Assembly: GCF_011386835.1 (NCBI RefSeq)
Contig: NC_088794.1
Span: 3,038,001-3,102,000 of the forward strand
Source: Chrysemys picta bellii
Taxonomy: Eukaryota
Length of the DNA: 64,000 bases
Direction: 5' to 3'
Shown here: positions 1 to 64,000 of the stretch, one piece after another
Numbering within the stretch: the stretch's first letter is position 1
Layout: every line of letters begins with the position of its first letter
Translations under genes and position numbers: made by a program
Notes under the pieces: generated by a model
Told to the model about the DNA's origin: nothing
The model's database searches: none
What the model saw: the letters and a program-made list of their open reading frames with translations, nothing else

Positions 1-284
1 GCCAGGACTCCTGGGTTCTATGCCCAGCAGGGTCTCTGTGTTCTGCATCCCCTGCTGAGCTCACCCCTGGCCTTCAGGGACCTTGGTCCTAGAGCCTATG
101 GGGCCAGGTGGGACCGTTGGCTGGGGCAGGAGTGACAGTGGATCCCTGTTGAGCCGTGACCTTCTCTGCCTCCTCCAGCATCCCCGCGGCCCCCCCTTCC
201 TGGTGCCTGAGACATCTCCTGGGATTAGCTGGGATCAGCTCAGCTCAGGGGCAGATTCACCTGAAGAGGCAGAGGCAGCCGGAT

Positions 285-918
285 GGTTTAGAGGTCAGAT
301 CAGGACTCCTGGGTTCTCTCCCTGGCTCTGGGAGGGCAGTGGGGGCTAGTGGGTTAGAGCAGGGGGGGCTGGGAGCCAGGACTCCTGGGTTCTCTCCCTG
401 GCTCTGGGAGGGCAGTGGGGGCTAGTGGGTTAGAGCAGGGGGGGCTGGGAGCCAGGACTCCTGGGTTCTCTCCCTGGCTCTGGGAGGGGAGTGGGGTCTA
501 GTGGTTAGAGCAGGGGGCTGGGGGCCAGGACTCCTGGGTTCTCTCCCCAGCTCTGGGAGGGGAGTGGGGGCTGGTGGTTAGAGCAGGGGGGGCTGGGAGC
601 CAGGACTCCTGGGTTCTCTCCCTGGCTCTGGGAGGGGAGTGGGGTCTAGTGGTTAGAGCAGGGGGCTGGGGGCCAGGACTTCTGGGTTCTCTCCCCAGCT
701 CTGGGAGGGGAGTGGGGGCTGGTGGTTAGAGCAGGGGGGGCTGGGAGCCAGGACTCCTGGGTTCTCTCCCTGGCTCTGGGAGGGAGTGGGGTCTAGTGGT
801 TAGAGCAGGGGGGCTGGGGGCCAGGACTTCTGGGTTCTCTCCCTGGCTCTGGGAGGGCAGTGGGGGCTAGTGGTTAGAGCAGGGGGGGCTGGGAGCCAGG
901 ACTCCTGGGTTCTCTCCC
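285..918 (+). repeat. Tandem array (~8 x 74-76 bp) of tRNA-derived SINE-head units (Sat-B)
   Basis: Unit gggagtggggtctagtggttagagcagggggggctgggagccaggactcctgggttctctccccagctct, containing A-box-like (tagtggttagagc) and B-box-like (gggttctmtcc) motifs. Confidence 0.9.
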
Positions 919-2374
919 CAGCTCTGGGAGGGGAGTGGGGGCTGGTGGTTAGAGCAGCGGGGGCTGGGAGCCAGGACTATGCATGTGTCTGAACTGGCAT
1001 AGATCATCCATTCAGCCCCCAGTTATGTCCCTGCTGGAGGATATGGGGGTCCCTATTCCTGGGTGAGGATCTGGGGCTGTGTCATTGGCCGGTTTACCAA
1101 TACGCCCTGCTTAGATCCCTGCCTCGTTCATAGCCCTCAAGCCCTTTCCTCCAGAGTCAGGGCGTGAACCCTGGCGTCCGGGCCAAACCCCAGCTCCCGT
1201 CTGCATTCCTCAATCAGATTAAATTGGATACAGGCTTCTTCACGTCCTGTCCCATACCCTGTGGTGGTGTGTGTGGCTTTTACTAGTTGCCCTGCCCCAG
1301 AAGTGGCTGCGTCTCAGGTTCAGGGATCCCTTCACTGAAGGAGGTGGATGGCTCAAGGCCAGGAGCCAGTTCTCTGGCGCCAGTTCCTGCTGTTGTTCTC
1401 CGCCTGGCAGTGCCAGGATCGATGCTTCCTGCCATGTGAGGGGCCGGGGAACTGCCCCCTTGACACACAAGCTGTGGGGAGGGATGGATTGATCCTGTCA
1501 GGGCAGGTGGGTCAGGGGAGTTGTGTTTTGGGAGAGAAGGGATATCGAGGGAGGGGGCTTGGAATGTGAGGGGCAGAGACCAGGAGGATTTGGGGGAGAT
1601 GTGTATGGGGGGACAGGGATATGGGGTTCTGGTAATGTGGGGAGACATGGGGGGATCAGAGGAAAGTGCAGGCTGGGGCTATACGGAAGGGGCTGATAAT
1701 TTGGGGGGGGAACTGTGGGGGGCTGGAGATTTGGGGGGCTGGGGCCCCTGCGCAGGGATGTTGGTGGGGGGAATGGGATCCTGCCTGGCGGAGCCCTGTT
1801 GGGAGTGGAGGCCAGAAGGAATTGGGGGGAGACATGCAGGAGGGGATCGTGTGAACTGAGCTGATCTCTCTCATCCCCGATGATTTTGAGAGCGGGGAGC
1901 CCAGGCGGGACATGGTTCCATGAGGGGAAATGGCCTCCCCTTCCCTGGTGCTGTGATGCGGCCCCCTCTGGGGTGGGCAGCGGGGGCTGGTTACACCGGG
2001 ACCCCTTGTGTGGCACTTAGACACGGCTGTTCATACGGGGACCCTGCGCCTGGCGCTGAGATGCAGCCCCTCTGGGGTGGGGCACTCTCTGCAGCACCCT
2101 GCCCCCTGGCAGATCCTCCCTCAGCTTTTAGCTCGCTGCTCCTGCTAACGATGATCTCGTTAAGGGCTCAGGGCTGAACCTGGGGCCCTGACGTCAGGGG
2201 CCAGTGCCTGCCTCCCCCACTTAGCTCCCTGCCTAAGTGGCTTAGACCTGGGTGCCCTACAGGTGCCCCTGGCAGGACCGAGCCCATCCTGCATCACCCA
2301 TGGCTGACACAAGTTGTGTGTTTCTCTGCGTAGCACCCAGGCAGACACCTGGGCTCAAGAGACTTCCCAGTCTC

Positions 2375-2617
2375 CAGGACTCCTGGGTTCTGTCCAGGCT
2401 CTGGGAGGGGAGTGGGGTCTAGTGGGTCAGAGCAGGGGGGCTGGGAGCCAGGACTCCTGGGTTCTCTCCCTGGCTCTGGGAGGAGAGTGGGGGCTAGTGG
2501 GTCAGAGCAGGGGGGCTGGGAGCCAGGACTCCTGGGTTCTCTCCCTGGCTCTGGGAGGAGAGTGGGGGCTAGTGGGTCAGAGCAGGGGGGCTGGGAGCCA
2601 GGACTCCTGGGTTCTAT
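2375..2617 (+). repeat. Sat-B SINE-head tandem (3 units)
   Basis: Same unit as 285-918. Confidence 0.85.
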
Positions 2618-3931
2618 GTGAAGTTGGCGTTGGGAAGTATCTCTGGAGTGTAAATCATGATTATTTAACGTCTCACTTGGCCTTAGATGCCGAGGTCGTT
2701 ACCTGAGCTCTGGCGCCACTCATGAGAGAGCAGTGGGGATCCCGCTCTGCCCTGCCCCAGAGCTGGTTGCCTCTAAGCACCAGGCAAGCCACCCCCCTGC
2801 GGCATTGTGTGTGGCTGTTCTCCAGCTGCCCCGCCCCAGAGCTGGCTGCATCTCTGCTGGTTCATATTCCCTCTGCAGCCGCTGGCAAGCTGGTGCCATG
2901 GGCTCGGTGCTCCCACCTGTCAGCAGAACAGCTCAGCGTCTGATTTCTTTGCTGATTCTGCTCCCGGTGCCCTTGGCGCTGGGGAGGGGAGGGGAGGGAG
3001 GGGTCACCTCTAGACATCTGGGCCTGGCACTGGGGGGTCGGATAGCCCTTTCCAGCAGGATGTGGGAGACCCCTGCCCTCAGAACCAGGACACCGCAGGC
3101 CCTTCAGAGAGGCTTAAAGCAGGGGTGTGGGGTAGAAGGGCTGGAAAAGCTCAAGGGGGCTGTGAACTAGGGTGGGAATGTATTCATACACTATCGTTAT
3201 CTGCAAAGGGCTTATCGATCGTAACTGTCCTGCCACGATCAGCAGGAGAGGGGGGGCTAGTGGGTTGGAGCCGGGGCCGGGGGGGGGGGGGGGGGGAATT
3301 GGGAGCCAGGACTCCTGGGTTCTCTCCCCAGCTCTGGGAGGGGAGTGGGGTGTGGTAGGTTAGAGCAGGGGGGGCCAGGAGCCAGGACTGAGAGGCACCG
3401 GCAGAGCTGGGGGGCAGGGAGCTCCGGGCTGGGACAGCAGGGGGCTGTCGGTCAGGTCACCTCACTGTCCTTGGGGCTGTCCCTACCATGCAGAGCAAAT
3501 AACTGATAAAGTGATGCCAGGTGCATCTTCGCTCCTCGCTCTCTGCCCTCCAAGGACTTTTTTTGGTGGGGGGGGGGCTGTCTGCAGCTCTTCCCATCTC
3601 TGCCTGTTGTAGAGCTGGGGATAAACCCAGGAGTTCTGGCTCCCAGACCCCTCCGCTCTAACCACTAGACCCCACTCCCCTCCCAGAGCTGGGATAGAAC
3701 CCAGAGATACTAAGACAATTGGGGTCATCCTGGGGGACCCTAAGATGCAGCCTGGGGGAGGAGTGCAGTGCCCGTGCAGAGGGGGGTCTGGGTCTGGGGC
3801 GACTCCAGGGGAGGGAGCTAGCTTGTGGCACTCGGGGGGGACGGGACACGCTGCCTGGATTGGGTTGCCCAAGGGGAGTGGGGTGCCCCATGGCCGATCA
3901 CTGCCGCTGAGCCTCCCCGTCTCGGTCTCAG

Positions 3932-4150
3932 GCATCCCCCTGTTGGGCTTCATCTTCCTGCTGCCCCTGTCCATCCCGTGGGCGCGGATCTCGGTGGGCT
4001 GGCTGGCCGTGGTGCACTACCTGGCCTGCGTGGTGCCCCAGCTGGGCAGTGTGCTCTACCACCTCTTCATGAACCACGAGGGGGGCCCGGCCGTCTACCA
4101 CACCCTGCTGACCCTCGACATGTGCGGGGTCTGCATGGTCAACACGCTGG
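3932..4150 (+). CDS. PAQR4: PAQR4 penultimate coding exon
   Basis: Acceptor ggtctcag|GCATC, donor CTGG|gtgagt; 219 nt, phase 1-1. Confidence 0.93.
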
Positions 4151-4921
4151 GTGAGTGGGGGGCTGGGGAACTGGTTGGGCGGTTATGGAGGGGCAGAGCT
4201 GGGGGGGACTGGTTGGGGGGCGTGGCAGGACTGGTTGGGGTTATGGGGAGCAGAGCTGGGGGGGACTGGTTGAGGGCAGAGCCGGGGGTGTGGGGGGACT
4301 GGTTAGGGGTTATGGAAGGTCAGTGCTGGGGGCTAGGGTAGATCCGGTGGAAGGGCAGAGGATCCCAGGGTGGAGGGGAGGGTAGTGGCACTGTGGGGCA
4401 GTGCAGGGACAGGGTGGGTTGGATGGTGCTGAGAAAGGGCTGGTTGCCCCCCACCTCTAACCCCTTTGCTTCCCCCCCTCCCTGCAGGTGCCCTTCCCAT
4501 CATCTACTGCACCCTTGCCTGCTCCCCAGTTCCCCGCAGCGCTGCCCTGCTGGCCTACACGGCGCTGTCCAGCTACGCCATCATCTGCGCGGTGACGGCC
4601 CACTCCAACGTGCGGCGCCTGCGCTCCTTCGCCTGGCAGGCCCTCTTCCGCTTCTTCTTCTTCTACCTGCGCTGGGTGGGCCTGGGCACAGGCCACCCCT
4701 CCTCGCTGCGCTCGTATCTCATCATGGATGGCCTGGCCCTGCTGGGGGGCGTCATCAACGTCTCCCGCATGCCTGAGCGCTGGCAACCCGGCCGCTTCGA
4801 CTACTGGTTCAACAGCCACCAGATCATGCACGTGCTGGTGGTAGTCAGCATCCTCTACCTCCACTGGGGGGTGGTGGCCGACTTGCTGTGGGTCACCAGT
4901 TATGCCTGCCCCCAGGACTGA
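3932..4921 (+). CDS. PAQR4: Progestin and adipoQ receptor family member 4, partial gene: join(3932..4150,4488..4921); first coding exon not in window
   Basis: The spliced product ..GIPLLGFIFLLP..GSVLYHLFMNHEGG..LDMCGVCMVNTLG/ALPIIYCTLAC..PERWQPGRFDYWFNSHQIMH..ACPQD* matches recalled PAQR4 and keeps the PAQR SxxxH, D and HxxxH motifs. Introns are GT-AG and the frame is kept. Tail-to-tail with PKMYT1 as in human. Confidence 0.95.
4488..4921 (+). CDS. PAQR4: PAQR4 last coding exon
   Basis: Acceptor ccctgcag|GTGCCCTT; TGA at 4919-4921. Confidence 0.95.
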
Positions 4922-4984
4922 CCGGGCCCGCCAGCCAGCGCGGAATGGTGTGGTCTTGTGGCTGCATCCCTCCAGGTCACCACA

Positions 4985-5480
4985 CGATGGATTCCCGTTG
5001 GCCAAGGGGTCTTCTGGGTGGCCGGTGGTGGATTCTCATTGGCCAAGATGTCTTCTTGATCCACTCCCGTTGGCCAACAATGGATTCCCATTGGCCAAGG
5101 CGCCGTCTCCAGTCCTTTTGGCCAAGGGGTCTTCTGGATGGCCAATGATGGATTTCTGGTGGTTTTGGTGACTTCTGGATCAACTCCCATTAGCTAAGGG
5201 GTCTTCTGGCTCAGCAGAGCAGGGCTCCCACTGGCTGAGAGTCATTGTGGATCACCAGGGTTGGATTTCCATGGTCGAGGGCTCTTCTCAGTGCCAGCAA
5301 TGACTTCCATTGGCTAGACTCTGGATAGACTCCCTTTGGCTGATGAGGGTGCTTCTGGGTCACTAGCCACAGACTTCCATTAACGAAGCTCCAGCCAGAT
5401 GCCCACTGTCCGTGGGTCATGCTGGACCACCAGGGATGGATTTCTATTGGCTGCGATCCTTTGGATCCTTCTGGATCACC
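4985..5480. repeat. Degenerate tandem repeat in the PAQR4 3' region (ggattcccattggccaagg..cttctggatg units)
   Basis: Recurring ttggccaa/cttctgg/ggattccc words at semi-regular spacing. Confidence 0.6.
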
Positions 5481-6209
5481 AGCAGTGCTCGCCCGTAGGG
5501 ACTGGGGGCAGGGTGGGGGGCTGCGAGGGGGCACTATTTTGAGGAGCTAGGGGGTGGAGAAGCCCCTCTCCCCCTTTTATCCAGGTATCCTACAGACTTT
5601 GAGACACCATGCAATACTTTCTACTTTTTAAAGGGCTGACGCGGTGCCTGGATGCTGGGGTCTGCACTGACTAGGGGCTCGGGGGAGGCAGCCCAGGAGA
5701 AACTGTGTGCATGGGGGGAGGTGGGGGGGGGGGCGGGGGAAGGAGGCAGTGGAATCTAAGAGCTACAGTGGGACTCCTGGGTTCTCTCCTCAGTTGTTGC
5801 CATCATCCTTGGGCCAAGCGGCTTCAGCTGCTTGTGCCTCAGTTTCCTGTTGCTCCCTGCTCTGGGCGTGGGGTGGGGTGGGGGGGTGTTTCCTGTTACT
5901 GAGCCCTGGTCTGCACTCTCCCCCTGCAGAGGAACAGGTATTCCCCTTTCTGCAGCAGTCACGGCTCCTGGTGCAGTAACAGCCAGCAGGGGACTGTGTC
6001 CCCATCAGCCTGTTTTTATACTACACGTCCCATCTGCTGCTAATCCTATGGTGCTCACCGGGAGCCCCGGGTGTTGAGTGCCAGGGCTCTCCTTCCACCC
6101 TCTGCTGGCATTGGGGTGTACCTACTGTTCCCCTTCCCCTTACGTAACTTAGGGCCACTCAACACAGAGGCAGCGCTGGATCATTGTTTTCCAATCCCTG
6201 TTCACTGGG

Positions 6210-6680
6210 CCCTGGATAGCTAATCTGGATCCTGAGCAGGGAGGTGTGTGTATGAATGAAGCTAAACTGGATTCAGAAGCCACAGGTGTGGGAGTAGCTG
6301 AACTGGTTCTCAATCTGGATTCCAGTTAGCCGCATGCATACATAGCTAAACTCGTTCTCAGTCTAGATTCCTGTCCAGAGGCCAGGTGTGAATGTAGCTA
6401 AACTTGTTCTTAATCTGGATTCCAATTGCCCAAGTGTGAATGAAGCTACCCTGGTTCTCAATCTGGATTCCAATTGGCCATGTGTAATGTAGCTAAACTC
6501 ATTCTCAGTCCTGATTCCTATCATGAGGCTGCATGTGTGAATATAGCTAAACGGTTTCTCAATCAGGATTCCAGGTGGGAGGCCGTGTGTCAATATAGCC
6601 AAATTAGATTTTTAATCCAGATTCTAAGCTGGTTTTACCAGGAAACGTATATGGGGTCAAGCTGGTTCTTAAGGTGGAAG
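6210..6680. repeat. Degenerate ~45-50 bp tandem repeat (tagctaaactggttctcaatctggattcca..gtgtgaatg)
   Basis: About 9 recognisable diverged copies. Confidence 0.75.
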
Positions 6681-7518
6681 CCAACTTACAGAAGCAGTTC
6701 TTAAATTCCATCTTGTTCTCCAATTGTTTTGCTCAGTGTAAATGGGGCCCGCTCAGCCTCATTCCTGGCGGGCAGCCACACTGGTTTAGAAACCAGATCA
6801 GTATTAGAAACTTGCTTGAATTGCCATATAGACAAACTTTTAAGGAAGCAGTACAAAGGGTAGTAGAGGTAGAGTAGGACCGTGGGTGGACAAAATGGAC
6901 AATTGAGACAGCTGTGCTGTGCCAAGACAAGGAGTCAAGCATCAGCGGGTAACCAACCACACAGCATGATGTGGATTACAGGAGGGAGAGATGGGAGCAA
7001 GGACTCCTGGGTTCTATCCCTGTTCAGGGAGGCGAGCAGGTTCTAATGGTTAGTGTTGGGGTTCTGTCCCCAGCTCTAGGAAGGGGATAGGGTCTAATGG
7101 TTTGGGGACAGGGGAGAGGAGACATCAGGCTTTCTGGGTTCTGTGTCTCTGTTGTCCCACCCTGTAACTGAGGCCAAAAGGAAAGCTAAGAAGTGGGTTG
7201 CAGGCTGTGAACTGTTCTCCCACGTTGAAGGGATGGCTGTATTTCTCTGGCCTCCCTCAGAGGGGTGCTGTTGGGTGGGTTCTGCTCCCCCCCCCACCCC
7301 CCAATCCAGTCTTGTCTCCGTTATCTCAGGGCACATGAACACAGCTAGTGTTCGCGGCTTAGTACCGAAGCAACATATCTTTTTAAATTAAAAATGCAAA
7401 ACTGAAAAGTAAGAGGCTAAAATCCACATTGTGCCAGGGTGGGGGGAGCAGGGGGATGGAGGTTCTTACGGGCCACTGCCTCCCTCCAGGGTCCTGTTGG
7501 ATGGTAGCTCTAGGCTTC

Positions 7519-7524
7519 AATAAA
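7519..7524 (+). terminator. Candidate PAQR4 polyadenylation signal (AATAAA; alternative ATTAAA near 7387)
   Basis: First AATAAA noticed downstream of the PAQR4 stop on the + strand; usage not verifiable. Confidence 0.4.
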
Positions 7525-8052
7525 GCAGAGACAGAGCTCATGTGCGTGTGGTTCTTAGTCCTCCGGCCATAGCTGGCTCCAGGACCTCCGTTTCCACTGG
7601 CAGAAGCGTCGCCTTGCTCCATTGAAGGCTAGGAATCTGCTGCAGAGACGGTAGAACAGAGGTGAGACCTCTGGAGGAACAAGCAAGGATGGTGCTGCTG
7701 CATGCTTCCACCCTGGGATCTCCAGCACCAGTTGGGCATGGACCTTCAACCCTCCTCTGTCCCCAATGGGCATGAGTCTTCTCCACTGATGTCCCACCTC
7801 TTCAATGTTCTTCTACCCCTGTTGGCCGTGGATTTTCTCCAATGATGTCCCACCCCTCCCTACCTTCTCCATAGCTGTCACCCCACTAGAATTAACTGGA
7901 TTGTTCTGTGCTCCTCACACCTTCCACTACCTCCTCCATCCTCAACCCAAGGTCTCTAAAAGAACACATTCTTACCTCTCTTGACCACCCCCTCCTCTAA
8001 ACATGAGGATTTGTCTGCATTCAGCGTCACTCCAGTTATGGAAACAAATTGA

Positions 8053-8280
8053 GAGGATGGCCCAGTGGCTTGAGTGTTACCCTAGGACATGAGAGGCCTG
8101 AGCCCAAGTCCCTACTCTACCACAAACTCCTTGAGCTCATACATAGTCTGTGCCTCAGTTTCCCCAGCTGTAAAATTAGATAATAGCATTTTCCCTCCTC
8201 ACAGGGGTGTGTGAGGATAAGCAGAGATTGCGAGGTAGTCTGATACATAGGTGATGGGGCCCAGATAAGTACCTTAGCTA
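8053..8280 (+). mobile_element. CORE-SINE (MIR-like, tRNA-derived head)
   Basis: tRNA-like head followed by the CORE motif ctgtgcctcagtttccccagctgtaaaat..gataatagc. Confidence 0.8.
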
Positions 8281-9155
8281 GACAGACACACCAGTGCAGA
8301 CTATCTTAATTCAAATTGAAGCCTCGCATCTAGCTCTTTGTCTTAAGCAGATTCCTGGCCCCAAATTTAATGTTGATTAAGAGTGTCTACACTGATTTAA
8401 CTAGATCTGGTTTTAAAGTCAGATTGGTTAAAATTGGGCAGCTTTGAAGACAGAGAGCTGCCTATTATAATCTGTGTGGCACTAGCCCTGTGGAGCCTTA
8501 GTCATTGATCACAGCTCATGGGGCCAGGCACAGTACAAACAGAACCAAGAGCAGCTCCCTGACTCAATAATTTCATTTTGGGCCCTTTGGCTTCTAGTCC
8601 CAGCTCTGGAAGGGGAATGGTGTCCAGGGGGTTAGAGGAGGGGAGCTGGCAGCCAGGACTCCTGGGTTCTGTCCTAAACTTAATGTGTGTGCTCAGAGCG
8701 CAATTATTTCCCTTCCCTGTGCCTCAGTTTACTGTGGAGGGAAGGGCAGTAGGGGAGTCAGCCCACAAAGCACACCCAGACCTCTGCATGAGAGAAACCC
8801 GCTAAGAACAGAGAAAGGTACATGACTGCCCCTCCCAATGTGTGTGTGGTAGGATACCCCACCTGCTGCAGGGCACATGGGGTGGCTGGGGAGAAGCCCC
8901 TGTGCACCCCCTGTAGGTGTTACATAATCAAGGTTTGTAGGGTGCCAAGGAAGTCCCAGCTTGTCAGCCCTGCTGAGGAGGGGGTGAGGTAGTGGTGCTA
9001 GTGGTCAAGATGGAGGTAGAGTGGCAGAGATCACCCCACACAGCCAGGGGATCCCAATTCCCTCCAGCTGGGGGCAGTGCTGCCCACACCCCAGACACAG
9101 GCTCGACCCTGACAATCTATTTCTCCCTCAGCCTCGGGATCATTTCAAAGCACTT

Positions 9156-9161
9156 TTTATT
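9156..9161 (-). terminator. PKMYT1 polyadenylation signal (AATAAA on minus strand)
   Basis: tttatt at 9156-9161, about 430 nt past the stop, after a U-rich 3'UTR. Confidence 0.65.
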
Positions 9162-9588
9162 AACACTTCTCATAGTTGCTGCCTTCCCTTAAAAAGGGAA
9201 AAACAAAAACAAAAGATCCACAAACCCCGGTTGGTCCTGGCCTGGGGCAGAGCCACAGCGACCCCTGGTGGGAGGGGATGGCAGCACCTGTGTCCCTCCC
9301 ACCAGTTCATGAAGAGGTTAAAAAGCTTAAAAAAAGGAAAAGAAACGAAAAAAAAAATAAAGTAAATTGAGAGTCAACCCCCAACTGCTCCTCCCAGCAG
9401 CCCCCCTGCTGCCAGCAACAGAAGCAGCGTCAGGGAAGGAGGGCTCTGTCCCCACCCCACCCCCAGCAGTGTGGAGAACAGAATGGGGGTGGCGAGGGCC
9501 CCCGGGGGGTCATTACCCCAGTGCGGTTCACTCACCCTCCCCACCCCAGGAACGATCAAGCGGAGGGCAGCTGATGGTTGGCGCCCGG

Positions 9589-9814
9589 TCACTTCTGCTC
9601 CGCCGTGGCATCCTCGAACATGCTCAGGAGGTTCCTGGGCTCGAAGGAGCCATGCTGGCCTGCATCCTGGGGGGCGCTCTCCTCCCTCTGTGCTTCCTCC
9701 TCGTCGTCCTCCTCGAAGGCCAGGGTGCGGCGGAGGTTGGGGGAGCCGGGGCTGCTGGGGGGGGAATCCGGGCTGATGCGGCTCAGGTTGGGGCTGCCCT
9801 GGACGGCTGAGGAC
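9589..9814 (-). CDS. PKMYT1: PKMYT1 last exon
   Basis: Acceptor tcctag|GTCC; ends [18 protein letters not shown]. Confidence 0.93.
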
Positions 9815-12800
9815 CTAGGATGGGGGAACCAGGGCGGGATCAGGGCAGTGGGAGATGGAGACACCCCCTGGGGGTCCATCTAGACCATCCCCACCCAGGG
9901 CAAGATTGTCTCCAACTGTCTGTCCCCCAGCTAGCTTTGGGAGGGGAGTGGGGTCTAGCGGGTTAGAGGAGTGGGGGCTGGGAGCCCGGACTCCTGGGTT
10001 CTCTCCCCAGCTCCGAGAGGGGAGTGGGGTCTAGTGGGTCAGAGCAGGGGGGTGGAAGCCAGGACTCCTGGGTCCTCAAGTGTGCAGGAGCAAGGGAAGA
10101 GGCCCGCAGGACAGGTTGCAGCCCTGCCTGACACCCAATGTCTCACCTCGTCCTCCTGCTGCCAGTCTCCGGTGGAGAGAGGTGGCGCGGGGTGGAAGTG
10201 CTGCCCACGGAGGGACGCAGGTTCAGCGGCGGGGAGCTCGGGGGCCTGCCAGGGAAGCAGAGGCGTGAGGGAAGCCCCTGTGGGTGCAGGAGGGGCTGGC
10301 CCTGGGACCCAGCATTCCCCAGAGGAAGCTTGGGGAGACCACCATGTCCCCCCAGAACCTCCAAGGAGCCACCCCAGCTATCCCACCCCAGGAGTACCCC
10401 ATCCCTTAGAAGGGCCTCCATGCACCTCCTTGCTCAGGTAAGCTTGGGTACTCTCCCACGCCCCATCATCCCTATTACACCCCAAAGGGAGGAGAACCAT
10501 ATACCCCTGCCCCCTTGCCTCCATATGGACCCTTTTGTCCACTTGCCTCCATATGGATTACCCCATATTCTTAGCCCCCAAGTGCCCCACCCTGGCTTCC
10601 TCCTGCATTCCTACCTGCCACAGATATCACCCCCCCCCCCCGCAACTCCTCCACATCTCATATTTTGTTCCCCCCACCTTCATACACTCCCAGTCGTCCC
10701 CCGCCATGTTCCTACCCCTCCCTAGTCCTAGATTCACCCCCATATCCTCCCTGCCCCCCAGAAGTCCCTTCCTGCCCTGTGTGTGAGAGCACACCTGGGC
10801 AGTGCTGCCCTCTGCTGGAATGGATTAGGAGAAACAGTGCTGCCCCTACTGGAGGGGACGAGGGCCCATGGGTAGATGTGGGTGTGTTGTCCCCCCACTC
10901 ACTTGTCCTGCGATAGCAGCTCCCCGGGGCAGGTCCGGTTATGCCGCCCACAGACCCCCGATACCTCGAACACATCCTCCCCCAGGCTCCCATCTTCCTC
11001 CTCCTCCTCCTCCTCCTCCTCTTCGTCCCAGGAGAAGCTGCTATCCAGCAGGGTGGCAAGTAGTGGGGAGCAGGGCGGGGTGACGGGCACACTGCGACGC
11101 CAGCTGGAGAGCCAGCGCGCCGGCAGGCACAGGGCAGCCCACAGCCAACGCACAAAACTCCCAGCACCCTGAGTGGGGGAGGGAGAAGAGAAAGTTCAAC
11201 CAACAGGGTTGAAAGGCACCAGCAGAGCTGTGGGGGGGGCAGGGCTGGGCTAGCAGGGGCTGCGGGTCGGGAGTGAGGGGCACCGGCAGAGCTGGGGGGG
11301 GGCACCCAGGGCTGGGCTAGCAGGGGCTGCGGGTCGGGAGTGAGGGGCACCGGCAGAGCTGGGGGGGGGCAGGGCTGGGCTAGCAGGGGCTGCGGGTCGG
11401 GAGTGAGGGGCACCGGCAGAGCTGGGGGGAGCCCAGGGCTGGGCTGGCAGGGGCTGCAGGTCGGGAGTGAGGGGCACCGGCAGAGCTGGGCTGGCAGGGG
11501 CTGCGGGTCGGGAGTGAGGGGCACCGGCAGAGCTGGGGGGAGCCCAGGGCTGGGCTGGCAGGGGCTGCGGGTCGGGAGTGAGGGGCACCGGCAGAGCTGT
11601 GGGGGGGCAGGGCTGGGCTGGCAGGGGCTGCGGGTCGGGAGTGAGGGGCACCGGCAGAGCTGGGGGGAGCCCAGGGCTGGGCTGGCAGGGGCTGCGGGTC
11701 GGCAGTGAGGGGCACCGGCAGAGCTGGGCTGGCAGGGGCTGCGCGTCGGGAGTGAGGGGCACCGGCAGAGCTGGGGGCTGCAGCTCAGGGCTGACGTGCT
11801 CCCCGCTCCCAGGACTCACCTGGCACAAGGAGGCAGCTCTCAGGAGTCCGTCCTGCAGCAGCAGCGTCAGCTTGCGCCACTTCTCCGTCTTGCGCATGAT
11901 GCTTGAGTTGAGCAGCGCCTCCGCCGAGGGCCGGAGCCGGGGATCGGGGTCCAGCATGGCAGCCAGCAGGGCCCGCAGCTCTGAGGAGAGACCTGGGCCA
12001 GGGAGAGATGTCAGCAGCGCCCGTACTGAGTCCCACCCTCCCCTAGGGCCCTTCACTTGGGGTCCTGCCTTCTCTAGTGGTTCTCAACTCGGGGCATGCG
12101 TACCCCTCGGGGGTGCACACGTCTCCCCGGGAGTACACCAGCTCATCCAGGAATTTACCTGGTTTTACAGCAGGCTACATAAAGAGCACTAGCAAAGTCT
12201 GTCCAAACTAAAATTTCATACGAGGACTTGTTTATTCTGCTCTATCGACTAGACATGGAAACGCAAGTACAATATGGATATTCCAGTTAGGGCTGTCGAT
12301 TAATCGCAGTTAACTCACACGATTAACTCAAAAAATTCATCACGCTTTTAATCGCACTGTTAAATCATTTAATACCAATTGAAATTTAATACATTTTGAC
12401 ATTTTTCTACGTTTTCAAATACGTTGATTTCAACACAGAATACGAAGTGTACAGGGCTCACTTTATATTATTTGTATTACAAATATTTGCACAGTAAAAA
12501 TGATAAACAAAGAAATCATATTTTTCGGTTCACCTCATACCAGTACTGTAGGGCAATTTCTTTATTGTGAAAGTGCAACTTACAAATGTAGATTGTTTAC
12601 AAGTCCACTCAGTCCTACTTCTTCTTCAGCCAATTGCTCAGACAAACAAGTTTGTTACATTTGCAGGAGACAATGCTGCCTGCTTCTTGTTTACAATGTC
12701 ACCTGAAAGTGAGAACAGGCATTCGCATGGCACTGTTGTAGCCAACATCGCAAGATATTTACCTGCCAGATGCGCTAAAGATTCATACGTCCCTTCATGC

Positions 12801-15800
12801 TTCAGCCTTCCAGAGGACACGCGTCCATGCTGATGATGCTCGTTAAAAAAAATAAATGCATTAATTAAATTCGTGACTGAGAACTGAGGGAGAATTGTAG
12901 GTCTCCTGTTCTGTTTTCCCCGCATTCTGCCATATATTTCATGTTAAAGCAATCTTGGATGATGACCCAGCACATGTTGTTCGTTTTAAGAACACTTTCA
13001 CTTCATATGTGACAAAACACAAAGAAGGCACCAATGTGAGATTTCTAAAGATAGCTACACCACTCGACCAAAGGTTTAAGAATCTGAAGTGCCTTCCAAA
13101 TCTGAGAGGGACGAGGTGTGGCGCATGCTTTCAGAAGTCTTAAAAGAGCAACCCTCTGATGCGGAAACTACAGAACTGAACCCCCAAAAAGAAAATCAAC
13201 CTTCTGCTGGTGGCATCTGACTCAAATGATGGAAATGAACATGCGTCGTTCGTACTGCTTTGGATTGTTATCAAACAGAACCCATCATCAGCATGGACGC
13301 GTGTCCTCGGGAAGGCTGGTTGAAGCATGAAGGGACCTATGAATCTTGAGCGCATCTGGCACGTAAATATCTTGCGATGTTGGCTACAACAGTGCCATGC
13401 AAACGCCTGTTCTCACTTTCAGGTGACATTGTAAACAAGAAGCGGGCAGCATTATCTCCTGCAAATGTAAACAAACTTGTTTGTCTGAGCGATTGGCTGA
13501 ACAAGAAGTAGGACTGAGTGGACTTGTAGGCGCTAAAGTTTGACATTGTTTTATTTTTGAGTGGAGTTATTTTTGGTACATATTTCTATATTTGTAAGTT
13601 CAACTTTCATGATAAAGAGATTGCACTACATTATTTGTATTAGCTAAACTGAAAAATATTATTTCTTTTGTTTTTTACTGTGCAAATATTTGTAATAAAA
13701 ATAATAATATAAAGTGAGCACTGTACACTTTGTATTCTGTGTGATAATTGAAATCAATATATTTGAAAACATAGAAAATATTTAAATAAATGATATTCTA
13801 CTATTCTTTACCAGTGCAATAAATCACAATTAATTTTTTTACATCACTTGACATCCCTAATTCCAGTTGTTTTATAATTATATGGTAAAAATGAGAAAGT
13901 CAGCCATTTTTCAGTACTAGTGTGCTGTGACACTTCTGTATTTTTATGTCTGATTTTGTAAGTAAGTCATTTTTAAGTGAGGTGCAACTCGGGGGGAGGC
14001 AAGACAAATCAGACTCCTGAAAGGGGGACAGGCGTCTGGAAACGTTGAGAGCCACTGCACTAGACCAGTGATACTCAGACCTCAGTGGTTCAGGAGCCAA
14101 ATTAGGAATCAACATTACCCTGAAGAGCCACAGTCGTGTGAATTCATGGTTTCATTTATTATAGATTCATATTTAAACAGTGTGTCAGGGGAAATATTTA
14201 GTTTTTACACATACACACACATACACACCACACCCCCCAACCTCAAGGGAATGGAAGTTGTTCGTAATTCTGAACAAAACATTATGGTTGTTCTTTCAAA
14301 AGTTTACAGCTGAACATTGACTTAATGCAGTTTGAAACTTCACTATGCCATAGAAAAATGCTACTTTCCCTTTAAGTAATTTACATTTAACACAGTACTG
14401 TATTGTATTTACTTTTTTCCATCTCTGCTGCTGCCTGAGTTGTACTTCCAGTTCCAAATGAATTGTGTGGTTTACTGATCAGTTTGTAACTCTGGTTTTC
14501 ATAACTCTGAGGTTCTACTGTATTTTAGTCTCACAGCAAAATGACTGATCAAGTATTATTTTATCAACTACAATCGATTAATAACATTGTAAAAGCATCC
14601 TGATTGGTTAATAATTAAATCAGTGTTTTAATGTCATGAGCCTCAAGGAGACACATTAAAGAGCCACTTGTTGCTTGCAAGCCTCAGTCTGAGTATCACG
14701 GCACTAGACAGATACAGTGGAACCCCGCTATAACGCAATCATTGGGGTCCAAAAAATTCAATCGTGGTAAATACAGGGTCGCGTTATAGCAGGGGTTCCA
14801 CTGTACTTGTGTTCAGCTTCTGCGCCCTGGCTAGGGGGAGGGAGGAAGCGGGGGGAGAAAGAGAAGGGGGGTGGCCAGGGCTTCCTTCAGCTGGGGCGCT
14901 GGCCACTCGGCCCCTCCTGCCGCCAGGGCCAGCGGGGCCCAATTCCTGGGGCGGCACTTGGGATTGCCGGCTGGGGGAGAGGCGCCACAGGGTTGGTTGC
15001 GCTCCGGCCGGAGGCCCTGCCGGGAGAGCGGGACCAGCCGCGCTCCGGCCGGGAGAGCGGGGCCGCGGGGCTGCCGCACTCTGGCCGGCGCTGTGGCCAG
15101 GGGAGCGAGGCCCCCAAAGACGACCGCCACCAGCCTGCCTGCCGCACTGACTGCCGGGAGGGCTCTGCGCCACTCTGCAGCCTGCTCCCAGGAGGGTACT
15201 CCCCTCCTCCACGCTGCCGCCCCCTACATCGGTCGGCGGGGAGGGAAGGATGCGGGCTGGAGTGGGTCTTGCCGGGGACAGAGGTGAGAACCCCAGGGGC
15301 GCGCCAGGGATGCAGGGAAAGTCGCTCCTGCTGCAGCCGCTGGGGCATGGATCCCAAACGCCACGTGCCTGCCAGACTCGCCCCGCGTTATAAATGAATT
15401 TGCGTTATCACGGGGAGAGTTATAGCGGGGTTCCAGTGTACTACTCTGTGGTGATAGAACCCAGGAGTCCTGGCTCCCAGCCCCCTCCCAGCTCGACCAC
15501 CACACTGAATGCCAATTCCAGCAGGTTTCCATGTGTGAAGCAGGGTCCATGGCACACTGGGTAGCCATCAGCAGCCCCATGTGTGCCAGGAGAGGGGACC
15601 CCCACTTACCGGCAGTGAATTCAGGGGGCAAGTAGCCCTGCCGGAGCTGCTGCCAGCCCTCCCCTCCATTGGGAAGCTCCATATTGCAGGCGATTTCCAG
15701 GATAGTCATGCCAAGGCTGGAAGAGAGATGTGCACGCTGGGTCAGCCAGGAGCCGGCCTCCCAGAATCCTCTGCTCCTTGCCACATGCCAGGGTGCCCGG

Positions 15801-17065
15801 ACTCTGAGCACATGGGGCAGTGACGGGGTGGCGGTCAAGAAACAGGGTGTGCGGACTGAAAGCCAGGGGATGGGTCTAGTGGATAGAGGGGTGGGGCTGG
15901 GAGTCAGGACTCCTGGGTTCTATCCCTGGCTCTAGTGGGCCCACCTGAAGACATCAGCCGCCTCACTGTACTCCCCCTGCAGCAGCTCGGGCGCCATGTA
16001 GCGCGGGTCGCCCTCCTGGGCGTCACTCAGGTCTCCACGGTCCAACTCCAGCACCAGGCCAAAGTCGCCCAGCTTGCAGACCCGGCGCTCGGTGAGGAAG
16101 ACGTTGGCCGGCTTGACGTCCATGTGCAGCAGCCCGCAGGCGTGCAGGTGGCGCAGCGCCTGCAGCAGGTCCCAGAGGCAGGCCCGCACCTGGCCCTCGG
16201 GCAGCGTCCCGCGCCCCTCGCAATGCTGCAGCAGGCTGGCTGGGCACAGCTCCGTCTGGATGTACAGCTGCCCCCGCTCCTCCCAGGCCCGCACGAAACT
16301 CACGCAGTTGGGGTGGCGCCCCACCCGCTCGTGCTTCCGCACCTCCGCCAGCTTGCGTTGCCGGTCGCCGGCGCCCCGGAACGGCTCCACCGAGCGCTTC
16401 ACTGCGTACAGCCGCCCGTCCTCCTTGCTGCGCACCTGCAGGGGACAGGTCAGATGTGGAGGGTAGGGCCAGGACCCAGCTCCCCCGACAGATTCCCTCC
16501 TTTCCCCACAACTCTGCCCCACAGAATAGCTCCACGCTCATCCTCCTTACTGCACACAGATCAGCCACCAGTGGGGGGCAGGCTCAGCTTGAGAATCACA
16601 CTCATCCCCCAGCTGGGATCCCCCTAATCCCCCACACCCCACACGCTTTCCCCAGCTGGGATCTCCCACCCCAGGTGTCCCCCCCCTTACCTTATACACC
16701 TCCCCGAAGGAGCCGCGCCCCAGCCGGCCCAGCAGCTGGAAGCACTGGCTGAAGAAGGGCTCTCTGCGGGCAGGGTCGTAGAGGCGGCTGCGGGGGGCCA
16801 GCGCCCGGACCTGGGAGCCGCGGAAGGAGACGCTGCGCGGCCGGGGCTGGCTCCAGGGCTGTGGTTGGCGGCCGGTGAAGACCCGGCTGACAGTCAAGGT
16901 GCCCTTGTGGCGCGGTCGGGGCGGGAGGGTGTAGCTGAGCGGCCGGCCTGGCCTCTTCGCCGAGAAGCTGCGCTCGGCCTCCTGGAAGAAGGCCGGCACA
17001 GGCACCGGCAGGGGCGTGCGGCTCAGCTGGGACTCGGCCCCCGCGCAGTCCAGGGGCAGCGGCAT
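9589..17065 (-). CDS. PKMYT1: Membrane-associated Tyr/Thr Cdc2-inhibitory kinase Myt1, 578 aa: complement(join(9589..9814,10147..10245,10903..11168,11820..11992,15610..15716,15945..16435,16691..17065))
   Basis: Exons sum to 1737 nt with all phases consistent. Kinase motifs [21 protein letters not shown]-like [17 protein letters not shown] and GDPRYMAPE are present, plus the C-terminal [12 protein letters not shown] (RxL cyclin-binding) motif. P-loop Ser and Thr gatekeeper are Myt1-type, not Wee1-type. Confidence 0.97.
10147..10245 (-). CDS. PKMYT1: PKMYT1 coding exon 6
   Basis: 99 nt, phase 2-2, encodes ..SVGSTSTPR.. Confidence 0.9.
10903..11168 (-). CDS. PKMYT1: PKMYT1 coding exon 5
   Basis: ctcag|GGTGCT..GACAA|gtgagt; [29 protein letters not shown] and a poly-Glu tract. 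Confidence 0.92.
11221..11776. repeat. ~63-bp GC-skewed minisatellite (Sat-A) in a PKMYT1 intron
   Basis: Unit gggtcgggagtgaggggcaccggcagagctgggggggcagggctgggctagcaggggctgc. Confidence 0.95.
11820..11992 (-). CDS. PKMYT1: PKMYT1 coding exon 4
   Basis: 173 nt; [32 protein letters not shown]|gtgagt. Confidence 0.95.
12075..14057. mobile_element. Non-autonomous hAT (Charlie-like) element, split by a nested insertion
   Basis: Terminal inverted repeats TAGTGGTTCTCAAC (12075-12088) and GTTGAGAGCCACTG (14044-14057). Confidence 0.75.
12288..13859. mobile_element. Fold-back hAT derivative with long inverted arms carrying transposase C-terminal remnants
   Basis: TIR TAGGGCTGTCGA / TGACATCCCTA and perfect 8-bp TSD ATTCCAGT (12280-12287, 13860-13867). 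Arms ~12288-12838 and ~13283-13859 are reverse complements; both encode the ATTVPC(E/K)[13 protein letters not shown] dimerisation-domain remnant. Confidence 0.9.
14066..14701. mobile_element. hAT MITE
   Basis: 15-bp TIR CAGTGATACTCAGAC / GTCTGAGTATCACGG (14/15 match); perfect 8-bp TSD CACTAGAC (14058-14065, 14702-14709). Confidence 0.9.
14715..15438. mobile_element. Tc1/mariner (Tigger-like) MITE with GC-rich core
   Basis: TA|CAGTGGAACCCCGCTATAAC ... GTTATAGCGGGGTTCCAGTG|TA; an extra internal inverted TIR copy at 14781-14803. Confidence 0.8.
15610..15716 (-). CDS. PKMYT1: PKMYT1 coding exon 3
   Basis: 107 nt; [36 protein letters not shown]. Confidence 0.96.
15945..16435 (-). CDS. PKMYT1: PKMYT1 coding exon 2 (kinase core)
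   Basis: 491 nt; [34 protein letters not shown]. Confidence 0.97.
16691..17065 (-). CDS. PKMYT1: PKMYT1 coding exon 1 (exon acceptor at 17089; ATG at 17065)
   Basis: GCCATGC start 24 nt into the exon; [29 protein letters not shown]|gtaagg. Confidence 0.92.
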
Positions 17066-17670
17066 GGCCGGCTCTGCCAGGGGGAGGCGCTGCAGGGAAA
17101 GGGGAAAACAGCACCCGGGGTCAGCAGCGTGGCTGGGCACCGCTGGGGGGAGCGCCCAGGGGCTGCTGATGGGGGGTCTGGGGTTTCCCGGCCAGCACCC
17201 ATTGGCATGGGGGCGGGGGTCACCCCGGCACAGCTCCCGCCTCGGCTTGAACGGGAGAGTTCGGGTTGTTACCCCTTGGCGGGGCGGAGGGGTCAAGTGG
17301 GGGGCCCCTTGGTGGGGGGGAGGGGTGTGGTGAGAGGGGGTGCTGGAGTGGGGGGAGGGGTCCGGTGTGGGGGTGTTGGCGTGGGGGGCTTGGCACGAGG
17401 AGAGAGGGGTCTGGTGAGGGGGGGTTGGTGGGGGGGAGGGGGCCCCGCTGGCAGGGGGGAAAGGGGTCCAGTGATGGGGTAGCTTGGGGGGGGGCTGGTA
17501 GGGGGGAGGGGGTCTGATGGGGGTGGGGCCCGGCAGGGGGGCTGGTAGGGGGCGGGGCTGGTGGGCGGGGAAGGGGGTCCGATGGGGGTGGGGCCGCCCC
17601 TGCTCAGCCCCCCCTTGGCCTCAGCGCGGGGGACCCCGCCTGGCGCGAGCGGGGTGGGGGGGGGCCTCAC

Positions 17671-17760
17671 CTCCTCCCCGGTCCCCACGGGGCGGGGGCG
17701 CCGCGCTCGCTCCCCTCCGGGTACCCGGATGTGACGGGCTCCCCCGCAGCCCTTTCCCGC
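17671..17760 (-). other. PKMYT1: Putative non-coding first exon of PKMYT1 (5' end approximate)
   Basis: Donor GAGGAG|gtgagg at 17671/17670 inside a CpG island, just downstream of the E2F/CCAAT cluster. Confidence 0.6.
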
Positions 17761-17970
17761 GCGCGCGCCCCGAGCCAGCCCAACCGCCGCTCCGCCTGGC
17801 GCCAAAATCCCCACCGGCGCGGCGCGAGCCGCCAACCGCCTCCCGCCAACACCTCGGTAGCCAATCAGAGGCGAGAGGCCGGCATGGTCCCGTCTCCCCG
17901 CTCGTTCACCACGCCCACTCCAGCTCGGCTCTGCCGGGGGGAGCGCGGCCCAGTGACGTTCCCGCCCACA
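17740..17970 (-). promoter_or_regulatory. PKMYT1 CpG-island promoter with E2F sites and CCAAT box
   Basis: TTTCCCGC 17753-17760, TTTTGGCGCCA (rc) 17797-17807, TTGGCGGGA (rc) 17841-17849, AGCCAATCAG 17859-17868, TTCCCGCC near 17959. Confidence 0.8.
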
Positions 17971-18139
17971 ATGCACTGGGGCAACCAAAGTGTGGCCAAC
18001 CCTTCCCCCGTCTCGCCCCCCGCCGCCTCAGGCGCAGCCCCCCCACAATGGCAGCCCCCCTCTGCCATCCAACCCCCACCCCACAGGGAGGGGACAGGCC
18101 CCAAGCCCCAGCCACTGCCCATAGGGGACAACACCCCCT

Positions 18140-18610
18140 GGAAACACCCAGCCCTCCACAGGGGCAGCTCCTCTCCAGCCCCTCCCCCTCCTCAAACAAC
18201 CCCAATAACCTGGGAACCCCCAGCCCTCCACAGGGGCACCCCCTCTCCAGCCCCTCCCGCTCCTCAAACAGCCCCAATAACCTGGGAACCCCCAGCCCTC
18301 CACAGGGGCAGCCCCCTCCAGCCCCTCCCCCTCCTCAAACAACCCCAATAACCTGGGAACCCCCAGCCCTCCACAGGGGCACCCCCTCTCCAGCCCCTCC
18401 CGCTCCTCAAACAGCCCCAATAACCTGGAAACCCCCAGCCCTCCACAGGGGCAGCTCCTCTCCAGCCCCTCCCCCTCCTCAAACAACCCCAATAACCTGG
18501 GAACCCCCAGCCCTCCACCGGGGCACCCCCTCTCCAGCCCCTCCCGCTCCTCAAACAGCCCCAATAACCTGGGAACCCCCAGCCCTCCACAGGGGCAGCC
18601 CCAATAACTA
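18140..18610. repeat. 72-bp minisatellite (~6.5 copies) between the PKMYT1 promoter and the 3' end of the elastin-like gene
   Basis: cagccctccacagggg recurs at 18149, 18221, 18293, 18364, 18436, 18508 and 18580. Confidence 0.95.
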
Positions 18611-18904
18611 CCCCAGCCCCCATCTTTCGGTCAGGGGGAGATCCAGAACCTCCCCAGGGTGTCCCATATCCAGTTCCCCCCACTGGGCAAGCCAGCAGCC
18701 TGGGGAGTGTGGAGACGACCTGCATGGGTGGTTTGCATGTGGGGGGCTGAAAACCAAGGCCGCACATTTCATTCGGGAGGGAGGATCCCTCCCCTATGTT
18801 AAATACCCCAGAGAAAATAACCCATCATCTCCCCTTGGCCGGGGTAGGTAGGACTAGCCATGGTTGTCTGGACAGCCCCCCCTCCATTGTTCCCGGCTTT
18901 GATT

Positions 18905-18910
18905 TTTATT
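18905..18910 (-). terminator. Candidate polyA signal of the GREP1-like gene (alternative at 19092-19097)
   Basis: tttatt on + strand, downstream of the stop at 19624. Confidence 0.45.
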
Positions 18911-19271
18911 TGTAATTAAGAATCTAGCTGCTAGGATGGCAAAGGAAAGCTTCGAAACACGACTGGAGGAGAACCAACATCTGCCTGAGTCTTCTGAGAG
19001 CCTGCGCCGATTGCTGGGAGAGGTGTGAACTGCCCCCAGTGTAACCGGTACGGCATACAAAGATCTTGAGACTTCAGCTTTGTGTGGGATCTTTATTACA
19101 AACACTCCCACACCCCACCCTCCGGCTACAAACGAATATTTGCTGCCTATCCAGGGAAGGGGAGTTAATAACTGAGTCACCCCCCTCCGTGCATCCCATA
19201 TTCCTGGACTGACCTACCCTTAAAATCCTTCTCACCTCACTGGCCAAGACCAAAGAGGCAGGGAGGTCGGG

Positions 19272-19394
19272 TAGGGTGACCAGATGTCCCGATTTTATAG
19301 GGACAGTCCAGATATTTCGGGCTTTTTCTTATATAGATGCCAATTACCCCTCACCCCCGTCCCGATTTTTCAAACTTGCTATCTGGTCACCCTT
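19272..19394. mobile_element. ~123-bp hAT-type MITE in the 3'UTR of the GREP1-like gene
   Basis: TIRs TAGGGTGACCAGA / TCTGGTCACCCT; internal atgtcccgattttatagggacagtcc recalled as an abundant turtle MITE. Confidence 0.85.
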
Positions 19395-19623
19395 GTCCGG
19401 GGTCACCAGAAATGTTGCAGCCTCACTTTCCAAAAACAAGTTAAATTGATAGTCACCATTTGTTTTTCTTTTAAAAAGACAGATCTCGAGCCATTAAAAA
19501 TAAAGAAAAATAAAAAGAAAGATGATAATTTATATCAGGAGAAATTCTTGGTTTTTTTAGCACCAGAAGTGGCCGGCTCATGCCATCCTGTGGTGTGGAG
19601 TTCCCCAGGTGACGGTCCGGCAT

Positions 19624-19649
19624 TCAGCACTTCCCGGAAGGACAGCGAC
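19624..19649 (-). CDS. GREP1: GREP1-like terminal coding exon (GRCPSGKC*)
   Basis: Acceptor ctctttattccag|GTCGC; TGA at 19626-19624. Confidence 0.85.
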
Positions 19650-22600
19650 CTGGAATAAAGAGAGACATGGGGTCAGAGCTTCAAGAGAGCGTCACAGCTC
19701 CAAGAGTGAGTGGAGGCTGGTGCATCTGTAAGGGATGCCCACATACAGAGTGATAGAAGGCCATTCCCTCTGGGAGTCCCTGCCTCCCCCCTTCACTAGA
19801 GAAGAGGGCATGGATTCTGCATGGGACATACCATCATATATCTTACCTGCTGCACCCCCTTCCCTGAAATAACCCCCCTGAAATTCACACTGCTGTGACA
19901 TTTGCAGCCACTTCCTGCCTCAAGCCCTTAGCCAAACTGCAGAGATTCGGCTCCTTTAGCCTATGCCCTCCCCCCAGAAAACCCCCTCCAAGACTCACAC
20001 CTCTCCCCTATCTCTGAGATTCACACCCCACCGATACACATGCCTTCCCCAATTCTTACCTCTGTATCCATTCCCCAGAAAGCCGTTCAGGCCATACTTG
20101 GCCTCCTTGCCTCCTAAAAGGGGATGAGAGCAGATGAGAACCGGTCACAGGCCGTCCCGGTCTCTGCTGCCCAAAGGAGAATCGCTCTCCGTGGACAGCA
20201 CTAGAGGGCATAGGACACACACGCAAGAGCAGTTTTGGTTGCATCATCAGACAATAGGATGCAATGTGAATCTCCCCCCCGCACACTCCTACCGTATGCT
20301 GTTGGGGTTAGTCCGTAGCCCCCGGGAGCTTGCCCTGCTGTGAGTGGCCCGTATGCCCCTGCAACAGAGACAAGAGTTAGCAGGGGGCGCTGAGGGGAGT
20401 GGGGCAGGAGCACTGGCTGTGGGGGAAGCTCCCGCTACTCCAGTCCCAGGGGGGGATGCTGGGGTCGGGGGGGATCTTACCAGCAGCCAGTCCGTTAGCC
20501 TGCAGGTCCCCTCCGTTCGTATATCCTGGTCCGTTCCCGTTGCCTGCAGTGGTGGAAGGAGGAAATTAGCACAGGGAAGGGGCTTTGAGCCCCTGGGGAT
20601 GGGCACCCATGTGTCCAGACACAGGAGGAGAGCGGGCACCAATCTGGGCAGCCCCTGAGCATTTCTTACCATCCAGGGCACTGGGCCCAGCCAGTTGTGC
20701 CCCGTACATCAGCTGCCCCATGCCACCTGGAGGAGGAAACACAGTGGTGGCGGGAGATCAGCAGGAAAGCAGGAGATCCCACCAAGGGCTGGGAAGGAGA
20801 GTGGTGCTGAGACCCCAGGGAGCTTTTTCTAGGACTCTGGGACCCCGGCGTCCGGGTGGCCCTCATCCACTGGGGGCAGGGATGGGAATGGATATCCCAG
20901 CAGGGCTGCTGCACGGTTTCCTGCCAGCACCCAGCCCGGGGCACTGCAGGCCATAGGGGAAATGCCCGGGGTCTCCTGGTTAGTTTAGGCATGGCAGGGT
21001 TAGCGGGGGCCATTCTGGCACCCCACCCCACATCTCTGCACAGGGTGCGGGGGCTAAGATATTGGGCAGCCTAGCACAGACCCCTGTGCCCCAAATAACA
21101 CTCCTGGAGGGGTGACTGCCCCCTACAATCTCCTCTATAACAACCCTCTGGACAAGTTCCACCCCCCATACGAGCCCAGAGTCCCTACCCACACCTACCG
21201 TATTTCCCAGCGCTGTAGTCTCCCCCTAGACCGGTGGGCATGGCCTGTTGGGGCTGCCCATTATATGGGAGCTGGCCCAGGCCTGCAACATAGACAGAGT
21301 GTCAGGATGGGGGGATAACTCCCCTTTGTGTCCCCCTTGAGCCAGCCAGTTCCCCACACTGGGGCTGGATTGGAGCAAAAGGCCCCATGGCCCATTTCCT
21401 ATCCCCCCAAACCGGGCAGTCCCCTGCCCTGCGGTCAGGACTCACCAAATTTAGCAGCCGAGAGATCTGTGCTAGGGCCAGCGAAACGCCCTAAGTATGC
21501 GGCCTGGGCACCTGGGGATGGGATAATATAAGGCAGTTAGCTTGGCCAGTGCCCCTCACTCCCGACCCGCAGCCCCCTGCTAGCCCAGCCCTGGGCCCCC
21601 CCCAGCCCTGCCGGTGCCCCTCACTCCCGACCCGCAGCCCCTGCTAGCCCAGCCCTGGGCTCCCCCCCAGCTCTGCCGGTGCCCCTCACTCCCGACCCGC
21701 AGCCCCCTGCTAGCCCAGCCCTGGGCCCCCCCCAGCCCTGCCGGTGCCCCTCACTCCCGACCCGCAGCCCCTGCTTGCCCAGCCCTGGGCTCCCCCCCAG
21801 CTCTGCCGGTGCCCCTCACTCCCGACCCGCAGCCCCCTGCTAGCCCAGCCCTGGGCCCCCCCCCAGCCCTGCCGGTGCCCCTCACTCCCGACCCGCAGCC
21901 CCTGCTAGCCCAGCCCTGGGCCCCCCCCCCCAGCTCTGCCGGTGCCCCTCACTCCCGACCCACAGCCCCTGCTAGCCCAACCCTGGGCTCCCCCCCAGCT
22001 CTGCCGGTGCCCCTCACTCCCAACCCGCAGCCCCTGCTAGCCCAGCCCTGCCCCCCCCAGCTCTGCCGGTGCCCCTCACTCCCAACCCGCAGCCCCTGCC
22101 AGCCCAGCCCTGTCCCCCCACAGCTCTGCTGGTGCCCCTCACTCCCGACCCGCAGCCCCTGCTAGTCCATCCCTGGGCTCTCCCCCCAGCTCTGCTGGTG
22201 CCCCTCACTCCCGACCCGCAGCCCCCTGCTAACCCAGCTCTGTCCCCCCCCAGCTCTGCCAGTGCCCCTCAATCCTATCCCTCTGTCATTGGACACACCG
22301 TTGCCGTATCCTGACTGGACTCCGGCTCCAGGGTGACTGTTCCCTCCTGCACTGTAGCCTAGAAGATAGATGGGAGATCAGCCAGGCTCAGCCTTGGTGT
22401 GTGTGAAGGGGGTATATTTTGGGGTATATCCCCTTACCATTCCCATAGCCGGGCTGTGCTCCGTTGACTAGGTACCCACCGCCTACTCCGGGATAGCCTA
22501 CAGAGCCAAGAGAATCCAGATCAGCCACAAATTGGGGTGCACTGCTCCAGTCCCGGCCTCTCCCAGCAGGGGGCGCTGTGGGGAGTGGGGCAGGGCGCTG

Positions 22601-25600
22601 GCTGTGTGGGGAGCAGCCTCTCTATTCCAGCCCTGGCCTTAGCTTATGCCCCTTACCTTGTTGAGCTGTGGGGTAGCTGCCAGCTCTGGGTCCTGCCCCA
22701 AAACCTGTGGGGAGGAGAACCCAGAATGAGATCAACCCAGACCCTGAAGAATCTGGCTTCCACACTGTGGGCTCTGGCATTTGGGGGTGGGATCATGGGG
22801 GGCGGAGAGGGATAGAGTAATGGGGGGGGGTTGGTTAGCAGGGGGTTGGGACCTGTGGGGGGAGGGCTTTCAACCCCTTCAGGGCCCCCACAGCCCAGTG
22901 AGCCCTTCTCCCCCCAGGGAGTTGGAGGGTGCTCTCCTCAAGGTGTCATTGGTGTGAGTGGTGGGATCTCCAGTGAGAAAAGAAACAGGTGGTGGGGGAT
23001 GGGGAAGAGGACACAGGACGGGGCGCACATCAAGAGGGATGGAGACACTGCAGGGGACACCAATGGGGGGTGCATGGGAGGGATTCCCTGCTTTGGAGGC
23101 TTTGCCAGCCACCCCAAGGCCTGTTGGGGAGGAAAAGCAGAGGGGTCAGGGTGCGTGGGGGTGGGGGGCGTGTAGTGGAGGGCCAGGCACTGATCTCCCT
23201 GAGAAGGGGCAGTTGGAGGAGCAGAGTGGGTATGAGAATATAAGGGGCAGTGGGGTCCGACTCACCTCCCAGGGGCAGCGCAGCATGGAAGTACCCTGAA
23301 ATAGACACACAGAGTACAGGGGGAACCCTCAATCCTGACCCACAGCCCCCTGCTAGCCCAGTCCTGCCACCACAGCTCTGCTGGTGCCCCTCAATGCTGA
23401 CCCACAGCCCCTGCTAGCCCAGTCCTGCCCCCACAGCTCTGCTGGTGCCCCTCAATGCTGACCCACAGCCCCCTGCTAGCCCAGTCCTGCCCCCACAGCT
23501 CTGCCAGTGTCCCTCAATGCTGACCCACAGCCCCCTGCTATCCCAGTCCTGCCCCCACAGCTCTGCCGGTGCCCCTCAGTGCTGACCCACAGCCCCCTGC
23601 TAGCTCAGCCCTGCCCCCACAGCTCTGCTGGTGCCCCTCAATGCTGACCCACTGCCCCCTGCTATCCCAATCCTGCCCTCCACAGCTCTGCCGATGCCCC
23701 TCACTCCTGACCTGCAGCCCCCTGCCAGCCCAGTCCTGCCCGCCCCCCCAGCTCTGCTGGTGCCCCTCACTCCCGACCCGCAGCCACTTTGTTTACACTC
23801 ACCTGGTTTTTGTTTTGCACCCTGGGGATAACCACCTAATCCTGGAAAAAGGATAATGGGAATCTATGAGGATACTGGGAGGGGTGTGGAGCCTTATGGG
23901 TTAGAGCAGGGGGGCTGGGAGCCAGGACTCCTGGGTTCTATCCCCTGCTCCGAGAGGGGAGTGGGGACTGGTGGGTTCAGCCGAGGGGTAGCACCACGGA
24001 TACCCACGGCCCATTTTTGTGGCTGGCGGCTGGGCTGCGGACACAGATGTTGTACCCGCGCCGCTCACGCTCTGCACCCAGCCCTCGGGCTCCAAATCCT
24101 GCCCCGCTCTCTCCATCCCGCAGCAGCGCATGTGGCTCTGCGGGATTCTGGGAGTTGTAGTCCCAAGCTGCCTCGGCCTGAGGGGAGCGCACCAGGCGCT
24201 ATTTTGAACAAGGCGTGGTTGTGCTTTAAACTCCCGGGCAGCGGGCGCTGTGAGCAGAGTACGTCTGTGCCCGGGTGTGGGGGTGTTCCAGCCACTTGGG
24301 AGGACGGTGCTGCATGCCAGGGCCCCAGAGGGGAGGCAGCCCCCAGCCCCAAGTGGGGCCGGAGGTCCATGGGGCAGGGCAGGTGGGGTGTCTGTGGGAG
24401 GCTGAGGCTTGACACAGCCCTGTCACTGCTGTGTGGTGCCCTGCAGAGCTGTTTGTGTCCGCGCAGGGCTCAGCAGTCCTCGATGTCAGGACTCCTGGGT
24501 TCTTTCCCTTGCCAAGCCCCAGCCCCGTGCCTCAGTTTCCCTCTCCATACTTGAGGTTCACTATGGCCGTTCCCTCACCAACAGCCAGATGGGGGCAGGC
24601 TGGGGGCGGACAAGTTTCCCCCCATCCGCAGTGTCCTGGGATGTCTCTAGTTGTGCGATTGCACAAGGGAGCAGGCTTCCCCAGCTCTGCGGGGAAAGCC
24701 GGGACCCCTGCGTCCAGCCTGCACCAAATCGCCGTGCTTTGGATTCCAATCAGCCGGTGAGAGAGAGCCGTGAGCTCTCCCACACACTAGAACCCCGGCC
24801 CTCTGTCGCCCAGGTTTGGGACTCGGGGCAGTGAGGACTGCAAAGGGGACATGGGGGCGCTCCTACCTGCACCATAACCAGCGGGGACCCCATAGCCTGT
24901 GCAGAAAGAAGGAGAGAGGGGTTAGAGCCAGACATGTTTGTGGGAGAGTGCACAGTGCTGCCCACTGCTGGAGGGGATCAGGACTGTGTGTGTGTCAGGT
25001 GCCCTATAGTGCTCGGAGCTAACAGGGATTCTCCTTTAGCGCCACACTCCCCAGAGAGGACTCCAGTATTTCTATGCCCAGTGGGTCAGGGATTCACCCT
25101 GCCAAGGTGGGCAGAGAAAGGAGCCTTTGCCCTCAGTGGGGCACTCGATCTCCACTCACCTGCTTTGCCCGGCTTCACCCGTACACCTGGTGCTACTCCA
25201 AACCCGTTCTGAGTTCCTGCTGGGAACAGAGAGGAAAGGGATTAGCTGGGAGGATCAGCGGATGAGATGGGCTCCATCTCTGCTGGGGGAACAGTCCCTC
25301 TCAGATGGAGCTGGCCAGGTCTCTGCCCTGGGTGGGACGGATCTGGAAGGATCTCAGGGTGTGGGGTCTCATGACTGGAGGACATGTCTTCTGGAATCCC
25401 ACCACCCAACCGTCCCTGCTCCCGACCAGCACAGTTTGGGAAGGAGCTGAGACCAGACGTCACAAGCACAGTGGGCAGCCCCCAAACCACCCAGCAACTT
25501 CCGCCCCTAGCCTCCCACCCCCCCAGCCCCACACCCAGGGCTCACCCGGTCCCGGCTGCAGTCCTTGGGGTCCATAGCCGGTGTATGGTCCTGGAAGGAA

Positions 25601-27022
25601 GGAGCAGACACTAGGGTTGAAGGATGCAGCAAACGCACCATCACAGTTCGCTACATGGGAGTCGGACCTAGTGGGTTAGAGCAGGGGGGCCTGGAGCCAG
25701 GACTCCTGGGTTCTATCCCAGCTGTGGGAGAGAAGTGGGGTCTGGGGTAGGGGCTGGGTGTCACCCACCTGCCTTGGCTCCGGCTGGTCCCAGTCCAGCT
25801 CCAGGGTGAACTCCCCCTTCGCCTGCAACCCATATAGCACATGGGGTGAGCCAGTCCCCTGTGCGGGCCCCCCGCCCCGCTCTCCTGTTGGGAGACCATC
25901 CCCCCTCCCCTGAGAATGCTGGGTCCAGCTCAGCCAGCTAGCCAGGGACCCCCTGGGCAGCCCTGTCCCCTTTCCTCCAGCCCCTCTCTGGATCCTTCAT
26001 CCAGCCTCGTACACACCCCTTCCCTCTCTCTCTCCATCCACGCCCAGTGCCCCCTCTCTTCCCCCTAACATCACGGTCTGCCCGCTCAGGAACACCTCCC
26101 CCTGTGCCCGGCTGGGGGCGCCACTTACCCCGGATCAGCGATGGCAGGTAGAGACGCCCTAGGGCTCCGTTTGCCTGCGGTTTCACTCCTGGGAGGGGGT
26201 ACAGAGTGGGGGGCATAGGGGAGCTGTCAGAGATAGGGTATCCCTAGAGAAGCGCTGAGGTACAGGGTGGTCAGGGGACACCAAGAGGCTGGGATTCCTG
26301 GGAGATATGAGGGGATTGTGGGTTGAGGGTCCCTGCAAGAATGGGGTGGGGAGTTGGTGACCCTGGCAGAGGGGGGCACTGAGGACGGGGGGCGCTTTGG
26401 GGCAGGGACCCATGGGAAGGGAGGCTGGGAGCAACTCCAGAGCAACAGGTAGAACCCAGGAGTCCTGGTTCCCAGCCCCACGCATGGGCGAGGACAAGGG
26501 CGGCTGGCAGCACCTGAACTGGGACTTTGTGAACCAATCCAGGACTCCTGGGTTTTCTTCCAGCTCTGGGAGGGGAGTGGGTCTGGTGGGTGAGAGCAGG
26601 GGGAGCTGGGAGCCAGGACTCCTGGGTTCTCTCCCGGCTCTGGGAGGGGATGGGGGTCTGGTGGGTGAGAGCAGGGGGGGGCTGGGAGCCAGGACTCCTG
26701 GGTTCTCTCCTGGCTCTGGGAAGGGAATCAATCTAATCTCATCCTTAATTCGACCCCCGTCTCAGTTTCTCTCCCCTCAGCCAGGGGCTAGACACCCCTC
26801 CCCCGAACTGCAGAGCTGCCCCCAAGTGTCCCCTCTGGCCCCCAGGACCTGCTGCACCCCACAGGGGCAGTGCCATCATATGAGGCAGCCCTGGCCCCCC
26901 CCACTATCCCGTCCCGCCCCAGCCCCCCTGCCCTGCTCACCCCCCTGCAGGCTGCCCCTGGCCAGGCACAGCAACAACAGCAGCATCAAAAGCAGCCCAG
27001 CGTGCAGGGTCCCCAGCCCCAT
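19624..27022 (-). CDS. GREP1: Secreted glycine-rich, tropoelastin-like extracellular protein (probable GREP1/calymmin-like); 18 confident exons (327 aa) plus 1 candidate exon (347 aa)
   Basis: Signal-peptide exon, 16-17 internal exons of 30-84 nt (all multiples of 3, all phase 1-1, all GT-AG with pyrimidine tracts), and terminal exon GRCPSGKC*. The gene structure is read directly from the sequence; the name is inferred from its position between PKMYT1 and CLDN9. Confidence 0.75.
20060..20113 (-). CDS. GREP1: GREP1-like exon 17 (GGKEAKYGLNGFLGNGYR)
   Basis: 54 nt; ttttag|GAGGC..AGAG|gtaaga. Confidence 0.9.
20293..20358 (-). CDS. GREP1: GREP1-like exon 16 (GAYGPLTAGQAPGGYGLTPTAY)
   Basis: 66 nt; ttgcag|GGGCA..TACG|gtagga. 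Confidence 0.88.
20481..20543 (-). CDS. GREP1: GREP1-like exon 15 (GNGNGPGYTNGGDLQANGLAA)
   Basis: 63 nt; ctgcag|GCAAC..GCTG|gtaaga. Confidence 0.88.
20670..20726 (-). CDS. GREP1: GREP1-like exon 14 (GGMGQLMYGAQLAGPSALD)
   Basis: 57 nt; ctccag|GTGGC..GATG|gtaaga. Confidence 0.88.
21199..21282 (-). CDS. GREP1: GREP1-like exon 13 (GLGQLPYNGQPQQAMPTGLGGDYSAGKY)
   Basis: 84 nt; ttgcag|GCCTG..TACG|gtaggt. Confidence 0.9.
21446..21511 (-). CDS. GREP1: GREP1-like exon 12 (GAQAAYLGRFAGPSTDLSAAKF)
   Basis: 66 nt; ccccag|GTGCC..TTTG|gtgagt. Confidence 0.88.
21541..22270. repeat. Sat-A minisatellite array (intronic)
   Basis: C-rich strand on +, ~63-bp unit. Confidence 0.95.
22299..22358 (-). CDS. 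GREP1: GREP1-like exon 11 (GYSAGGNSHPGAGVQSGYGN)
   Basis: 60 nt; ttctag|GCTAC..AACG|gtgtgt. Confidence 0.83.
22438..22497 (-). CDS. GREP1: GREP1-like exon 10 (GYPGVGGGYLVNGAQPGYGN)
   Basis: 60 nt; ctgtag|GCTAT..AATG|gtaagg. Confidence 0.9.
22657..22704 (-). CDS. GREP1: GREP1-like exon 9 (GFGAGPRAGSYPTAQQ)
   Basis: 48 nt; ccacag|GTTTT..CAAG|gtaagg. Confidence 0.88.
23061..23120 (-). CDS. GREP1: GREP1-like candidate exon 8b (GLGVAGKASKAGNPSHAPPI)
   Basis: Strong acceptor cttttcctccccaacag, 60 nt in frame, but weak donor ATTG|gtgtcc. Confidence 0.5.
23266..23295 (-). CDS. GREP1: GREP1-like exon 8 (GYFHAALPLG)
   Basis: 30 nt; tttcag|GGTAC..GGAG|gtgagt. Confidence 0.83.
23337..23785. repeat. 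Diverged Sat-A array (intronic)
   Basis: cccctcaatgctgacccacagccccctgctagcccagtcctg variant units. Confidence 0.9.
23803..23841 (-). CDS. GREP1: GREP1-like exon 7 (GLGGYPQGAKQKP)
   Basis: 39 nt; tttccag|GATT..CCAG|gtgagt. Confidence 0.88.
24148..24162 (-). promoter_or_regulatory. ACTACA..TCCCAG motif (ZNF143/THAP11-type) in an intronic CpG-rich patch
   Basis: GACTACAACTCCCAG on minus strand; TTTGAA at 24203-24208. Confidence 0.5.
24867..24896 (-). CDS. GREP1: GREP1-like exon 6 (GYGVPAGYGA)
   Basis: 30 nt; cacag|GCTAT..GCAG|gtagga. Confidence 0.87.
25160..25219 (-). CDS. GREP1: GREP1-like exon 5 (AGTQNGFGVAPGVRVKPGKA)
   Basis: 60 nt (57 nt with the second acceptor of a CAGCAG pair); donor GCAG|gtgagt. 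Confidence 0.88.
25546..25590 (-). CDS. GREP1: GREP1-like exon 4 (GPYTGYGPQGLQPGP)
   Basis: 45 nt; ttccag|GACC..CCGG|gtgagc. Confidence 0.88.
25769..25822 (-). CDS. GREP1: GREP1-like exon 3 (GEGGVHPGAGLGPAGAKA)
   Basis: 54 nt; ttgcag|GCG..GCAG|gtgggt. Confidence 0.82.
26129..26188 (-). CDS. GREP1: GREP1-like exon 2 (GVKPQANGALGRLYLPSLIR)
   Basis: 60 nt; cccag|GAGTG..CGGG|gtaagt. Confidence 0.88.
26941..27022 (-). CDS. GREP1: GREP1-like exon 1, signal peptide MGLGTLHAGLLLMLLLLLCLARGSLQG
   Basis: gccATGG start, hydrophobic Leu core, donor GGGG|gtgagc. Confidence 0.9.
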
Positions 27023-27052
27023 GGCGATGTGAGCTCCCCCTCAAGCCCTGGG

Positions 27053-27062
27053 CCCCTATATA
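27053..27062 (-). promoter_or_regulatory. TATA box of the GREP1-like gene
   Basis: TATATAGGGG on minus strand, 31-40 nt upstream of the ATG. Confidence 0.7.
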
Positions 27063-27129
27063 CCCATGGCCCCGCCCCCCCAGGGAACGGCTCTGCCCCT
27101 GGCCCCACCCCCAGCGACCCACTGCCGGG

Positions 27130-27640
27130 AGGGGGGAGCCCCTGCAAGGGAATGTGTGTGATACACCCGCACACCAATAGACACACTCCATGGCTCGCAA
27201 TGAAACACACACACACTGATACCCTTGCAGCGATACACACACACATAGAGACGTACACACTGTTACACTGATACACACACACCTTGAAACACACACTGAT
27301 CCACAGAGACACACTGATCCCCACACACAGGCACCCTGATCCACACACAAATATACACCCCCATCGACACACATACTGATACACCCCCACACCCTGTTCC
27401 ACGCACACACTGATACAACCGTTGATAGACACCTATCCACACACACATACATTGATACATGCAAACACAACCGGAGACACACACAGTGATCCACACAACC
27501 TCACGCACCATCCACCCACGCAAACAGACACACACCCCACATTGTGCACACACCATCCGCGGATACACTAACACACACACTAACATCCCACAGGCGTGCA
27601 CACAGTTGCAAACAGTCACACAACACAGCTGTGTGTGCAC
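27130..27640. repeat. CA-rich low-complexity tract
   Basis: Interrupted (CA)n/ACAC tract upstream of the TATA box. Confidence 0.9.
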
Positions 27641-27771
27641 ACGGAGCAGGGGTCAACCCCTCAAGCAGGAGGTGGCACTAGGGACGCCCCCCCACAGGCA
27701 CACAAACGTTAACTGCAGCTTGTCAAAACGGGGTGTATGATTATGTAATTGTGTCTGCAATGTTGGAGTGG

Positions 27772-29281
27772 GGCTGCGGGTCGGGAGTGAGGGGCACCGG
27801 CAGAGCTGGGGGGGTGCAGGGCTGGGCTGGCAGGGGGCTGCGGGTCGGGAGTGAGGGGCACCGGCAGAGCTGGGGGAGGCAGGGCTGGGCTAGCAGGGGC
27901 TGCGGGTCGGGAGTGAGGGGCACCGGCAGAGCTGGGGGGACAGGGCTGGGCTGGCAGGGGCTGCGGGTCGGGAGTGAGGGGCACCGGCAGAGCTGGGGGG
28001 GGGCAGGGCTGGGCTGGCAGGGGCTGCGGGTCGGGAGTGAGGGGACCGGCAGAGCTGGAGGGGGCAGGGCTGGGCTAGCAGGGGCTGCGGGTCGGGAGTG
28101 AGGGGACCGGCAGAGCTGGAGGGGGCAGGGCTGGGCTAGCAGGGGCTGCGGGTCGGGAGTGAGGGGACCGGCAGAGCTGGAGGGGGCAGGGCTGGGCTAG
28201 CAGGGGCTGCGGGTCGGGAGTGAGGGGCACCGGCAGAGCTGTGGGAGGCAGGGCTGGGCTGGCAGGGGCTGCGGGTCAGGAGTGAGGGGCACCGGCAGAG
28301 CTGTGGGAGGCAGGGCTGGGCTGGCAGGGGCTGCGGGTCGGGAGTGAGGGGCACCGGCAGAGCTGGGGGAGGCAGGGCTGGGCTCGCAGGGGGCTGCGGG
28401 TCGGGAGTGAGGGGCACCGGCAGAGCTGGGGGGGCAGGGCTGGGCTAGCAGGGGCTGCGGGTCGGGAGTGAGGGGCACCGGCAGAGCTGGGGGGGCAGGG
28501 CTGGGCTCGCAGGGGGCTGCGGGTCGGGAGTGAGGGGCACCGGCAGAGCTGGGCTGGCAGGGGCTGCGGGTCGGGAGTGAGGGGCACCGGCAGAGCTGGG
28601 GGAGGCAGGGCTGGGCTAGCAGGGGCTGCGGGTCGGGAGTGAGGGGCACCGGCAGAGCAGGGGGGGCAGGGCTGGGCTAGCAGGGGCTGCGGGTTGGGAG
28701 TGAGGGGCACCGGCAGAGCTGGGGGGGGGGGGCAGGGCTGGGCTGGCAGGGGCTGCGGGTCGGGAGTGAGGGGCACCGGCAGAGCTGAGGGAGGCAGGGC
28801 TGGGCTGGCAGGGGCTGCGGGTCGGGAGTGAGGGGCACCGGCAGAGCTGGGGGGGGGGGGGGCAGGGCTGGGCTGGCAGGGGCTGCGGGTCGGGAGTGAG
28901 GGGCACCGGCAGAGCAGGGGGGAGGCAGGGCTGGGCTCGCAGGGGGCTGCGGGTCGGGAGTGAGGGGCACCGGCAGAGCTGGGGGGGGGGGGCAGGGCTG
29001 GGCTAGCAGGGGCTGCGGGTCGGGAGTGAGGGGCACCGGCAGAGCTGGGGGGGCAGGGGCTGCGGGTCAGGAGTGAGGGGCACCGGCAGAGCTGGGGGGG
29101 CAGGGCTGGGCTCGCAGGGGGCTGCGGCTCGGGAGTGAGGGGCACCGGCAGAGCTGGGGGGGCAGGGCTGGGCTGGCAGGGGGCTGCGGGTCGGGAGTGA
29201 GGGGCACCGGCAGAGCTGGGGAGAGGCAGGGCTGGGCTGGCAGGGGCTGCGGGTCGGGAGTGAGGGGCACCGGCAGAGCTG
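27772..29281. repeat. Sat-A minisatellite array (~24 units)
   Basis: G-rich strand on +. Confidence 0.95.
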
Positions 29282-29744
29282 GCCTAAGAGCCCAGGGCTG
29301 GGCTGGCCTCAGCCTCTTGTGATACAGAATTGTTAAGGGCCTCCGGTGCTGTGGGCTTCCTCCCAGCAGTGCCCTGGCAGCTGACGGCCGTGCTGGAAGC
29401 GAACGCCAGCGCGCGCCCTGCTGAGGAAGCCATAAAGCCGCAGGATAATTCGCTCTGTCTGTTGTCACCGGCCAAGGTAAACGCTGGGCCCCCGGCCCGG
29501 CTGGTAAAACACCGATCCCTGCGGTCGGCAAACAGCCCTCCAGCCAGCTCGGCAATGAGTCCGACCCGGTTGTGTCTGAAGAGTCTGGAGGTGTGGGGGA
29601 TCGTGTGTCGGGAGGGGGGGCTGACCCCCAGATCCTGCCCTATGGGGAGACCTCTGTTAGGATGGGGGGAAATGGAAGGGTCAGGGAGAGGATTGGTGTG
29701 TATGTGAGCTGCACTGCCCCCTGCTGGAGGGACCATATATAGCA

Positions 29745-31010
29745 TGGCGCCCCCTAGCACCAGGCTGGGATATGGGGCAGGGACCCCTGGGGGCACGGCG
29801 CCCCCTAGCACCAGGCTGGGATATGGGGCAGGGACCCCTGGGGGCACGGCGCCCCCTAGCACCAGGCTGGGATATGGGGCAGGGACCCCGGGGGCACGGC
29901 GCCCCCTAGCACCAGGCTGGGATATGGGGCAGGGACCCCTGGGGGCACGGCGCCCCCTAGCACCAGGCTGGGATATGGGGCAGGGACCCCTGGGGGCACG
30001 GCGCCCCCTAGCACCAGGCTGGGATATGGGGCAGGGACCCCGGGGGCACGGCGCCCCCTAGCACCAGGCTGGGATATGGGGCAGGGACCCCTGGGGGCAC
30101 GGCGCCCCCTAGCACCAGGCTGGGATATGGGGCAGGGACCCCTGGGGGCACGGCGCCCCCTAGCACCAGGCTGGGATATGGGGCAGGGACCCCTGGGGGC
30201 ACGGCGCCCCCTAGCACCAGGCTGGGATATGGGGCAGGGACCCCTGGGGGCACGGCGCCCCCTAGCACCAGGCTGGGATATGGGGCAGGGACCCCTGGGG
30301 GCACGGCGCCCCCTAGCACCAGGCTGGGATATGGGGCAGGGACCCCTGGGGGCACGGCGCCCCCTAGCACCAGGCTGGGATATGGGGCAGGGACCCCTGG
30401 GGGCACGGCGCCCCCTAGCACCAGGCTGGGATATGGGGCAGGGACCCCTGGGGGCACGGCGCCCCCTAGCACCAGGCTGGGATATGGGGCAGGGACCCCT
30501 GGGGGCACGGCGCCCCCTAGCACCAGGCTGGGATATGGGGCAGGGACCCCGGGGGCACGGCGCCCCCTAGCACCAGGCTGGGATATGGGGCAGGGACCCC
30601 TGGGGGCACGGCGCCCCCTAGCACCAGGCTGGGATATGGGGCAGGGACCCCTGGGGGCACGGCGCCCCCTAGCACCAGGCTGGGATATGGGGCAGGGACC
30701 CCGGGGGCACGGCGCCCCCTAGCACCAGGCTGGGATATGGGGCAGGGACCCCGGGGGCACGGCGCCCCCTAGCACCAGGCTGGGATATGGGGCAGGGACC
30801 CCGGGGGCACGGCGCCCCCTAGCACCAGGCTGGGATATGGGGCAGGGACCCCTGGGGGCACGGCGCCCCCTAGCACCAGGCTGGGATATGGGGCAGGGAC
30901 CCCTGGGGGCACGGCGCCCCCTAGCACCAGGCTGGGATATGGGGCAGGGACCCCTGGGGGCACGGCGCCCCCTAGCACCAGGCTGGGATATGGGGCAGGG
31001 ACCCCTGGGG
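29745..31010. repeat. Homogeneous 51-bp minisatellite (~25 copies)
   Basis: Unit ggcgccccctagcaccaggctgggatatggggcagggacccctgggggcac, with a 50-bp variant. Confidence 0.97.
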
Positions 31011-31969
31011 CATGATGCCTGCTGTGTAGATCTTTGGGGCTCTCACCCTGCCCCGGCACATTTTGGGTGCAAGATCCATTCCCTACCTCTGTGGGGTGGG
31101 GGGGGATCAGACGTGGGGAGGACAATGCAGCTCTGTCAGGGAATGTCACATGGGGAGGGGGACGGCGGGACTGAAAAAGCAGCGGCTCCCTCCCTGGGCG
31201 AGGGGCAAATGCCCCACTCCCCCCCTCTCCCCACCCGGCCCGGTAGAGCCCAGGGGCGCGGTCCTGCCGCCAGGGGACATGTCTCCCCCTTTTGTCCCCA
31301 GCACACAAAGGCTGGAAACTGACTCTGGAGAGCGGCCCTGACCCGGGGAGCTGGGGATGAAGGGAATAGACTGAGACTGAGGGACCCAGGAGTCCTGGCT
31401 CCCCGACCTGCCCCCACCCTCTTATCACACTGCTCTTTTTCTTTCCTTCTCCTGACACATTCCTCCCGTCTGCCCCCTGACCCCCCCTTCCTATTCCCCA
31501 ACTGACCCCCTGCCCCAGACATCACGGCCCCCTGCCAAATTCTCCCCACCCAGCCACTATTTGCCTTTCCCATCAGCCTCTCCGGCTGTCTCTGAGGGGG
31601 GGTGACCCCAGGTGACCCCCGTCCCATGATTCACAGGCCCTCCTTTGAAACACTGCCCTGCAGTATTTTACACGGTGAGGATACGGGGAGGGGCAGCTGG
31701 AGAGAACCCAGGAGTCCTGGTGCCCAGCCCTCCCGCTCTAACCCACCAGAGCCCACTCCCCTCCCCGCGAACCCAGGAGTCCTGATCTAGCCCGTTCCCA
31801 CGTCCCTGCTGTCTGAAAGGACGGATTGGGCCCACCCAGGATTCAGGAGCCTTCGGGGTGTGGGGGGCAATAAGCTGATGGGAGAGGAAGTGTCCCTTGG
31901 CCGGCGGTTCCGCCACCGCGCCCTGTCTGGCAACAGAGCCCTGGCTGCCGGCTGTCTGTCTGTCCTGCC

Positions 31970-32630
31970 AAGGGCTGGGCTCCCCCCAGCTCTGCCGGTG
32001 CCCCTCACTCCCGACCCGCTGCCCCCCCCCAGCTCTGCCGGTGCCCCTCACTCCCGACCCGCAGCCCCTGCCAGCCCAGCCCAGCCCAGCCTCCCCAGCT
32101 CTGCCGGTGCCCCTCACTCCCGACCCACAGCCCCTGCCAGCCCAGCCCTGCCCCCGCCAGCTCTGCCGGTGCCCCTCACTCCCGACCCACAGCCCCTGCC
32201 AGCCCAGCCCTGTCCCCCCAGCTCTGCCGGTGCCCCTCACTCCCGACCCGCAGCCCCTGCCAGCCCAGCCCTGCCCCCCCCAGCTCTGCCGGTGCCCCTC
32301 ACTCCCGACCCGCAGCCCCTGCCAGCCCAGCCCTGTCCCCCCAGCTCTGCCGGTGTCCCTCACTCCTGACCCGCAGCCCCTGCCAGCCCAGCCCTGCCCC
32401 CCCCAGCTCTGCCGGTGCCCCTCACTCCCGACCCGCAGCCCCTGCCAGCCCTGCCCCCCCCCCCAGCTCTGCCGGTGCCCCTCACTCCCGACCCGCAGCC
32501 CCTGCCAGCCCAGCCCTGCCCCCCCCAGCTCTGCCGGTGCCCCTCACTCCCGACCCGCAGCCCCTGCTAGCCCATCCCTGGGCTCCCCCCACAGCTCTGC
32601 CGGTGCCCCTCACTCCCGACCCGCAGCCCC
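31970..32630. repeat. Sat-A array
   Basis: C-rich strand on +. Confidence 0.93.
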
Positions 32631-33189
32631 CCAATGGGTTAAGATCTCCCAGCTGATCTCGGCCCCTCCCCAGCTCTGAACCCCGCCGTGTGATATTGAC
32701 TTTGGGTGGTTCTTGGCTTGGTGCAGTAAATTTCCCCGTCTCCTGGCTCCGTGACCGGCCCTGGGGGGACAAAGCTGCGCTGGGACGTTTGCTTGAGGGT
32801 GGGGGGCGCACGTCGGAGGAGGAATCTGGGGGCTGGAAGCGTGACGGGAACGTCTCCGAGCCCCTTTGTTCTCCTGCCAGGGGCCTTGGGCGTCTGTGGT
32901 GGGAAGAAAGGGAGAGAAGGAAGGGCTCACCCAGGTGCAGGCTAGAGTGCAGGCAGGGTTTGGGGGGTGTTGCAGCTGTGGGGGGTGCTGTGCTGCCACT
33001 AGGGTGTGGGTCCTGCCTCATGGCGCTGGCGATCTCGGCTGGCTCAGCCCCTCCTGGGAGAACCCAGGTCTGATACCAGCATCAGCTAAACCTGATCCCT
33101 GGGCAGATACACGGAGGGGGGTGGATACAAACATTGAGGGGTGCAAATGGGGGGTGGAGAGGGAGAGAGAGACAGCCATAACCACTTGC

Positions 33190-33553
33190 TATAACCACTA
33201 GACCCCACTCCCCTCCCAGAGCCGGGGAGAGAACCCAGGAGTCCTGGCTCCCGGCCCCCCTTGCTCTAACTACTAGACCCCACTCCCCTCCCAGAGCTGG
33301 GGAGAGAACCCAGGAGTCCTGGCTCCCAGCCCCCCTTGCTCTAACCACTAGACCCACTCCCCTCCCAGAGCCGGGGAGAGAACCCAGGAGTCCTGGCTCC
33401 CAGCCCCCCCTGCTCTAACGACTAGACCCCACTCCCCTCCCAGAGCTGGGGAGAGAACCCAGGAGTTCTGGCTCCCAGCCCCCCTTGCTCTAACGACTAG
33501 ACCCCACTCCCCTCCCAGAGCTGGGGAGAGAACCCAGGAGTCCTGGCTCCCAG
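33190..33553 (-). repeat. Sat-B SINE-head tandem (~5 units)
   Basis: Reverse complement of the unit at 285-918. Confidence 0.9.
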
Positions 33554-33575
33554 TCCATCCTAAGCAAAACAGGAG

Positions 33576-33608
<33 letters not shown>

Positions 33609-34044
33609 CTCTCTCCCCCTGCGGGACAGGAGTGGGGGGCACCGGCAGGGCTGGCAGGGGGCCGTGGGTAGGATCGTTTAATCCCCTGTCATACATACAG
33701 GGGTCACTCCACACTGGCCGCCCCCACCCCCCGACTCTTGAGCCATGCGGGGACCCCGGGGTTGATGCTGCCCCAGGCCGGGGGGGTCCCGCCCATTTCT
33801 GTGTCCCAGCGATCCGTGCTGTGAGGGGGAGGGGGCTGGATGATGGACGTGTGCGTTGCGGGGGGGGGCAGCCTGCTCCCTGCTGTGTGTCATGGCCCCC
33901 GCACTGCGAACAGCCCAGGAGACTCCCCCCGGCATACAGAGCCTGTCCCCCACCCCTCCTATCGGCCCAGCCGGTCTGCGCACTGCCTGGGAATGGCCAG
34001 GAGAGGGCGCCAGACACCAACCGAACATCATACAGCGCTGCCGA

Positions 34045-35085
34045 GTCTGCCGGTGCCCCTCACTCCCGACCCGCAGCCCCTGCCAGCCCAGCCCTGTGCC
34101 CCCCCCAGCTCTGCCGGTGCCCCTCACTCCCGACCCGCAGCCCCTGCCAGCCCAGCCCTGTGCCCCCCCCAGCTCTGCCGGTGCCCCTCACTCCCGACCC
34201 ACAGCCCCTGCCAGCCCAGCCCTGCCCCCCCCAGCTCTGCCGGTGCCCCTCACTCCCGACCCGCAGCCCCCTGCTAGCCCAGCCCTGCCCCCCCCAGCTC
34301 TGCCGGTGCCCCTCACTCCCGACCCGCAGCCCCTGCCAGCCCAGCCCCGCCCCCCCCAGCTCTGCCAGTGCCCCTCACTCCCGACCCGCAGCCCCTGCTA
34401 GCCCAGCCCTGCACCCCCCCAGCTCTGCCGGTGCCCCTCACTCCTGACCCGCAGCCCCTGCTAACCCAGCCCTGGGCTCCCCCAGCTCTGCCGGTGCCCC
34501 TCACTCCCGACCCGCAGCCCCTGCTAACCCAGCCCTGGGCTCCCCCAGCTCTGCCGGTGCCCCTCACTCCCGACCCGCAGCCCCTGCCAGCCCAGCCCTG
34601 CCCACCCCCAGCTCTGCCGGTGCCCCTCACTCCCAACCCACAGCCCCTGCCAGCCCAGCCCTGTCCCCCCCAGCTCTGCCGGTGCCCCTCACTCCCGACC
34701 CGCAGCCCCTGCCAGCCCAGCCCTGCCCACCCCCAGCTCTGCCGGTGCCCCTCACTCCCGACCCGCAGCCCCTGCTAGCCCAGCCCTGCCCCCCAGCTCT
34801 GCCGGTGCCCCTCACTCCCGACCTGCAGCCCCTGATAGCCGAGCCCTGCCCCCCCAGCTCTGCCAGTGCCCCTCACTCCCGACCCACAGCCCCTGCCAGC
34901 CCAGCCCCCCCCCAGCTCTGCCGGTGCCCCTCACTCCTGCCCTGCAGCCCCTGCCAGCCCAGCCCTGCCCCGCCCCCCCCAGCTCTGCCAGTGCCCCTCA
35001 CTCCCGACCCGCAGCCCCCTGCTAGTCCAGCCCTGCCCCCCCCAGCTCTGGTGGTGCCCCTCACTCCCGACCCGCAGCCCCCTGT
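34045..35085. repeat. Sat-A array
   Basis: C-rich strand on +. Confidence 0.93.
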
Positions 35086-35289
35086 CCTTCTCAGTGGTTT
35101 AGGCCTATTAACAGGCGGCTCCAGAGGCCTTGCTCCCCAGGGAAGTGGGAGGTCTCAGGATTCCTGCATAACATATGCACAATGCCAGCGACCCATAGAG
35201 ACAGGGGCATGGTGGTGGGAGCCCAGAGCTGTGGTGGTGGGGAGCCCAGGTCTGGGCTGACTGTGGGCCGTGGGTTGGGATTGAGGAGC

Positions 35290-36390
35290 ATCGGCAGAGC
35301 TGGGGGGTCCCAGGGCACCGATAGCAGTGGGCCGTGGGTCGGGAGTGAGGGGCACTGGCAGAGCTGGGGGGGTCCCAGGGCACCGCTAGCAGTGGGCTGT
35401 GGGTCAGGAGTGAGGGCACTGGCAGAACTGGGGGGTCCCCGGGAACCGATAGCAGTGCGCTGTGGGTCGGGAGTGAGGGCACTGGCAGAGCTGGGGGTGT
35501 CCCAGGGCACCAATAGCAGTGGGCCGTGGGTTGGGAGTGAGGGGCACTGGCAGAGCTGGGGGGGTCCCAGGGCACCGATAGCAGTGGGCCGTGGGTCGGG
35601 AGTGAGGGGCACCGGCAGAGCTGGGGGGTCCCAGGGCACTGATAGCAGTGGGCCGTGGGTCGGGAGTGAGGGGCACCGGCAGAGCTGGGGGGTCCCAGGG
35701 CACTGATAGCAGTGGGCCGTGGGTCGGGAGTGAGGGGCACCGGCAGGGCTGGGCTACCAGGGGGCTGCAGGTCGGGAGTGAGGGGCACCGGCAGAGCTGG
35801 GAGGGGGGGCAGGGCTGGGCTAGCAGGGGGCTGCGGGTCGGGAGTGAGGGGCACCGGCAGAGCTGGGGGGGGGGGCAGGGCTGGGTTAGCAGGGGGCTGC
35901 GGGTCGGGAGTGAGGGGCACCGGCAGAGCTGGGAGGGGGGGCAGGGCTGGGCTAGCAGGGGGCTGCGGGTCGGGAGTGAGGGGCACCGGCAGAGCTGGGG
36001 GGGGGGGGGGGGGGCAGGGCTGGGCTAGCAGGGGGCTGCGGGTCGGGAGTGAGGGGCACCGGCAGAGCTGGGGGGGGGGCAGGGCTGGGCTAGCAGGGGC
36101 TGCGGGTCGGGAGTGAGGGGCACCGGCAGAGCTGGGGGGGGGCAGGGCTGGGCTAGCAGGGGCTGCGGGTCGGGAGTGAGGGGCACCGGCAGAGCTGGGG
36201 GGGGCAGGGCTGGGCTGGCAGGGGCTGCGGGTCGGGAGTGAGGGGCACCGGCAGAGCTGGGGGGTCCCTGGGCACCGCTAGCAGGGGCTGTGGGTCGGGA
36301 GTGAGGGGCACCGGCAGAGCTGGGGGAGGCAGGGCTGGGCTAGCAGGGGGCTGTGGGTCAGGAGTGAGGGGCACCGGCAGAGCTGGGGGG
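35290..36390. repeat. Sat-A array, inverted relative to 34045-35085, with variant units (gggtcccagggcaccgatagcagtgggccgt)
   Basis: G-rich strand on +. Confidence 0.93.
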
Positions 36391-37594
36391 TGACACTTGG
36401 GCTGGGATAGCTGAGGGCCCCATTGGATGCAGTTCCCCATGTTGGCCACATGGCGTCAGTGCTGCATACCTGCAGGTGTGCTGGGGGAGGCGGTGGGATA
36501 CCTGATACCAGGTGAGAGCCCAGAGCGCCAGATTCGGCTCAGTGACTGCTCTGTTCCCAGGTGCCCCCCCACCCTGGTCTCCCAGCCAACTGTTTCCCTG
36601 GCAACGGGCTCCTATCTCCCAGCTGAATCGGCCTGGGCCATGGTCACACATAGCAACGACCTAGAAAAGCAGTCACCAGTGGTGGTTTCCCTTTCCCCCC
36701 CATGCCTGGGTTTGGCAGTTTCAAGTTACCCCCTGAGCCAGCCAGTGCCCGCCCTGGGGCTGGACTGGAGCCAGCGCCCCCTAGAGGGGAGAGGCCCCAT
36801 GTCCCATTCCCTGCCCCCCTGAGCCAGCCAGTCCCCGCCCTGGGGCTGGACTGGAGCCAGCGCCCCCTAGAGGGGAGAGGCCCCATGTCCCTTTCTCCAC
36901 CCCGAGCCAGCCAGTCCGGCCCCCCGGCCCCTGGCTGGAGTCACAGGCTGTTTGCTCGGTAGTTAATTTCTTATCAGCAGATCTGAGCCGTGTGTGCCCA
37001 GCTCCCCCCTTATCAGCCCAGGGACCTGACCGGTTGCTAAAGGGACACAGGAATCCCGTTAGCCGGCCTTCCCTCTGACCCCAGGGCCCCAGCGTGGGGC
37101 TAGGGGTGCTGTGCTGTAGGGACTGTCACGGGTCCCCAGTGCCCTGCCTCAGAGCCGGCCCCGTCCCCGCCAGCCCCCTGCAGCAGCCTTTGGCAGGGGG
37201 AGTGTGGGGCAGCCAGGCATGTGTTTATTAGAATCTCTGTTTTCCCATGGCCTGGAGGAACAAGCTGCTGGTGATTCGCCCCCTCCGGAGCCCACCTCCT
37301 CCCCCCTCCAGCGTGGGGGCGGGCAGTGTCCAGGCACAAGCTAACAAAATAACTGTTCATTCTCCAGCACACCTCGTGCCCTGGTCGCCATAGAGAGCCC
37401 AGTGCCCTCCCACGCCTCCCCCGTCCCGCCCACTCACCTGTGGAGGCCTCATATACCCCCCCCACCTCCCCCGCTCACAGGATCAGTCCAGGGAGAGGTG
37501 GTGACGGCAGGGAGAGTGAGCCCTGGTGATAAACAAGAGCCTTGCCCTCTCCGGGGTGGAAGTGCTTCAGAGAGAGACCCTGGCACGGCTGGAC

Positions 37595-37990
37595 CTGCCT
37601 CCCCAGCCATTCTCATCGGGATCCCTCTCCCGGACGTGTCTCCTCGGACGCTGCCATCCGAATCTGTCCCCTGGATGCTTCTCCCCGGCTGGTTCCTTTA
37701 GGATCCGTCTCTCACACGCGAGATCCGTCTCCCGGACACGTCTCCCCGGTGGGTCCACCAGGATCCGCCTCTCAGACACGTCTCTCTGGTTCCACCGGGA
37801 TCCCTCGCCCAGACACGTCTTCCTGGCTGGCTCCTTTAGGATCCGTCTCTCAGACGCGGCTCCCTGGCCGGTTCCATCGGGATCCGTCTCCCAGAGCCAT
37901 ATCCTTCAGAGGGATCTATCGGATCTCATATTCATGCACCTCCCATAGGGACCCGTTTTCTGGACTCGTGTCCCCAGCTGATCCCACAAA
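37595..37990. repeat. Degenerate ggatccgtctc-containing tandem repeat upstream of the claudin CDS
   Basis: Recurring ggatcc(g/c)tctc..gacacgtct words. Confidence 0.65.
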
Positions 37991-38155
37991 GAACTGTCTT
38001 CTGGCCTTGTCTCTCCACTACAACCTACCTTGCCTTGGTGTCTCCAGCCGATCCCCACACACAATTATTTCCTGGGCTTCTCTCTCTGCTCCGACGCCCT
38101 TGGGTCCCTACTAGGATCCCTGCTTCGCTCCTGTTGGCTTCCTCCTCCTCCAGCA

Positions 38156-38806
38156 ATGTCTTCTGCAGGGCTGGAGCTCTTGGGCATGGGGCTATGCATC
38201 TTTGGCTGGCTGGGCTCCATCATCTCCTGTGCCCTGCCCATGTGGAAGGTGACGGCCTTCATCGGCAACAACATCGTGGTGGCGCAGACCATCTGGGAGG
38301 GGCTGTGGATGAATTGCATTGTGCAGAGCACGGGCCAGATGCAGTGTAAGGTCTATGACTCTATGCTGGCACTGCCCCAGGACCTGCAGGCCGCCCGCGC
38401 CCTCATGGTCATCTCGGTGCTGCTGGCCGTGCTGGCCTTGCTGGTGAGCGTCGTGGGCGCCAAGTGCACCAACTGCGTGGAGGACGAAGGCGCCAAGGCG
38501 CGGATCATGATTGTTTCCGGTGCCGTCTTTGTGGTCTCCGGCATCCTCTGCCTCATCCCCGTGTGCTGGTCGGCCAACACCATCATCCGGGACTTCTACA
38601 ACCCGCTGGTGTCTGAGGCCCTGAAGCGGGAGCTGGGGGCGGCGCTATATGTGGGGTGGGCAGCCGCCGCCCTGCTGGTTCTCGGGGGGGCTCTGCTTTG
38701 CTGCTCCTGCCCACCCCGCTCAGAGAGATACCCACCCCGGGTCGGGTACATGGCGGCTGCCAGGTCTGGGGTGGGCAGCGGGGTGGACAAGAGGGACTAC
38801 GTGTGA
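38156..38806 (+). CDS. CLDN9: Claudin-9 (CLDN6/9 clade), 216 aa, CDS in a single exon
   Basis: W-x-GLW-C-C claudin signature and 4 TM segments. [26 protein letters not shown] and the C-terminal RSG..SG.DKRDYV (PDZ motif YV) match recalled CLDN9 better than CLDN6. The ATG sits 2 nt after a splice acceptor (ctcctccag|caATG). Confidence 0.9.
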
Positions 38807-38814
38807 GGGGAGTG

Positions 38815-39480
38815 GAGGAGGGGATAGATGGATGGATGAGCATGTGGGTGAACAGATGAATGAGTGAACGAACAGATGAATGTGTGAAGAGTGAGGGAAG
38901 GAACAAATGAACAAGGGAGTGAATGGATGAAGGTGTGAAGAGGTGAATGAAGGAGTGAATGGATGAATTAGGGAATCAGCTAATGGCTGAGGGAATGAAT
39001 AAACCAGTGAAGGAGAGAGAGAATGCGTGAATGTGGGAGGAGATGAATGAATGAGGGAACGGAGAAACAAATGGACAAGTGGATGGATGAACAAAGGGAC
39101 TAATAGATCATGAGTAGAGGAAAACAAGTGAACAAAAGCATGGCTGAAGGAGGAAAGAATGAGTGAGTGAAGGAACGGACAAGGGTGCGAACAAATGAAC
39201 AAGCGGGCAAATGAGTGAAGGGAGGAGCAACGAAGAGGGCGAATGGATGCGGGAACAAGGGAGTGAATGAGACAACCGACAAATGAAAAAGGGAGGGAAG
39301 GAAGGAAATGAAATAAATAAAAGACAGGGAGGGGGCAGAGCAAACACATGGGGGACCAAACAAAAGGAAGGTTGAAGCCACAGAGGAAAGGAGCAAAAGG
39401 CGGCGTCAGCGAAGGGATGAACAAAGGGCTAATGGACAAAGAAGGAAGGAAGCAGCGGCCAATCCCCAGCGAATGAACAG
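38815..39480 (+). repeat. Purine-rich (GAAT/GGAT) low-complexity tract in the claudin 3' region, with AATAAA at 38998 and ~39313
   Basis: Strong A/G skew; the antisense Phe/Ser/Leu ORFs are artefacts. Confidence 0.85.
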
Positions 39481-40487
39481 ATCGGGGGGCTGCGGGGCTT
39501 GGCCAGGGAGCCCTGACCCCATGGAGCCCGGCTGGACCTCACCCTGGCTTTGTTTGCTCGACGGTTAATAATTGTCCCAGCTCCCTGGACTGAGACCTGC
39601 TAAACCACCCCCTGCACACGGGGACTGCCTGAACCCCCCAGCCTAACGGCCCCTCTAGCCAAATCCGGGGGCCCAAGATTTTGGGGGTCTCACCCCCCAC
39701 TGGGGATAGATCCAGGGCTTATTGGGTCATCACTGAGTGGGATTGGGGGGGGTCACAGGGAGTGGGTGATCCCTGGCTGTGGTTCTTTTGGGAGGACACT
39801 GAACCCCCATTTCCCGACCCCTCCAGGGAGGGGGCTCGGCCCATGTTCCTGGGGGCGTTATGGAGATAAAAGAACCAGACTAGCACCCACCGCCCTCGCC
39901 TCCTGCTTCTCATTTTGGGGCATGGGGGAGGTTGAGTTGGGGCCTGGCTGGGGAGGGAAAAGGCGGGGCGGGGCAGGGCTGATGGGAGAAATAGAATTGG
40001 GGGCTTGGTTGATGAGGGGAGGGTAAATTGGAGGAGGGGGGCAGCTTATGGGTAGGAGAATGGGGGTGTGGTTTATGAGGCAGTAAATCGGGACATGCGG
40101 AGTGGGGGTGTTGCTTGTGGGAGGAGGAGACTGCTACCAATCAGCCCCCGCCCCAGAGAGAGGGAAGAGCTGAGGTGTGTGTGTGGGGGGGCAGGGTATG
40201 GCTTTAGGGGGTGGATGCTGTATGTGTCCCTTCTCTCCCCAATCTTAGTCCATCCCCATTCCCAGGACGAGATTGGGGGTTCCCAGCCCATCTCCCCACC
40301 CCACAATAGCAGGGGAATGAAAAACACCCAGCTCCGTTCCCAGAATTCCCCTCACTGTCACCCAACCCCACCTGGCTGGCTCAGGGGGGCAGGGGATGGG
40401 ACACGGGGCCTTTCCCTCCAAGGGGCGCCAGCTCCAAGGGGGGCCAGGGACTGCCTGGCTGAGAGAGGTGGGGGATGGGACACAGGG

Positions 40488-41290
40488 CCTTTCCCCTCTA
40501 GGGGGCGCTGGCTGTGACCCACCCTGGGGCAGGGGACTGGCTGGCTCCAGGGACGGGGCCTTTCCCCTCTAGGGGGCGCTGGCTGTGACCCACCCTGGGG
40601 CAGGGGACTGGCTGGTTGCAGGGATGGGGCCTTTCCCCTCTAGGGGGCGCTGGCTGTGACCCACCCTGGGGCAGGGGACTGGCTGGCTCCAGGGATGGGG
40701 CCTTTCCCCTCTAGGGGGCGCTGGCTGTGACCCACCCTGGGGCAGGGGACTGGCTGGCTCCAGGGATGGGGCCTTTCCCCTCTAGGGGGCGCTGGCTGTG
40801 ACCCACCTGGGGCAGGGGACTGGCTGGCTCCGGGGAGGGGACCTTCCCCCTCTAGGGGGCGCTGGCTCTGACCCACCTGGGGCAGGGGACTGGCTGGCTC
40901 CAGGGACGGGACCTTTCCCCTCTAGGGGGCGCTGGCTCTGACCCACCTGGGGCAGGGGACTGGCTGGCTCCAGGGATGGGACCTTTCCCCTCTAGGGGGC
41001 GCTGGCTCTGACCCGCCTGGGGCAGGGGACTGGCTGGCTCCAGGGACGGGACCTTCCCCCTCTAGGGGGCGCTGGCTGTGACCCACCCTGGGGCAGGGGA
41101 CTGGCTGGCTCCAGGGACGGGACCTTTCCCCTCTAGGGGGCGCTGGCTCTGACCCGCCTGGGGCAGGGGACTGGCTGGCTCCAGGGACGGGACCTTCCCC
41201 CTCTAGGGGGCGCTGGCTCTGACCCACCTGGGGCAGGGGACTGGCTGGCTCCAGGGACGGGACCTTTCCCCTCTAGGGGGCGCTGGCCCT
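40488..41290 (+). repeat. ~70-bp minisatellite, 12 copies, each with CCTCTAGGGGGCGC (CTCF-like)
   Basis: tagggggcgc counted 12 times from 40500 to 41274. Confidence 0.95.
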
Positions 41291-42469
41291 GACCCGCCCA
41301 TTTTGGCTCTGCTGTTTCCCTGGATCCCAGCCCGCCCGGCCTCTCTCCCACGAGCTGGACGGGCACCAGCACATTCCTGTGCCAGCGGAGCCTTCCCTGG
41401 AGCTGGGGGCGGCTGGCACCAGGAGAGAAATCTCACATCCTCTCCCCCTCCCCCATGGGAGGGGGCCATGCTGTGTGTGTGGGGGGGGGTTCATTCAGCA
41501 GGGAGGGAGGGGTCACTGCAGCCCAAAAGCCAGGCACACAGACCCCCTCTCACCCCCGCCCCAACTCTAGGCCTGTTGGCTCATGTACTAAGCCCCTTGT
41601 TCCCCCACCTGCATGCCCAGAGGGGCTCTAACCACTAGACCCCACTCCCCTGAGCTGCTGCTCTCCACCCAACAGGCTGTTCCCCTTCAAAGCTCTGGCC
41701 CCCAGCACAGGGGGAGGGATTCCTCACCGCCAGGCAGCCTTGCAGTGGAGCAGGGAAAACAGCACCCCCACTTGGAAATAAACCCACTTCTCTGCTGCTG
41801 AGATGCAGCCACCTCTGGGGTGGGGCAGGTGCATAACACTGTGTGGCAAGAGCACCCCCTACTGAGCTCCCCGCCACCATGCAGCACAGGGCCCCGCCCT
41901 GCAGCAGGGGAGAGCACCCCCTGTTGCTTTCCACCCATTCAGACCCCGCCAATGCCTCCCTTTAACAGCATGGAATTGGTTTGACGCTGCTGCCCGGGGC
42001 ACCCGCGGAACTGCCCGCCACATGATCCTGAGGTTAAAACCCAAGCAGGGGACTGGGGAGACAACTCCTGGGTTTCATTCCTGCACCCTACCCCCTGCCC
42101 AGAACCAGAGGGTTAGAGCGGGTGGGGGAGGGGGCTGGGAGCCAGGACTCCTGGGTTCTCTCCCCAGCTCTGTCAGGGGCTGGTAGGTCAGAGCAGGGGG
42201 GAGGGGAGGAGCCGCTACTTCCCAGGGCTGCCCTCCCAGTTATCAGCCAGTCACTTCAGTCCACTCGAGCACGGTCCGGTAGCAGCTACAACCCCTAAAA
42301 GGCAGGACCTGGCGCAGATGGAGAGATTAATTGTACAGCACAAATGGCTGAGGGGTGGGGCGGGGGGGGGGTATGAAGGGAGCGGACAAACCAGCCTTGG
42401 CTAGTCTTACCCCCGCGGAGGGCTGGACACAGATCCCCACTCCAGGGAGCACAGAAGGCCATTGCTACG

Positions 42470-42730
42470 TACAAAATACTCAGATATTTTATTCGTCGTA
42501 TATAAAAAACAAGCAGATGCTATGAAAAATATCTAAGGACTATGTAGGACACATGCAAAGGTTAAAACGAGGTGACCCAACTCCCACTCTCCTCTAGAGG
42601 CAGAGGCTAGGCTTGGGGTGCTCTATTTGGCCTCCCCCCCCCAAAGACAACCCTCTAATTTTCAGCTATCAGCGCTTCGACGGGGCAGGGCCTCGAGTCG
42701 GGTGGCATCAGGCCATGTTCTGGGCGTCGC
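42470..42730 (-). other. Terminal exon of an unidentified minus-strand gene
   Basis: Pyrimidine tract and acceptor attctcccctccctag|GCGACG at 42731/42730; AATAAA (rc) at 42488-42493; possible upstream exon end EEDTEAKLLETHG|gtagat running into the gap. Confidence 0.45.
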
Positions 42731-42940
42731 CTAGGGAGGGGAGAATGGGACCGGAGAGGAGCCGGGCTGGGGTGCGAGAGGACACACATCTGAGGGGAGG
42801 AGAGCTGGAAGGTAGCAGGACACGGATGGATCATGTGGGCTGAGGACCATTGCAGCGTGGTGGGGTCCAGAAGCCAAGATGAAGCCACCACGAATGGCAT
42901 CTACCATGGGTCTCTAGCAGCTTAGCTTCTGTATCCTCCT

Positions 42941-42950
42941 NNNNNNNNNN
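42941..42950. other. Assembly gap (10 N)
   Basis: nnnnnnnnnn in the sequence. Confidence 1.
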
Positions 42951-43590
42951 AAATCCCGATCGCCTCCCAGGACCGCGAGAGAAATCCCGATCGCCTCCCA
43001 GGCCGCGAGAGAAATCCCGATCGCCTCCCAGGCCGCGAGAGAAATCCCGATCGCCCCCCAGGCCGCGAGAGAAATCCCGATCGCCCCCAGGCCGCGAGAG
43101 AAATCCCGATCGCCCCCCAGGCCGCGAGAGAAATCCCGATCGCCCCCGAGGCCGCGAGAGAAATCCCGATCGCCCCCGAGGCCGCGAGAGAAATCCCGAT
43201 CGCCCCCGAGGCCGCGAGAGAAATCCCGATCGCCTCCCCGAGGCCGCGAGAGAAATCCCGATCGCCTCCCAGGCCGCGAGAGAAATCCCGATCGCCTCCC
43301 AGGCCGCGAGAGAAATCCCGATCGCCTCCCAGGCCGCGAGAGAAATCCCGATCGCCTCCCAGGCCGCGAGAGAAATCCCGATCGCCCCCGAGGCCGCGAG
43401 AGAAATCCCGATCGCCCCCAAGACGCAGCAGGTCTGGCTCATCTCCCAGGCCGCGAGAGAAATCCCGATCGCCCCCGAGGCCGCGAGAGAAATCCCGATC
43501 GCCCCCCAGGCCGCGAGAGAAATCCCGATCGCCCCCAAGACGCAGCAGGTCTGGCTCATCTCCCAGGCCGCGAGAGAAATCCCGATCTCC
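42951..43590 (+). repeat. Coding 30-bp tandem repeat (RPREKSRSPP), ~19 units, continuing into the gap
   Basis: Unit aggccgcgagagaaatcccgatcgcctccc; two units carry the longer insert agacgcagcaggtctggctcatct (RRSRSGSS). Confidence 0.95.
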
Positions 43591-44970
43591 TGCTAGGTAT
43601 GGCAGTTCCGGCTCTTTTCTGAGATCTAGAGAGAAATCCAGATCTCCCGCAAGGTACGGCATATCCGGCTCGTCTCTAAGACTTCAAGAGAAATCCAGAT
43701 CCACTCCAAGGCGTGGCAGGTCTGGCTCATCCCCAAGACCTCGAGAGAAGCTGGGGGCATCTCCCAGAAGCAGCCGCTCTGGGTCGTCTCCAGAGAGACC
43801 CAAGGGCCCGACGAGGCGTGGCCGGTCCAGCTCTCCCTCCAGAAGGGGGAAGTGGAGATCTTCCCTGCGGCGAGGAAGATCTGGGTCGTCGCCCAGGAGA
43901 ACCCGGTCCCGGTCCATCTCCAGACGAGGCAAATCCAGAGGCTCCCTGCGGAGGGACAGATCCATCTCGTCGCCCGGCAGGAGCCGCTCGAGATCCACCT
44001 CGCGATTCTCCCCGCCGCCGGGAGCGCTCGCCGTCCTCGCCTCGCCGTAGCAGATCCCGCACGCCACCCCCGCCGAGGCCGAGCGGGGTCCTCCCCCCGG
44101 CGCCGCGGCTCCCGCCAGCCCCGCTCCCGCTCCCCACCGAAACTGGATGTCTCCCGCACCCCCGGCCTCTTCCTATCGTGGCCGCTCAAAAGCGTCGCCG
44201 GCCAGGACCCGATCAGGCTCGGGCTCGCCGAAACGAGCCGGGAGGAGGTCCCGCTCGCCGCCGGTGCTGGAGAAATACCCCAAAGTGGGAGCGGCCGACA
44301 AGGCAGCACCAGGAAGAGCTGAAAAGACGTCGCCCGTGGTGGCGGTGCCCATCCGGCGCAGCCCGTCCCGCTCCCCGCCGGCGCCGGATGAGGCCTCCCC
44401 CAAAACCAGGAAAGCCCATTCCCCTGCCCCCAAGATTCACTCCCCGCGGCCGGAGGGGTCCCTGGGGGCGGTGAGGAACGGGGGTCCGGCGCCCGCCTGG
44501 ACCCTGAACTCCTGCCCTGCGGCCCCTGGGGGCTCCCCGCCTGCCGGCCGCCTCCCCCTAGCCAAAGGGCCAGAGAAAGTCAGATCTTCCTCCTCTTCCT
44601 CTTCCTCCTCCTCCTCTGCCTCCCACAAGGTGCCCAGCCCCCTGCCCGCCCCACTCCCGGTGCTGCCCCCCAAGGAGGAAGACAGGGAAGGCCCCAAGGT
44701 CAAGTCGGAGCCGCCAGCCCCGGAGGTGCCCCGGGAGCTGCTAGACAAAGCCCGGAGCGGAGTCCCCAAGCCGCTGGTGCCGCTGCCGGTGCCCCCCCGC
44801 ACCCCGTCCAAAGAGAAGAGGAGCTCGTCCACCTCCTCGTCATCCTCGTCCTCCTCCTCTTCCTCCTCCTCGTCCTCGTCGTCCTCCTCTGACTCCAGCT
44901 CCAGCTCCTCAGAGTCCAGCCACGACTCCCCAGCGAGCAAGGGGCCCGACCTGGAGACGGCGAAGAAAGA
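42951..44970 (+). CDS. SRRM2: SRRM2 giant exon, 3' portion (truncated by the gap; frameshifts at ~42972, 43084, 43235, 44006, 44070, 44160)
   Basis: RPREKSRSPP repeats, then RSGSSP repeats, ending ETAKK-GA|gtgagt. Confidence 0.9.
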
Positions 44971-46471
44971 GTGAGTCCCCCGCAGCTCGGCGCCCCCCCA
45001 CCCAGCTCCCTCCCCCCATTCCTTCTGTCCCAGCCTGGCGCCCCCCCTGCGCGCGGCGCCCCCTGCCCCAGTTTCTCATGCTCCCCCTGTCCGCAGGCCC
45101 CCGAGCCCGGTGCAGAAAGAGCCGGCCCGCGAGGGGCGTCCCCTGGAGGTGGCCAAGCGGAAACGCCGTTCCCGAAGCTCCAGCAGCTCCAGCAGCAGCT
45201 CATCGTCGTCCTCCTCCTCGTCTTCGTCCTCGTCTTCCTCCTCGTCCTCGTCCTCCTCTTCCTCGTCCTCTTCCTCCTCCTCCTCCTCGTCCTCCTCCTC
45301 CCCCAAGCCGGGGCCCCAGCCGCAGCCAAGGCAGCCCCCAAGAAGCCCTCGCCCGAGCAGAGGCGGTAAGTGTGGAGCGTTGGCCCGGACGCCTGGGTCC
45401 CCGTTCTCCTGGTGGGGGCGGGCTAGCGCAGACCTGAGTTGGGGGGGTGGGGGGGCGCGGGCAGGTGCTGGGTCCCTGTTCTAGGGGTTGGGCATTGCCA
45501 GGCTGGACACCTGGGTCTGTCTGAGGGTGTCTCACCTGCTGTCCCCCCCTCCCCCCACAGCTCCCGGAGTCCCCGGAAGCCGATCGACTCCCTGCGCGAC
45601 TCTCGCTCTCTCAGCTATTCCCCGGCCGAGCGGCGCCGGCCCTCCCCCCCGGAACCCCCTCCGGCCCAGCGGGACCGGCACAGGTAGGTGTCTGCCGGAG
45701 CCCCCCAGGGACCAGCTTGGGAGGGGGGGAACGCTAGGAGGGAAGGGCGAGGGGTGGGGGGGCTGAGGAGCAGGGGAGGGGGGAATCGGGTGCCTGGGAG
45801 GGGAGGTCTTGGGGGGGCCTGTGGGTCAGATCTGGGGGCCCCACTGACCCTCCCCTTACCCGGCGCCCCCCCCTCAGTGACAAACCCTCCCAGAGGAGTC
45901 GAGGAACCAACAGCCGCTCCCCGGCTCGCAAGCGCAGGCGGGAAACGCCCAGCCCCCCCCACGCTGCCCGTCGCCGAGCGTCCCGGTACGAGGGGGCTGA
46001 GACAGGGCTAGATGGGCCCGGGGGGCTGGGAGAGGGCAGCATACTGGGGTAGATTGGCCCATGGGGCTGGGAGAGGGCAGGATACCGGGGTAGATGGGCC
46101 CATGAGGGGGCAAGATACTGGGGTAGATGGGCCCATGAGGGGGCAGGATACCGGGGTAGAAGGGCCCATGGGCCTGAACTGAGAGTGTGGGTGGGGTACT
46201 GGGGTACATGGGCCCGTGGGGCTGATGGGCGGGGTGTGCGGGACAGGACAGGATACATGGGCCCGTGGGGCTGTTCTGGGGGCGGACGGGGGTAAATGGG
46301 CATACGAGGCTGATCAGGAGGGGCAGGGAGGAGGCGGGATACCGGGGTAGATGGGCCCGTGGGACTGAGCCATTGGGGTCTGTGCTCCCCCCTTTCTCCA
46401 CCAGGGGGCAGACCTCTCCCGGTATCCCCTTAATCTCTCTCCCCCTTTCTCTTCTTTTAAGGTCGCCGTAG
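42951..46471 (+). CDS. SRRM2: Serine/arginine repetitive matrix protein 2, 3' part: join(<42951..44970,45097..45365,45561..45683,45878..45985,46462..46471), with apparent single-base indels
   Basis: RS/SP-rich sequence, KEKRSSS..poly-Ser, AKRKRRS..poly-Ser, SRSPRKPIDSLRDSRSLSYSP.ERRRPSP, RKRRRETPSP and the terminal RSP* match the recalled SRRM2 C-terminus; all introns are GT-AG. Confidence 0.95.
45097..45365 (+). CDS. SRRM2: SRRM2 poly-Ser exon (1-nt deficit near 45326)
   Basis: ccgcag|GCCC..AGGCG|gtaagt; 269 nt where 270 is needed to keep frame. Confidence 0.9.
45561..45683 (+). CDS. SRRM2: SRRM2 exon (SRSPRKPIDSLRDSRSLSYSPAERRRPSP)
   Basis: 123 nt, phase 2-2. Confidence 0.95.
45878..45985 (+). 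CDS. SRRM2: SRRM2 penultimate exon (..RSPARKRRRETPSP..)
   Basis: 108 nt, phase 2-2. Confidence 0.92.
46462..46471 (+). CDS. SRRM2: SRRM2 last exon, coding part (R-S-P-stop)
   Basis: cttcttttaag|GTCGCCGTAG. Confidence 0.9.
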
Positions 46472-47664
46472 CCCGTGGGGCTCCGCCCAGCCTCCAGCAG
46501 CAGCGCCCCCTAGCAGGGGCTCCGGCAGCAGCCTCCTCTGTTTCCATTGGCTCCTTCCCTCCCTTCACCTCCCCCTCCCTCATTGGTCGGCGGCTACGTC
46601 CCGCCCCCTTGGCTGCCGGGGCCCCGCCCCGTTGTGACTCGAATCTCGTTTTTTTCCATGTGAGCGTTTCAGTTTTTTCTCTTCTGTGAGTTTTTACCGA
46701 TAAAAAAACCCGACAAAACTTCTGTGTTTTGAGACAAGTGGGGGGGAGGGGGGAGTTGGGTTGATTTAGACAAAAAATGGTTCAAGAGGAAAACACAAAA
46801 AAAGGGGGGGTGGGATTTTGGGGTGGGAGGCGGAAAAAGCCGGCTTGATTTAGCATTTCTCAGTCGGGGGGCAGGGAGCTGGCGAGAGGCTGCTTCTCCG
46901 GCGGAGACCCGTATGGCATGTGCCCCCCTACATTTCTGAGGTGCATTGCTCCTCTTTGAAGCACCCCCAATTTTCAGGGGGTGAATCCCCCCAAATTTCG
47001 GGTTTAGATCACCCCCTCTTTGGCAGCCCCCAAATTTTAGGGGGTAGATTGCTCCCTTTTCACTGGCAGCAGCGCTAGGAGCTGTCCTTGCTAGCACCCC
47101 AAATGCCATATCCCCCTTCCCAGCCCCCCCCAAATTACTCTAAGAGGGGGCGAGGAAGTGATTTGAGTTTCCCTTGCCATTAAAATGTGGGGGAGCGCCT
47201 CTTTGGGCTCACCAGGGGGGTTCAGCTATCGATATTTGGGGGGATGTTAGCAGCAGCCCCCTGAGTTCTGGGGCATAATCTGCCCTCCTCTTAGGAGCCA
47301 CCCCCAAAATTAGACTCTGATTTAGGGGAGCGTATGCGCTTTCAGTTAAATTTGGGGCACCTCTTCGGATGCATGGAGGGGGCAGAGTTGGGGTTCCCTG
47401 GACCCCCCAATAAAGGGACTCTTTGGGGGGGGCTCTTTGTAGCCCATAACAGCAGTTGGGGGCACCGTCAGCAGAGCCCAGAGCATAGCGGTTTTGGAGC
47501 GGGAGTGGCTGGGCTGCAGGCCCCACGGTTTGGGGGGGCGAGCCGGCTGAGAAACCCTAAATCGAAGGGCAGATTTGGGGGTGGGGGGGCAGAGAATTTT
47601 CTTCACGTTTCTTAAAAGCGTTTGATTTTTTTTTAATCTGTACAGCGAGGAGACTTTTCTGTGA

Positions 47665-47670
47665 AATAAA
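47665..47670 (+). terminator. SRRM2 polyadenylation signal
   Basis: AATAAA about 1.2 kb after the stop, following U-rich 3'UTR sequence (tttttttaatctgtacag). Confidence 0.7.
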
Positions 47671-48029
47671 CGACGAAAAGCAGAACCTGCGCCCCCTCCC
47701 TTTCCTCGGGTGCCTGCGGCTTTCGGGGGGCGGGGGGCCCCCAAACCTCCTCCCACCCCCGGCGGCCTGTCAGTAACGGGGGGAGGCTCCCCCGCGGGGA
47801 CAGCGGGGGCAGGAACGAGCCGGGGAGGGATCCCTGCGTAACGGGGGGCTGGGGGGCCTCACTCCAGTGAACACCTTTATGGAGCGACAGGCGAACCTGC
47901 TGCTGTCATATCGGCAACGGCCACAAGAGGGCGGCACTGCCCTTGGCAGGGGGACCGGGATGTACCAAGTCCAGCCCTGTCTCCCATGTGTTGGTACAGG
48001 CTGGAATGTCCCATTTCATTACCCCCCCC

Positions 48030-49805
48030 TGCAGCTCTGCCGGTGCCCCTCACTCCCGACCCGCAGCCCCTGCCAGCCCCCTCATCCCCCCCCCCAGCTC
48101 TGTCCCCCCCCAGCTCTGCCGGTGCCCCTCACTCCCCACCCGCAGCTCCTGCTAGCCCAGCCCTGGGCCCCCCTGCAGCTCTGCCGGTGCCCCTCACTCC
48201 CGACCCGCAGCCCCCTGCCAGCCCAGCCCTGCCCCCCCCAGCTCTGCCAGTGCCCCTCACTCCCGACCCGCAGCCCCCTGCCAGCCCAGCCCTGCCCCCC
48301 CAGCTCTGCCAGTGCCCCTCACTCCCGACCCGCAGCCCCTGCCAGCCCAGCCCTGGTCTCCCCCAGCTCTGCCAGTGCCCCTCACTCCCGACCCGCAGCC
48401 CCTGCTAACCCAGCCCTGGGCTCCCCCCCCAGCTCTGCCGGTGCCCCTCACTCCCCACCCGCAGCCCCTGCCAGCCCAGCCCTGCCCCCCCAGCCCTGCC
48501 GGTGCCCCTCACTCCCGACCCGCAGCCCCTGCCAGCCCAGCCCTGCCCCCCCCCCCAGCTCTGCCGGTGCCCCTTACTCCCGACCCGCAGCCCCTGCCAG
48601 CCCCCTCGTCCCCCCCCCAGCCCTGTCCCCCCCCCAGCTCTGCCGGTGCCCCTCACTCCCCACCCGCAGCCCCTGCCAGCCCAGCCCAGCCCCCCCCCGC
48701 TCTGCCGGTGCCCCTCACTCCCAACCCGCAGCCCTTGCCAGCCCCCTCGTCCCCCCCCCCCAGCTCTGCCGGTGCCCCTCACTCCCGACCCGCAGCCCCT
48801 GCCAGCCCCCTCGTCCCCCCCCAGCTCTGCCCGTGCCCCTCACTCCCGACCCGCAGCCCCTGCTAGCCCAGCCCTGCCCCCCCCCCAGCTCTGCCGGTGC
48901 CCCTCACTCCCGACCCGCAGCCCCTGCCAGCCCCCTCGTCCCCCCCCAGCTCTGCCCGTGCCCCTCACTCCCGACCCGCAGCCCCTGCTAGCCCAGCCCT
49001 GCCTCCCCCAGCTCTGCCGGTGCCCCTCACTCCCGACCCGCAGCCCCTGCCAGCCCAGCCCTGCCTCCCCCAGCTCTGCCCGTGCCCCTCACTCCCGACC
49101 CGCAGCCCCTGCTAGCCCAGCCCTGCCTCCCCCAGCTCTGCCGGTGCCCCTCACTCCCGACCCGCAGCCCCTGCTAGCCCAGCCCTGCCTCCCCCAGCTC
49201 TGCCCGTGCCCCTCACTCCCGACCCGCAGCCCCTGCTAGCCCAGCCCCTGCCTCCCCCAGCTCTGCCGGTGCCCCTCACTCCCGACCCGCAGCCCCTGCT
49301 AGCCCAGCCCTGCCTCCCCCAGCTCTGCCGGTGCCCCTCACTCCCGACCCGCAGCCCCTGCTAGCCCAGCCCTGCCTCCCCCAGCTCTGCCGGTGCCCCT
49401 CACTCCCGACCCGCAGCCCCTGCCAGCCCAGCCCTGCCTCCCCCAGCTCTGCCCGTGCCCCTCACTCCCGACCCGCAGCCCCTGCTAGCCCAGCCCTGCC
49501 TCCCCCAGCTCTGCCGGTGCCCCTCACTCCCGACCCGCAGCCCCTGCTAGCCCAGCCCTGCCTCCCCCAGCTCTGCCGGTGCCCCTCACTCCCGACCCGC
49601 AGCCCCTGCCAGCCCAGGCCTGCCTCCCCCAGCTCTGCCCGTGCCCCTCACTCCCGACCCGCAGCCCCTGCTAGCCCAGCCCTGCCTCCCCCAGCTCTGC
49701 CGGTGCCCCTCACTCCCGACCCGCAGCCCCTGCTAGCCCAGCCCTGCCTCCCCCAGCTCTGCCGGTGCCCCTCACTCCCGACCCGCAGCCCCTGCCAGCC
49801 CAGGC
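48030..49805. repeat. Sat-A array (~28 units; distal half highly homogeneous)
   Basis: C-rich strand on +. Confidence 0.95.
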
Positions 49806-50966
49806 CTGGGCTCCCTTTCCTCACAGGGCTCTGCCCGTGCCCCTCGATGCTCTACCTCTGCTGTGGGGTAGGCAGGTGGTTACAGCGGTTTGTGCGCCGT
49901 GGGGCAGGGCTCAGCAGGGGGGTGCTCTTTCCTGGCAGTCAGGACTGGCCCCAGTGTGACACTCGGGGGCGCTGTGGGGCAGGGAGCAGGGTGAAGCTAA
50001 GCTGAAGCGTTTCCTTTGAAGCTGTCCCTGCGCCCCGGAGTCTGGGTCCAGCCCCAAACCAGGGGCTTCTGTTCTGCCTCCCTCGCTCCCCGTCAGCCCC
50101 AGAATGGGTTTTCCCTCCCACTTTGTGTTGCCAACTTCTCTGCAGCGTCGCTGTGCAGCTGTTCCCCTGCTGCCACACCCCAGAGGTGGCTGCATCTCAG
50201 CCACAGGTGAGTCGTCCCTGTGCAGTGTTATATGTGGCTGTTCCGTAGCCGCTCTGCCCCGGAGGTGGTTGCATCTCAGTGTCAGGTGAGCCATCCCTGT
50301 GTGGTGTTACAGGTGGCTTTTCCCCTGCTGCCCCACCCCAGAGGCGGCTGCATCTCTGTGCCAGACGAATGAATTTGAGGAGGCAGGTGATGAGTTTTTG
50401 TCTTTTAATGCAGCAGTTTATTTGAATACAGACGCTGGCTGAGGTACAGTCCCGAGCTCCCTCCTCCCCGGCTTTGTCCAGATAACAACCTTCTATAGCT
50501 GTTTTGCCCCAGCAAAGTTTTGAAAACCTGCCCCCCCCCCCCCCCCCCGGGCCGGGTTCTGAGCAGACCCTGGGTGCTCCCCGAGTTTGGGTTCCTGATA
50601 CCTTCATTTCTCCTGCTCCTGAATCCCCTAGAATCTCAGGGGGATTTTCACCCCCAAGTCCCGGACTCCTGGGTCCCTCCATTCTGACACCCCGGTTTCC
50701 CTTGGCTCCTTGCTCTTCTCCGATGCCTGGGTCCTGCCACTGGACCCGGACTCCTGGGTCCCCTTCCACCAATGCTCCCCGCCTCTGGCGCTGGGAACCA
50801 CTCCCCACGTTTCTCCTCCCAGACCCTGAGCTCTTGGATTCCTGGCTCCCACCCCCCTCCTCTCAGCCCCGGGCCGGACTCCTGGGTTCCCTTCCCCCAC
50901 CCTCTCCGGCGCCCGGCCTCTTGGGTCCCCAGCCCCTGCGGCGCGGCGGTCTCTCGTCCCGTTGCT

Positions 50967-51054
50967 CACAGTACACTCATCCATAAAGTAGGAAACACTA
51001 CACGGGACGCGGCGGTTTAGTAGTGCTTTCTACTTTATGGAGGAGTGCACTGTC
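50967..51054 (-). ncRNA. MIR142: mir-142 family pre-miRNA (5p 51039-51019 CAUAAAGUAGAAAGCACUACU; 3p 51002-50980 UGUAGUGUUUCCUACUUUAUGGA)
   Basis: Minus strand reads GACAGUGCACUCCUCCAUAAAGUAGAAAGCACUACU-AAACCGCCGCGUCCCG-UGUAGUGUUUCCUACUUUAUGGAUGAGUGUACUGUG. Both arms are identical to recalled mature miR-142, the flanking stem is conserved and the loop is divergent. Confidence 0.97.
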
Positions 51055-52061
51055 CGTATCGGTGCCAGTCCTCGGGCGGCGTCCCCCGGCGGGCACTGCC
51101 TGTGCCAGGCTCCGGCTGCCCCATCCCTCCCCTGCCCTTCCCTCAGCTCCCACTGCCTGCGGTCCCCGGCTGGGTAACGAACAGGGAGCCACAAGCAGAG
51201 GGGGCCGGTTCAGGGACCCTGTGTTGGATTGTCAGAACCCAGGTCCCCGCTCTGATCCGCTAGATCCGCTCCCCTCCCAGAGCTGGGAGAGAACCCAGGC
51301 ATCCGGGCTTCCAGCCCTCTCTGCTCTAACCAGTAGCCCCCACTCTCCTGCCAGAGCTTTAGTTCGGTATAATTAACAACAAAATGATGACTCATATGGT
51401 GATTGTTATAAGCTAACGAGCACTTATTAATTGAGACTGATTTAACAGCGACCGGTTACAATGATCACTGAATTATTAATTCTCTAATTACTATATTAAA
51501 CTAAAGATCCCGTAGCCACAGCCCGTTGCCAATTATCAAACGAGTCCTCACGATCTCCAAGGTGGATCCGCTGCTCGTTAGCTGGCGAGGAAAGATTTAG
51601 GTGCCATTTAACGCTGCAGACCTCAGGGTCTTGATTGAATTACTCGTTAGAAAATGGGGATTAATGACTAAATACTATTCTTAAGTGACTAATAATTCTA
51701 CAGTTCTGACCAATTGTTAATGTTCGTTTCTGGCTGCAAAAAGGATTTGCTAGGCTGCAGATAAATCGGTGTGAAAGGGGGAATTCGTGGAAGCATTGAC
51801 AGCCCGCTAGCAGCAGCGCCGTCTCATTGCCTAGGCCCTGGCTCATGCTTGCAAACGTAATCGCTCCGTTCCTAATTTGACAGCGGCCACTTGCACCTTC
51901 CCGTGCCGCCGGCTGCGGGAGACGGACCGAGCCGAGACTAGAGCTTCCGCGGGGGGAGGAAACGTCATTTTAGTCGAGGAAACTAACTCGGGAGGATCGG
52001 CGCAGCGAGCAACTATTTGATAGTTGGCAAATAAGGCAAGAAATAAAAATCAGTAAGTAAC

Positions 52062-52495
52062 CACTAGTCTCCACTCCCCTCCCAGAGCTGGGAGAGAACC
52101 CAGGAGTCCTGGCTCCCAGCCCGCCCTGCTCTAACCACTAGACCCCACTCCCCTCCCAGAGCCGGGGAGAGAACCCAGGAGTCCTGGCTCCCAGCCCCTC
52201 CTGCTCTAACCACTAGACCCCACTCCCCTCCCAGAGCCGGGGAGAGAACCCAGGAGTCCTGGCTGCCAGCCCCTCCTGCTCTAACCACTAGACCCCACTC
52301 CCCTCCCAGAGCCGGGGAGAGAACCCAGGAGTCCTGGCTCCCAGCCCCCCCGTTCTAACCACTAGACCCCACTCCCCTCCCAGAGCCGAGGAGAGAACCC
52401 AGGAGTCCTGGCTCCCAGCCCCCCACGTTCTAACCACTAGACCCCACTCCCCTCCCAGAGCCGGAGAGAGAACCCAAGAGTCCGGCCTCCCAGCC
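52062..52495 (-). repeat. Sat-B SINE-head tandem (~6 units)
   Basis: Reverse complement of the unit at 285-918. Confidence 0.9.
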
Positions 52496-52518
52496 TGGAG
52501 CAAAGGAGACCACCTTAC

Positions 52519-53225
52519 CTGTGCCCTGTATCCAGCTCATAGGTGTGGGGGTCAAGTGAGCTGCTTCCTGATGTTAGATGCTGGGGGGGGGGAGACCCCC
52601 AAATCCTTGTTTGCTGGTTGGGAGAAGAGGGGCTCGGAGCCTGTACCCCCAGTTACTGCCCCCTGCAGTGATCGGGGCAGACCCCTGAGAGGAAGAGGTG
52701 GGTGGAGGGGCGAAGCAGCAGGAGGGATCCCAGACCAAGGGACCCGAGAGGAGAAGAAGGAGGTGCTCTGGGACTTGGCATCCCTGCACCCCAGAATCGG
52801 GGCCCGGGAAGGATCCCGCCCCTGGCCGTGGGGGAAGAGGGAGCAGGCGCCATTTTGCTGTTGCATAAACCACTGCGCGGGTTTGAAACAACTTCCCCTC
52901 CTGGAGGGGCGCAGCAGGCACCAGACAGCCCAGCGACCCCCCCACCCCCAGCACAGGGGACACTGAGGCACAGAGAGAGAGAACCCAGGAGTCCTGGTTC
53001 CCAGCCCCCCTGCTCTGACCATTAGCCGCCACTCTCCTCCCGGAGCTGGGGAGAAAACCCAGGAGTCCTGGCTCCCAGCCCCCCCTGCTCTGACCACCAG
53101 ACCCCACTCCCCTCCTGGAGCCGTGGAGAGAACCAAGGAGTCCTGCGTGGCCATAGGGTGAGAAACCCACCTGTGTCCGTGGCGGGGGACGGGGGGCTCC
53201 GGTCAGCAACCTGCAGAGGAGAGAG
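52519..53225 (-). ncRNA. Putative spliced 5' exons of the pri-mir-142 host transcript (exon 1 ~53225-53171; exon 2 52580-52519)
   Basis: Donors CACAG|gtgggt (53171) and CACAG|gtaagg (52519), acceptor ccccccag| (52581), downstream of a TATA-like box; inferred only. Confidence 0.4.
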
Positions 53226-53244
53226 AGCGAGGAGCCGGTGCTGG

Positions 53245-53395
53245 GGCTTTTTATGGTTGACCCGAGGCCCTCCCACTCTGTGCCCCTCCCCCGGCCTGCA
53301 CCAGTCATGTGACCGGCTGCCCTTCCCCCCCCCCCCCAAACCACAGGAAGTGGGGGGCCGTGGCTCGAAGTGGGGCCTGACAGCGGAAATTCTAG
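53245..53395 (-). promoter_or_regulatory. Candidate mir-142 host promoter: CATAAAAAG box plus overlapping RUNX/ETS site
   Basis: CATAAAAAG (rc 53247-53255); AAACCACAGGAAGT at 53338-53351 (RUNX AAACCACA overlapping ETS AGGAAGT); C/EBP TTGCATAA at 52861-52868. Confidence 0.55.
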
Positions 53396-53574
53396 TCCCC
53401 TCTCCCAACTCCGTGCATAGCTTCACCCCCTGGCCGCGCGGGGTTAACGGACCCAGGCCCGCATGGTGGCAGGAAGGGGATCTCGGCCCAGAAAGGGGAA
53501 CAATCCCCCCGCCCCCCCAGCTCCTCCAGGCATGTTAAAAGGCCGGGGGTGAGAGTTGGCTGGGGTAGCTTGGC

Positions 53575-54062
53575 CGGTGCCCCTGAACCGCAGCCCCCTG
53601 CTAGCCGAGCCCCCCCCCCCCAGCTCTGCCGGTGCCCCTCACTCCTGACCCCCAGCCCAGCCCTGGGCTCCCCCCAGCTCTGCCGGTGCCCCTCACTCCC
53701 GACCCGCAGCCCCTGCCAGCCCAGCCCTGCCCCCCAGCTCTGCTGGTGCCCCTCACTCCTGACCCCCAGCCCAGCCCTACCCCGCCCCCCAGCTCTGCCG
53801 GTGCCCCTCACTCCCGACCCGCAGCCCCTGCCAGCCCAGCCCCCCCAGCTCTGCTGGTGCCCCTCACTCCTGACCCCCAGCCCAGCCCTGCCCCCCCAGC
53901 TCTGCCGGTGCCCCTCACTCCCGATCCCCAGCCCCTGTTAGCCGAGCCCTGTCCCCCCCCAGCTCTGCCGGTGCCCCTCACTCCCGACCTGCAGCCCCTG
54001 CCAGCCCAGCCCTGCCCCCCCCAGCTCTGCCGGTGCCCCTCACTCCCGACCTGCAGCCCCTG
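53575..54062. repeat. Sat-A array
   Basis: C-rich strand on +. Confidence 0.93.
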
Positions 54063-54564
54063 CGATCCCAGGCGGGAGTGGGCTTTGGGGGGTTAGAGCC
54101 GGGGAAGCTGGAGCCAGGACTCCTGGGTTCTCTCCCCAGGGGCAGTCCGAGGGGGTCAGTGGATTGAGGCTGTCCTGGGACAATGGGGGGGGTGCTGGGG
54201 CTGGTCCCCTTTGTGGCCCCCATCATGTGCTCAGAGGCGCTGGGCAAAAGGGGGCACCCACAGTGATCCCCCCCCATAGACAACCAAGTTCGCTGACTCC
54301 CACCCCACCCCCGCCCAACAGCAGCTCAGGCCTCTGGGCATAGTGGAGCTGGGGTGGGGGCAGCAGAAAAGGCACCTCCCCCCCCCCGGCTAGCTCCCAG
54401 TGCCCCCCTGCATCAACCCCTCCTGGCTCCCTGCCCCCACCTGCCGCCAGGCCCTGCCCTCCCCTCCCCCGCACGCTCGTTAATGCCGTGACCTTAATTT
54501 TAGTGGTTAGGGCGCATCTGGTGCAAGTGTGAATGGAAAATTCATAATGTTTTGTGGAAGGGTG

Positions 54565-55372
54565 GGGGCAGGGCTGGGCTGGCAGGGGCTACGGGTCGGG
54601 GGTGAGGGGCACCGGCAGAGCTGGGGGGGGCAGGGCTGGGCTGGCAGGGGCTGCGGGTCGGGAGTGAGGGGCACCGGCAGAGCTGGGGGGGGGCAGGGCT
54701 GGGCTGGCAGGGGCTGCGGGTCGGGAGTGAGGGGCACCGGCAGAGCTGGGGGGGGCAGGGCTGGGCTGGCAGGGGCTACGGGTCGGGAGTGAGGGGCACC
54801 GGCAGAGCTGGGGGGAGCCCAGGGCTGGGCTGGCAGGGGGCTGCGGGTCGGGAGTGAGGGGCACCGGCAGAGCTGGGGGGAGCCCAGGGCTGGGCTAGCA
54901 GGGGGCTGAGGGTCGAGAGTGAGGGGCACCGGCAGAGCTGGGGGGGGCAGGGCTGGGCTAGCAGGGGCTGCGGGTTGGGAGTGAGGGGCACCGGCAGGGC
55001 TGGGCTCGCAGGGGGCTGCGGGTCGGGAGTGAGGGGCACCGGCAGAGCTGGGGGGGAGCCCAGGGCTGGGCTGGCAGGGGCTGCGGGTCAGGAGTGAGGG
55101 GCACCGGCAGAGCTGGGGGGGGGGCAGGGCTGGGCTAGCAGGGGCTGCGGGTCGGGAGTGAGGGGCACCGGCAGAGCTGGGGGGCGCAGGGCTGGGCTCG
55201 CAGGGGGCTGCGGGTCAGGAGTGAGGGGCACCGGCAGAGCTGGGGGGGGGCAGGGCTGGGCTAGCAGGGGCTGCGGGTCGGGAGTGAGGGGCACCGGCAG
55301 AGCTGGGGGGGGGCAGGGCTGGGCTGGCAGGGGCTGCGGGTCGGGAGTGAGGGGCACCGGCAGAGCTGGGGC
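54565..55372. repeat. Sat-A array (inverted relative to the previous one)
   Basis: G-rich strand on +. Confidence 0.93.
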
Positions 55373-55624
55373 GGTAGAGCCCCACAGGTGTAGGTAGGAG
55401 GTTTCCCATCCCCCCCAGTCCGACCCCCAGGCCCTGCTTCCTCTTTCTGTCTCTGGGGTGGGAGGTGGTGGGTCGCTGGAGCTGGGGGAACTGAACCGTG
55501 GCTGAGGGAGGGAGTTGCTGGGGCGGGGGGGGGTGGGGGGGTCTTAGTGCTTGGGGGCAGCTTGTGTGAGCTCAGCCCAGGGGGTTTAACGCTGGGGTTG
55601 GGCCCTGGCATCTGAGGCTCAGAT

Positions 55625-55705
55625 GAGACAGGAAGTTGTGTCAGGGGTTTGGGGACAGGAAGTGGCTCCCGCCCTGAAAGTCCGACGGCTTCCTGGAGAT
55701 AAAGG
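55625..55705. promoter_or_regulatory. Candidate haematopoietic enhancer: two ACAGGAAGT ETS sites plus GATA
   Basis: ACAGGAAGT at 55628-55636 and 55655-55663; AGATAA at 55697-55702. Confidence 0.4.
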
Positions 55706-55761
55706 GGTTTTCATCAGGTGGAGGAGGGTGGGGCAGATTTTGGGGGCTCCCGGCACTGGGA

Positions 55762-56010
55762 TGAACCCAGGAGTCCTGGCTCCCAGCCCCCCCCCCCCAC
55801 TCTAACCCACTAGACCCCACTCCCCTCCCAGAGCTGGGGAGAGAACCCAGGAGTCCTGGCTCCCAACCCCGCCCCCCCCCCACTCTAACCCACTAGACCC
55901 CAGTCCCCTCCCAGAGCTGGGGAGAGAACCCAGGAGTCCTGGCTCCCCCCCCGCCCCAACCCACTAGACCCCACTCCCCTCCCAGAGCCGGGGGGAGAAC
56001 CCAGGAGTCC
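55762..56010 (-). repeat. Sat-B SINE-head tandem (3 units)
   Basis: Same family as above. Confidence 0.88.
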
Positions 56011-56714
56011 TGAGGCTCTGGATGTGGGCCTGTCCTGCAGGGGCCCCGAGCAGTGGGATGGGGCTTATGCCCTTATATGGGTACAAGTGGCCCCTGGGGG
56101 GAGGAGCCCCCCCCCCCCCCCCCAGAGGCGCCAGGATGTGGCTGAGTTGCGACTTCTGCTATTTTCAGGGCCTCTCGGTTTGCAGGCACCCGGGGGCGGG
56201 GGGGGGGGGGGGGGGCGCCTGCAGGGGCCGGGTGGGGGAGGGGATGGAGGGGCTCTGTGGGGGGAGGATGGGGGACCGTGGCATGGGGTGTTTGTCCCCC
56301 AATGTCTGGGTTTAGGCACATGGTGCCCTGGGATCCCCTCCATTCATTGAGCCCTGACACCCCCCCACCCCCCCCCGAGACAGTGGCTGGTGCATGAGCC
56401 AGCCCCAGCCACCCCCCTTGCCCCCCTCCAGTAGGGGGCAGCACTGCTCCCCGACAGGTTGCCCCCCGACCGTGCCCCCCAATCCCAATCACAGCCCCCC
56501 ACCCCAGAGAACACAACGGGCGCAGGGCAGCCGGGGAGAACCACACAACCCCTCCCCCCGGCCCCCGCTCTGGACTTTTCCATGACGCCACCGATTCGAG
56601 ACCGCGCCCAACGGACCCGCCCCCCCGCCCACCAGCACGGCGCTGCTGCCTGCCCCGAACCACAGAGCAGTGCCGAGAAGGCCGGAAACTCAGCCCTGCA
56701 AATATAGAAACAGC

Positions 56715-57005
56715 CGCAGCTCTGCCGGTGCCCCTCACTCCTGACCCACAGCCCCCTGCCAGCCCAGCCCTGCCCCCTCACAGCTCTGCTGGTGCCCCTC
56801 ACTCCCGATCGGCAGCCCCTGCCAGCCCAGCCCTGCCCCCCCCAGCTCTGCCGGTGCCCCTCACTCCCGACCCGCAGCCCCTGCTAGCCCAGCCCTGCCT
56901 CCCACAGCTCTGCCGGTGCCCCTCACTCCCGACCTGCAGCCCCTGCCAGCCCAGCCCTGCCCCCCCAGCTCTGCCGGTGCCCCTCAGTCCCGACCCGCAG
57001 CCCCC
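56715..57005. repeat. Sat-A array
   Basis: C-rich strand on +. Confidence 0.9.
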
Positions 57006-57429
57006 TGCTCTCTGTGGTGTTGGAGCCCAGGCTCCGAGACCTTCGCCAGGTTTCAGCCCCTGGGTCCCAGCCCTAGCGGGAACGTCTCTCTCAGCGTTTT
57101 TAGCCCAGGGGCTTGATCCTGAGTGTGTAGGGCCGGGCTCTGAGCCGCGCTGCCCCCGGGGGGCGTTTGCCGTATGGTCGTGCCTGAAAGGTTGGGCTGA
57201 GCCTGACCCTGTCGCCACACCTGGGCCGTCCCACTTGGGAACAAGTCCTTCTTCTCCCCCCCCCCAGCCTCTCGGCAGGCAGGACCCAGTTCGGGACCGG
57301 TGATCCCCCCAGAAATTGAAATTAGCGGGGGTGTTCGAATACACCAGGGGGTGAGGGCCGAGGGGTGAGACCGTGAGGGCGAAGGGGGGCTGACGGCACC
57401 ATCGTAAAAAGTAAAAAATCTCCCCCGAC

Positions 57430-59310
57430 CATTTTATTCAATATCACTCATGTTTTAAAATCATCATGCAAATGGAAACGGGGTCTTCTGCGAAGCCAGG
57501 CAGTTCCATCCCTCCTGGGTTCTTGTAGTTTGGCACAACTCTGTTAATGAACTTCTCGAATGCAGTGCGTTCATCTTCGGTGGCTTCTCGTGTGTCCGGT
57601 ACATCCAGTCCTTCAGGATCTGCTCATCATCAGGCAGAAGGCGACTCCTTTCAGAACACAAGACTCTATTCAATGAGGAAAAAGATGCTGAACCGTAGCT
57701 GTTGTGACTGGGAGTAGCAGGAGAAAAATTCCTACTTCTTTCATCCCAGGAGACAGCGCACAGAAATTGGGCCAAACCACTTGTGCTGATAACGAAGAAG
57801 CTGAAGTCAAATCTTCATTCGTTCATCGTATGACGTTCCACTCTGTGTCTAAATGCTCTGTTCTGTCCTGAGCACGTGACAAACCATTGCTGGTAGCGCC
57901 TCACTCCACTCAACTGTCGGTGTTTTATAGGACAGGCATCTGTAAGTCCTACGTAGAGGTCGATAGAATCCAAAAGTTGTTGTTGTAGATTTGTAAGAAT
58001 CAACTCTGTGTACTTGACTTTTCCAAACCCTTCTTGTCCTCTTCACTTAAGGATTCAATATAAATGCCTTCATTAGTCAACTTCCGGACTGAAGTCTTTG
58101 CTTCTCCCAGTACGTTTTCAATGGATAGCTCTCGGATTGATCCAAACGTAGCTCCTATTGCTGGACAAAGATCTCCTACTGTTGTAGCAGATGCCTGGAT
58201 GGCCTTGTGTCATGACCCAAGTGGTTTCCACAGTAGACTTACGAGAGAGAGAGAACGGCAATAGTCTTCTCTGAACGTAGTAGCAAAAGGAATCCACCAG
58301 CCTCACTCCTTAGATCCATCCCATCTTGGTAGAGACTTTCCAAAGCCAGTAATAACGGCTGGAGTCATTTTAAGACAACAGCCAAGGATCGCTCAGGAGA
58401 AAGCCAGCGGGTTTTCCCAGCTTGGACTAATTTGAACTTCAGTCCCAGGGTATCTTCTCTATTTTCCAAGATATTCAGTCTTTTTGGACTCTTGCTGAAA
58501 AAAGAATATAATGAAGACATTAAATGTATAGCTTTTTAAATGCCTTTTGAAGCGTCTGCAGCTCGTACTAGTGCTAGGTGGAGTAGATGGCCTCTGCAGT
58601 GTGTATAGGAGAGATTAGGGTTACACTTTTCTCTGAGCTAAGCCTGTACTCCACCATGTCTTCCAGAGAAGTTTGCAGCTCCATCAAATGCACAAGCAGC
58701 ATCTGTTTGGGGTCCAATAGACAAGCATTTAACTCTTCTAAGATGTGGGTTGTCACAGAGGCAACCGATGCATCTTCTATAACCGGAACATCTAGAAATG
58801 CATCTACTGGCCTACCACGGACATCAAGATAACGTACACAATGACTTCATGCTTGATGTGCATTTGCATCGGTGCGTTCATCGGCCATTATGTACGTTTT
58901 CTGAATGTGGTGAGAGAGATCTTCACTTTGTCTACTGCTGAGTCTTTCGCATGCTTCTAACCAGTCAGTTGAGTTTCTTGCAGAAAGACAGGGAGCCTTT
59001 GCCGCTCTTGGTAGGAACCAGTGTCCAACGCTGATGCCCTTAACGTTGGCCTGCAGTTTGTAGTGTGGGGTATCACTGTTTATTTAAGCAAGGATGATGT
59101 GACAGCCATGTTTGTTTGCATACACTGTGGTGTGTCTCCAGCATTCTTAGCAGCTTCATTAAGCACTTCTAAAATTGGCTTTGACGGTGACTGGCTAATA
59201 AGGCTTTCTGCAGCTCGATGCGGTCCGAGGTTTGGTGTTTTGCAGCCTTTTCACGTAGATGGTCAGCACTGGCTTTGCTGATCGGTCTGGCAAACCAAGC
59301 GCCTCCACTT
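57430..59310 (-). mobile_element. Decayed hAT transposase (Tip100/ZNF862-like clade), many stops and frameshifts
   Basis: Minus-strand fragments MADERTDA..CVRYLD, FDGAANFSG..GGVQA, HCRGHLLHLAL, FFSKSPKR, KTRWLS and LLPVTTAT..FSSLNRVL..RSRL are the hAT catalytic and dimerisation motifs; AATAAA (rc) at ~57433. Confidence 0.88.
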
Positions 59311-59314
59311 GTAC

Positions 59315-59966
59315 TATCTTAATCCACGGTACGCCCACAGCTTGAATACTGCGTGCAGTTCTGGTCGCCCCGTCTCCAAAAAGATCTATTGGAGTTGAAT
59401 AAGGTGTAGAGAAGGGCCACAACAGTGATGAAGGGCATGGAACGGCTTCCGTATGAGAGATTAAAAAAACTGGGACTGTTCATCTTGGAAAAGAGACGAC
59501 TACGAGGGGATATGATACAGGTCTATAAAATCCTGACTGGTGTATGGAGAAAGTGAATAAGGAAATATTAGTTACCTCATCTCATAACACAAGAACTAGA
59601 GGTCACCCAATGACATTAATAGGCAGCAGGTTTAAAACAAACCAAAGGAAGTATTTCTTCACACAACGCACAGTCAACCTGTGGAACTCCTTGCCAGAGG
59701 ATGTTGTAAAGGCCAAGACTATAACAGGGTTCAAAAAGGAACTAGATAAGTTCATGGAGGATAGGTCCATCAATGGCTATTAGCCAGGATGGTGTCCCTA
59801 GCCTCTGTTTGCCAGAAGCTGAGAATGAGCGATAGGGGATGGGTCACTGGCTGATTCCCTGTTCTGTTCATTCCCTCTGGGGCACCTGGCATTGGCCACT
59901 GTTGGAAGACGGGACACTGGGCTAGATGGGGTCTGATGCACTATGGCTGTTTTTATGCTCTTATGT
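59315..59966 (+). mobile_element. 5'-truncated CR1 LINE (turtle PsCR1-like 3' end)
   Basis: RT C-terminus (..[54 protein letters not shown]..), CR1 3'UTR and ttatg-type tail; TGTAC at both junctions. Confidence 0.95.
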
Positions 59967-60854
59967 ACAAATGAATTATAATAATTAAAATGTTTAGTAC
60001 AGAAACTTCCCCGGCTTATGACCTCTCAAGATGGCGCCGATGTGAGATAACGGCCTTGGCAAATGCTGCATTTTAAAAATCTTGGCCTACTAGCAAACGT
60101 AAATATATAAGAGTTTTCCAGGCAAGCCTGGAGCAAAGTCACTAAACCACAGTCCAACCAACAAATGTTCCTTTAGCAACGTGCCCCTCCCGTCTCCCTC
60201 CCCCGCCCCCCCATGCATCGTCGTGGGCCGTGGTCAGCGGAGACCCAGAGGTACATTCGCATGAGTTCACTTCCCCACCCTGGCGGGTGAGGGGGGAAAA
60301 GGCACCTCGCTCTGACTGCTGTTTGTCGTGCCTCCGTTCGCTCCAACGCTCCGTCCCCGATGGCCCTGCGCCGTCACCTGCCACTGTGACCTCTGCGAGT
60401 CGGTCTCCTGAGGTCCCGCCAGCTCTGTGATTTCAGCTCTCAGCGGGGGAACCTCGCTGCTGGTGCAGGCTGGGCCGTCTCTTCCACCCAAACACTGGCC
60501 CGCAGCAGGTCTAAGCCCTTCGACCTGCTTATCCTTGATTGCAGCTCTGGTGGTCACTTAATAAACCAAAAAACTCTCCCTGGAGCCTCATCAACTTTCT
60601 CCTTAAACCAGGGAGAGGGACGGTCAAACGGTGCTGGAGTCTCTCAGACAGAGCCTGCACCACCAAGCAAAACACCTGTTCCCTCCCGCTCCCTCTCCCC
60701 TAGGGTCTGTCAGCCAAAGCCCCTGCTTAGCGAGTGCAGGTCAGTTGGGGGGTGACCAGTGCTAAATTTGTTCTGCAAAAGTTGTTGGGGATCAAGCAAT
60801 TTTCTTTTACTTTCATCACTGATGCGGCCAAGTCCAAAGGCAGCGGGGTTCTGA

Positions 60855-61352
60855 CCTGCTGGGCCCAGAGGTGCCGGGGCTGTGAACGGCCGGGCCCAGA
60901 GGTGCCGGGGCTGTGAACGGCCAGGCCCAGAGGTGCCGGGGCTCTGACCTGCCGGGCCCAGAGGCGCCGGGGCTGTGAACGGCCGGGCCCAGAGGCGCCG
61001 GGGCTCTGACCTGCCGGGCCCAGAGGCGCCGGGGCTGTGAATGGCCGGGCCTAGAGGCACTGGGGCTCTGACCTGCCGGGCCCAGAGGCGCCGGGGCTGT
61101 GAACGGCCGGGCCTAGAGGCGCCGGGGCTCTGACCTGCCGGGCCCAGAGGTGCCGGGGCTGTGAACGGCTGGGCCCAGAGCTGCCGGGGCTCTGACCTGC
61201 CGGGCCCAGAGCTGCCGGGGCTCTGACCTGCCGGGCCCAGAGGCGCCGGGGCTGTGAACGGCTGGGCCCAGAGCTGCCAGGGCTCTGACCTGCCGGGCCC
61301 AGAGGCGCCGGGGCTCTGACCTGCCGGGCCCAGAGGCGCCGGGGCTGTGAAC
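60855..61352. repeat. 31-bp GC-rich minisatellite (~16 units, two alternating 7-bp variants)
   Basis: gccgggcccagaggcgccggggct followed by gtgaacg or ctgacct. Confidence 0.92.
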
Positions 61353-63194
61353 TGGCACAAATGAAGCACTGAGGGTGACCCCCTCAATCGGGACAGGCTG
61401 AGCAGTTCTGCTGCCCTTTCCTCATACGCTACGGATAACACCATTGCATTCCCCCCGCATTCAACATTTGTATTGAAGCTCATGTTAAAATGCTCCCAGA
61501 CCCAGAGCGTGTCTGTACAGCCGGGTATGAGGCTCAACTTATGCAAAATTGCCCATTAACAGTCATCAACTACACATAGCACATACTCCGCGCTAGCCCA
61601 GATTTCGGGGAATGAACGGGACGCTGCGGCCGCGTGTTCGGGTGCATCACTCTCACCACAGCAAGCGGAGCTGGTGGCAAGCAAACCGAGCCCTGAGGGC
61701 TCGTCGTTCGGTAACGGAGAATTGAGGTTAGGTTGTGCCTCAGCCAATACAATCCCCCAGAGAAGTGCATTGACTTTGTGACACCCGCCAACACGGCGCA
61801 TTTGGGCAACGCCGCGCGCTACCTAGGCAGTGTGGGAGCGGTCGTGTAAATGCAGCCGGGGCCTGATGCCTTTCCCAGCGCAGCACTTGCTGTCGGGGAG
61901 AGCGCATGATGCAGCGTAACTATGAAATGAGGCCGCGCTGACGGGGTCAGAAAACCCAACGGCGGGTGGGCGGGAGCGAGTCTGTGGGTCACACTTTTCA
62001 GACCCGGTGTCCCCTTTCAGGTACAGGTGTTTCATCACATGCTTTCCAAGCGCAGATTAACGGTTCACGTTCCATTCAAATTGCCGCCGACGAAACTGGC
62101 AACTAGTTGACCACTGGGAGGGGGTGATGGGGAATTCACGGGGGGACCCCAGGGCCGGGAGGTGGCAGGAGCCGGGAGGTGGCTAGCCGGAGACCGGAGC
62201 TACCTTTTGCAGAGCACCTGGAGCTCCCAGCTGGGTTCAGTATGGTGGGGGCTTGGCTGGGCTGGCCCCTGGTTTCAGCTTCACGCCCCCCGCCCCGTCC
62301 ATGCGAACGCAAGGCCAGCCAGCACCGGGTGGCTTCTCAGTTGTTCCCTGGTGAGATGAAATGGGCCGTTCCTGTCACGTTGGTATGTGGCCGCTGCCTG
62401 CCTCAGTTTCCCTCTGGCCTTTGCGGTGCCCAGAGGGCGCCCGCTGCTCCTGGCTGGCACTGGAGTGCGTCCCATGGGGCTGGCGGGGCCGTGACGGAGC
62501 TGGGCGTGATCCCCCCTCAGCTTGCCAGAGGGTCCCGAGTGACAAGGTTGGGGGGTGGTGATGGAGGGATTTCCGTGGCCCAGTTCCTGTCCGTGGACGA
62601 GACGCTCCCCTCAGCCGGATTCTCTACCTCACAGAGATTGGGGTGGGGGGGAGGCGCTGTTTGCCGTGTGGCTAAAATGTGACCCCCCCCCACACACACC
62701 CCAGGCATGTTCGGGCTTGAGCCGGGGCAGGGGAGGGAGGGCTGAGACCCGGCCGGGATGTGGGGGGTGCTGGAGTCTGAGCCGGGGAGGTTCCCACACC
62801 ATGGATGAGGCAGGGCTGGGGGGCTTGATTTCCCCATGTGACCCCCCCCACATTAACCCCCCTCGGTGGGGTAGCCCCCCCTTGTAACCCACCCACGACC
62901 ACATGGCCCCACATTGACCCATTGGGCGCCTGCTCCCGCCTCCCTCCCTGCCCCATTGGCCCAGCCGTTACCCCATATGACCTCTTGACCCCAAATTGAC
63001 ATTTACTTCTGGTGACCTGAAGCCTTCCTGACCCCATGGTGACCTCTTGTGACCCCACAGTGCCCCGTTGTTACCCCATGTGACCTCATTTGAGCCCCTT
63101 TGGACCAGATTCCCCCATCCCCCCGGGTCTCCCAGCTCTGTCTGCAGATCGAGGGGTGGGGACAGACTCAGAATCAGGGTTAACAGTGGGGGCT

Positions 63195-64000
63195 GTGCCA
63201 TAGGGGAGCCACGGGGCACCGCGGTATGAGTGGTGGGAATGGGGGACCCGGTGCCATAGGGGAGCCACGGGGCACCCCGGTATGAGTGGTGGGAATGGGG
63301 GACCCGGTGCTATAGGGGAGCCGCGGGGCACCGCGGTATGAGTGGTGGGAATGGGGGACCCGGTGCCATAGGGGAGCCACGGGGCACCCCGGTATGAGTG
63401 GTGGGAATGGGGGACCCGGTGCTATGAGGGAGCCGTGGGGCACCCCGGTATGAGTGGTGGGAATGGGGGACCCGGTGCTATAGGGGAGCCCTGGGGCACC
63501 CCAGTATGAGTGGTGGGAATGGGGGACCCGGTGCCATGGGGGAGCCGCGGGGCACCCCCGTATGAGTGGTGGGACTGGGGGACCTGGTGCTACAGGGGAG
63601 CCGCGGGGCACCCCGGTATGAGTGGTGGGAATGGGGGACCCGGTGCGATAGGGGAGCCGCGGGGCACCCCGGTATGAGTGGTGAGAATGGGGGACCCGGT
63701 GCTATGAGGGAGCCGTGGGGCACTCCGGTATGAGTGGTGGGAATGGGGGACCCGGTGCTATGAGGGAGCCGTGGGGCACCCCGGTATGAGTGGTGGGAAT
63801 GGGGGACCCGGTGCTATGAGGGAGCCGTGGGGCACCCCGGTATGAGTGGTGGGAATGGGGGACCCAGTGCTATAGGGGAGCCCTGGGGCACCCCAGTATG
63901 AGTGGTGGGAATGGGGGACCCAGTGCTATAGGGGAGCCCTGGGGCACCCCAGTATGAGTGGTGGGAATGGGGGACCCGGTGCCATGGGGGAGCCGCGGGG
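63195..64000. repeat. 56-bp minisatellite (~14 units, runs off the window end)
   Basis: ggggcaccccggtatgagtggtgggaatgggggacccggtgctataggggagccgc. Confidence 0.95.

What the first reader, a model, noticed from the sequence alone, without database searches (positions are those of the whole stretch)
19624..27022. Hidden tropoelastin-like secreted protein gene built from 18-19 symmetric mini-exons
Seen: absent from the ORF track, but a TATA box, a signal-peptide exon and 16-17 exons of 30-84 nt join in frame. Every intron is phase 1 (G|Gx) and the product is a 327-347 aa Gly/Pro/Ala/Tyr-rich, acid-poor protein. It has Lys pairs (KPGK, KQK, KASK, KEAKY), AAKF/GKY exon ends, and ends in CPSGKC. Known: tropoelastin has the same cassette architecture, KxxK/KP cross-link domains for lysyl oxidase, and a C-terminal C-x4-C (CLGKAC). 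Human GREP1 lies between PKMYT1 and CLDN9, was long annotated as non-coding, and is poorly characterised. Inference: a compact reptilian elastomeric or cross-linkable matrix protein of unknown function (skin, shell, notochord sheath or eggshell membrane are candidates).
Basis: partly seen in the sequence, partly recalled or inferred. Interest (0 to 1): 0.88.

Follow-up and report, generated by a model that had tools for sequence, protein, structure and literature searches.

The report
Reptile GREP1: secreted glycine-rich mini-exon gene
The stretch holds a real, expressed gene for a secreted, glycine/tyrosine-rich matrix protein built from about 17 tiny in-frame exons; by position it is the counterpart of the known but little-studied human gene GREP1, and it resembles elastin in gene layout, not in sequence make-up.

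Summary
On the minus strand, 27022 to 19624, 20 candidate exons with canonical AG/GT borders join in frame. Every intron is phase 1. Public spliced contigs from four runs (four studies, three organism labels) use the predicted borders to the base for 15 junctions. They skip three predicted exons: 25822-25769, 23120-23061 and 19858-19832. The dominant mRNA therefore has 17 exons and encodes 308-309 aa. The product has a hydrophobic signal peptide. The mature chain is 28% Gly, 12% Ala, 9.5% Pro and 8.5% Tyr, has 5 acidic residues, and ends in C-x4-C.

The gene lies between a PKMYT1 exon and CLDN9, with PAQR4 beyond. This matches the human GREP1/LINC00514 position at 16p13.3. Two exons are conserved, with the same phase, on a distant species' genomic contig whose intron does not align.

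Best reading: the reptile orthologue of GREP1, a secreted disordered matrix protein. The elastin likeness is limited to exon architecture and the C-terminal Cys pair. Val-rich hydrophobic domains and poly-Ala-Lys cross-link domains are absent.

The spliced protein has no reference, so I could not compare it with GREP1, ELN or calymmin by sequence. Interest is moderate: a known family, but an elastin-like build that no paper in the searched library mentions.

The parts
27056..27062 (-). TATA-like box (TATATAG) with a GGGGCGGGG GC box just upstream; 40 nt before the ATG
   Evidence: sequence only, transcription start not mapped
26941..27022 (-). Exon 1: ATG, hydrophobic signal peptide (L-rich core), ends in phase 1, donor GTGAGC
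   Evidence: not covered by the reads laid
26129..26188 (-). Exon 2 (60 nt), N-terminus of the mature protein
   Evidence: its 3' border is joined to exon 4 in run X11 (loose end at 25591)
25769..25822 (-). Predicted cassette exon 3 (54 nt), skipped in the X11 contig
   Evidence: in frame, use unproven
25546..25590 (-). Exon 4 (45 nt)
   Evidence: joints on both sides
25160..25219 (-). Exon 5 (60 or 57 nt) with NAGNAG acceptor at 25219/25216; holds KPGK
   Evidence: joint 25215->25545 (cut +1) in X10 and X13; both forms appear in X11 loose ends
24867..24896 (-). Exon 6 (30 nt)
23803..23841 (-). Exon 7 (39 nt), holds KQK
23266..23295 (-). Exon 8 (30 nt)
23061..23120 (-). Predicted cassette exon 9 (60 nt, KASK, weak donor GTGTCC), skipped in all four runs
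   Evidence: joint 22702->23264 joins exon 10 directly to exon 8
22657..22704 (-). Exon 10 (48 nt)
22438..22497 (-). Exon 11 (60 nt), paralogue of exon 12 (both start GY and end GYGNG)
22299..22358 (-). Exon 12 (60 nt)
21446..21511 (-). Exon 13 (66 nt), conserved on contig L001 (69 nt, same phase)
21199..21282 (-). Exon 14 (84 nt, the longest), 72% identical at protein level to an exon on L001
20670..20726 (-). Exon 15 (57 nt)
20481..20543 (-). Exon 16 (63 nt)
20293..20358 (-). Exon 17 (66 nt)
20060..20113 (-). Exon 18 (54 nt), holds KEAK
19832..19858 (-). Predicted 27-nt exon 19 with weak acceptor: probably not an exon. It is skipped in the three runs that cover the junction and carries a 2-nt insertion in a related organism
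   Evidence: joint 19647->20058; table 4, place 19835
19624..19649 (-). Last exon: ...RCPSGKC then TGA (19626-19624), the only two Cys of the mature chain
21545..22275 (.). Intronic 65-bp GC-rich minisatellite (11 copies), spliced out; the same family fills much of 27.7-36.4 kb
23326..23785 (.). Intronic 62-bp minisatellite (7 copies) of the same family
15935..16537 (-). Neighbour: PKMYT1 kinase-domain exon
   Evidence: Pkinase, 5e-34; Myt1 chains 1e-66 against Wee1 4e-22
38153..38803 (+). Neighbour: single-exon CLDN9
   Evidence: PMP22_Claudin; claudin-9 2.6e-103, full length, better than claudin-4 and claudin-3
4433..4918 (+). Neighbour: PAQR-family exon (PAQR4 by position)
   Evidence: HlyIII 6e-15

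Best explanation
[quoted passage not shown] The gene is TATA-driven and built from a signal-peptide exon plus about 16 mini-exons of 30-84 nt. All are phase 1-1 and each ends on the first G of a Gly codon, so any exon can be included, skipped or duplicated without breaking the frame. The product of about 285 residues is secreted and predicted to be intrinsically disordered. It is rich in Gly, Ala, Pro, Tyr, Gln and Asn, basic (pI about 9.6) and almost free of acidic residues. Its only two Cys form a C-terminal C-x4-C. Inferred mechanism: it is a self-associating component of the extracellular matrix. About 24 Tyr set in GYG/GY/YG contexts, with Gly/Gln/Asn/Pro spacers, would drive weak multivalent association (coacervate- or fibre-like). 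The few Lys pairs, together with Gln and Tyr, are possible enzymatic cross-link sites. The C-terminal disulfide loop would dock it to other matrix proteins. Shown here: gene structure, splicing, expression, conservation of two exons, and synteny. Inferred: secretion, disorder, self-assembly, cross-linking, and orthology at the sequence level.
For: Gene model with 19 of 19 phase-1 introns and canonical splice sites. Fifteen junctions are confirmed to the base in contigs of four runs from four studies and three organism labels. In X10 and X11 the spliced contigs have word depth of 1400-2400, against 3-13 for unspliced pieces. Synteny is PAQR4 - PKMYT1 - gene - CLDN9. Human LINC00514 lies at chr16:2,988,256-3,002,016, 16p13.3 (PMC7500027) and was renamed GREP1 (PMC9877250). 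That PKMYT1 and CLDN9 flank it in human is my own knowledge. Human GREP1 is secreted, cleaved, glycine-rich, conserved and disordered, and pulls down fibronectin and EMILIN2 (bioRxiv 10.1101/2020.03.10.981001). Exons 13 and 14 are conserved with the same borders and phase on a distant species' genomic contig whose intron does not align.
Against: Orthology therefore rests on position and protein character. A search of 1.84 billion representatives with exon 14 returned no full-length named relative. The E1-E2 junction and the signal-peptide cleavage are unverified. Run kind is only guessed as RNA, although the GT-AG joints argue strongly for RNA. Tissue is unknown.
Confidence: 0.8

Rival explanations
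1. It is a true member of the elastin lineage: an ELN paralogue or calymmin-like gene sharing ancestry with tropoelastin. It would work as tropoelastin does, by coacervation of hydrophobic domains followed by lysyl-oxidase cross-linking of paired Lys into desmosine-type links.
For: All exons are phase 1-1 with the codon split after G, as in ELN (the ELN structure is from established knowledge). Cassette exons are skipped in frame. The C-terminal exon holds the only two Cys as C-x4-C with GK inside, like the tropoelastin C-terminus. It has a few KxxK/KxK pairs, very few acidic residues and a basic pI. Human GREP1 binds EMILIN2, an elastin-microfibril interface protein.
Against: Val is 2.8%, against more than 10% in tropoelastin. 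There is no VPG, one GVG, no KAA or poly-Ala-Lys domain, and no alternation of hydrophobic and cross-link exons. Tyr 8.5%, Gln 6.7% and Asn 4.6% are foreign to elastin. There is no basic RKRK tail. The locus is PKMYT1/CLDN9, not the ELN neighbourhood. Phase 1-1 Gly-split exons can arise by exon duplication in any Gly-rich gene; exons 11 and 12 are such a pair.
Confidence: 0.1
2. It is a lineage-specific Gly/Tyr-rich structural gene, for example of skin appendage, shell or egg envelope. It would occupy the PKMYT1-CLDN9 interval by chance and be unrelated to mammalian GREP1.
For: No sequence-level link to GREP1 was obtained. The exon-14 search found only one other, non-mammalian-looking contig. 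Gly/Tyr-rich proteins have arisen many times. Spliced-contig depth is very high in two runs, as expected for a structural protein.
Against: Same interval, same secreted Gly-rich disordered character and similar gene size as GREP1. An independent origin at the same place is unparsimonious.
Confidence: 0.08
3. The chain of open mini-exons is chance or a non-coding transcript, so no protein is made.
For: The DNA is GC-rich and open frames are common. Human GREP1 was long listed as non-coding.
Against: Fifteen a-priori predicted junctions are used exactly. All exon lengths are multiples of 3, all 19 introns are phase 1, and the frame is intact over 927-930 nt. Two exons are conserved while the intron between them is not. 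Human GREP1 is translated and secreted.
Confidence: 0.02

Closest known systems
[quoted passage not shown]
   Same: Position next to PKMYT1 and CLDN9. Signal peptide. Gly-rich, disordered, matrix-type protein. A multi-exon gene easily missed as coding.
   Different: Sequence identity was not measured here. Nothing is known of reptile function. The human work concerns cancer-cell dependency and GDF15, not matrix mechanics.
Tropoelastin (ELN)
   Same: Every exon is phase 1-1 with the codon split after the first G. In-frame cassette skipping. Gly/Ala/Pro-rich, acid-poor and basic. The only Cys pair sits in the last exon as C-x4-C. A few Lys pairs.
   Different: No Val-rich VPGVG-type hydrophobic domains, no poly-Ala KAAK cross-link domains and no RKRK tail. 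Rich in Tyr, Gln and Asn. About 285 residues against about 750. Different locus.
Calymmin (zebrafish cmn)
   Same: Secreted elastin-like matrix protein made of many small exons. It lies in the outer notochord sheath (PMC10081202), the tissue lineage that corresponds to where mouse Grep1 is expressed (inner annulus fibrosus, PMC13082079).
   Different: Calymmin has at least 54 exons and is described as zebrafish-specific. No sequence or synteny comparison was done here.
Gly/Tyr-rich elastomers and low-complexity assemblers (resilin, MaSp2/flagelliform silk GPGGY/GPGQQ motifs, high-Gly-Tyr keratin-associated proteins)
   Same: Motif style (GYG, PGGYG, GYGPQG, GNG). Tyr as likely sticker or dityrosine site. 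No G-X-Y collagen period.
   Different: Resemblance in composition only, recalled from knowledge. Unrelated lineages; no test was done.

Membership tests
GREP1 | Lies between PKMYT1 and CLDN9 (16p13.3 block, PAQR4 beyond PKMYT1) | tested here: met
   Searches place the gene in that interval in the window. The human coordinates of LINC00514 come from PMC7500027. The human flanking genes are from my own knowledge.
GREP1 | N-terminal signal peptide; secreted | tested here: inconclusive
   Residues 8-20 form a Leu-rich hydrophobic core (mean Kyte-Doolittle up to 3.5), followed by small residues. No SignalP run and no experiment.
GREP1 | Glycine-rich, low-complexity, disordered chain | tested here: met
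   Gly 28%; G+A+P+Y 58%; 5 acidic residues in 283. Disorder is inferred from composition.
GREP1 | Significant sequence similarity to human or mouse GREP1 | not testable with these tools
The single-exon search found no named relative.
Tropoelastin | All exons phase 1-1, in-frame cassettes | tested here: met
   19 of 19 introns are phase 1. Exons are skipped in frame.
Tropoelastin | Alternating Val/Gly/Pro hydrophobic domains (VPGVG-like) and Lys cross-link domains (KA and KP types) | tested here: not met
   Val 2.8%; VPG 0, GVG 1, KAA 0, AAK 1; three Lys pairs in the dominant isoform.
Tropoelastin | C-terminal exon with disulfide C-x4-C followed by a basic RKRK tail | tested here: inconclusive
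   C-x4-C is present (CPSGKC) and holds the only Cys of the mature chain. There is no basic tail; the chain ends at the second Cys.
Tropoelastin | ELN locus and sequence homology | tested here: not met
   The locus is PKMYT1/CLDN9. Sequence homology was not testable.
Fibrillar or other collagens | Gly at every third residue (G-X-Y) | tested here: not met
   Gly autocorrelation at lag 3 is 0.74 of expectation.
Calymmin | Sequence similarity or shared locus with zebrafish cmn | not tested
   No cmn sequence or locus was available in the tools. Only literature statements.

The most novel reading that the evidence does not exclude
GREP1 would be a third vertebrate elastin-type protein, beside ELN and calymmin: a compact, Tyr-based rather than Val-based, self-coacervating and enzymatically cross-linked elastomer of notochord-sheath or annulus-type and other elastic matrices. 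It would be built on the same phase-1 Gly-split cassette logic. Its C-terminal disulfide loop would dock it to the microfibril/EMILIN scaffold. On this reading the cancer phenotypes of human GREP1 would be side effects of a matrix protein.
Probability: 0.2. Interest if true: 0.65.

Novelty: new member of a known kind. Interest (0 to 1): 0.4.

Why it matters
GREP1 entered the human protein-coding set only recently and has no accepted physiological role. This work shows an intact, highly expressed, exon-for-exon in-frame counterpart in a reptile, with at least two exons conserved in a more distant species. That argues for an old, constrained matrix protein rather than a young 'non-canonical ORF'. 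The exon logic (all phase 1, Gly-split, skippable cassettes), the Tyr-rich repeats and the terminal Cys pair suggest concrete experiments on self-assembly and cross-linking. They also tie in with two reports: that human GREP1 binds EMILIN2 and fibronectin, and that mouse Grep1 marks the inner annulus fibrosus. For genome scanning, the case shows that mini-exon genes are invisible to ORF tracks yet can be predicted from sequence with base-level accuracy.

Tried and rejected
1. Pfam scans of 30 long open frames around the gene. Most were empty GC-rich frames; only the PKMYT1, CLDN9 and PAQR exons hit.

2. Search of 1.84 billion representatives with exon 14 as a 30-aa reference. There were three hits. 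Two are unrelated repeat proteins (P0001, P0003). One is a 93-aa ORF that contains the orthologous exon (P0002).

3. The search for homologous proteins with P0002, hoping to walk to spliced, longer or named proteins. Only P0002 itself was returned. The length window of that tool (0.55-1.75 times the query) shuts out full-length relatives for any exon-sized query, and no stop-free in-frame stretch of 200 aa or more exists around any exon.

4. blastn of L001 against the window found nothing at 1e-3. Only the exons align, by hand.

5. tblastn of CLDN9 against the window found no second claudin.

6. Supplement look-up and PubMed-id look-up for the GREP1 paper: not held.

7. The scan's own notes hold nothing on GREP1 or elastin in this genome.

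8. I rejected the idea that the intronic 62-65-bp arrays are hidden exons. They are spliced out and belong to a minisatellite family spread over the intergenic 27.7-36.4 kb.

9. I rejected collagen: there is no G-X-Y period.
Full report
**1. What is in the sequence**

The feature is on the minus strand. Reading down from the ATG at 27022, I anchored 20 candidate exons and checked them by script.

- Exon 1 (27022-26941, 82 nt) encodes M-G-L-G-T-L-H-A-G, then a run of Leu/Met/Cys, and ends one base into a codon.
- Each following exon is a multiple of 3 (27-84 nt). Each is preceded by AG and followed by GT.
- Every intron is therefore phase 1.
- The split codon is G|Gx at 18 of 19 introns. The exception is the acceptor of exon 5, a NAGNAG (25219/25216) that gives Ala or Gly.
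- The last exon (19649-19624) reads ...R-C-P-S-G-K-C-stop.
- The maximal ORF is 356 aa.
- A TATATAG box with an adjacent GC box lies 40 nt upstream of the ATG.

**2. Is it used?**

One call of read laying on window:19600-25599 with four runs gave spliced contigs in every run. The runs come from four studies and carry three organism labels. They are kept as contigs, and their kind is only guessed as RNA.

- The skipped segments end in CT..AC on the plus strand, which is GT..AG on the gene's strand.
- After the stated cut offsets, the joints fall exactly on the predicted borders: 19649|20060, 20113|20293, 20358|20481, 20543|20670, 20726|21199, 21282|21446, 21511|22299, 22358|22438, 22497|22657, 22704|23266, 23295|23803, 23841|24867, 24896|25160 and 25216|25546.
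- A loose end at 25591 in X11 continues with the plus-strand letters of the 3' end of exon 2 (26129 onward). This gives the junction 25590|26129.
- In X10 and X11 the spliced contigs have mean word depth of about 1400-2400. Contiguous, unspliced pieces of the same region have 3-13. These runs therefore hold mature mRNA in quantity.

Three predicted exons are not in the dominant form.

- Exon 9 (23120-23061, weak donor GTGTCC) is skipped in all four runs.
- Exon 19 (19858-19832, weak acceptor) is skipped in the three runs that cover the junction. It also carries a 2-nt insertion in the unspliced contig of a related organism (place 19835), so it is probably not coding.
- Exon 3 (25822-25769) is skipped in the one contig that reaches it.

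The main mRNA thus has 17 exons and encodes 309 aa, or 308 aa with the downstream NAGNAG site. The table listed only the best-supported joints (69 more were not shown), so minor inclusion of exons 3 or 9 is not excluded. The E1-E2 junction lay outside the 6000 nt allowed.

**3. The product**

- After the hydrophobic leader, the chain of about 283-286 residues is 28% Gly, 12% Ala, 9.5% Pro, 8.5% Tyr, 8% Leu, 6.7% Gln and 4.6% Asn.
- It has 10 Lys and 7 Arg but only 5 Asp+Glu. The pI is about 9.6.
- Its two Cys are both in the last exon.
- Tyr sits mostly next to Gly (GY 13, YG 11, GYG 6).
- Gly shows no three-residue period, so this is not a collagen.
- Exons 11 and 12 are a duplicated pair. 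Both are 60 nt, start GY and end GYGNG, and share a motif in the upstream intron. This shows growth by exon duplication, which by itself explains the uniform phase.

**4. Surroundings**

- A kinase exon at 15935-16537 (minus) matches Myt1/PKMYT1 chains at 1e-66, against 4e-22 for Wee1.
- A 217-aa single-exon ORF at 38153-38803 (plus) matches claudin-9 end to end at 2.6e-103, better than claudin-4 or claudin-3.
- An exon at 4433-4918 (plus) carries the PAQR (HlyIII) domain.
- The order is PAQR4 - PKMYT1 - this gene - CLDN9.
- Much of the space between the gene and CLDN9 is arrays of a 62-65-bp GC-rich minisatellite, in both orientations, plus a 51-bp array. The same minisatellite family lies in two introns of the gene.

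**5. Relatives elsewhere**

I therefore searched with exon 14 alone, as window:21194-21283:- (30 aa), against 1.84 billion representatives.

- The only meaningful hit is P0002, a 93-aa ORF called on a 1320-nt genomic Logan contig (L001).
- That contig carries an 84-nt exon 72% identical at protein level to exon 14.
- It also carries, 555 nt upstream, a 69-nt exon clearly related to exon 13.
- Both exons have AG/GT borders and phase 1. The intron and flanks do not align with the window.
- Exon-only conservation in a distant species supports purifying selection on the coding sequence.
- A follow-up search with P0002 found nothing more.

**6. Identity**

- LINC00514 lies at chr16:2,988,256-3,002,016, 16p13.3 (PMC7500027).
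- From my own knowledge, PKMYT1 and CLDN9 flank that interval in human and PAQR4 abuts PKMYT1.
- Human GREP1 is secreted and cleaved. [quoted passage not shown]
- Mouse Grep1 (1520401A03Rik) marks the inner annulus fibrosus (PMC13082079).

Position, orientation within a conserved block and protein character all fit. I take the gene to be the reptile GREP1 orthologue with confidence 0.8. The missing piece is a direct alignment.

**7. How elastin-like is it?**

What is shared with tropoelastin:
- uniform phase 1-1 exons split after G;
- in-frame cassette skipping;
- a Gly/Ala/Pro-rich, acid-poor, basic chain;
- a terminal exon holding the only Cys pair as C-x4-C with GK inside.

What is not shared:
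- Val is 2.8%.
- There is no VPG, one GVG, and no poly-Ala-Lys block.
- Hydrophobic and cross-link exons do not alternate.
- There is no RKRK tail.
- Tyr, Gln and Asn are abundant.

The locus is not that of ELN. The gene therefore fails the defining protein features of tropoelastin. It may still work like an elastomer, and its motif style is nearer to Tyr-based elastomers such as resilin or GPGGY/GPGQQ silks. That comparison is from memory and untested. Calymmin is an elastin-like notochord-sheath protein of zebrafish with at least 54 exons (PMC10081202). It is an attractive relative given where mouse Grep1 is expressed, but nothing was tested. No paper in the searched library mentions vertebrate GREP1 together with elastin.

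**8. Verdict**

The gene is real, expressed and conserved. It is most likely GREP1. The 'tropoelastin-like' label holds for gene architecture and the C-terminus only. Novelty is that of a new member of a known, poorly understood family. The elastin-type build gives a testable functional hypothesis.

Noticed in passing
window 27770-29282, 32023-32630, 34046-35081, 35263-36390; also introns at 21545-22275 and 23326-23785: One family of 62-65-bp GC-rich minisatellites (core CCCCTCACTCCCGACCCGCAGCCCCTGC...) occurs in at least six arrays in both orientations. It fills much of the PKMYT1-CLDN9 interval and causes the many spurious long ORFs on both strands.
   Followed up: partly
window 29742-31010: A 51-bp tandem repeat with 25 copies at 99% identity, so very young or homogenised. 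It is open in several frames on both strands.
   Followed up: no
window 23800-23999 (also 25690-25720, 26540-26720): Copies of a dispersed element with the core CAGGACTCCTGGGTTC. Contig depth there reaches 14,000-27,000 in three of the four runs (about 1,400 in X11), with many joints to other places. This points to a highly repeated, transcribed SINE-like element inside the introns.
   Followed up: no
window 25216-25219: A NAGNAG tandem acceptor at exon 5. Both forms are seen in contigs, differing by one codon (Ala-Gly against Gly).
   Followed up: yes
window 16550-18850: A region of 72% GC between the PKMYT1 kinase exon and the 3' end of the gene. It holds a 444-aa ATG ORF on the plus strand (17517-18851) with no Pfam match. 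It is probably the PKMYT1 5' exon and CpG island rather than a separate gene.
   Followed up: partly
window 19150-19626: No canonical AATAAA or ATTAAA within 470 nt downstream of the stop. Only TATAAA variants at 19534 and 19299. The poly(A) site is unknown.
   Followed up: partly
window 42941-42950: A run of 10 N (assembly gap or mask); left untouched.
   Followed up: no
L001 1-186: The Logan contig that carries the orthologous exons 13 and 14 has another called 61-aa ORF at its start. It is probably intronic noise.
   Followed up: no

Follow-up and report, generated by a model that had tools for sequence, protein, structure and literature searches.

The window analysed here, a 64-kb stretch of Chrysemys picta DNA (CM062321.1:3,028,001-3,092,000), carries PAQR4 (plus strand), PKMYT1 (minus strand), a glycine-rich gene (minus strand) and a claudin-9-type gene (plus strand), in this order. 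A PAQR4-like last exon (4466-4921, plus strand) gave a Pfam HlyIII match of 5e-15, and the PKMYT1 exons (15932-17296, minus strand) a Pkinase match of 4.5e-34, scoring 8e-67 against the human Myt1 kinase versus 4e-22 against Wee1. The claudin-9-type gene consists of a single exon encoding 216 aa (38156-38806, plus strand; Pfam PMP22_Claudin, PF00822, 6.6e-30) and is arranged head to head with the glycine-rich gene. When compared with the solved claudins, its product matched claudin-9 best (2.5e-103, 347 bits), followed by claudin-4 (308 bits), claudin-3 (273 bits) and claudin-19 (175 bits). In turtles this claudin is named claudin-9(-like) by NCBI, while its best fish matches are named claudin-3/4-like. 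The kinship of CLDN6/9 with CLDN3/4 on which the preliminary description relied was thereby supported, claudin-4 and claudin-3 being the closest solved relatives after claudin-9. The gene order at human 16p13.3 is presumably the same, and the stretch is best explained as the turtle version of a conserved PAQR4 - PKMYT1 - GREP1 - CLDN9 (- CLDN6) neighbourhood.

Structure and conservation of the glycine-rich gene

The glycine-rich gene runs on the minus strand from an ATG at 27022 to a stop codon at 19626-19624, base 19624 being its final base, and comprises at least 17 exons, all 17 with consensus splice sites. All introns are phase 1 (16/16), and each of the 15 internal exons has a length that is a multiple of 3 and ends in G. 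The cassette exons measure 30-84 nt and are each split within a Gly codon, and every exon encodes fewer than 30 residues. A TATA box (27057-27062, minus strand) is located 35-40 nt 5' of the ATG and is also present in Chelonia. Exon 1 (26941-27022) contains the ATG and a 27-residue predicted signal peptide with the end SLQG, and closes on the first base of a Gly codon. Exons 2 (GVKPQANGALGRLYLPSLIR; 26129-26188), 3 (25546-25590), 4 (ending in GVRVKPGKA; 25160-25219), 5 (24867-24896) and 6 (GLGGYPQGAKQKP; 23803-23841) were identified by their splice sites and by conservation in Emydura. The exon 4 acceptor is a tandem NAGNAG at 25219/25216, of which Emydura has only the downstream one. Exons 7 (23266-23295) and 8 (22657-22704) were placed by splice sites only, whereas exons 9 (22438-22497), 10 (22299-22358), 13 (20670-20726), 14 (20481-20543), 15 (20293-20358) and 16 (GGKEAKYGLNGFLGNGYR; 20060-20113) were placed by splice sites together with their 1-1 phase; exons 9 and 10 are alike at 33/60 nt. 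Exon 11 (21446-21511; end SAAKF) and exon 12 (21199-21282; with 84 nt the largest) have, in addition to their splice sites, orthologues in two further species, which keep the same phase despite non-aligning introns.

The putative last exon, exon 17 (19624-19649; G-RCPSGKC-stop), was assigned by splice signals only: its acceptor is preceded by a strong pyrimidine tract and has CTGAC as its branch site, and use of an alternative acceptor at 19795 is possible. With exons 2-16 free of Cys, exon 17 would contribute both Cys residues of the mature protein together with one Lys. The 3'UTR contains a sequence match to a miR-29 8-mer site at +59 (19558-19565, minus strand) and poly(A) signals at +527 and +714.

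At the same position, a 327-aa gene is annotated in Chelonia and a 303-aa gene in Emydura, both without a Pfam family. In Emydura the annotated start coincides with the Chrysemys ATG, and the length of the product agrees with the putative exon 17. Exon 1 is conserved in Chelonia with one in-frame 12-nt indel, and its end, ...ARGSLQG, is identical at the putative cleavage site in Chelonia and Emydura. Exons 1-6 share 89% identity with Emydura and keep their splice sites; HSPs spanning whole exons plus introns show 73-83% identity and contain indels. Both lysine pairs, VKPGKA and AKQKP, are conserved in Emydura, and phase 1 is preserved in orthologous exons from three other species. Judged from its sequence, this is a real, expressed-type gene. 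The preliminary description had listed it as a neighbour of a claudin, which is borne out.

The product of about 308 residues has a hydrophobic signal peptide and is predicted to be secreted and disordered. The mature protein contains 28% Gly (27.7%), 12% Ala, 10% Pro, 8.5% Tyr and 8% Leu. It is polar and Tyr/Gln/Asn-rich (VILAPG 61%, GRAVY -0.39), and the residue in front of its PG motifs is Q, A, K, Y or H. The turtle gene is probably the GREP1 orthologue. It is flanked by PKMYT1 and a claudin-9-type gene as expected for such an orthologue, and its secreted type, its glycine richness and the lack of a known domain fit the description of human GREP1, a secreted, glycine-rich, disordered and matrix-associated protein for which pull-down of fibronectin and EMILIN2 has been described. 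Human GREP1 presumably lies between PKMYT1 and CLDN9, and the turtle gene is most likely orthologous to mammalian GREP1.

The assembly gap and the SRRM2-like sequence

An assembly gap (N) is located at 42941-42950. To its left, positions 38801-42932 of the window align collinearly with the DNA that separates the two Chelonia mydas claudins, and the collinear part stops about 130 nt 3' of the end of the second one (213 aa, minus strand). A second claudin is present at this place in two other turtles; the 64-kb Chrysemys window contains one claudin only and no second one. To the right of the gap, the sequence starts inside a 30-bp tandem array encoding RS repeats, and RS- and Ser-rich reading frames extend on the plus strand from 42953 to about 46000. 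They include an RS-repeat reading frame (42953-44050, plus strand; a called gene of 365 aa), which resembles part of the large exon of SRRM2, and a spliced called gene of 444 aa with Ser runs (44147-46471, plus strand). Among solved-structure sequences, the RS repeats matched human SRRM2 only (E 9.8e-14). Motifs at 45568-45624 and 45930-45956 presumably represent the SRRM2 C-terminus, and the C-terminal pieces gave no database match. No 5' SRRM2 exons were detected between the claudin and the gap, and no cwf21 domain in the 64-kb window. The right contig holds the 3' part only of an SRRM2-like gene.

Because collinearity breaks off at the gap, the claudin stands alone, the 5' part of SRRM2 is missing and the 7 kb following the gap could not be matched to the 10 kb that follow the second claudin in Chelonia or Emydura, the two sides of the gap are not continuous. 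Either at least one claudin, the second, and most of SRRM2 including its 5' part are concealed in the gap, or pieces that are not neighbours have been joined there. An elastin-like gene, a claudin and SRRM2 had been described as neighbours within 27 kb. All three were indeed found, but the contiguity of SRRM2 did not hold up, and by the comparison with the other turtles the distance of 27 kb has to be given up. The earlier caution that the SRRM2 leg is the weaker one was well placed, since it rests on a scaffold join across the gap.

It is quite possible, although we lean against it, that misassembly accounts for the SRRM2 leg, with the contig after the gap misplaced and only the glycine-rich gene and the claudin being true neighbours. 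What the gap conceals and the unmatched 7 kb would fit such a misplacement, as would the absence of called genes from the 10 kb past the second claudin in Chelonia and Emydura. However, the 3' end of a full SRRM2 in this orientation would be expected much more than 10 kb away from the claudin. Moreover, human SRRM2 presumably shares its chromosome band with PKMYT1 and CLDN9, at a distance of a few hundred kb, which makes regional linkage plausible even where adjacency is not.

Comparison with elastin and its neighbourhood

The gene was compared with elastin by description, using the gene traits described in PMC12554196. All exon/intron borders of ELN are phase 1:1 (PMC12554196), like the 16/16 phase 1 introns of the glycine-rich gene with their split Gly codons. 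ELN exon 1 encodes the signal peptide and one Gly only, with the testudine cleavage motif S(W/R)QG-GG (PMC12554196); exon 1 of the turtle gene likewise encodes a signal peptide plus one Gly, with SLQG-G at the putative cleavage site. ELN has only two Cys, with a singlet Lys, within 8 residues of its last exon (PMC12554196), as does the putative last exon here with CPSGKC. KP-type lysine pairs (PMC12554196) are matched by VKPGKA and AKQKP, and the miR-29 site within the first 80 nt of the ELN 3'UTR (PMC12554196) by the 8-mer at +59. Further likenesses are the K-aromatic-G exon ends, the many cassette exons of 30-84 nt and the classic claudin pair nearby.

In its sequence style the protein is unlike elastin, which is strongly non-polar and alternates Val-rich hydrophobic domains with KA/KP crosslinking ones. 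It ends in ...GKC without the C-terminal tetrabasic RKRK, and it has neither poly-Ala KA crosslink domains nor Val-rich hPG/hGG repeats. Elastin is devoid of His, Trp and Met and has less than 0.3% Asp+Glu (PMC12554196), whereas the polar, Tyr-rich turtle protein contains His, Met, Asp and Glu (Val 2.8%, His 2, Met 3, Asp+Glu 1.8%). PKMYT1, not LIMK1, is the neighbour of its gene. Elastin has a length of roughly 700-800 residues versus about 308 for the turtle protein. A search with one exon, exon 12, against 1.84 billion representatives returned two orthologous exon fragments only and no elastin. The protein is polar and tyrosine-rich and therefore not an elastin-type elastomer; if it shares an ancestor with elastin, it would have diverged since.

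At human 7q11.23, CLDN3, CLDN4, ELN and LIMK1 lie together, in agreement with the linkage of ELN to CLDN3/CLDN4 given in the preliminary description; SRRM3 belongs to the same region. Like that block, the turtle block combines a classic claudin pair, a glycine-rich gene with phase 1 cassette exons and a regional SRRM member. The two differ in that 7q11.23 has no counterparts of PKMYT1 or PAQR4, that its distances in human amount to hundreds of kb to Mb, and that the turtle SRRM2 link crosses an assembly gap; the claudins are presumably tail to tail in the turtle block and head to head at 7q11.23. SRRM2, SRRM3 and SRRM4 derive from one ancestral Srrm234 gene, which together with the closeness of the claudins is consistent with a shared 2R paralogon of the 7q11.23/16p13.3 type. 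Further candidate pairs of both blocks are KREMEN1/2, MMP17/25, BCL7, STX1 and LIMK1/2. In gar, 10 kb on one side of the claudin cluster contained no glycine-rich exons.

Possible origins of the glycine-rich gene

An elastin-like build beside a claudin makes the turtle gene a possible candidate for the long-missing sister gene of elastin. Its anatomy and its claudin neighbour, whose nearest relatives flank ELN, would point to a common ancestor of GREP1 and ELN: one ancestral gene beside a claudin would have been copied, along with its block, during the genome duplications of early vertebrates and given rise to both. We consider it a realistic prospect, at somewhat less than an even chance, that the GREP1-like gene is the ohnologue of elastin, and this should be read as a good hypothesis, not as a result. 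The proposal that it is elastin's sister was supported in part, by the ELN-type gene traits and the kinship of the claudins; the composition, which is unlike that of elastin, and the exon 12 search without elastin speak against it. In addition, a phase 1 signal exon followed by exon duplication yields an all-phase-1 gene by itself, the shared motifs are short and were selected post hoc, and the last exon was assigned by splice signals only. Convergence among glycine-rich matrix proteins also has precedents.

Convergence is a serious alternative, which we hold to be possible but doubtful. On this view there would be no kinship with elastin, and the gene would be the GREP1 orthologue in a conserved neighbourhood of the ordinary kind. 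Starting from a phase 1 signal exon, a gene for a secreted low-complexity protein would have grown by tandem duplication of one symmetric exon; its few resemblances to elastin motifs and its position next to a claudin would be coincidence. The likeness of exons 9 and 10 is as expected from exon duplication, and the absence of an RKRK tail and of KA domains, the composition and sequence style strongly unlike elastin and the exon 12 search without an elastin match all fit this explanation. miR-29 targets many matrix genes, and the lamprey proteins lamprin and pharymprin are regarded as lineage novelties although the term 'elastin-like' has been used for them. However, convergence would require several independent traits to coincide, namely the content and cleavage motif of exon 1, universal phase 1, the Cys-Lys-Cys of the last exon and the KP pairs, in a gene that immediately adjoins the claudin pair most closely related to the one next to ELN. 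Since this anatomy occurs in very few vertebrate genes, chance adjacency to a paralogous claudin locus appears unlikely.

A later small-scale copy or exon-set transposition from ELN or an elastin-like gene, in bony vertebrates or tetrapods, which landed near CLDN6/9 by chance or with a copied claudin, is very unlikely: it would account for the same elastin-like traits as genome duplication and for exon 12 relatives from two sequences only, none among named fish proteins, but exons so short and so quick to evolve would escape detection in fish in any case, CLDN6/9 versus CLDN3/4 and SRRM2 versus SRRM3/4 fit block duplication, the compositional divergence suggests great age, and amniotes have no second elastin gene (PMC12554196).

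According to the amniote tropoelastin survey, elastin appears abruptly in jawed vertebrates and no ancestral protein has been identified (PMC12554196). With a sister gene that has the anatomy of elastin and not its hydrophobic style, the origin of elastin could be put to the test. Candidate ancestral features would be the signal exon, the cassette exons, the lysine pairs and the C-terminal loop, and candidate inventions of elastin itself the Val-Pro-Gly hydrophobic domains, the poly-Ala crosslink domains and RKRK.

Lamprin and pharymprin are glycine-rich, tyrosine-containing non-collagen cartilage matrix proteins, the overall composition of which is presumably similar to that of the turtle protein; they are known only from lampreys, and their kinship with the turtle gene is pure conjecture. 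It appears improbable, if attractive, that a pre-duplication gene beside a claudin gave rise to elastin and GREP1, with lamprin and pharymprin as the jawless-fish members and GREP1 nearer to the ancestral state. GREP1 would be placed nearer because it is polar and tyrosine-rich like lamprin, and the ancestor would have been a secreted glycine-rich protein with phase 1 cassette exons and a C-terminal Cys-Lys-Cys loop. If true, the long-sought ancestor type of elastin would be named.

With regard to its mode of action, the GREP1-like protein may be secreted into a cartilage- or tendon-like matrix and may self-associate via Tyr/Gly 'sticker-spacer' contacts. The conserved lysine pairs (VKPGKA, AKQKP, GKEAKY) and the K-aromatic-G exon ends would be candidate lysyl-oxidase substrates, and the C-terminal Cys loop could dock on microfibril or fibronectin/EMILIN scaffolds. 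None of the GREP1 papers listed concerns elastin, and no paper linking the two was found, the word 'elastin' occurring 0 times in the human GREP1 paper. Were the resemblance convergent, the finding would amount to the correct annotation of a GREP1 orthologue within a conserved neighbourhood. Were it the sister of elastin, GREP1 would be framed as a crosslinkable matrix protein. To date GREP1 is mainly known as a formerly 'non-coding' gene required by some breast cancer lines, and for marking the inner annulus fibrosus in a SOX9-dependent manner, as described for mouse Grep1.

Structure and conservation of the glycine-rich gene

Four lines of evidence establish that the glycine-rich gene on the minus strand (27022-19624), the likely GREP1 orthologue, is real; all four are comparisons with other species. 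Open segments between good acceptors and donors were searched on the minus strand in all three phases, and the best-scoring acceptor/donor pairs yielded a single consistent chain of 17 exons. A TATA box (27062-27057) lies upstream of exon 1 (27022-26941), which encodes MGLGTLHAGLLLMLLLLLCLARGSLQG and ends one base into a Gly codon. The 15 internal exons measure 30-84 nt, are all multiples of three and end in G, and each opens by completing a Gly codon, which for exon 4 holds with the acceptor at 25216. Exon 17 (19649-19624) encodes G-RCPSGKC-stop and contains both cysteines of the mature part. All introns (16/16) are in phase 1. Exons 7-10 and 13-17 were defined by splice signals and frame alone. 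Composition statistics were summed exon by exon for a mature part of 282 residues in the model (281 with acceptor 25216): Gly 27.7%, Ala 12.4%, Pro 9.6%, Tyr 8.5%, Leu 8.2%, Gln 6.7%, Asn 4.6%, Lys 3.5% and Val 2.8%, with a GRAVY of -0.39.

The acceptor of exon 4 is a NAGNAG tandem (25216-25219, cag/CAG/), at which the choice of site adds or removes one residue (Ala); Emydura macquarii has the downstream site only. A second acceptor for the last exon, with a fair pyrimidine tract, is present at 19795 (19689-19795, minus strand) and, if used, would replace GRCPSGKC by a 34-residue tail that is not glycine-rich. The short last exon is favored by its branch site and by the length of the Emydura product (303 aa). 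Relative to the 327 aa of Chelonia mydas, the model may be one exon short.

At the same locus, also on the minus strand, a gene without Pfam domains is annotated in Chelonia (327 aa) and Emydura (303 aa), and the start of the latter is the counterpart of the exon 1 ATG. Chelonia differs little from Chrysemys in exon 1 and the TATA box, the exception being an in-frame 12-nt indel. Exons 1-6 were found in Emydura in the same order with splice sites retained; they are 89% identical, while HSPs over the whole exon-plus-intron region reach 73-83% with indels. Their codon changes (11 synonymous, 18 non-synonymous) point to moderate constraint, and the two species have the lysine pairs VKPGKA and AKQKP in identical form. 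The frame around exon 12 was further searched against 1.84 billion representatives. Besides three chance matches, two orthologous unspliced fragments were obtained (L003 and L004, contigs of about 1 kb from other species), in which exons 11 and 12 have orthologous counterparts (69/84 nt and 66/81 nt) that retain the AG/GT sites and phase 1-1; the introns of the fragments do not align. Of the two exon-11 orthologues (L003:394-462 and L004:144-209), that of one species ends in PAAAASTKYG. An ESM Atlas search for look-alikes gave no usable match, and tblastn in the 10-kb flank available for Pelodiscus returned low-complexity noise only, the GREP1-type gene lying beyond that flank.

Neighboring genes, claudins and the assembly gap

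The glycine-rich gene is preceded in the window by a PAQR4-like last exon (4466-4921, plus strand; Pfam HlyIII, 5e-15) and by PKMYT1 exons (15932-17296, minus strand) that match the human Myt1 kinase at 8e-67 vs 4e-22 for Wee1. It is followed by a single-exon claudin (38156-38806, plus strand; Pfam PMP22_Claudin). The protein of this claudin (38156-38803) is registered at 3,066,156 of CM062321.1 in the painted turtle assembly GCA_011386835.2, which puts the window at 3,028,001-3,092,000 of that 156.6-Mb chromosome. This order is presumably that of human 16p13.3, which we take to be PAQR4, PKMYT1, GREP1, CLDN9 and CLDN6.

The 90% cluster of the claudin is named claudin-9 or claudin-9-like across turtles. 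Against solved structures it scored 347 bits with claudin-9, followed by claudin-4 (308), claudin-3 (273) and claudin-19 (175), and its best fish relatives are named claudin-3/4-like. On these scores and names, the close relationship between CLDN6/9 and CLDN3/4 given in the preliminary description holds. The homologue list of the turtle claudin is dominated by fused two-claudin fish models. In spotted gar, a cluster at CM082517.1:5.82-5.85 Mb contains at least eight tandem claudin units on one strand, several of which appear in the annotation as fused double-claudin 'proteins' some 375 aa long; the double-length models therefore top the list because tandem claudins were joined in annotation.

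In Chelonia, Emydura and Pelodiscus, claudin-9 is followed 2.7-3.6 kb downstream by a second claudin (213-214 aa) in tail-to-tail orientation, which also occurs in Gopherus. The window holds one claudin only, and the second is absent from the assembly. The segment 38801-42932 is collinear with the inter-claudin DNA of Chelonia and ends about 130 nt 3' of the second claudin's stop codon, which indicates that the left contig breaks just short of this gene. After the N gap (42941-42950), the right contig carries RS- and Ser-rich reading frames on the plus strand. It opens in a 30-bp tandem array encoding PRPREKSRSP-type repeats, and these RS repeats are followed by Ser runs and two C-terminal motifs (45568-45624 and 45930-45956), which are probably the SRRM2 C-terminus. 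Among solved-structure sequences the RS repeats matched human SRRM2 alone (E 9.8e-14); the C-terminal pieces and the non-tandem RS part had no match there. In wider database searches with the SRRM2-like pieces, Ser or RS words crowded out any informative match, Pfam gave no match to the SRRM2-like sequence, and a phosphopeptide word search retrieved no paper. The 30-bp/60-bp array (42951-43749) is open in all three plus frames and on the minus strand, and slips in its copy number would shift the frame of the RS repeats. The 365-aa 'gene' called here is simply the frame that opens at the gap and closes at the first stop.

No 5' SRRM2 exon was found between the claudin and the gap, and nothing in the 10 kb that follow the second claudin in Chelonia and in Emydura matches the 7 kb after the gap. 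Together with the hidden claudin, this argues that the span of 27 kb, within which the preliminary description had placed the elastin-like gene, the claudin and SRRM2, is an artefact of the gap. All three genes are real, the third as an SRRM2-like gene, but the adjacency of SRRM2 depends on the scaffold join, and neither it nor the 27-kb span is established.

Relationship to elastin

For the comparison with elastin, the elastin side was taken from a published gene description (PMC12554196). In tropoelastin all exon borders are of phase 1:1, as are all 16 introns here. In both genes exon 1 encodes the signal peptide and a single Gly, with S(W/R)QG-GG in turtle tropoelastins and SLQG-G in the glycine-rich gene. 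The last tropoelastin exon has the only two Cys, with a singlet Lys inside an 8-residue stretch (PMC12554196), mirrored by CPSGKC, and lysine pairs of the KP type occur in both genes. The tropoelastin 3'UTR contains a miR-29 site within its first 80 nt (PMC12554196), where it is paired with a miR-181 site; that of the glycine-rich gene has a perfect predicted miR-29 8-mer at +59 to +66 (19558-19565, minus strand). Its stop codon is overlapped by TGAATGC, which lacks one base of a miR-181 site.

In contrast, the C-terminal RKRK, the KA (poly-Ala) crosslink domains and the hPG/hGG style of elastin (PMC12554196) are absent from the glycine-rich gene. The PAAAASTKYG ending of one exon-11 orthologue, a short poly-Ala-Lys-Tyr-Gly, comes closer to a KA domain than the turtle sequence does. 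His and Met, which elastin lacks, are present, Asp and Glu amount to 1.8% vs less than 0.3% in elastin, and the neighbor is PKMYT1 instead of LIMK1 (PMC12554196). An independent, convergent origin of the elastin likeness is accordingly a serious alternative, held to be nearly as likely as descent from a common block.

Several observations on the surrounding genes are consistent with such a block. The turtle claudin is closest to claudin-9, then claudin-4 and claudin-3, and its fish relatives are claudin-3/4-like; a single ancestral Srrm234 gene lies behind SRRM2, SRRM3 and SRRM4; and CLDN3, CLDN4, ELN and LIMK1 lie together at 7q11.23. The regions 16p13.3, 7q11.23, 12q24 and 22q11-12 are linked by the pairs KREMEN2/KREMEN1, MMP25/MMP17, BCL7C/BCL7B, STX1B/STX1A and LIMK1/LIMK2. 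In the only outgroup locus reached, the gar claudin cluster, the 10 kb available contained no glycine-rich exons, and none of the genes sought was mentioned by name or Ensembl id in the supplements of Nakatani 2021 or in Lamb 2021. Amniotes have no second tropoelastin gene, and the ancestor of elastin is not known (PMC12554196). An origin of the glycine-rich gene in a later small-scale copy appears improbable.

The preliminary description had proposed the gene as an ohnologue of elastin. This is partly supported, by the elastin-like gene anatomy beside a CLDN3/4-like claudin. Based on architecture, short motifs and synteny rather than demonstrable homology of sequence, we tentatively regard GREP1 and ELN as sisters by ohnology. 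The argument is coherent and, as far as was searched, unpublished; no paper linking GREP1 to elastin was found in the literature covered.

The product would be a secreted, disordered matrix protein whose self-association may be driven by Tyr/Gly-rich segments. The conserved lysine pairs, and likewise the exon ends of the form K-aromatic-Gly, resemble lysyl-oxidase sites and might serve as such, and the C-terminal Cys loop could dock on a scaffold, as was proposed for the last domain of tropoelastin. Reports on the mammalian proteins fit this function: human GREP1 is a disordered protein that is secreted and cleaved and co-purifies with fibronectin and EMILIN2, and mouse Grep1 is a marker of the inner annulus fibrosus.

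Tandem repeats and false reading frames

The DNA of the window is GC-rich and crowded with tandem arrays of 62-65 bp and 75 bp, which open long but spurious reading frames on either strand. Most of the long ones come from a single family, a GC-rich 62-65-bp minisatellite (21545-22275, 27770-29282, 32023-32630, 34046-36390, 48616-49808, 53588-55371 and others) that takes up a large share of the window on both strands and also lies in intron 10 of the glycine-rich gene. In Chelonia and Pelodiscus, the corresponding intergenic space is filled by related arrays. The 75-bp unit (CAGGACTCCTGGGTTCTCTCCC...) occurs in tandem in both orientations (301-978, 2374-2615, 26539-26726, 33185-33553 and 52058-52495), is likewise abundant at the loci of Chelonia and Emydura, and possibly represents a turtle repeat family.

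A further array (29742-31010) consists of 25 copies of a 51-bp unit with 99% identity. It was considered as elastin-like coding sequence and rejected, although its minus-strand translation, GGAVPPGVPAPYPSLVL, resembles elastin. The near-identical units, the open frames on both strands and the lack of splice context indicate a minisatellite that is not coding, and one that could mislead readers hunting elastin.

What the first reader, a model, noticed from the sequence alone, without database searches (positions are those of the whole stretch)
50967..51054. An intact mir-142 hairpin in a 16p13.3-like neighbourhood: probable second paralogue lost in mammals
Seen: both mature arms match miR-142 exactly as recalled, the lower stem is conserved (GACAGUGCA..UGUACUGUG) and the loop is different and GC-rich, the pattern of an old gene under selection rather than a recent copy. 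Known: mammalian MIR142 is single-copy at 17q22 near TSPOAP1/SUPT4H1/RNF43, none of which is seen here; miR-142 is a dominant haematopoietic miRNA; 16p13 and 17q share 2R paralogy. Inference: a retained ohnologue next to SRRM2, doubling miR-142 dosage in this lineage. It may already be listed as a second paralogue in curated miRNA sets, which I cannot check.
Basis: partly seen in the sequence, partly recalled or inferred. Interest (0 to 1): 0.78.

Follow-up and report, generated by a model that had tools for sequence, protein, structure and literature searches.

The report
Turtle's second miR-142 gene copy
This is a real, intact gene for the blood-cell microRNA miR-142 in a turtle, lying beside SRRM2. 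It is most likely the second ancient copy that mammals lost, and microRNA curators have already catalogued that copy for other vertebrates, so it is a sound but ordinary find.

Summary
Window 50968-51052, minus strand, matches the Rfam mir-142 model at 98.5 bits (E 6e-20). It folds into a 35-bp-class pri-miRNA stem (-52.8 kcal/mol, z -7). Both mature arms are unchanged, and 8 of its 11 differences from the consensus lie in the loop.

The neighbourhood is 16p13.3-like. The hairpin lies 3.3 kb past the poly(A) signal of SRRM2, whose 3' exons were confirmed by homology. Claudin-9 lies across a 10-N gap.

Peterson et al. 2022 and MirGeneDB already record two 2R-derived Mir-142 paralogues in the jawed-vertebrate ancestor. 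Both are kept in coelacanth and alligator; human keeps only the 2-alpha copy. In a pig contig SRRM2 and ELOB abut tail to tail, with no mir-142 trace.

Two things were not testable. One is whether this turtle also has the 17q22-type copy. 

The turtle copy may be missing from MirGeneDB 2.1, whose painted-turtle expression table has no Mir-142 pair. Interest is low.

The parts
50968..51052 (-). mir-142 precursor (Rfam RF01896, full-length match)
   Evidence: 98.5 bits, E 6.3e-20; 74/85 identical to the family consensus.
51019..51039 (-). miR-142-5p arm (CAUAAAGUAGAAAGCACUACU)
   Evidence: Read from the alignment. Identical to the consensus and to the isomiR sequences quoted in PMC2762519.
50980..51002 (-). 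miR-142-3p arm (23 nt, identical to the consensus)
   Evidence: Alignment; isomiR sequences.
51003..51018 (-). Terminal loop: diverged (8 of 11 variable positions changed) and GC-rich
   Evidence: loop GC 0.80.
50955..51066 (-). Extended pri-miRNA stem: 11 + 12 + 9 bp with two single-base interruptions, flanked by single-stranded segments
   Evidence: MFE -52.8 kcal/mol, z -7.0.
50961..50964 (-). CNNC motif (CAAC) 16-19 nt 3' of the 3p end, the usual SRSF3/Drosha-assisting position
   Evidence: Counted by eye on the sequence printed. This is an inference from the known motif rule.
50404..50422 (-). Two minus-strand poly(A) signals (ATTAAA, AATAAA) about 550 nt downstream of the hairpin; candidate end of the primary transcript
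   Evidence: Candidate only; no RNA evidence.
51800..51999 (-). Small CpG-rich patch (20 CpG, o/e 1.08) 0.75-0.95 kb upstream of the hairpin in unique sequence; candidate promoter
   Evidence: Candidate only.
44147..46471 (+). SRRM2 C-terminal exons (NCBI model of 444 aa), convergent with the hairpin
   Evidence: One search gives the gene call; exon 45427-45684 hits SRRM2 short isoforms, E 6.6e-8. Alignment A1 is.
47602..47670 (+). Conserved end of the SRRM2 3'UTR with AATAAA at 47665; the hairpin lies 3.3 kb beyond it
   Evidence: 79% identity over 72 nt to the pig contig L005 8666-8737, which carries its AATAAA at 8732.
42941..42950 (.). 10-N assembly gap separating the claudin-9/GREP1/PKMYT1 side from the SRRM2/mir-142 side
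38156..38806 (+). Claudin-9(-like) single-exon gene
   Evidence: named claudin-9 or claudin-9-like in more than 10 turtle species; Pfam PMP22_Claudin, 6.6e-30.
48025..49808 (.). 62/79-bp satellite array between SRRM2 and the hairpin
52058..52495 (.). 75-bp SINE-head tandem array upstream of the hairpin
   Evidence: Same kind as earlier notes s1-318425 and s1-329992.

Best explanation
This is a functional mir-142 gene on the minus strand. It is most likely the '2-beta' ohnologue created by the second vertebrate genome duplication. MirGeneDB 2.1 called that copy Mir-142-P2. By the P2 = 2-alpha, P4 = 2-beta rule it is presumably P4 in version 3.0.

Proposed mechanism. A short independent primary transcript runs on the minus strand. 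The candidate unit goes from a CpG patch at about 51.9 kb, through the hairpin, to poly(A) signals at about 50.4 kb. Drosha/DGCR8 cuts the 35-bp-class stem, helped by a correctly placed CNNC motif. Dicer then releases a duplex whose 5p and 3p strands are letter-for-letter the canonical miR-142-5p and -3p. It would therefore repress the same targets as the 17q22-type gene. It would add dosage or, more likely for a 450-My-old duplicate, a separately regulated source of the same miRNAs.

Shown: the hairpin, unchanged arms, stem geometry, a diverged loop, linkage to the SRRM2 3' end, and absence at that position in pig.

Inferred: transcription, processing, the promoter, the 2-beta assignment, and coexistence with a 2-alpha copy.
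For: - Rfam gives 98.5 bits, E 6e-20.
- The fold has z -7.
- All 11 differences from the consensus lie in the loop and the 5' basal stem; none lies in either arm. A copy free of selection since 2R could not keep 44 arm bases and the stem intact.
- SRRM2 exons and the conserved 3'UTR end are contiguous with the hairpin. Claudin-9 is nearby.
- Established knowledge: 16p13.3, 17q and 22q are 2R paralogous regions (SOX8/9/10, AXIN1/2, CACNA1H/G/I).
- Peterson et al. 2022 SuppFile3 places Mir-142 on linkage group G, with one copy on 2-alpha and one on 2-beta in the gnathostome ancestor. Coelacanth keeps both; human and elephant shark keep only 2-alpha. SuppFile5 shows alligator expressing both, 23 and 114 reads.
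- The MirGeneDB names of the human gene carry a paralogue suffix.
- In pig, SRRM2 and ELOB lie about 0.4 kb apart tail to tail, with no match to the 5p side.
- Weak hint of transcription: three small libraries of the same species (about 0.2 Gb each, type only guessed as RNA) hold 0.49-0.56 of the sampled words of a 3.5-kb stretch. That is about the size of the proposed 1.5-kb unit.
Against: - No second mir-142 locus could be looked for in this genome.
- No reads could be laid, so neither transcription nor Drosha/Dicer ends are shown.
- No non-mammalian comparator locus was obtained, so the link between the published 2-beta paralogue and the SRRM2 flank is an inference from paralogy, not an observation.
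- The painted-turtle (Cpi) block of Peterson's expression table has no Mir-142 pair. Curators therefore knew only one copy in that species, and which one is unknown.
- In Pelodiscus and Gopherus, no SRRM2 exons or hairpin lie within 10 kb beyond the claudins. The claudin/PKMYT1 adjacency here rests on a scaffold join across a gap.
Confidence: 0.75

Rival explanations
1. It is the only mir-142 gene of this turtle. Either the 17q22-type orthologue was moved next to SRRM2, or the turtle kept the 2-beta copy and lost the 2-alpha one. In both cases there is no extra dosage.
For: The Cpi block of Peterson's SuppFile5 lists no Mir-142 pair, whereas alligator has one. No second locus was seen here.
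Against: Every gnathostome tabulated keeps the 2-alpha copy. Turtles' closest tabulated relative, alligator, has both. The old painted-turtle assembly is poor in GC-rich, satellite-flanked regions like this one, which would explain a missed copy. Only 734 windows of this genome have notes so far, so silence there means little.
Confidence: 0.13
2. It is a recent lineage-specific duplicate (segmental or retro-copy) of the turtle's canonical mir-142 that landed beside SRRM2. It would not be an old ohnologue.
For: Both arms are identical to the canonical sequence, as a young copy would be. The surroundings are full of SINEs and satellites.
Against: The loop differs from the family consensus at 8 of 11 variable positions, and three basal-stem positions also differ, while no arm base differs. 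That is the signature of long divergence under selection. The location is in the region paralogous to 17q, as expected for an ohnologue. Related turtle species hold most of the 3.5-kb stretch near-identically (organisms B and C).
Confidence: 0.05
3. It is a silent relic: the hairpin is intact by chance or recent inactivation, and it is no longer transcribed or processed.
For: No expression evidence could be obtained. The hairpin is hemmed in by satellite arrays.
Against: The arms, stem length and CNNC motif are perfectly preserved after about 450 My if it is the ohnologue. The alligator 2-beta copy is expressed. Libraries of the same species hold about half of the stretch (library type uncertain).
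Confidence: 0.05

Closest known systems
Mir-142 2-beta paralogue of MirGeneDB (Mir-142-P2 in release 2.1; Peterson et al. 2022, PMC8789304)
   Same: A second mir-142 gene dating from 2R, retained in some non-mammalian jawed vertebrates (coelacanth, alligator) and absent in human. The turtle hairpin lies in the region paralogous to human 17q, as that paralogue should.
   Different: Orthology to those copies was not observed directly, because no alligator or coelacanth locus could be fetched. The painted-turtle block of the 2.1-era expression table shows no pair, so this particular copy may be unlisted.
Human/mouse MIR142 (17q22; Hsa-Mir-142-P2 in MirGeneDB 3.0)
   Same: Identical 5p and 3p arms, the same basal-stem strings, and the same stem length class.
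   Different: Different loop (8 changes) and three basal-stem changes. Different chromosomal neighbourhood (SRRM2 flank rather than TSPOAP1/SUPT4H1). The host transcript is not characterised.
Zebrafish mir-142a / mir-142b
   Same: A vertebrate with two mir-142 genes, both with haematopoietic roles (neutrophil defects in double mutants, as discussed in PMC4860776).
   Different: Whether the zebrafish pair dates from 2R or from the teleost duplication was not examined here. mir-142b differs in its mature sequence (from memory), whereas the turtle arms are unchanged.

Membership tests
mir-142 precursor family (Rfam RF01896 / MirGeneDB MIR-142) | Covariance-model score at or above the curated gathering score over the full model | tested here: met
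   98.5 bits against 57, model positions 1-85 of 85, E 6.3e-20.
mir-142 precursor family (Rfam RF01896 / MirGeneDB MIR-142) | Mature 5p and 3p sequences, including seeds, of miR-142 | tested here: met
   Searches show no difference in either arm. The arms match the isomiR sequences printed in PMC2762519.
mir-142 precursor family (Rfam RF01896 / MirGeneDB MIR-142) | Stable imperfect hairpin with a stem of about 35 bp and single-stranded flanks | tested here: met
   32 pairs plus 2 interruptions, -52.8 kcal/mol, z -7.0.
mir-142 precursor family (Rfam RF01896 / MirGeneDB MIR-142) | Reads from both arms with Drosha/Dicer-type 2-nt offsets (MirGeneDB's expression criterion) | not testable with these tools
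Identical arms would in any case not tell two loci apart.
Mir-142 2-beta ohnologue (second paralogue, lost in mammals) | Lies in the paralogon partner of the 17q22 region, not in TSPOAP1/SUPT4H1 synteny | tested here: met
   SRRM2 3' exons are contiguous with the hairpin and claudin-9 is nearby. That 16p13.3 is the 2R partner of 17q is established knowledge (SOX8/SOX9, AXIN1/AXIN2, CACNA1H/CACNA1G) and was not computed here.
Mir-142 2-beta ohnologue (second paralogue, lost in mammals) | Coexists with a 2-alpha copy in the same genome | not testable with these tools
   No tool searches this vertebrate genome. Earlier notes of the scan mention none.
Mir-142 2-beta ohnologue (second paralogue, lost in mammals) | Absent at the orthologous position in mammals | tested here: met
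   In pig contig L005 the SRRM2 poly(A) signal (8732) and the ELOB stop (about 9160, minus strand) are about 0.4 kb apart, and the 12-kb contig has no match to the 5p side. This is one mammal only; human was not examined, by rule.
Mir-142 2-beta ohnologue (second paralogue, lost in mammals) | Orthologous hairpin at the same position in other non-mammalian vertebrates (alligator, coelacanth) | tested here: inconclusive
   No such locus could be fetched. Snake SRRM2 fragments are not on record. The Pelodiscus and Gopherus claudin loci do not reach SRRM2.

The most novel reading that the evidence does not exclude
This SRRM2-linked hairpin is the turtle's only mir-142. Turtles would then have kept the 2-beta ohnologue and lost the 2-alpha copy that every other tabulated jawed vertebrate retains, a reciprocal loss. 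Alternatively, if both copies exist, the 2-beta copy has its own non-redundant expression domain, which would explain 450 My of perfect arm conservation.
Probability: 0.1. Interest if true: 0.4.

Novelty: new member of a known kind. Interest (0 to 1): 0.2.

Why it matters
miR-142 is among the most abundant haematopoietic microRNAs, and its gene is the most often mutated miRNA gene in blood cancers (PMC13435480). Mammalian work assumes a single locus. Reptiles, like coelacanth and alligator, appear to keep a second, separately placed source of exactly the same mature miRNAs. That bears on how dosage-sensitive miRNA ohnologues are retained or lost. The paralogue class is already catalogued, however. 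At most, this adds a probably unlisted turtle locus, its precise address (3.3 kb past the SRRM2 3' end, convergent), and the observation that in pig the corresponding interval has collapsed to a 0.4-kb SRRM2/ELOB tail-to-tail junction.

Tried and rejected
There is therefore no depth, strand, joint or second-locus evidence.
2. Walking from claudin-9 in other turtles. Pelodiscus L001/L003 and Gopherus L004 hold two claudins. They hold no SRRM2 exon and no match to the 5p side within 10 kb.
3. Word search with the poly-Ser SRRM2 exon (44147-44971) returned nothing.
4. A profile of the SRRM2 C-terminus against 1.84 billion representatives returned only 9 short models and no full-length SRRM2. The warthog, garter-snake and cobra fragments are 'not on record' for context look-up.
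5. The 365-aa partial product after the gap is not in the collection by exact sequence.
6. Supplements: MirMachine and MirGeneDB 3.0 have none held. The MirGeneDB 2.1 file is cut before the reptile rows.
7. Paper searches for Mir-142-P4, cpi-/ami-/xtr-mir-142, mir-142 + Chrysemys, and a 16p13/17q paralogon gave nothing usable.
8. Earlier-findings searches for TSPOAP1, SUPT4H1 and RNF43 had no entries.
9. Pfam on presumed PKMYT1 exons found nothing, as the exons are too short. PKMYT1 is named from remembered motifs only.
10. A simple scan for ETS/RUNX/CEBP motifs upstream of the hairpin found nothing persuasive.
11. I did not run a public pattern search with the miRNA arms.

Full report
OBSERVATION. 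A scan of all 64 kb against Rfam returned only this element: RF01896 at 50968-51052 (-), 98.5 bits against a gathering score of 57, E 6.3e-20, model 1-85 of 85. The plus strand gave its mirror image at 72.9 bits. The 112-nt stretch 50955-51066 (-) folds into one long stem of 11 + 12 + 9 pairs with two single-base interruptions and an 18-nt loop. Its energy is -52.8 kcal/mol, against -27.8 +/- 3.6 for shuffles, z -7.0.

Compared with the family consensus, 74 of 85 positions agree. The 11 differences are at positions 8, 11 and 12 in the 5' basal stem and at eight loop positions. None falls in either arm, and loop GC is 0.80. The arms contain the miR-142-5p and -3p isomiR sequences printed in PMC2762519. 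The only exception is base 1 of the longest 5p variant. A CAAC lies 16-19 nt after the 3p end, where a CNNC motif is expected (read). It did not state the strand, which is minus.

NEIGHBOURHOOD. The window is positions 3,038,001-3,102,000 of contig CM062321.1 (156.6 Mb) of assembly GCA_011386835.2. Earlier notes of this scan call the genome a turtle. The claudin encoded at 38156-38806 (+) is identical or at least 90% identical to proteins named claudin-9 or claudin-9-like in more than ten turtle species. From memory of the accession I take the assembly for the painted turtle, but the tools did not name it.

NCBI calls two genes after a 10-N gap (42941-42950). One is a 365-aa partial RS-repeat product (42953-44050). 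The other is a 444-aa product (44147-46471). The exon at 45427-45684 hits proteins named 'serine/arginine repetitive matrix protein 2 isoform X..' in several mammals and an unnamed coral-snake (Micrurus) protein (best E 6.6e-8). In the alignment, it and the next ORF align with the last two coding exons of SRRM2 (A1).

A 72-nt block with AATAAA at 47665 is 79% identical to the end of the pig SRRM2 3'UTR. The hairpin therefore lies 3.3 kb beyond the SRRM2 poly(A) signal, on the opposite strand and convergent with it. The link to SRRM2 is in contiguous sequence.

In Pelodiscus and Gopherus, the 10 kb beyond the claudin pair holds no SRRM2 exon. The join may therefore be a rearrangement or a scaffolding artefact. 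Between 46.5 and 64 kb I saw no protein exon. That stretch holds 62-bp satellite arrays, 75-bp SINE-head arrays and a CR1 tail.

WHAT IS ALREADY KNOWN. The MIR142 review PMC13435480 gives the MirGeneDB 3.0 name of the human gene as Hsa-Mir-142-P2. In release 2.1 it was Mir-142-P1, and in 2.0 plain Mir-142. A paralogue suffix on a single-copy human gene means that curators recognise further ancestral copies.

Peterson et al. 2022 (PMC8789304) state this explicitly. In SuppFile3, Mir-142 sits on chordate linkage group G, as one gene before duplication, with one copy on subgenome 2-alpha and one on 2-beta. The last common gnathostome ancestor has two copies and coelacanth has two. Elephant shark and human have only the 2-alpha copy. 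SuppFile5 gives read counts for both alligator copies, 23 and 114. The Methods give the rule P2 = 2-alpha, P4 = 2-beta. I therefore expect the lost-in-mammals copy to be called P4 in release 3.0, although no held paper uses that name.

The painted-turtle (Cpi), chicken, anole and Xenopus blocks of SuppFile5 list no Mir-142 pair. As of release 2.1, only one copy seems to have been annotated in the turtle.

WHICH COPY IS THIS? By established knowledge, 16p13.3 is a 2R partner of 17q (SOX8/SOX9, AXIN1/AXIN2, CACNA1H/CACNA1G, with 22q as a third member). A mir-142 beside SRRM2 is therefore where the 2-beta ohnologue of the 17q22 gene should be. The pattern of change (arms and 3' basal stem frozen, loop replaced) fits an old duplicate under selection on the mature products. 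It does not fit a young copy or a decaying relic.

A profile of the SRRM2 C-terminus (A2) found an ORF carried on host contigs in metagenome and Logan assemblies. Its sequence is almost identical to the warthog SRRM2 isoform, so I take these contigs for pig, not human. In the 12-kb contig L005, the SRRM2 poly(A) signal (8732) and the stop codon of ELOB on the other strand (about 9160) are about 0.4 kb apart. Nothing in the contig matches the 5p side of the hairpin. So in one mammal the interval has no copy and no room for a remnant. In the turtle, ELOB motifs are absent from the 16 kb that follow SRRM2.

WHAT COULD NOT BE SHOWN. Earlier notes of the scan hold no such locus.

Local scripts masked them, or used only the neighbouring 51005-51400, against loci already fetched.

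One weak hint remains. Three small libraries of the same species (about 0.2 Gb each, type only guessed as RNA) hold 0.49-0.56 of the sampled words of the 3.5-kb stretch. That is hard to reach with 0.1x genomic coverage. It is about the size of the unit suggested by a CpG patch at 51.8-52.0 kb and minus-strand poly(A) signals at 50404 and 50417. This is a lead, not evidence.

MECHANISM AND RIVALS. The most likely reading (0.75) is an independently transcribed, Drosha/Dicer-processed mir-142 gene, the 2-beta ohnologue. It would supply the same mature miRNAs as the canonical gene under its own regulation.

The rivals are:
- It is the sole copy in this turtle, either relocated or kept by reciprocal loss (0.13).
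- It is a young duplicate (0.05).
- It is a silent relic (0.05).

Each is separated from the main reading by the whole-genome model scan, by the coordinates of the alligator and coelacanth copies, and by locus-specific RNA reads.

VERDICT. The turtle locus itself may be unlisted, so I class it as a new member of a known kind, with low interest (0.2).

Noticed in passing
window 42941-46471: SRRM2 is represented only by its C-terminal part. A 10-N gap is followed at once by a partial 365-aa RS-repeat product and a separate 444-aa model. No N-terminal (cwf21) exons were seen upstream. The gene model is truncated or split by the assembly gap.
   Followed up: partly
window 38156-38806; L001 10001-13982; L004 10001-16329: Pelodiscus and Gopherus carry two adjacent claudins here (216 and 213 aa). 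The window has only the 216-aa claudin-9-like gene by tblastn. The second may be lost, or hidden in the gap.
   Followed up: partly
window 47602-47670; L005 8666-8737: The last ~70 nt of the SRRM2 3'UTR, including the AATAAA, is 79% identical between turtle and pig. This is an unusually conserved 3'UTR end.
   Followed up: no
L005 8732-9267 (pig host contig in metagenome assembly ERZ13405088): In pig, SRRM2 and ELOB are tail to tail, with about 0.4 kb between the poly(A) signal and the stop codon. In the turtle no ELOB motif occurs within 16 kb after SRRM2, so this tight junction is not shared.
   Followed up: partly
window 48025-49808, 53588-54071, 54564-55371, 56717-57004: Arrays of a 62-bp C-rich satellite recur on both strands around the hairpin and elsewhere in the window (for example 28-36 kb). 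Pelodiscus has the same satellite at about 70% identity. The arrays generate long spurious ORFs ([12 protein letters not shown]...).
   Followed up: partly
window 52058-52495, 52977-53145, 55763-56012: Tandem arrays of 75 bp built from a SINE head (TAACCACTAGACCCCACTCCC...). This is the same kind of minisatellite noted elsewhere in this genome.
   Followed up: no
window 59529-59780: An ORF with the typical CR1 LINE reverse-transcriptase C-terminus (…FFTQRTVNLWNSLPEDVV…) in an AT-richer block at 57.4-60 kb.
   Followed up: no
window 60713-61555 and 63089-64000: Two further tandem-repeat blocks give long repetitive ORFs on the minus strand (FTAPAPLGPAGQSPG... and HRVPHSHHSYRGAP...). They were not characterised.
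   Followed up: no
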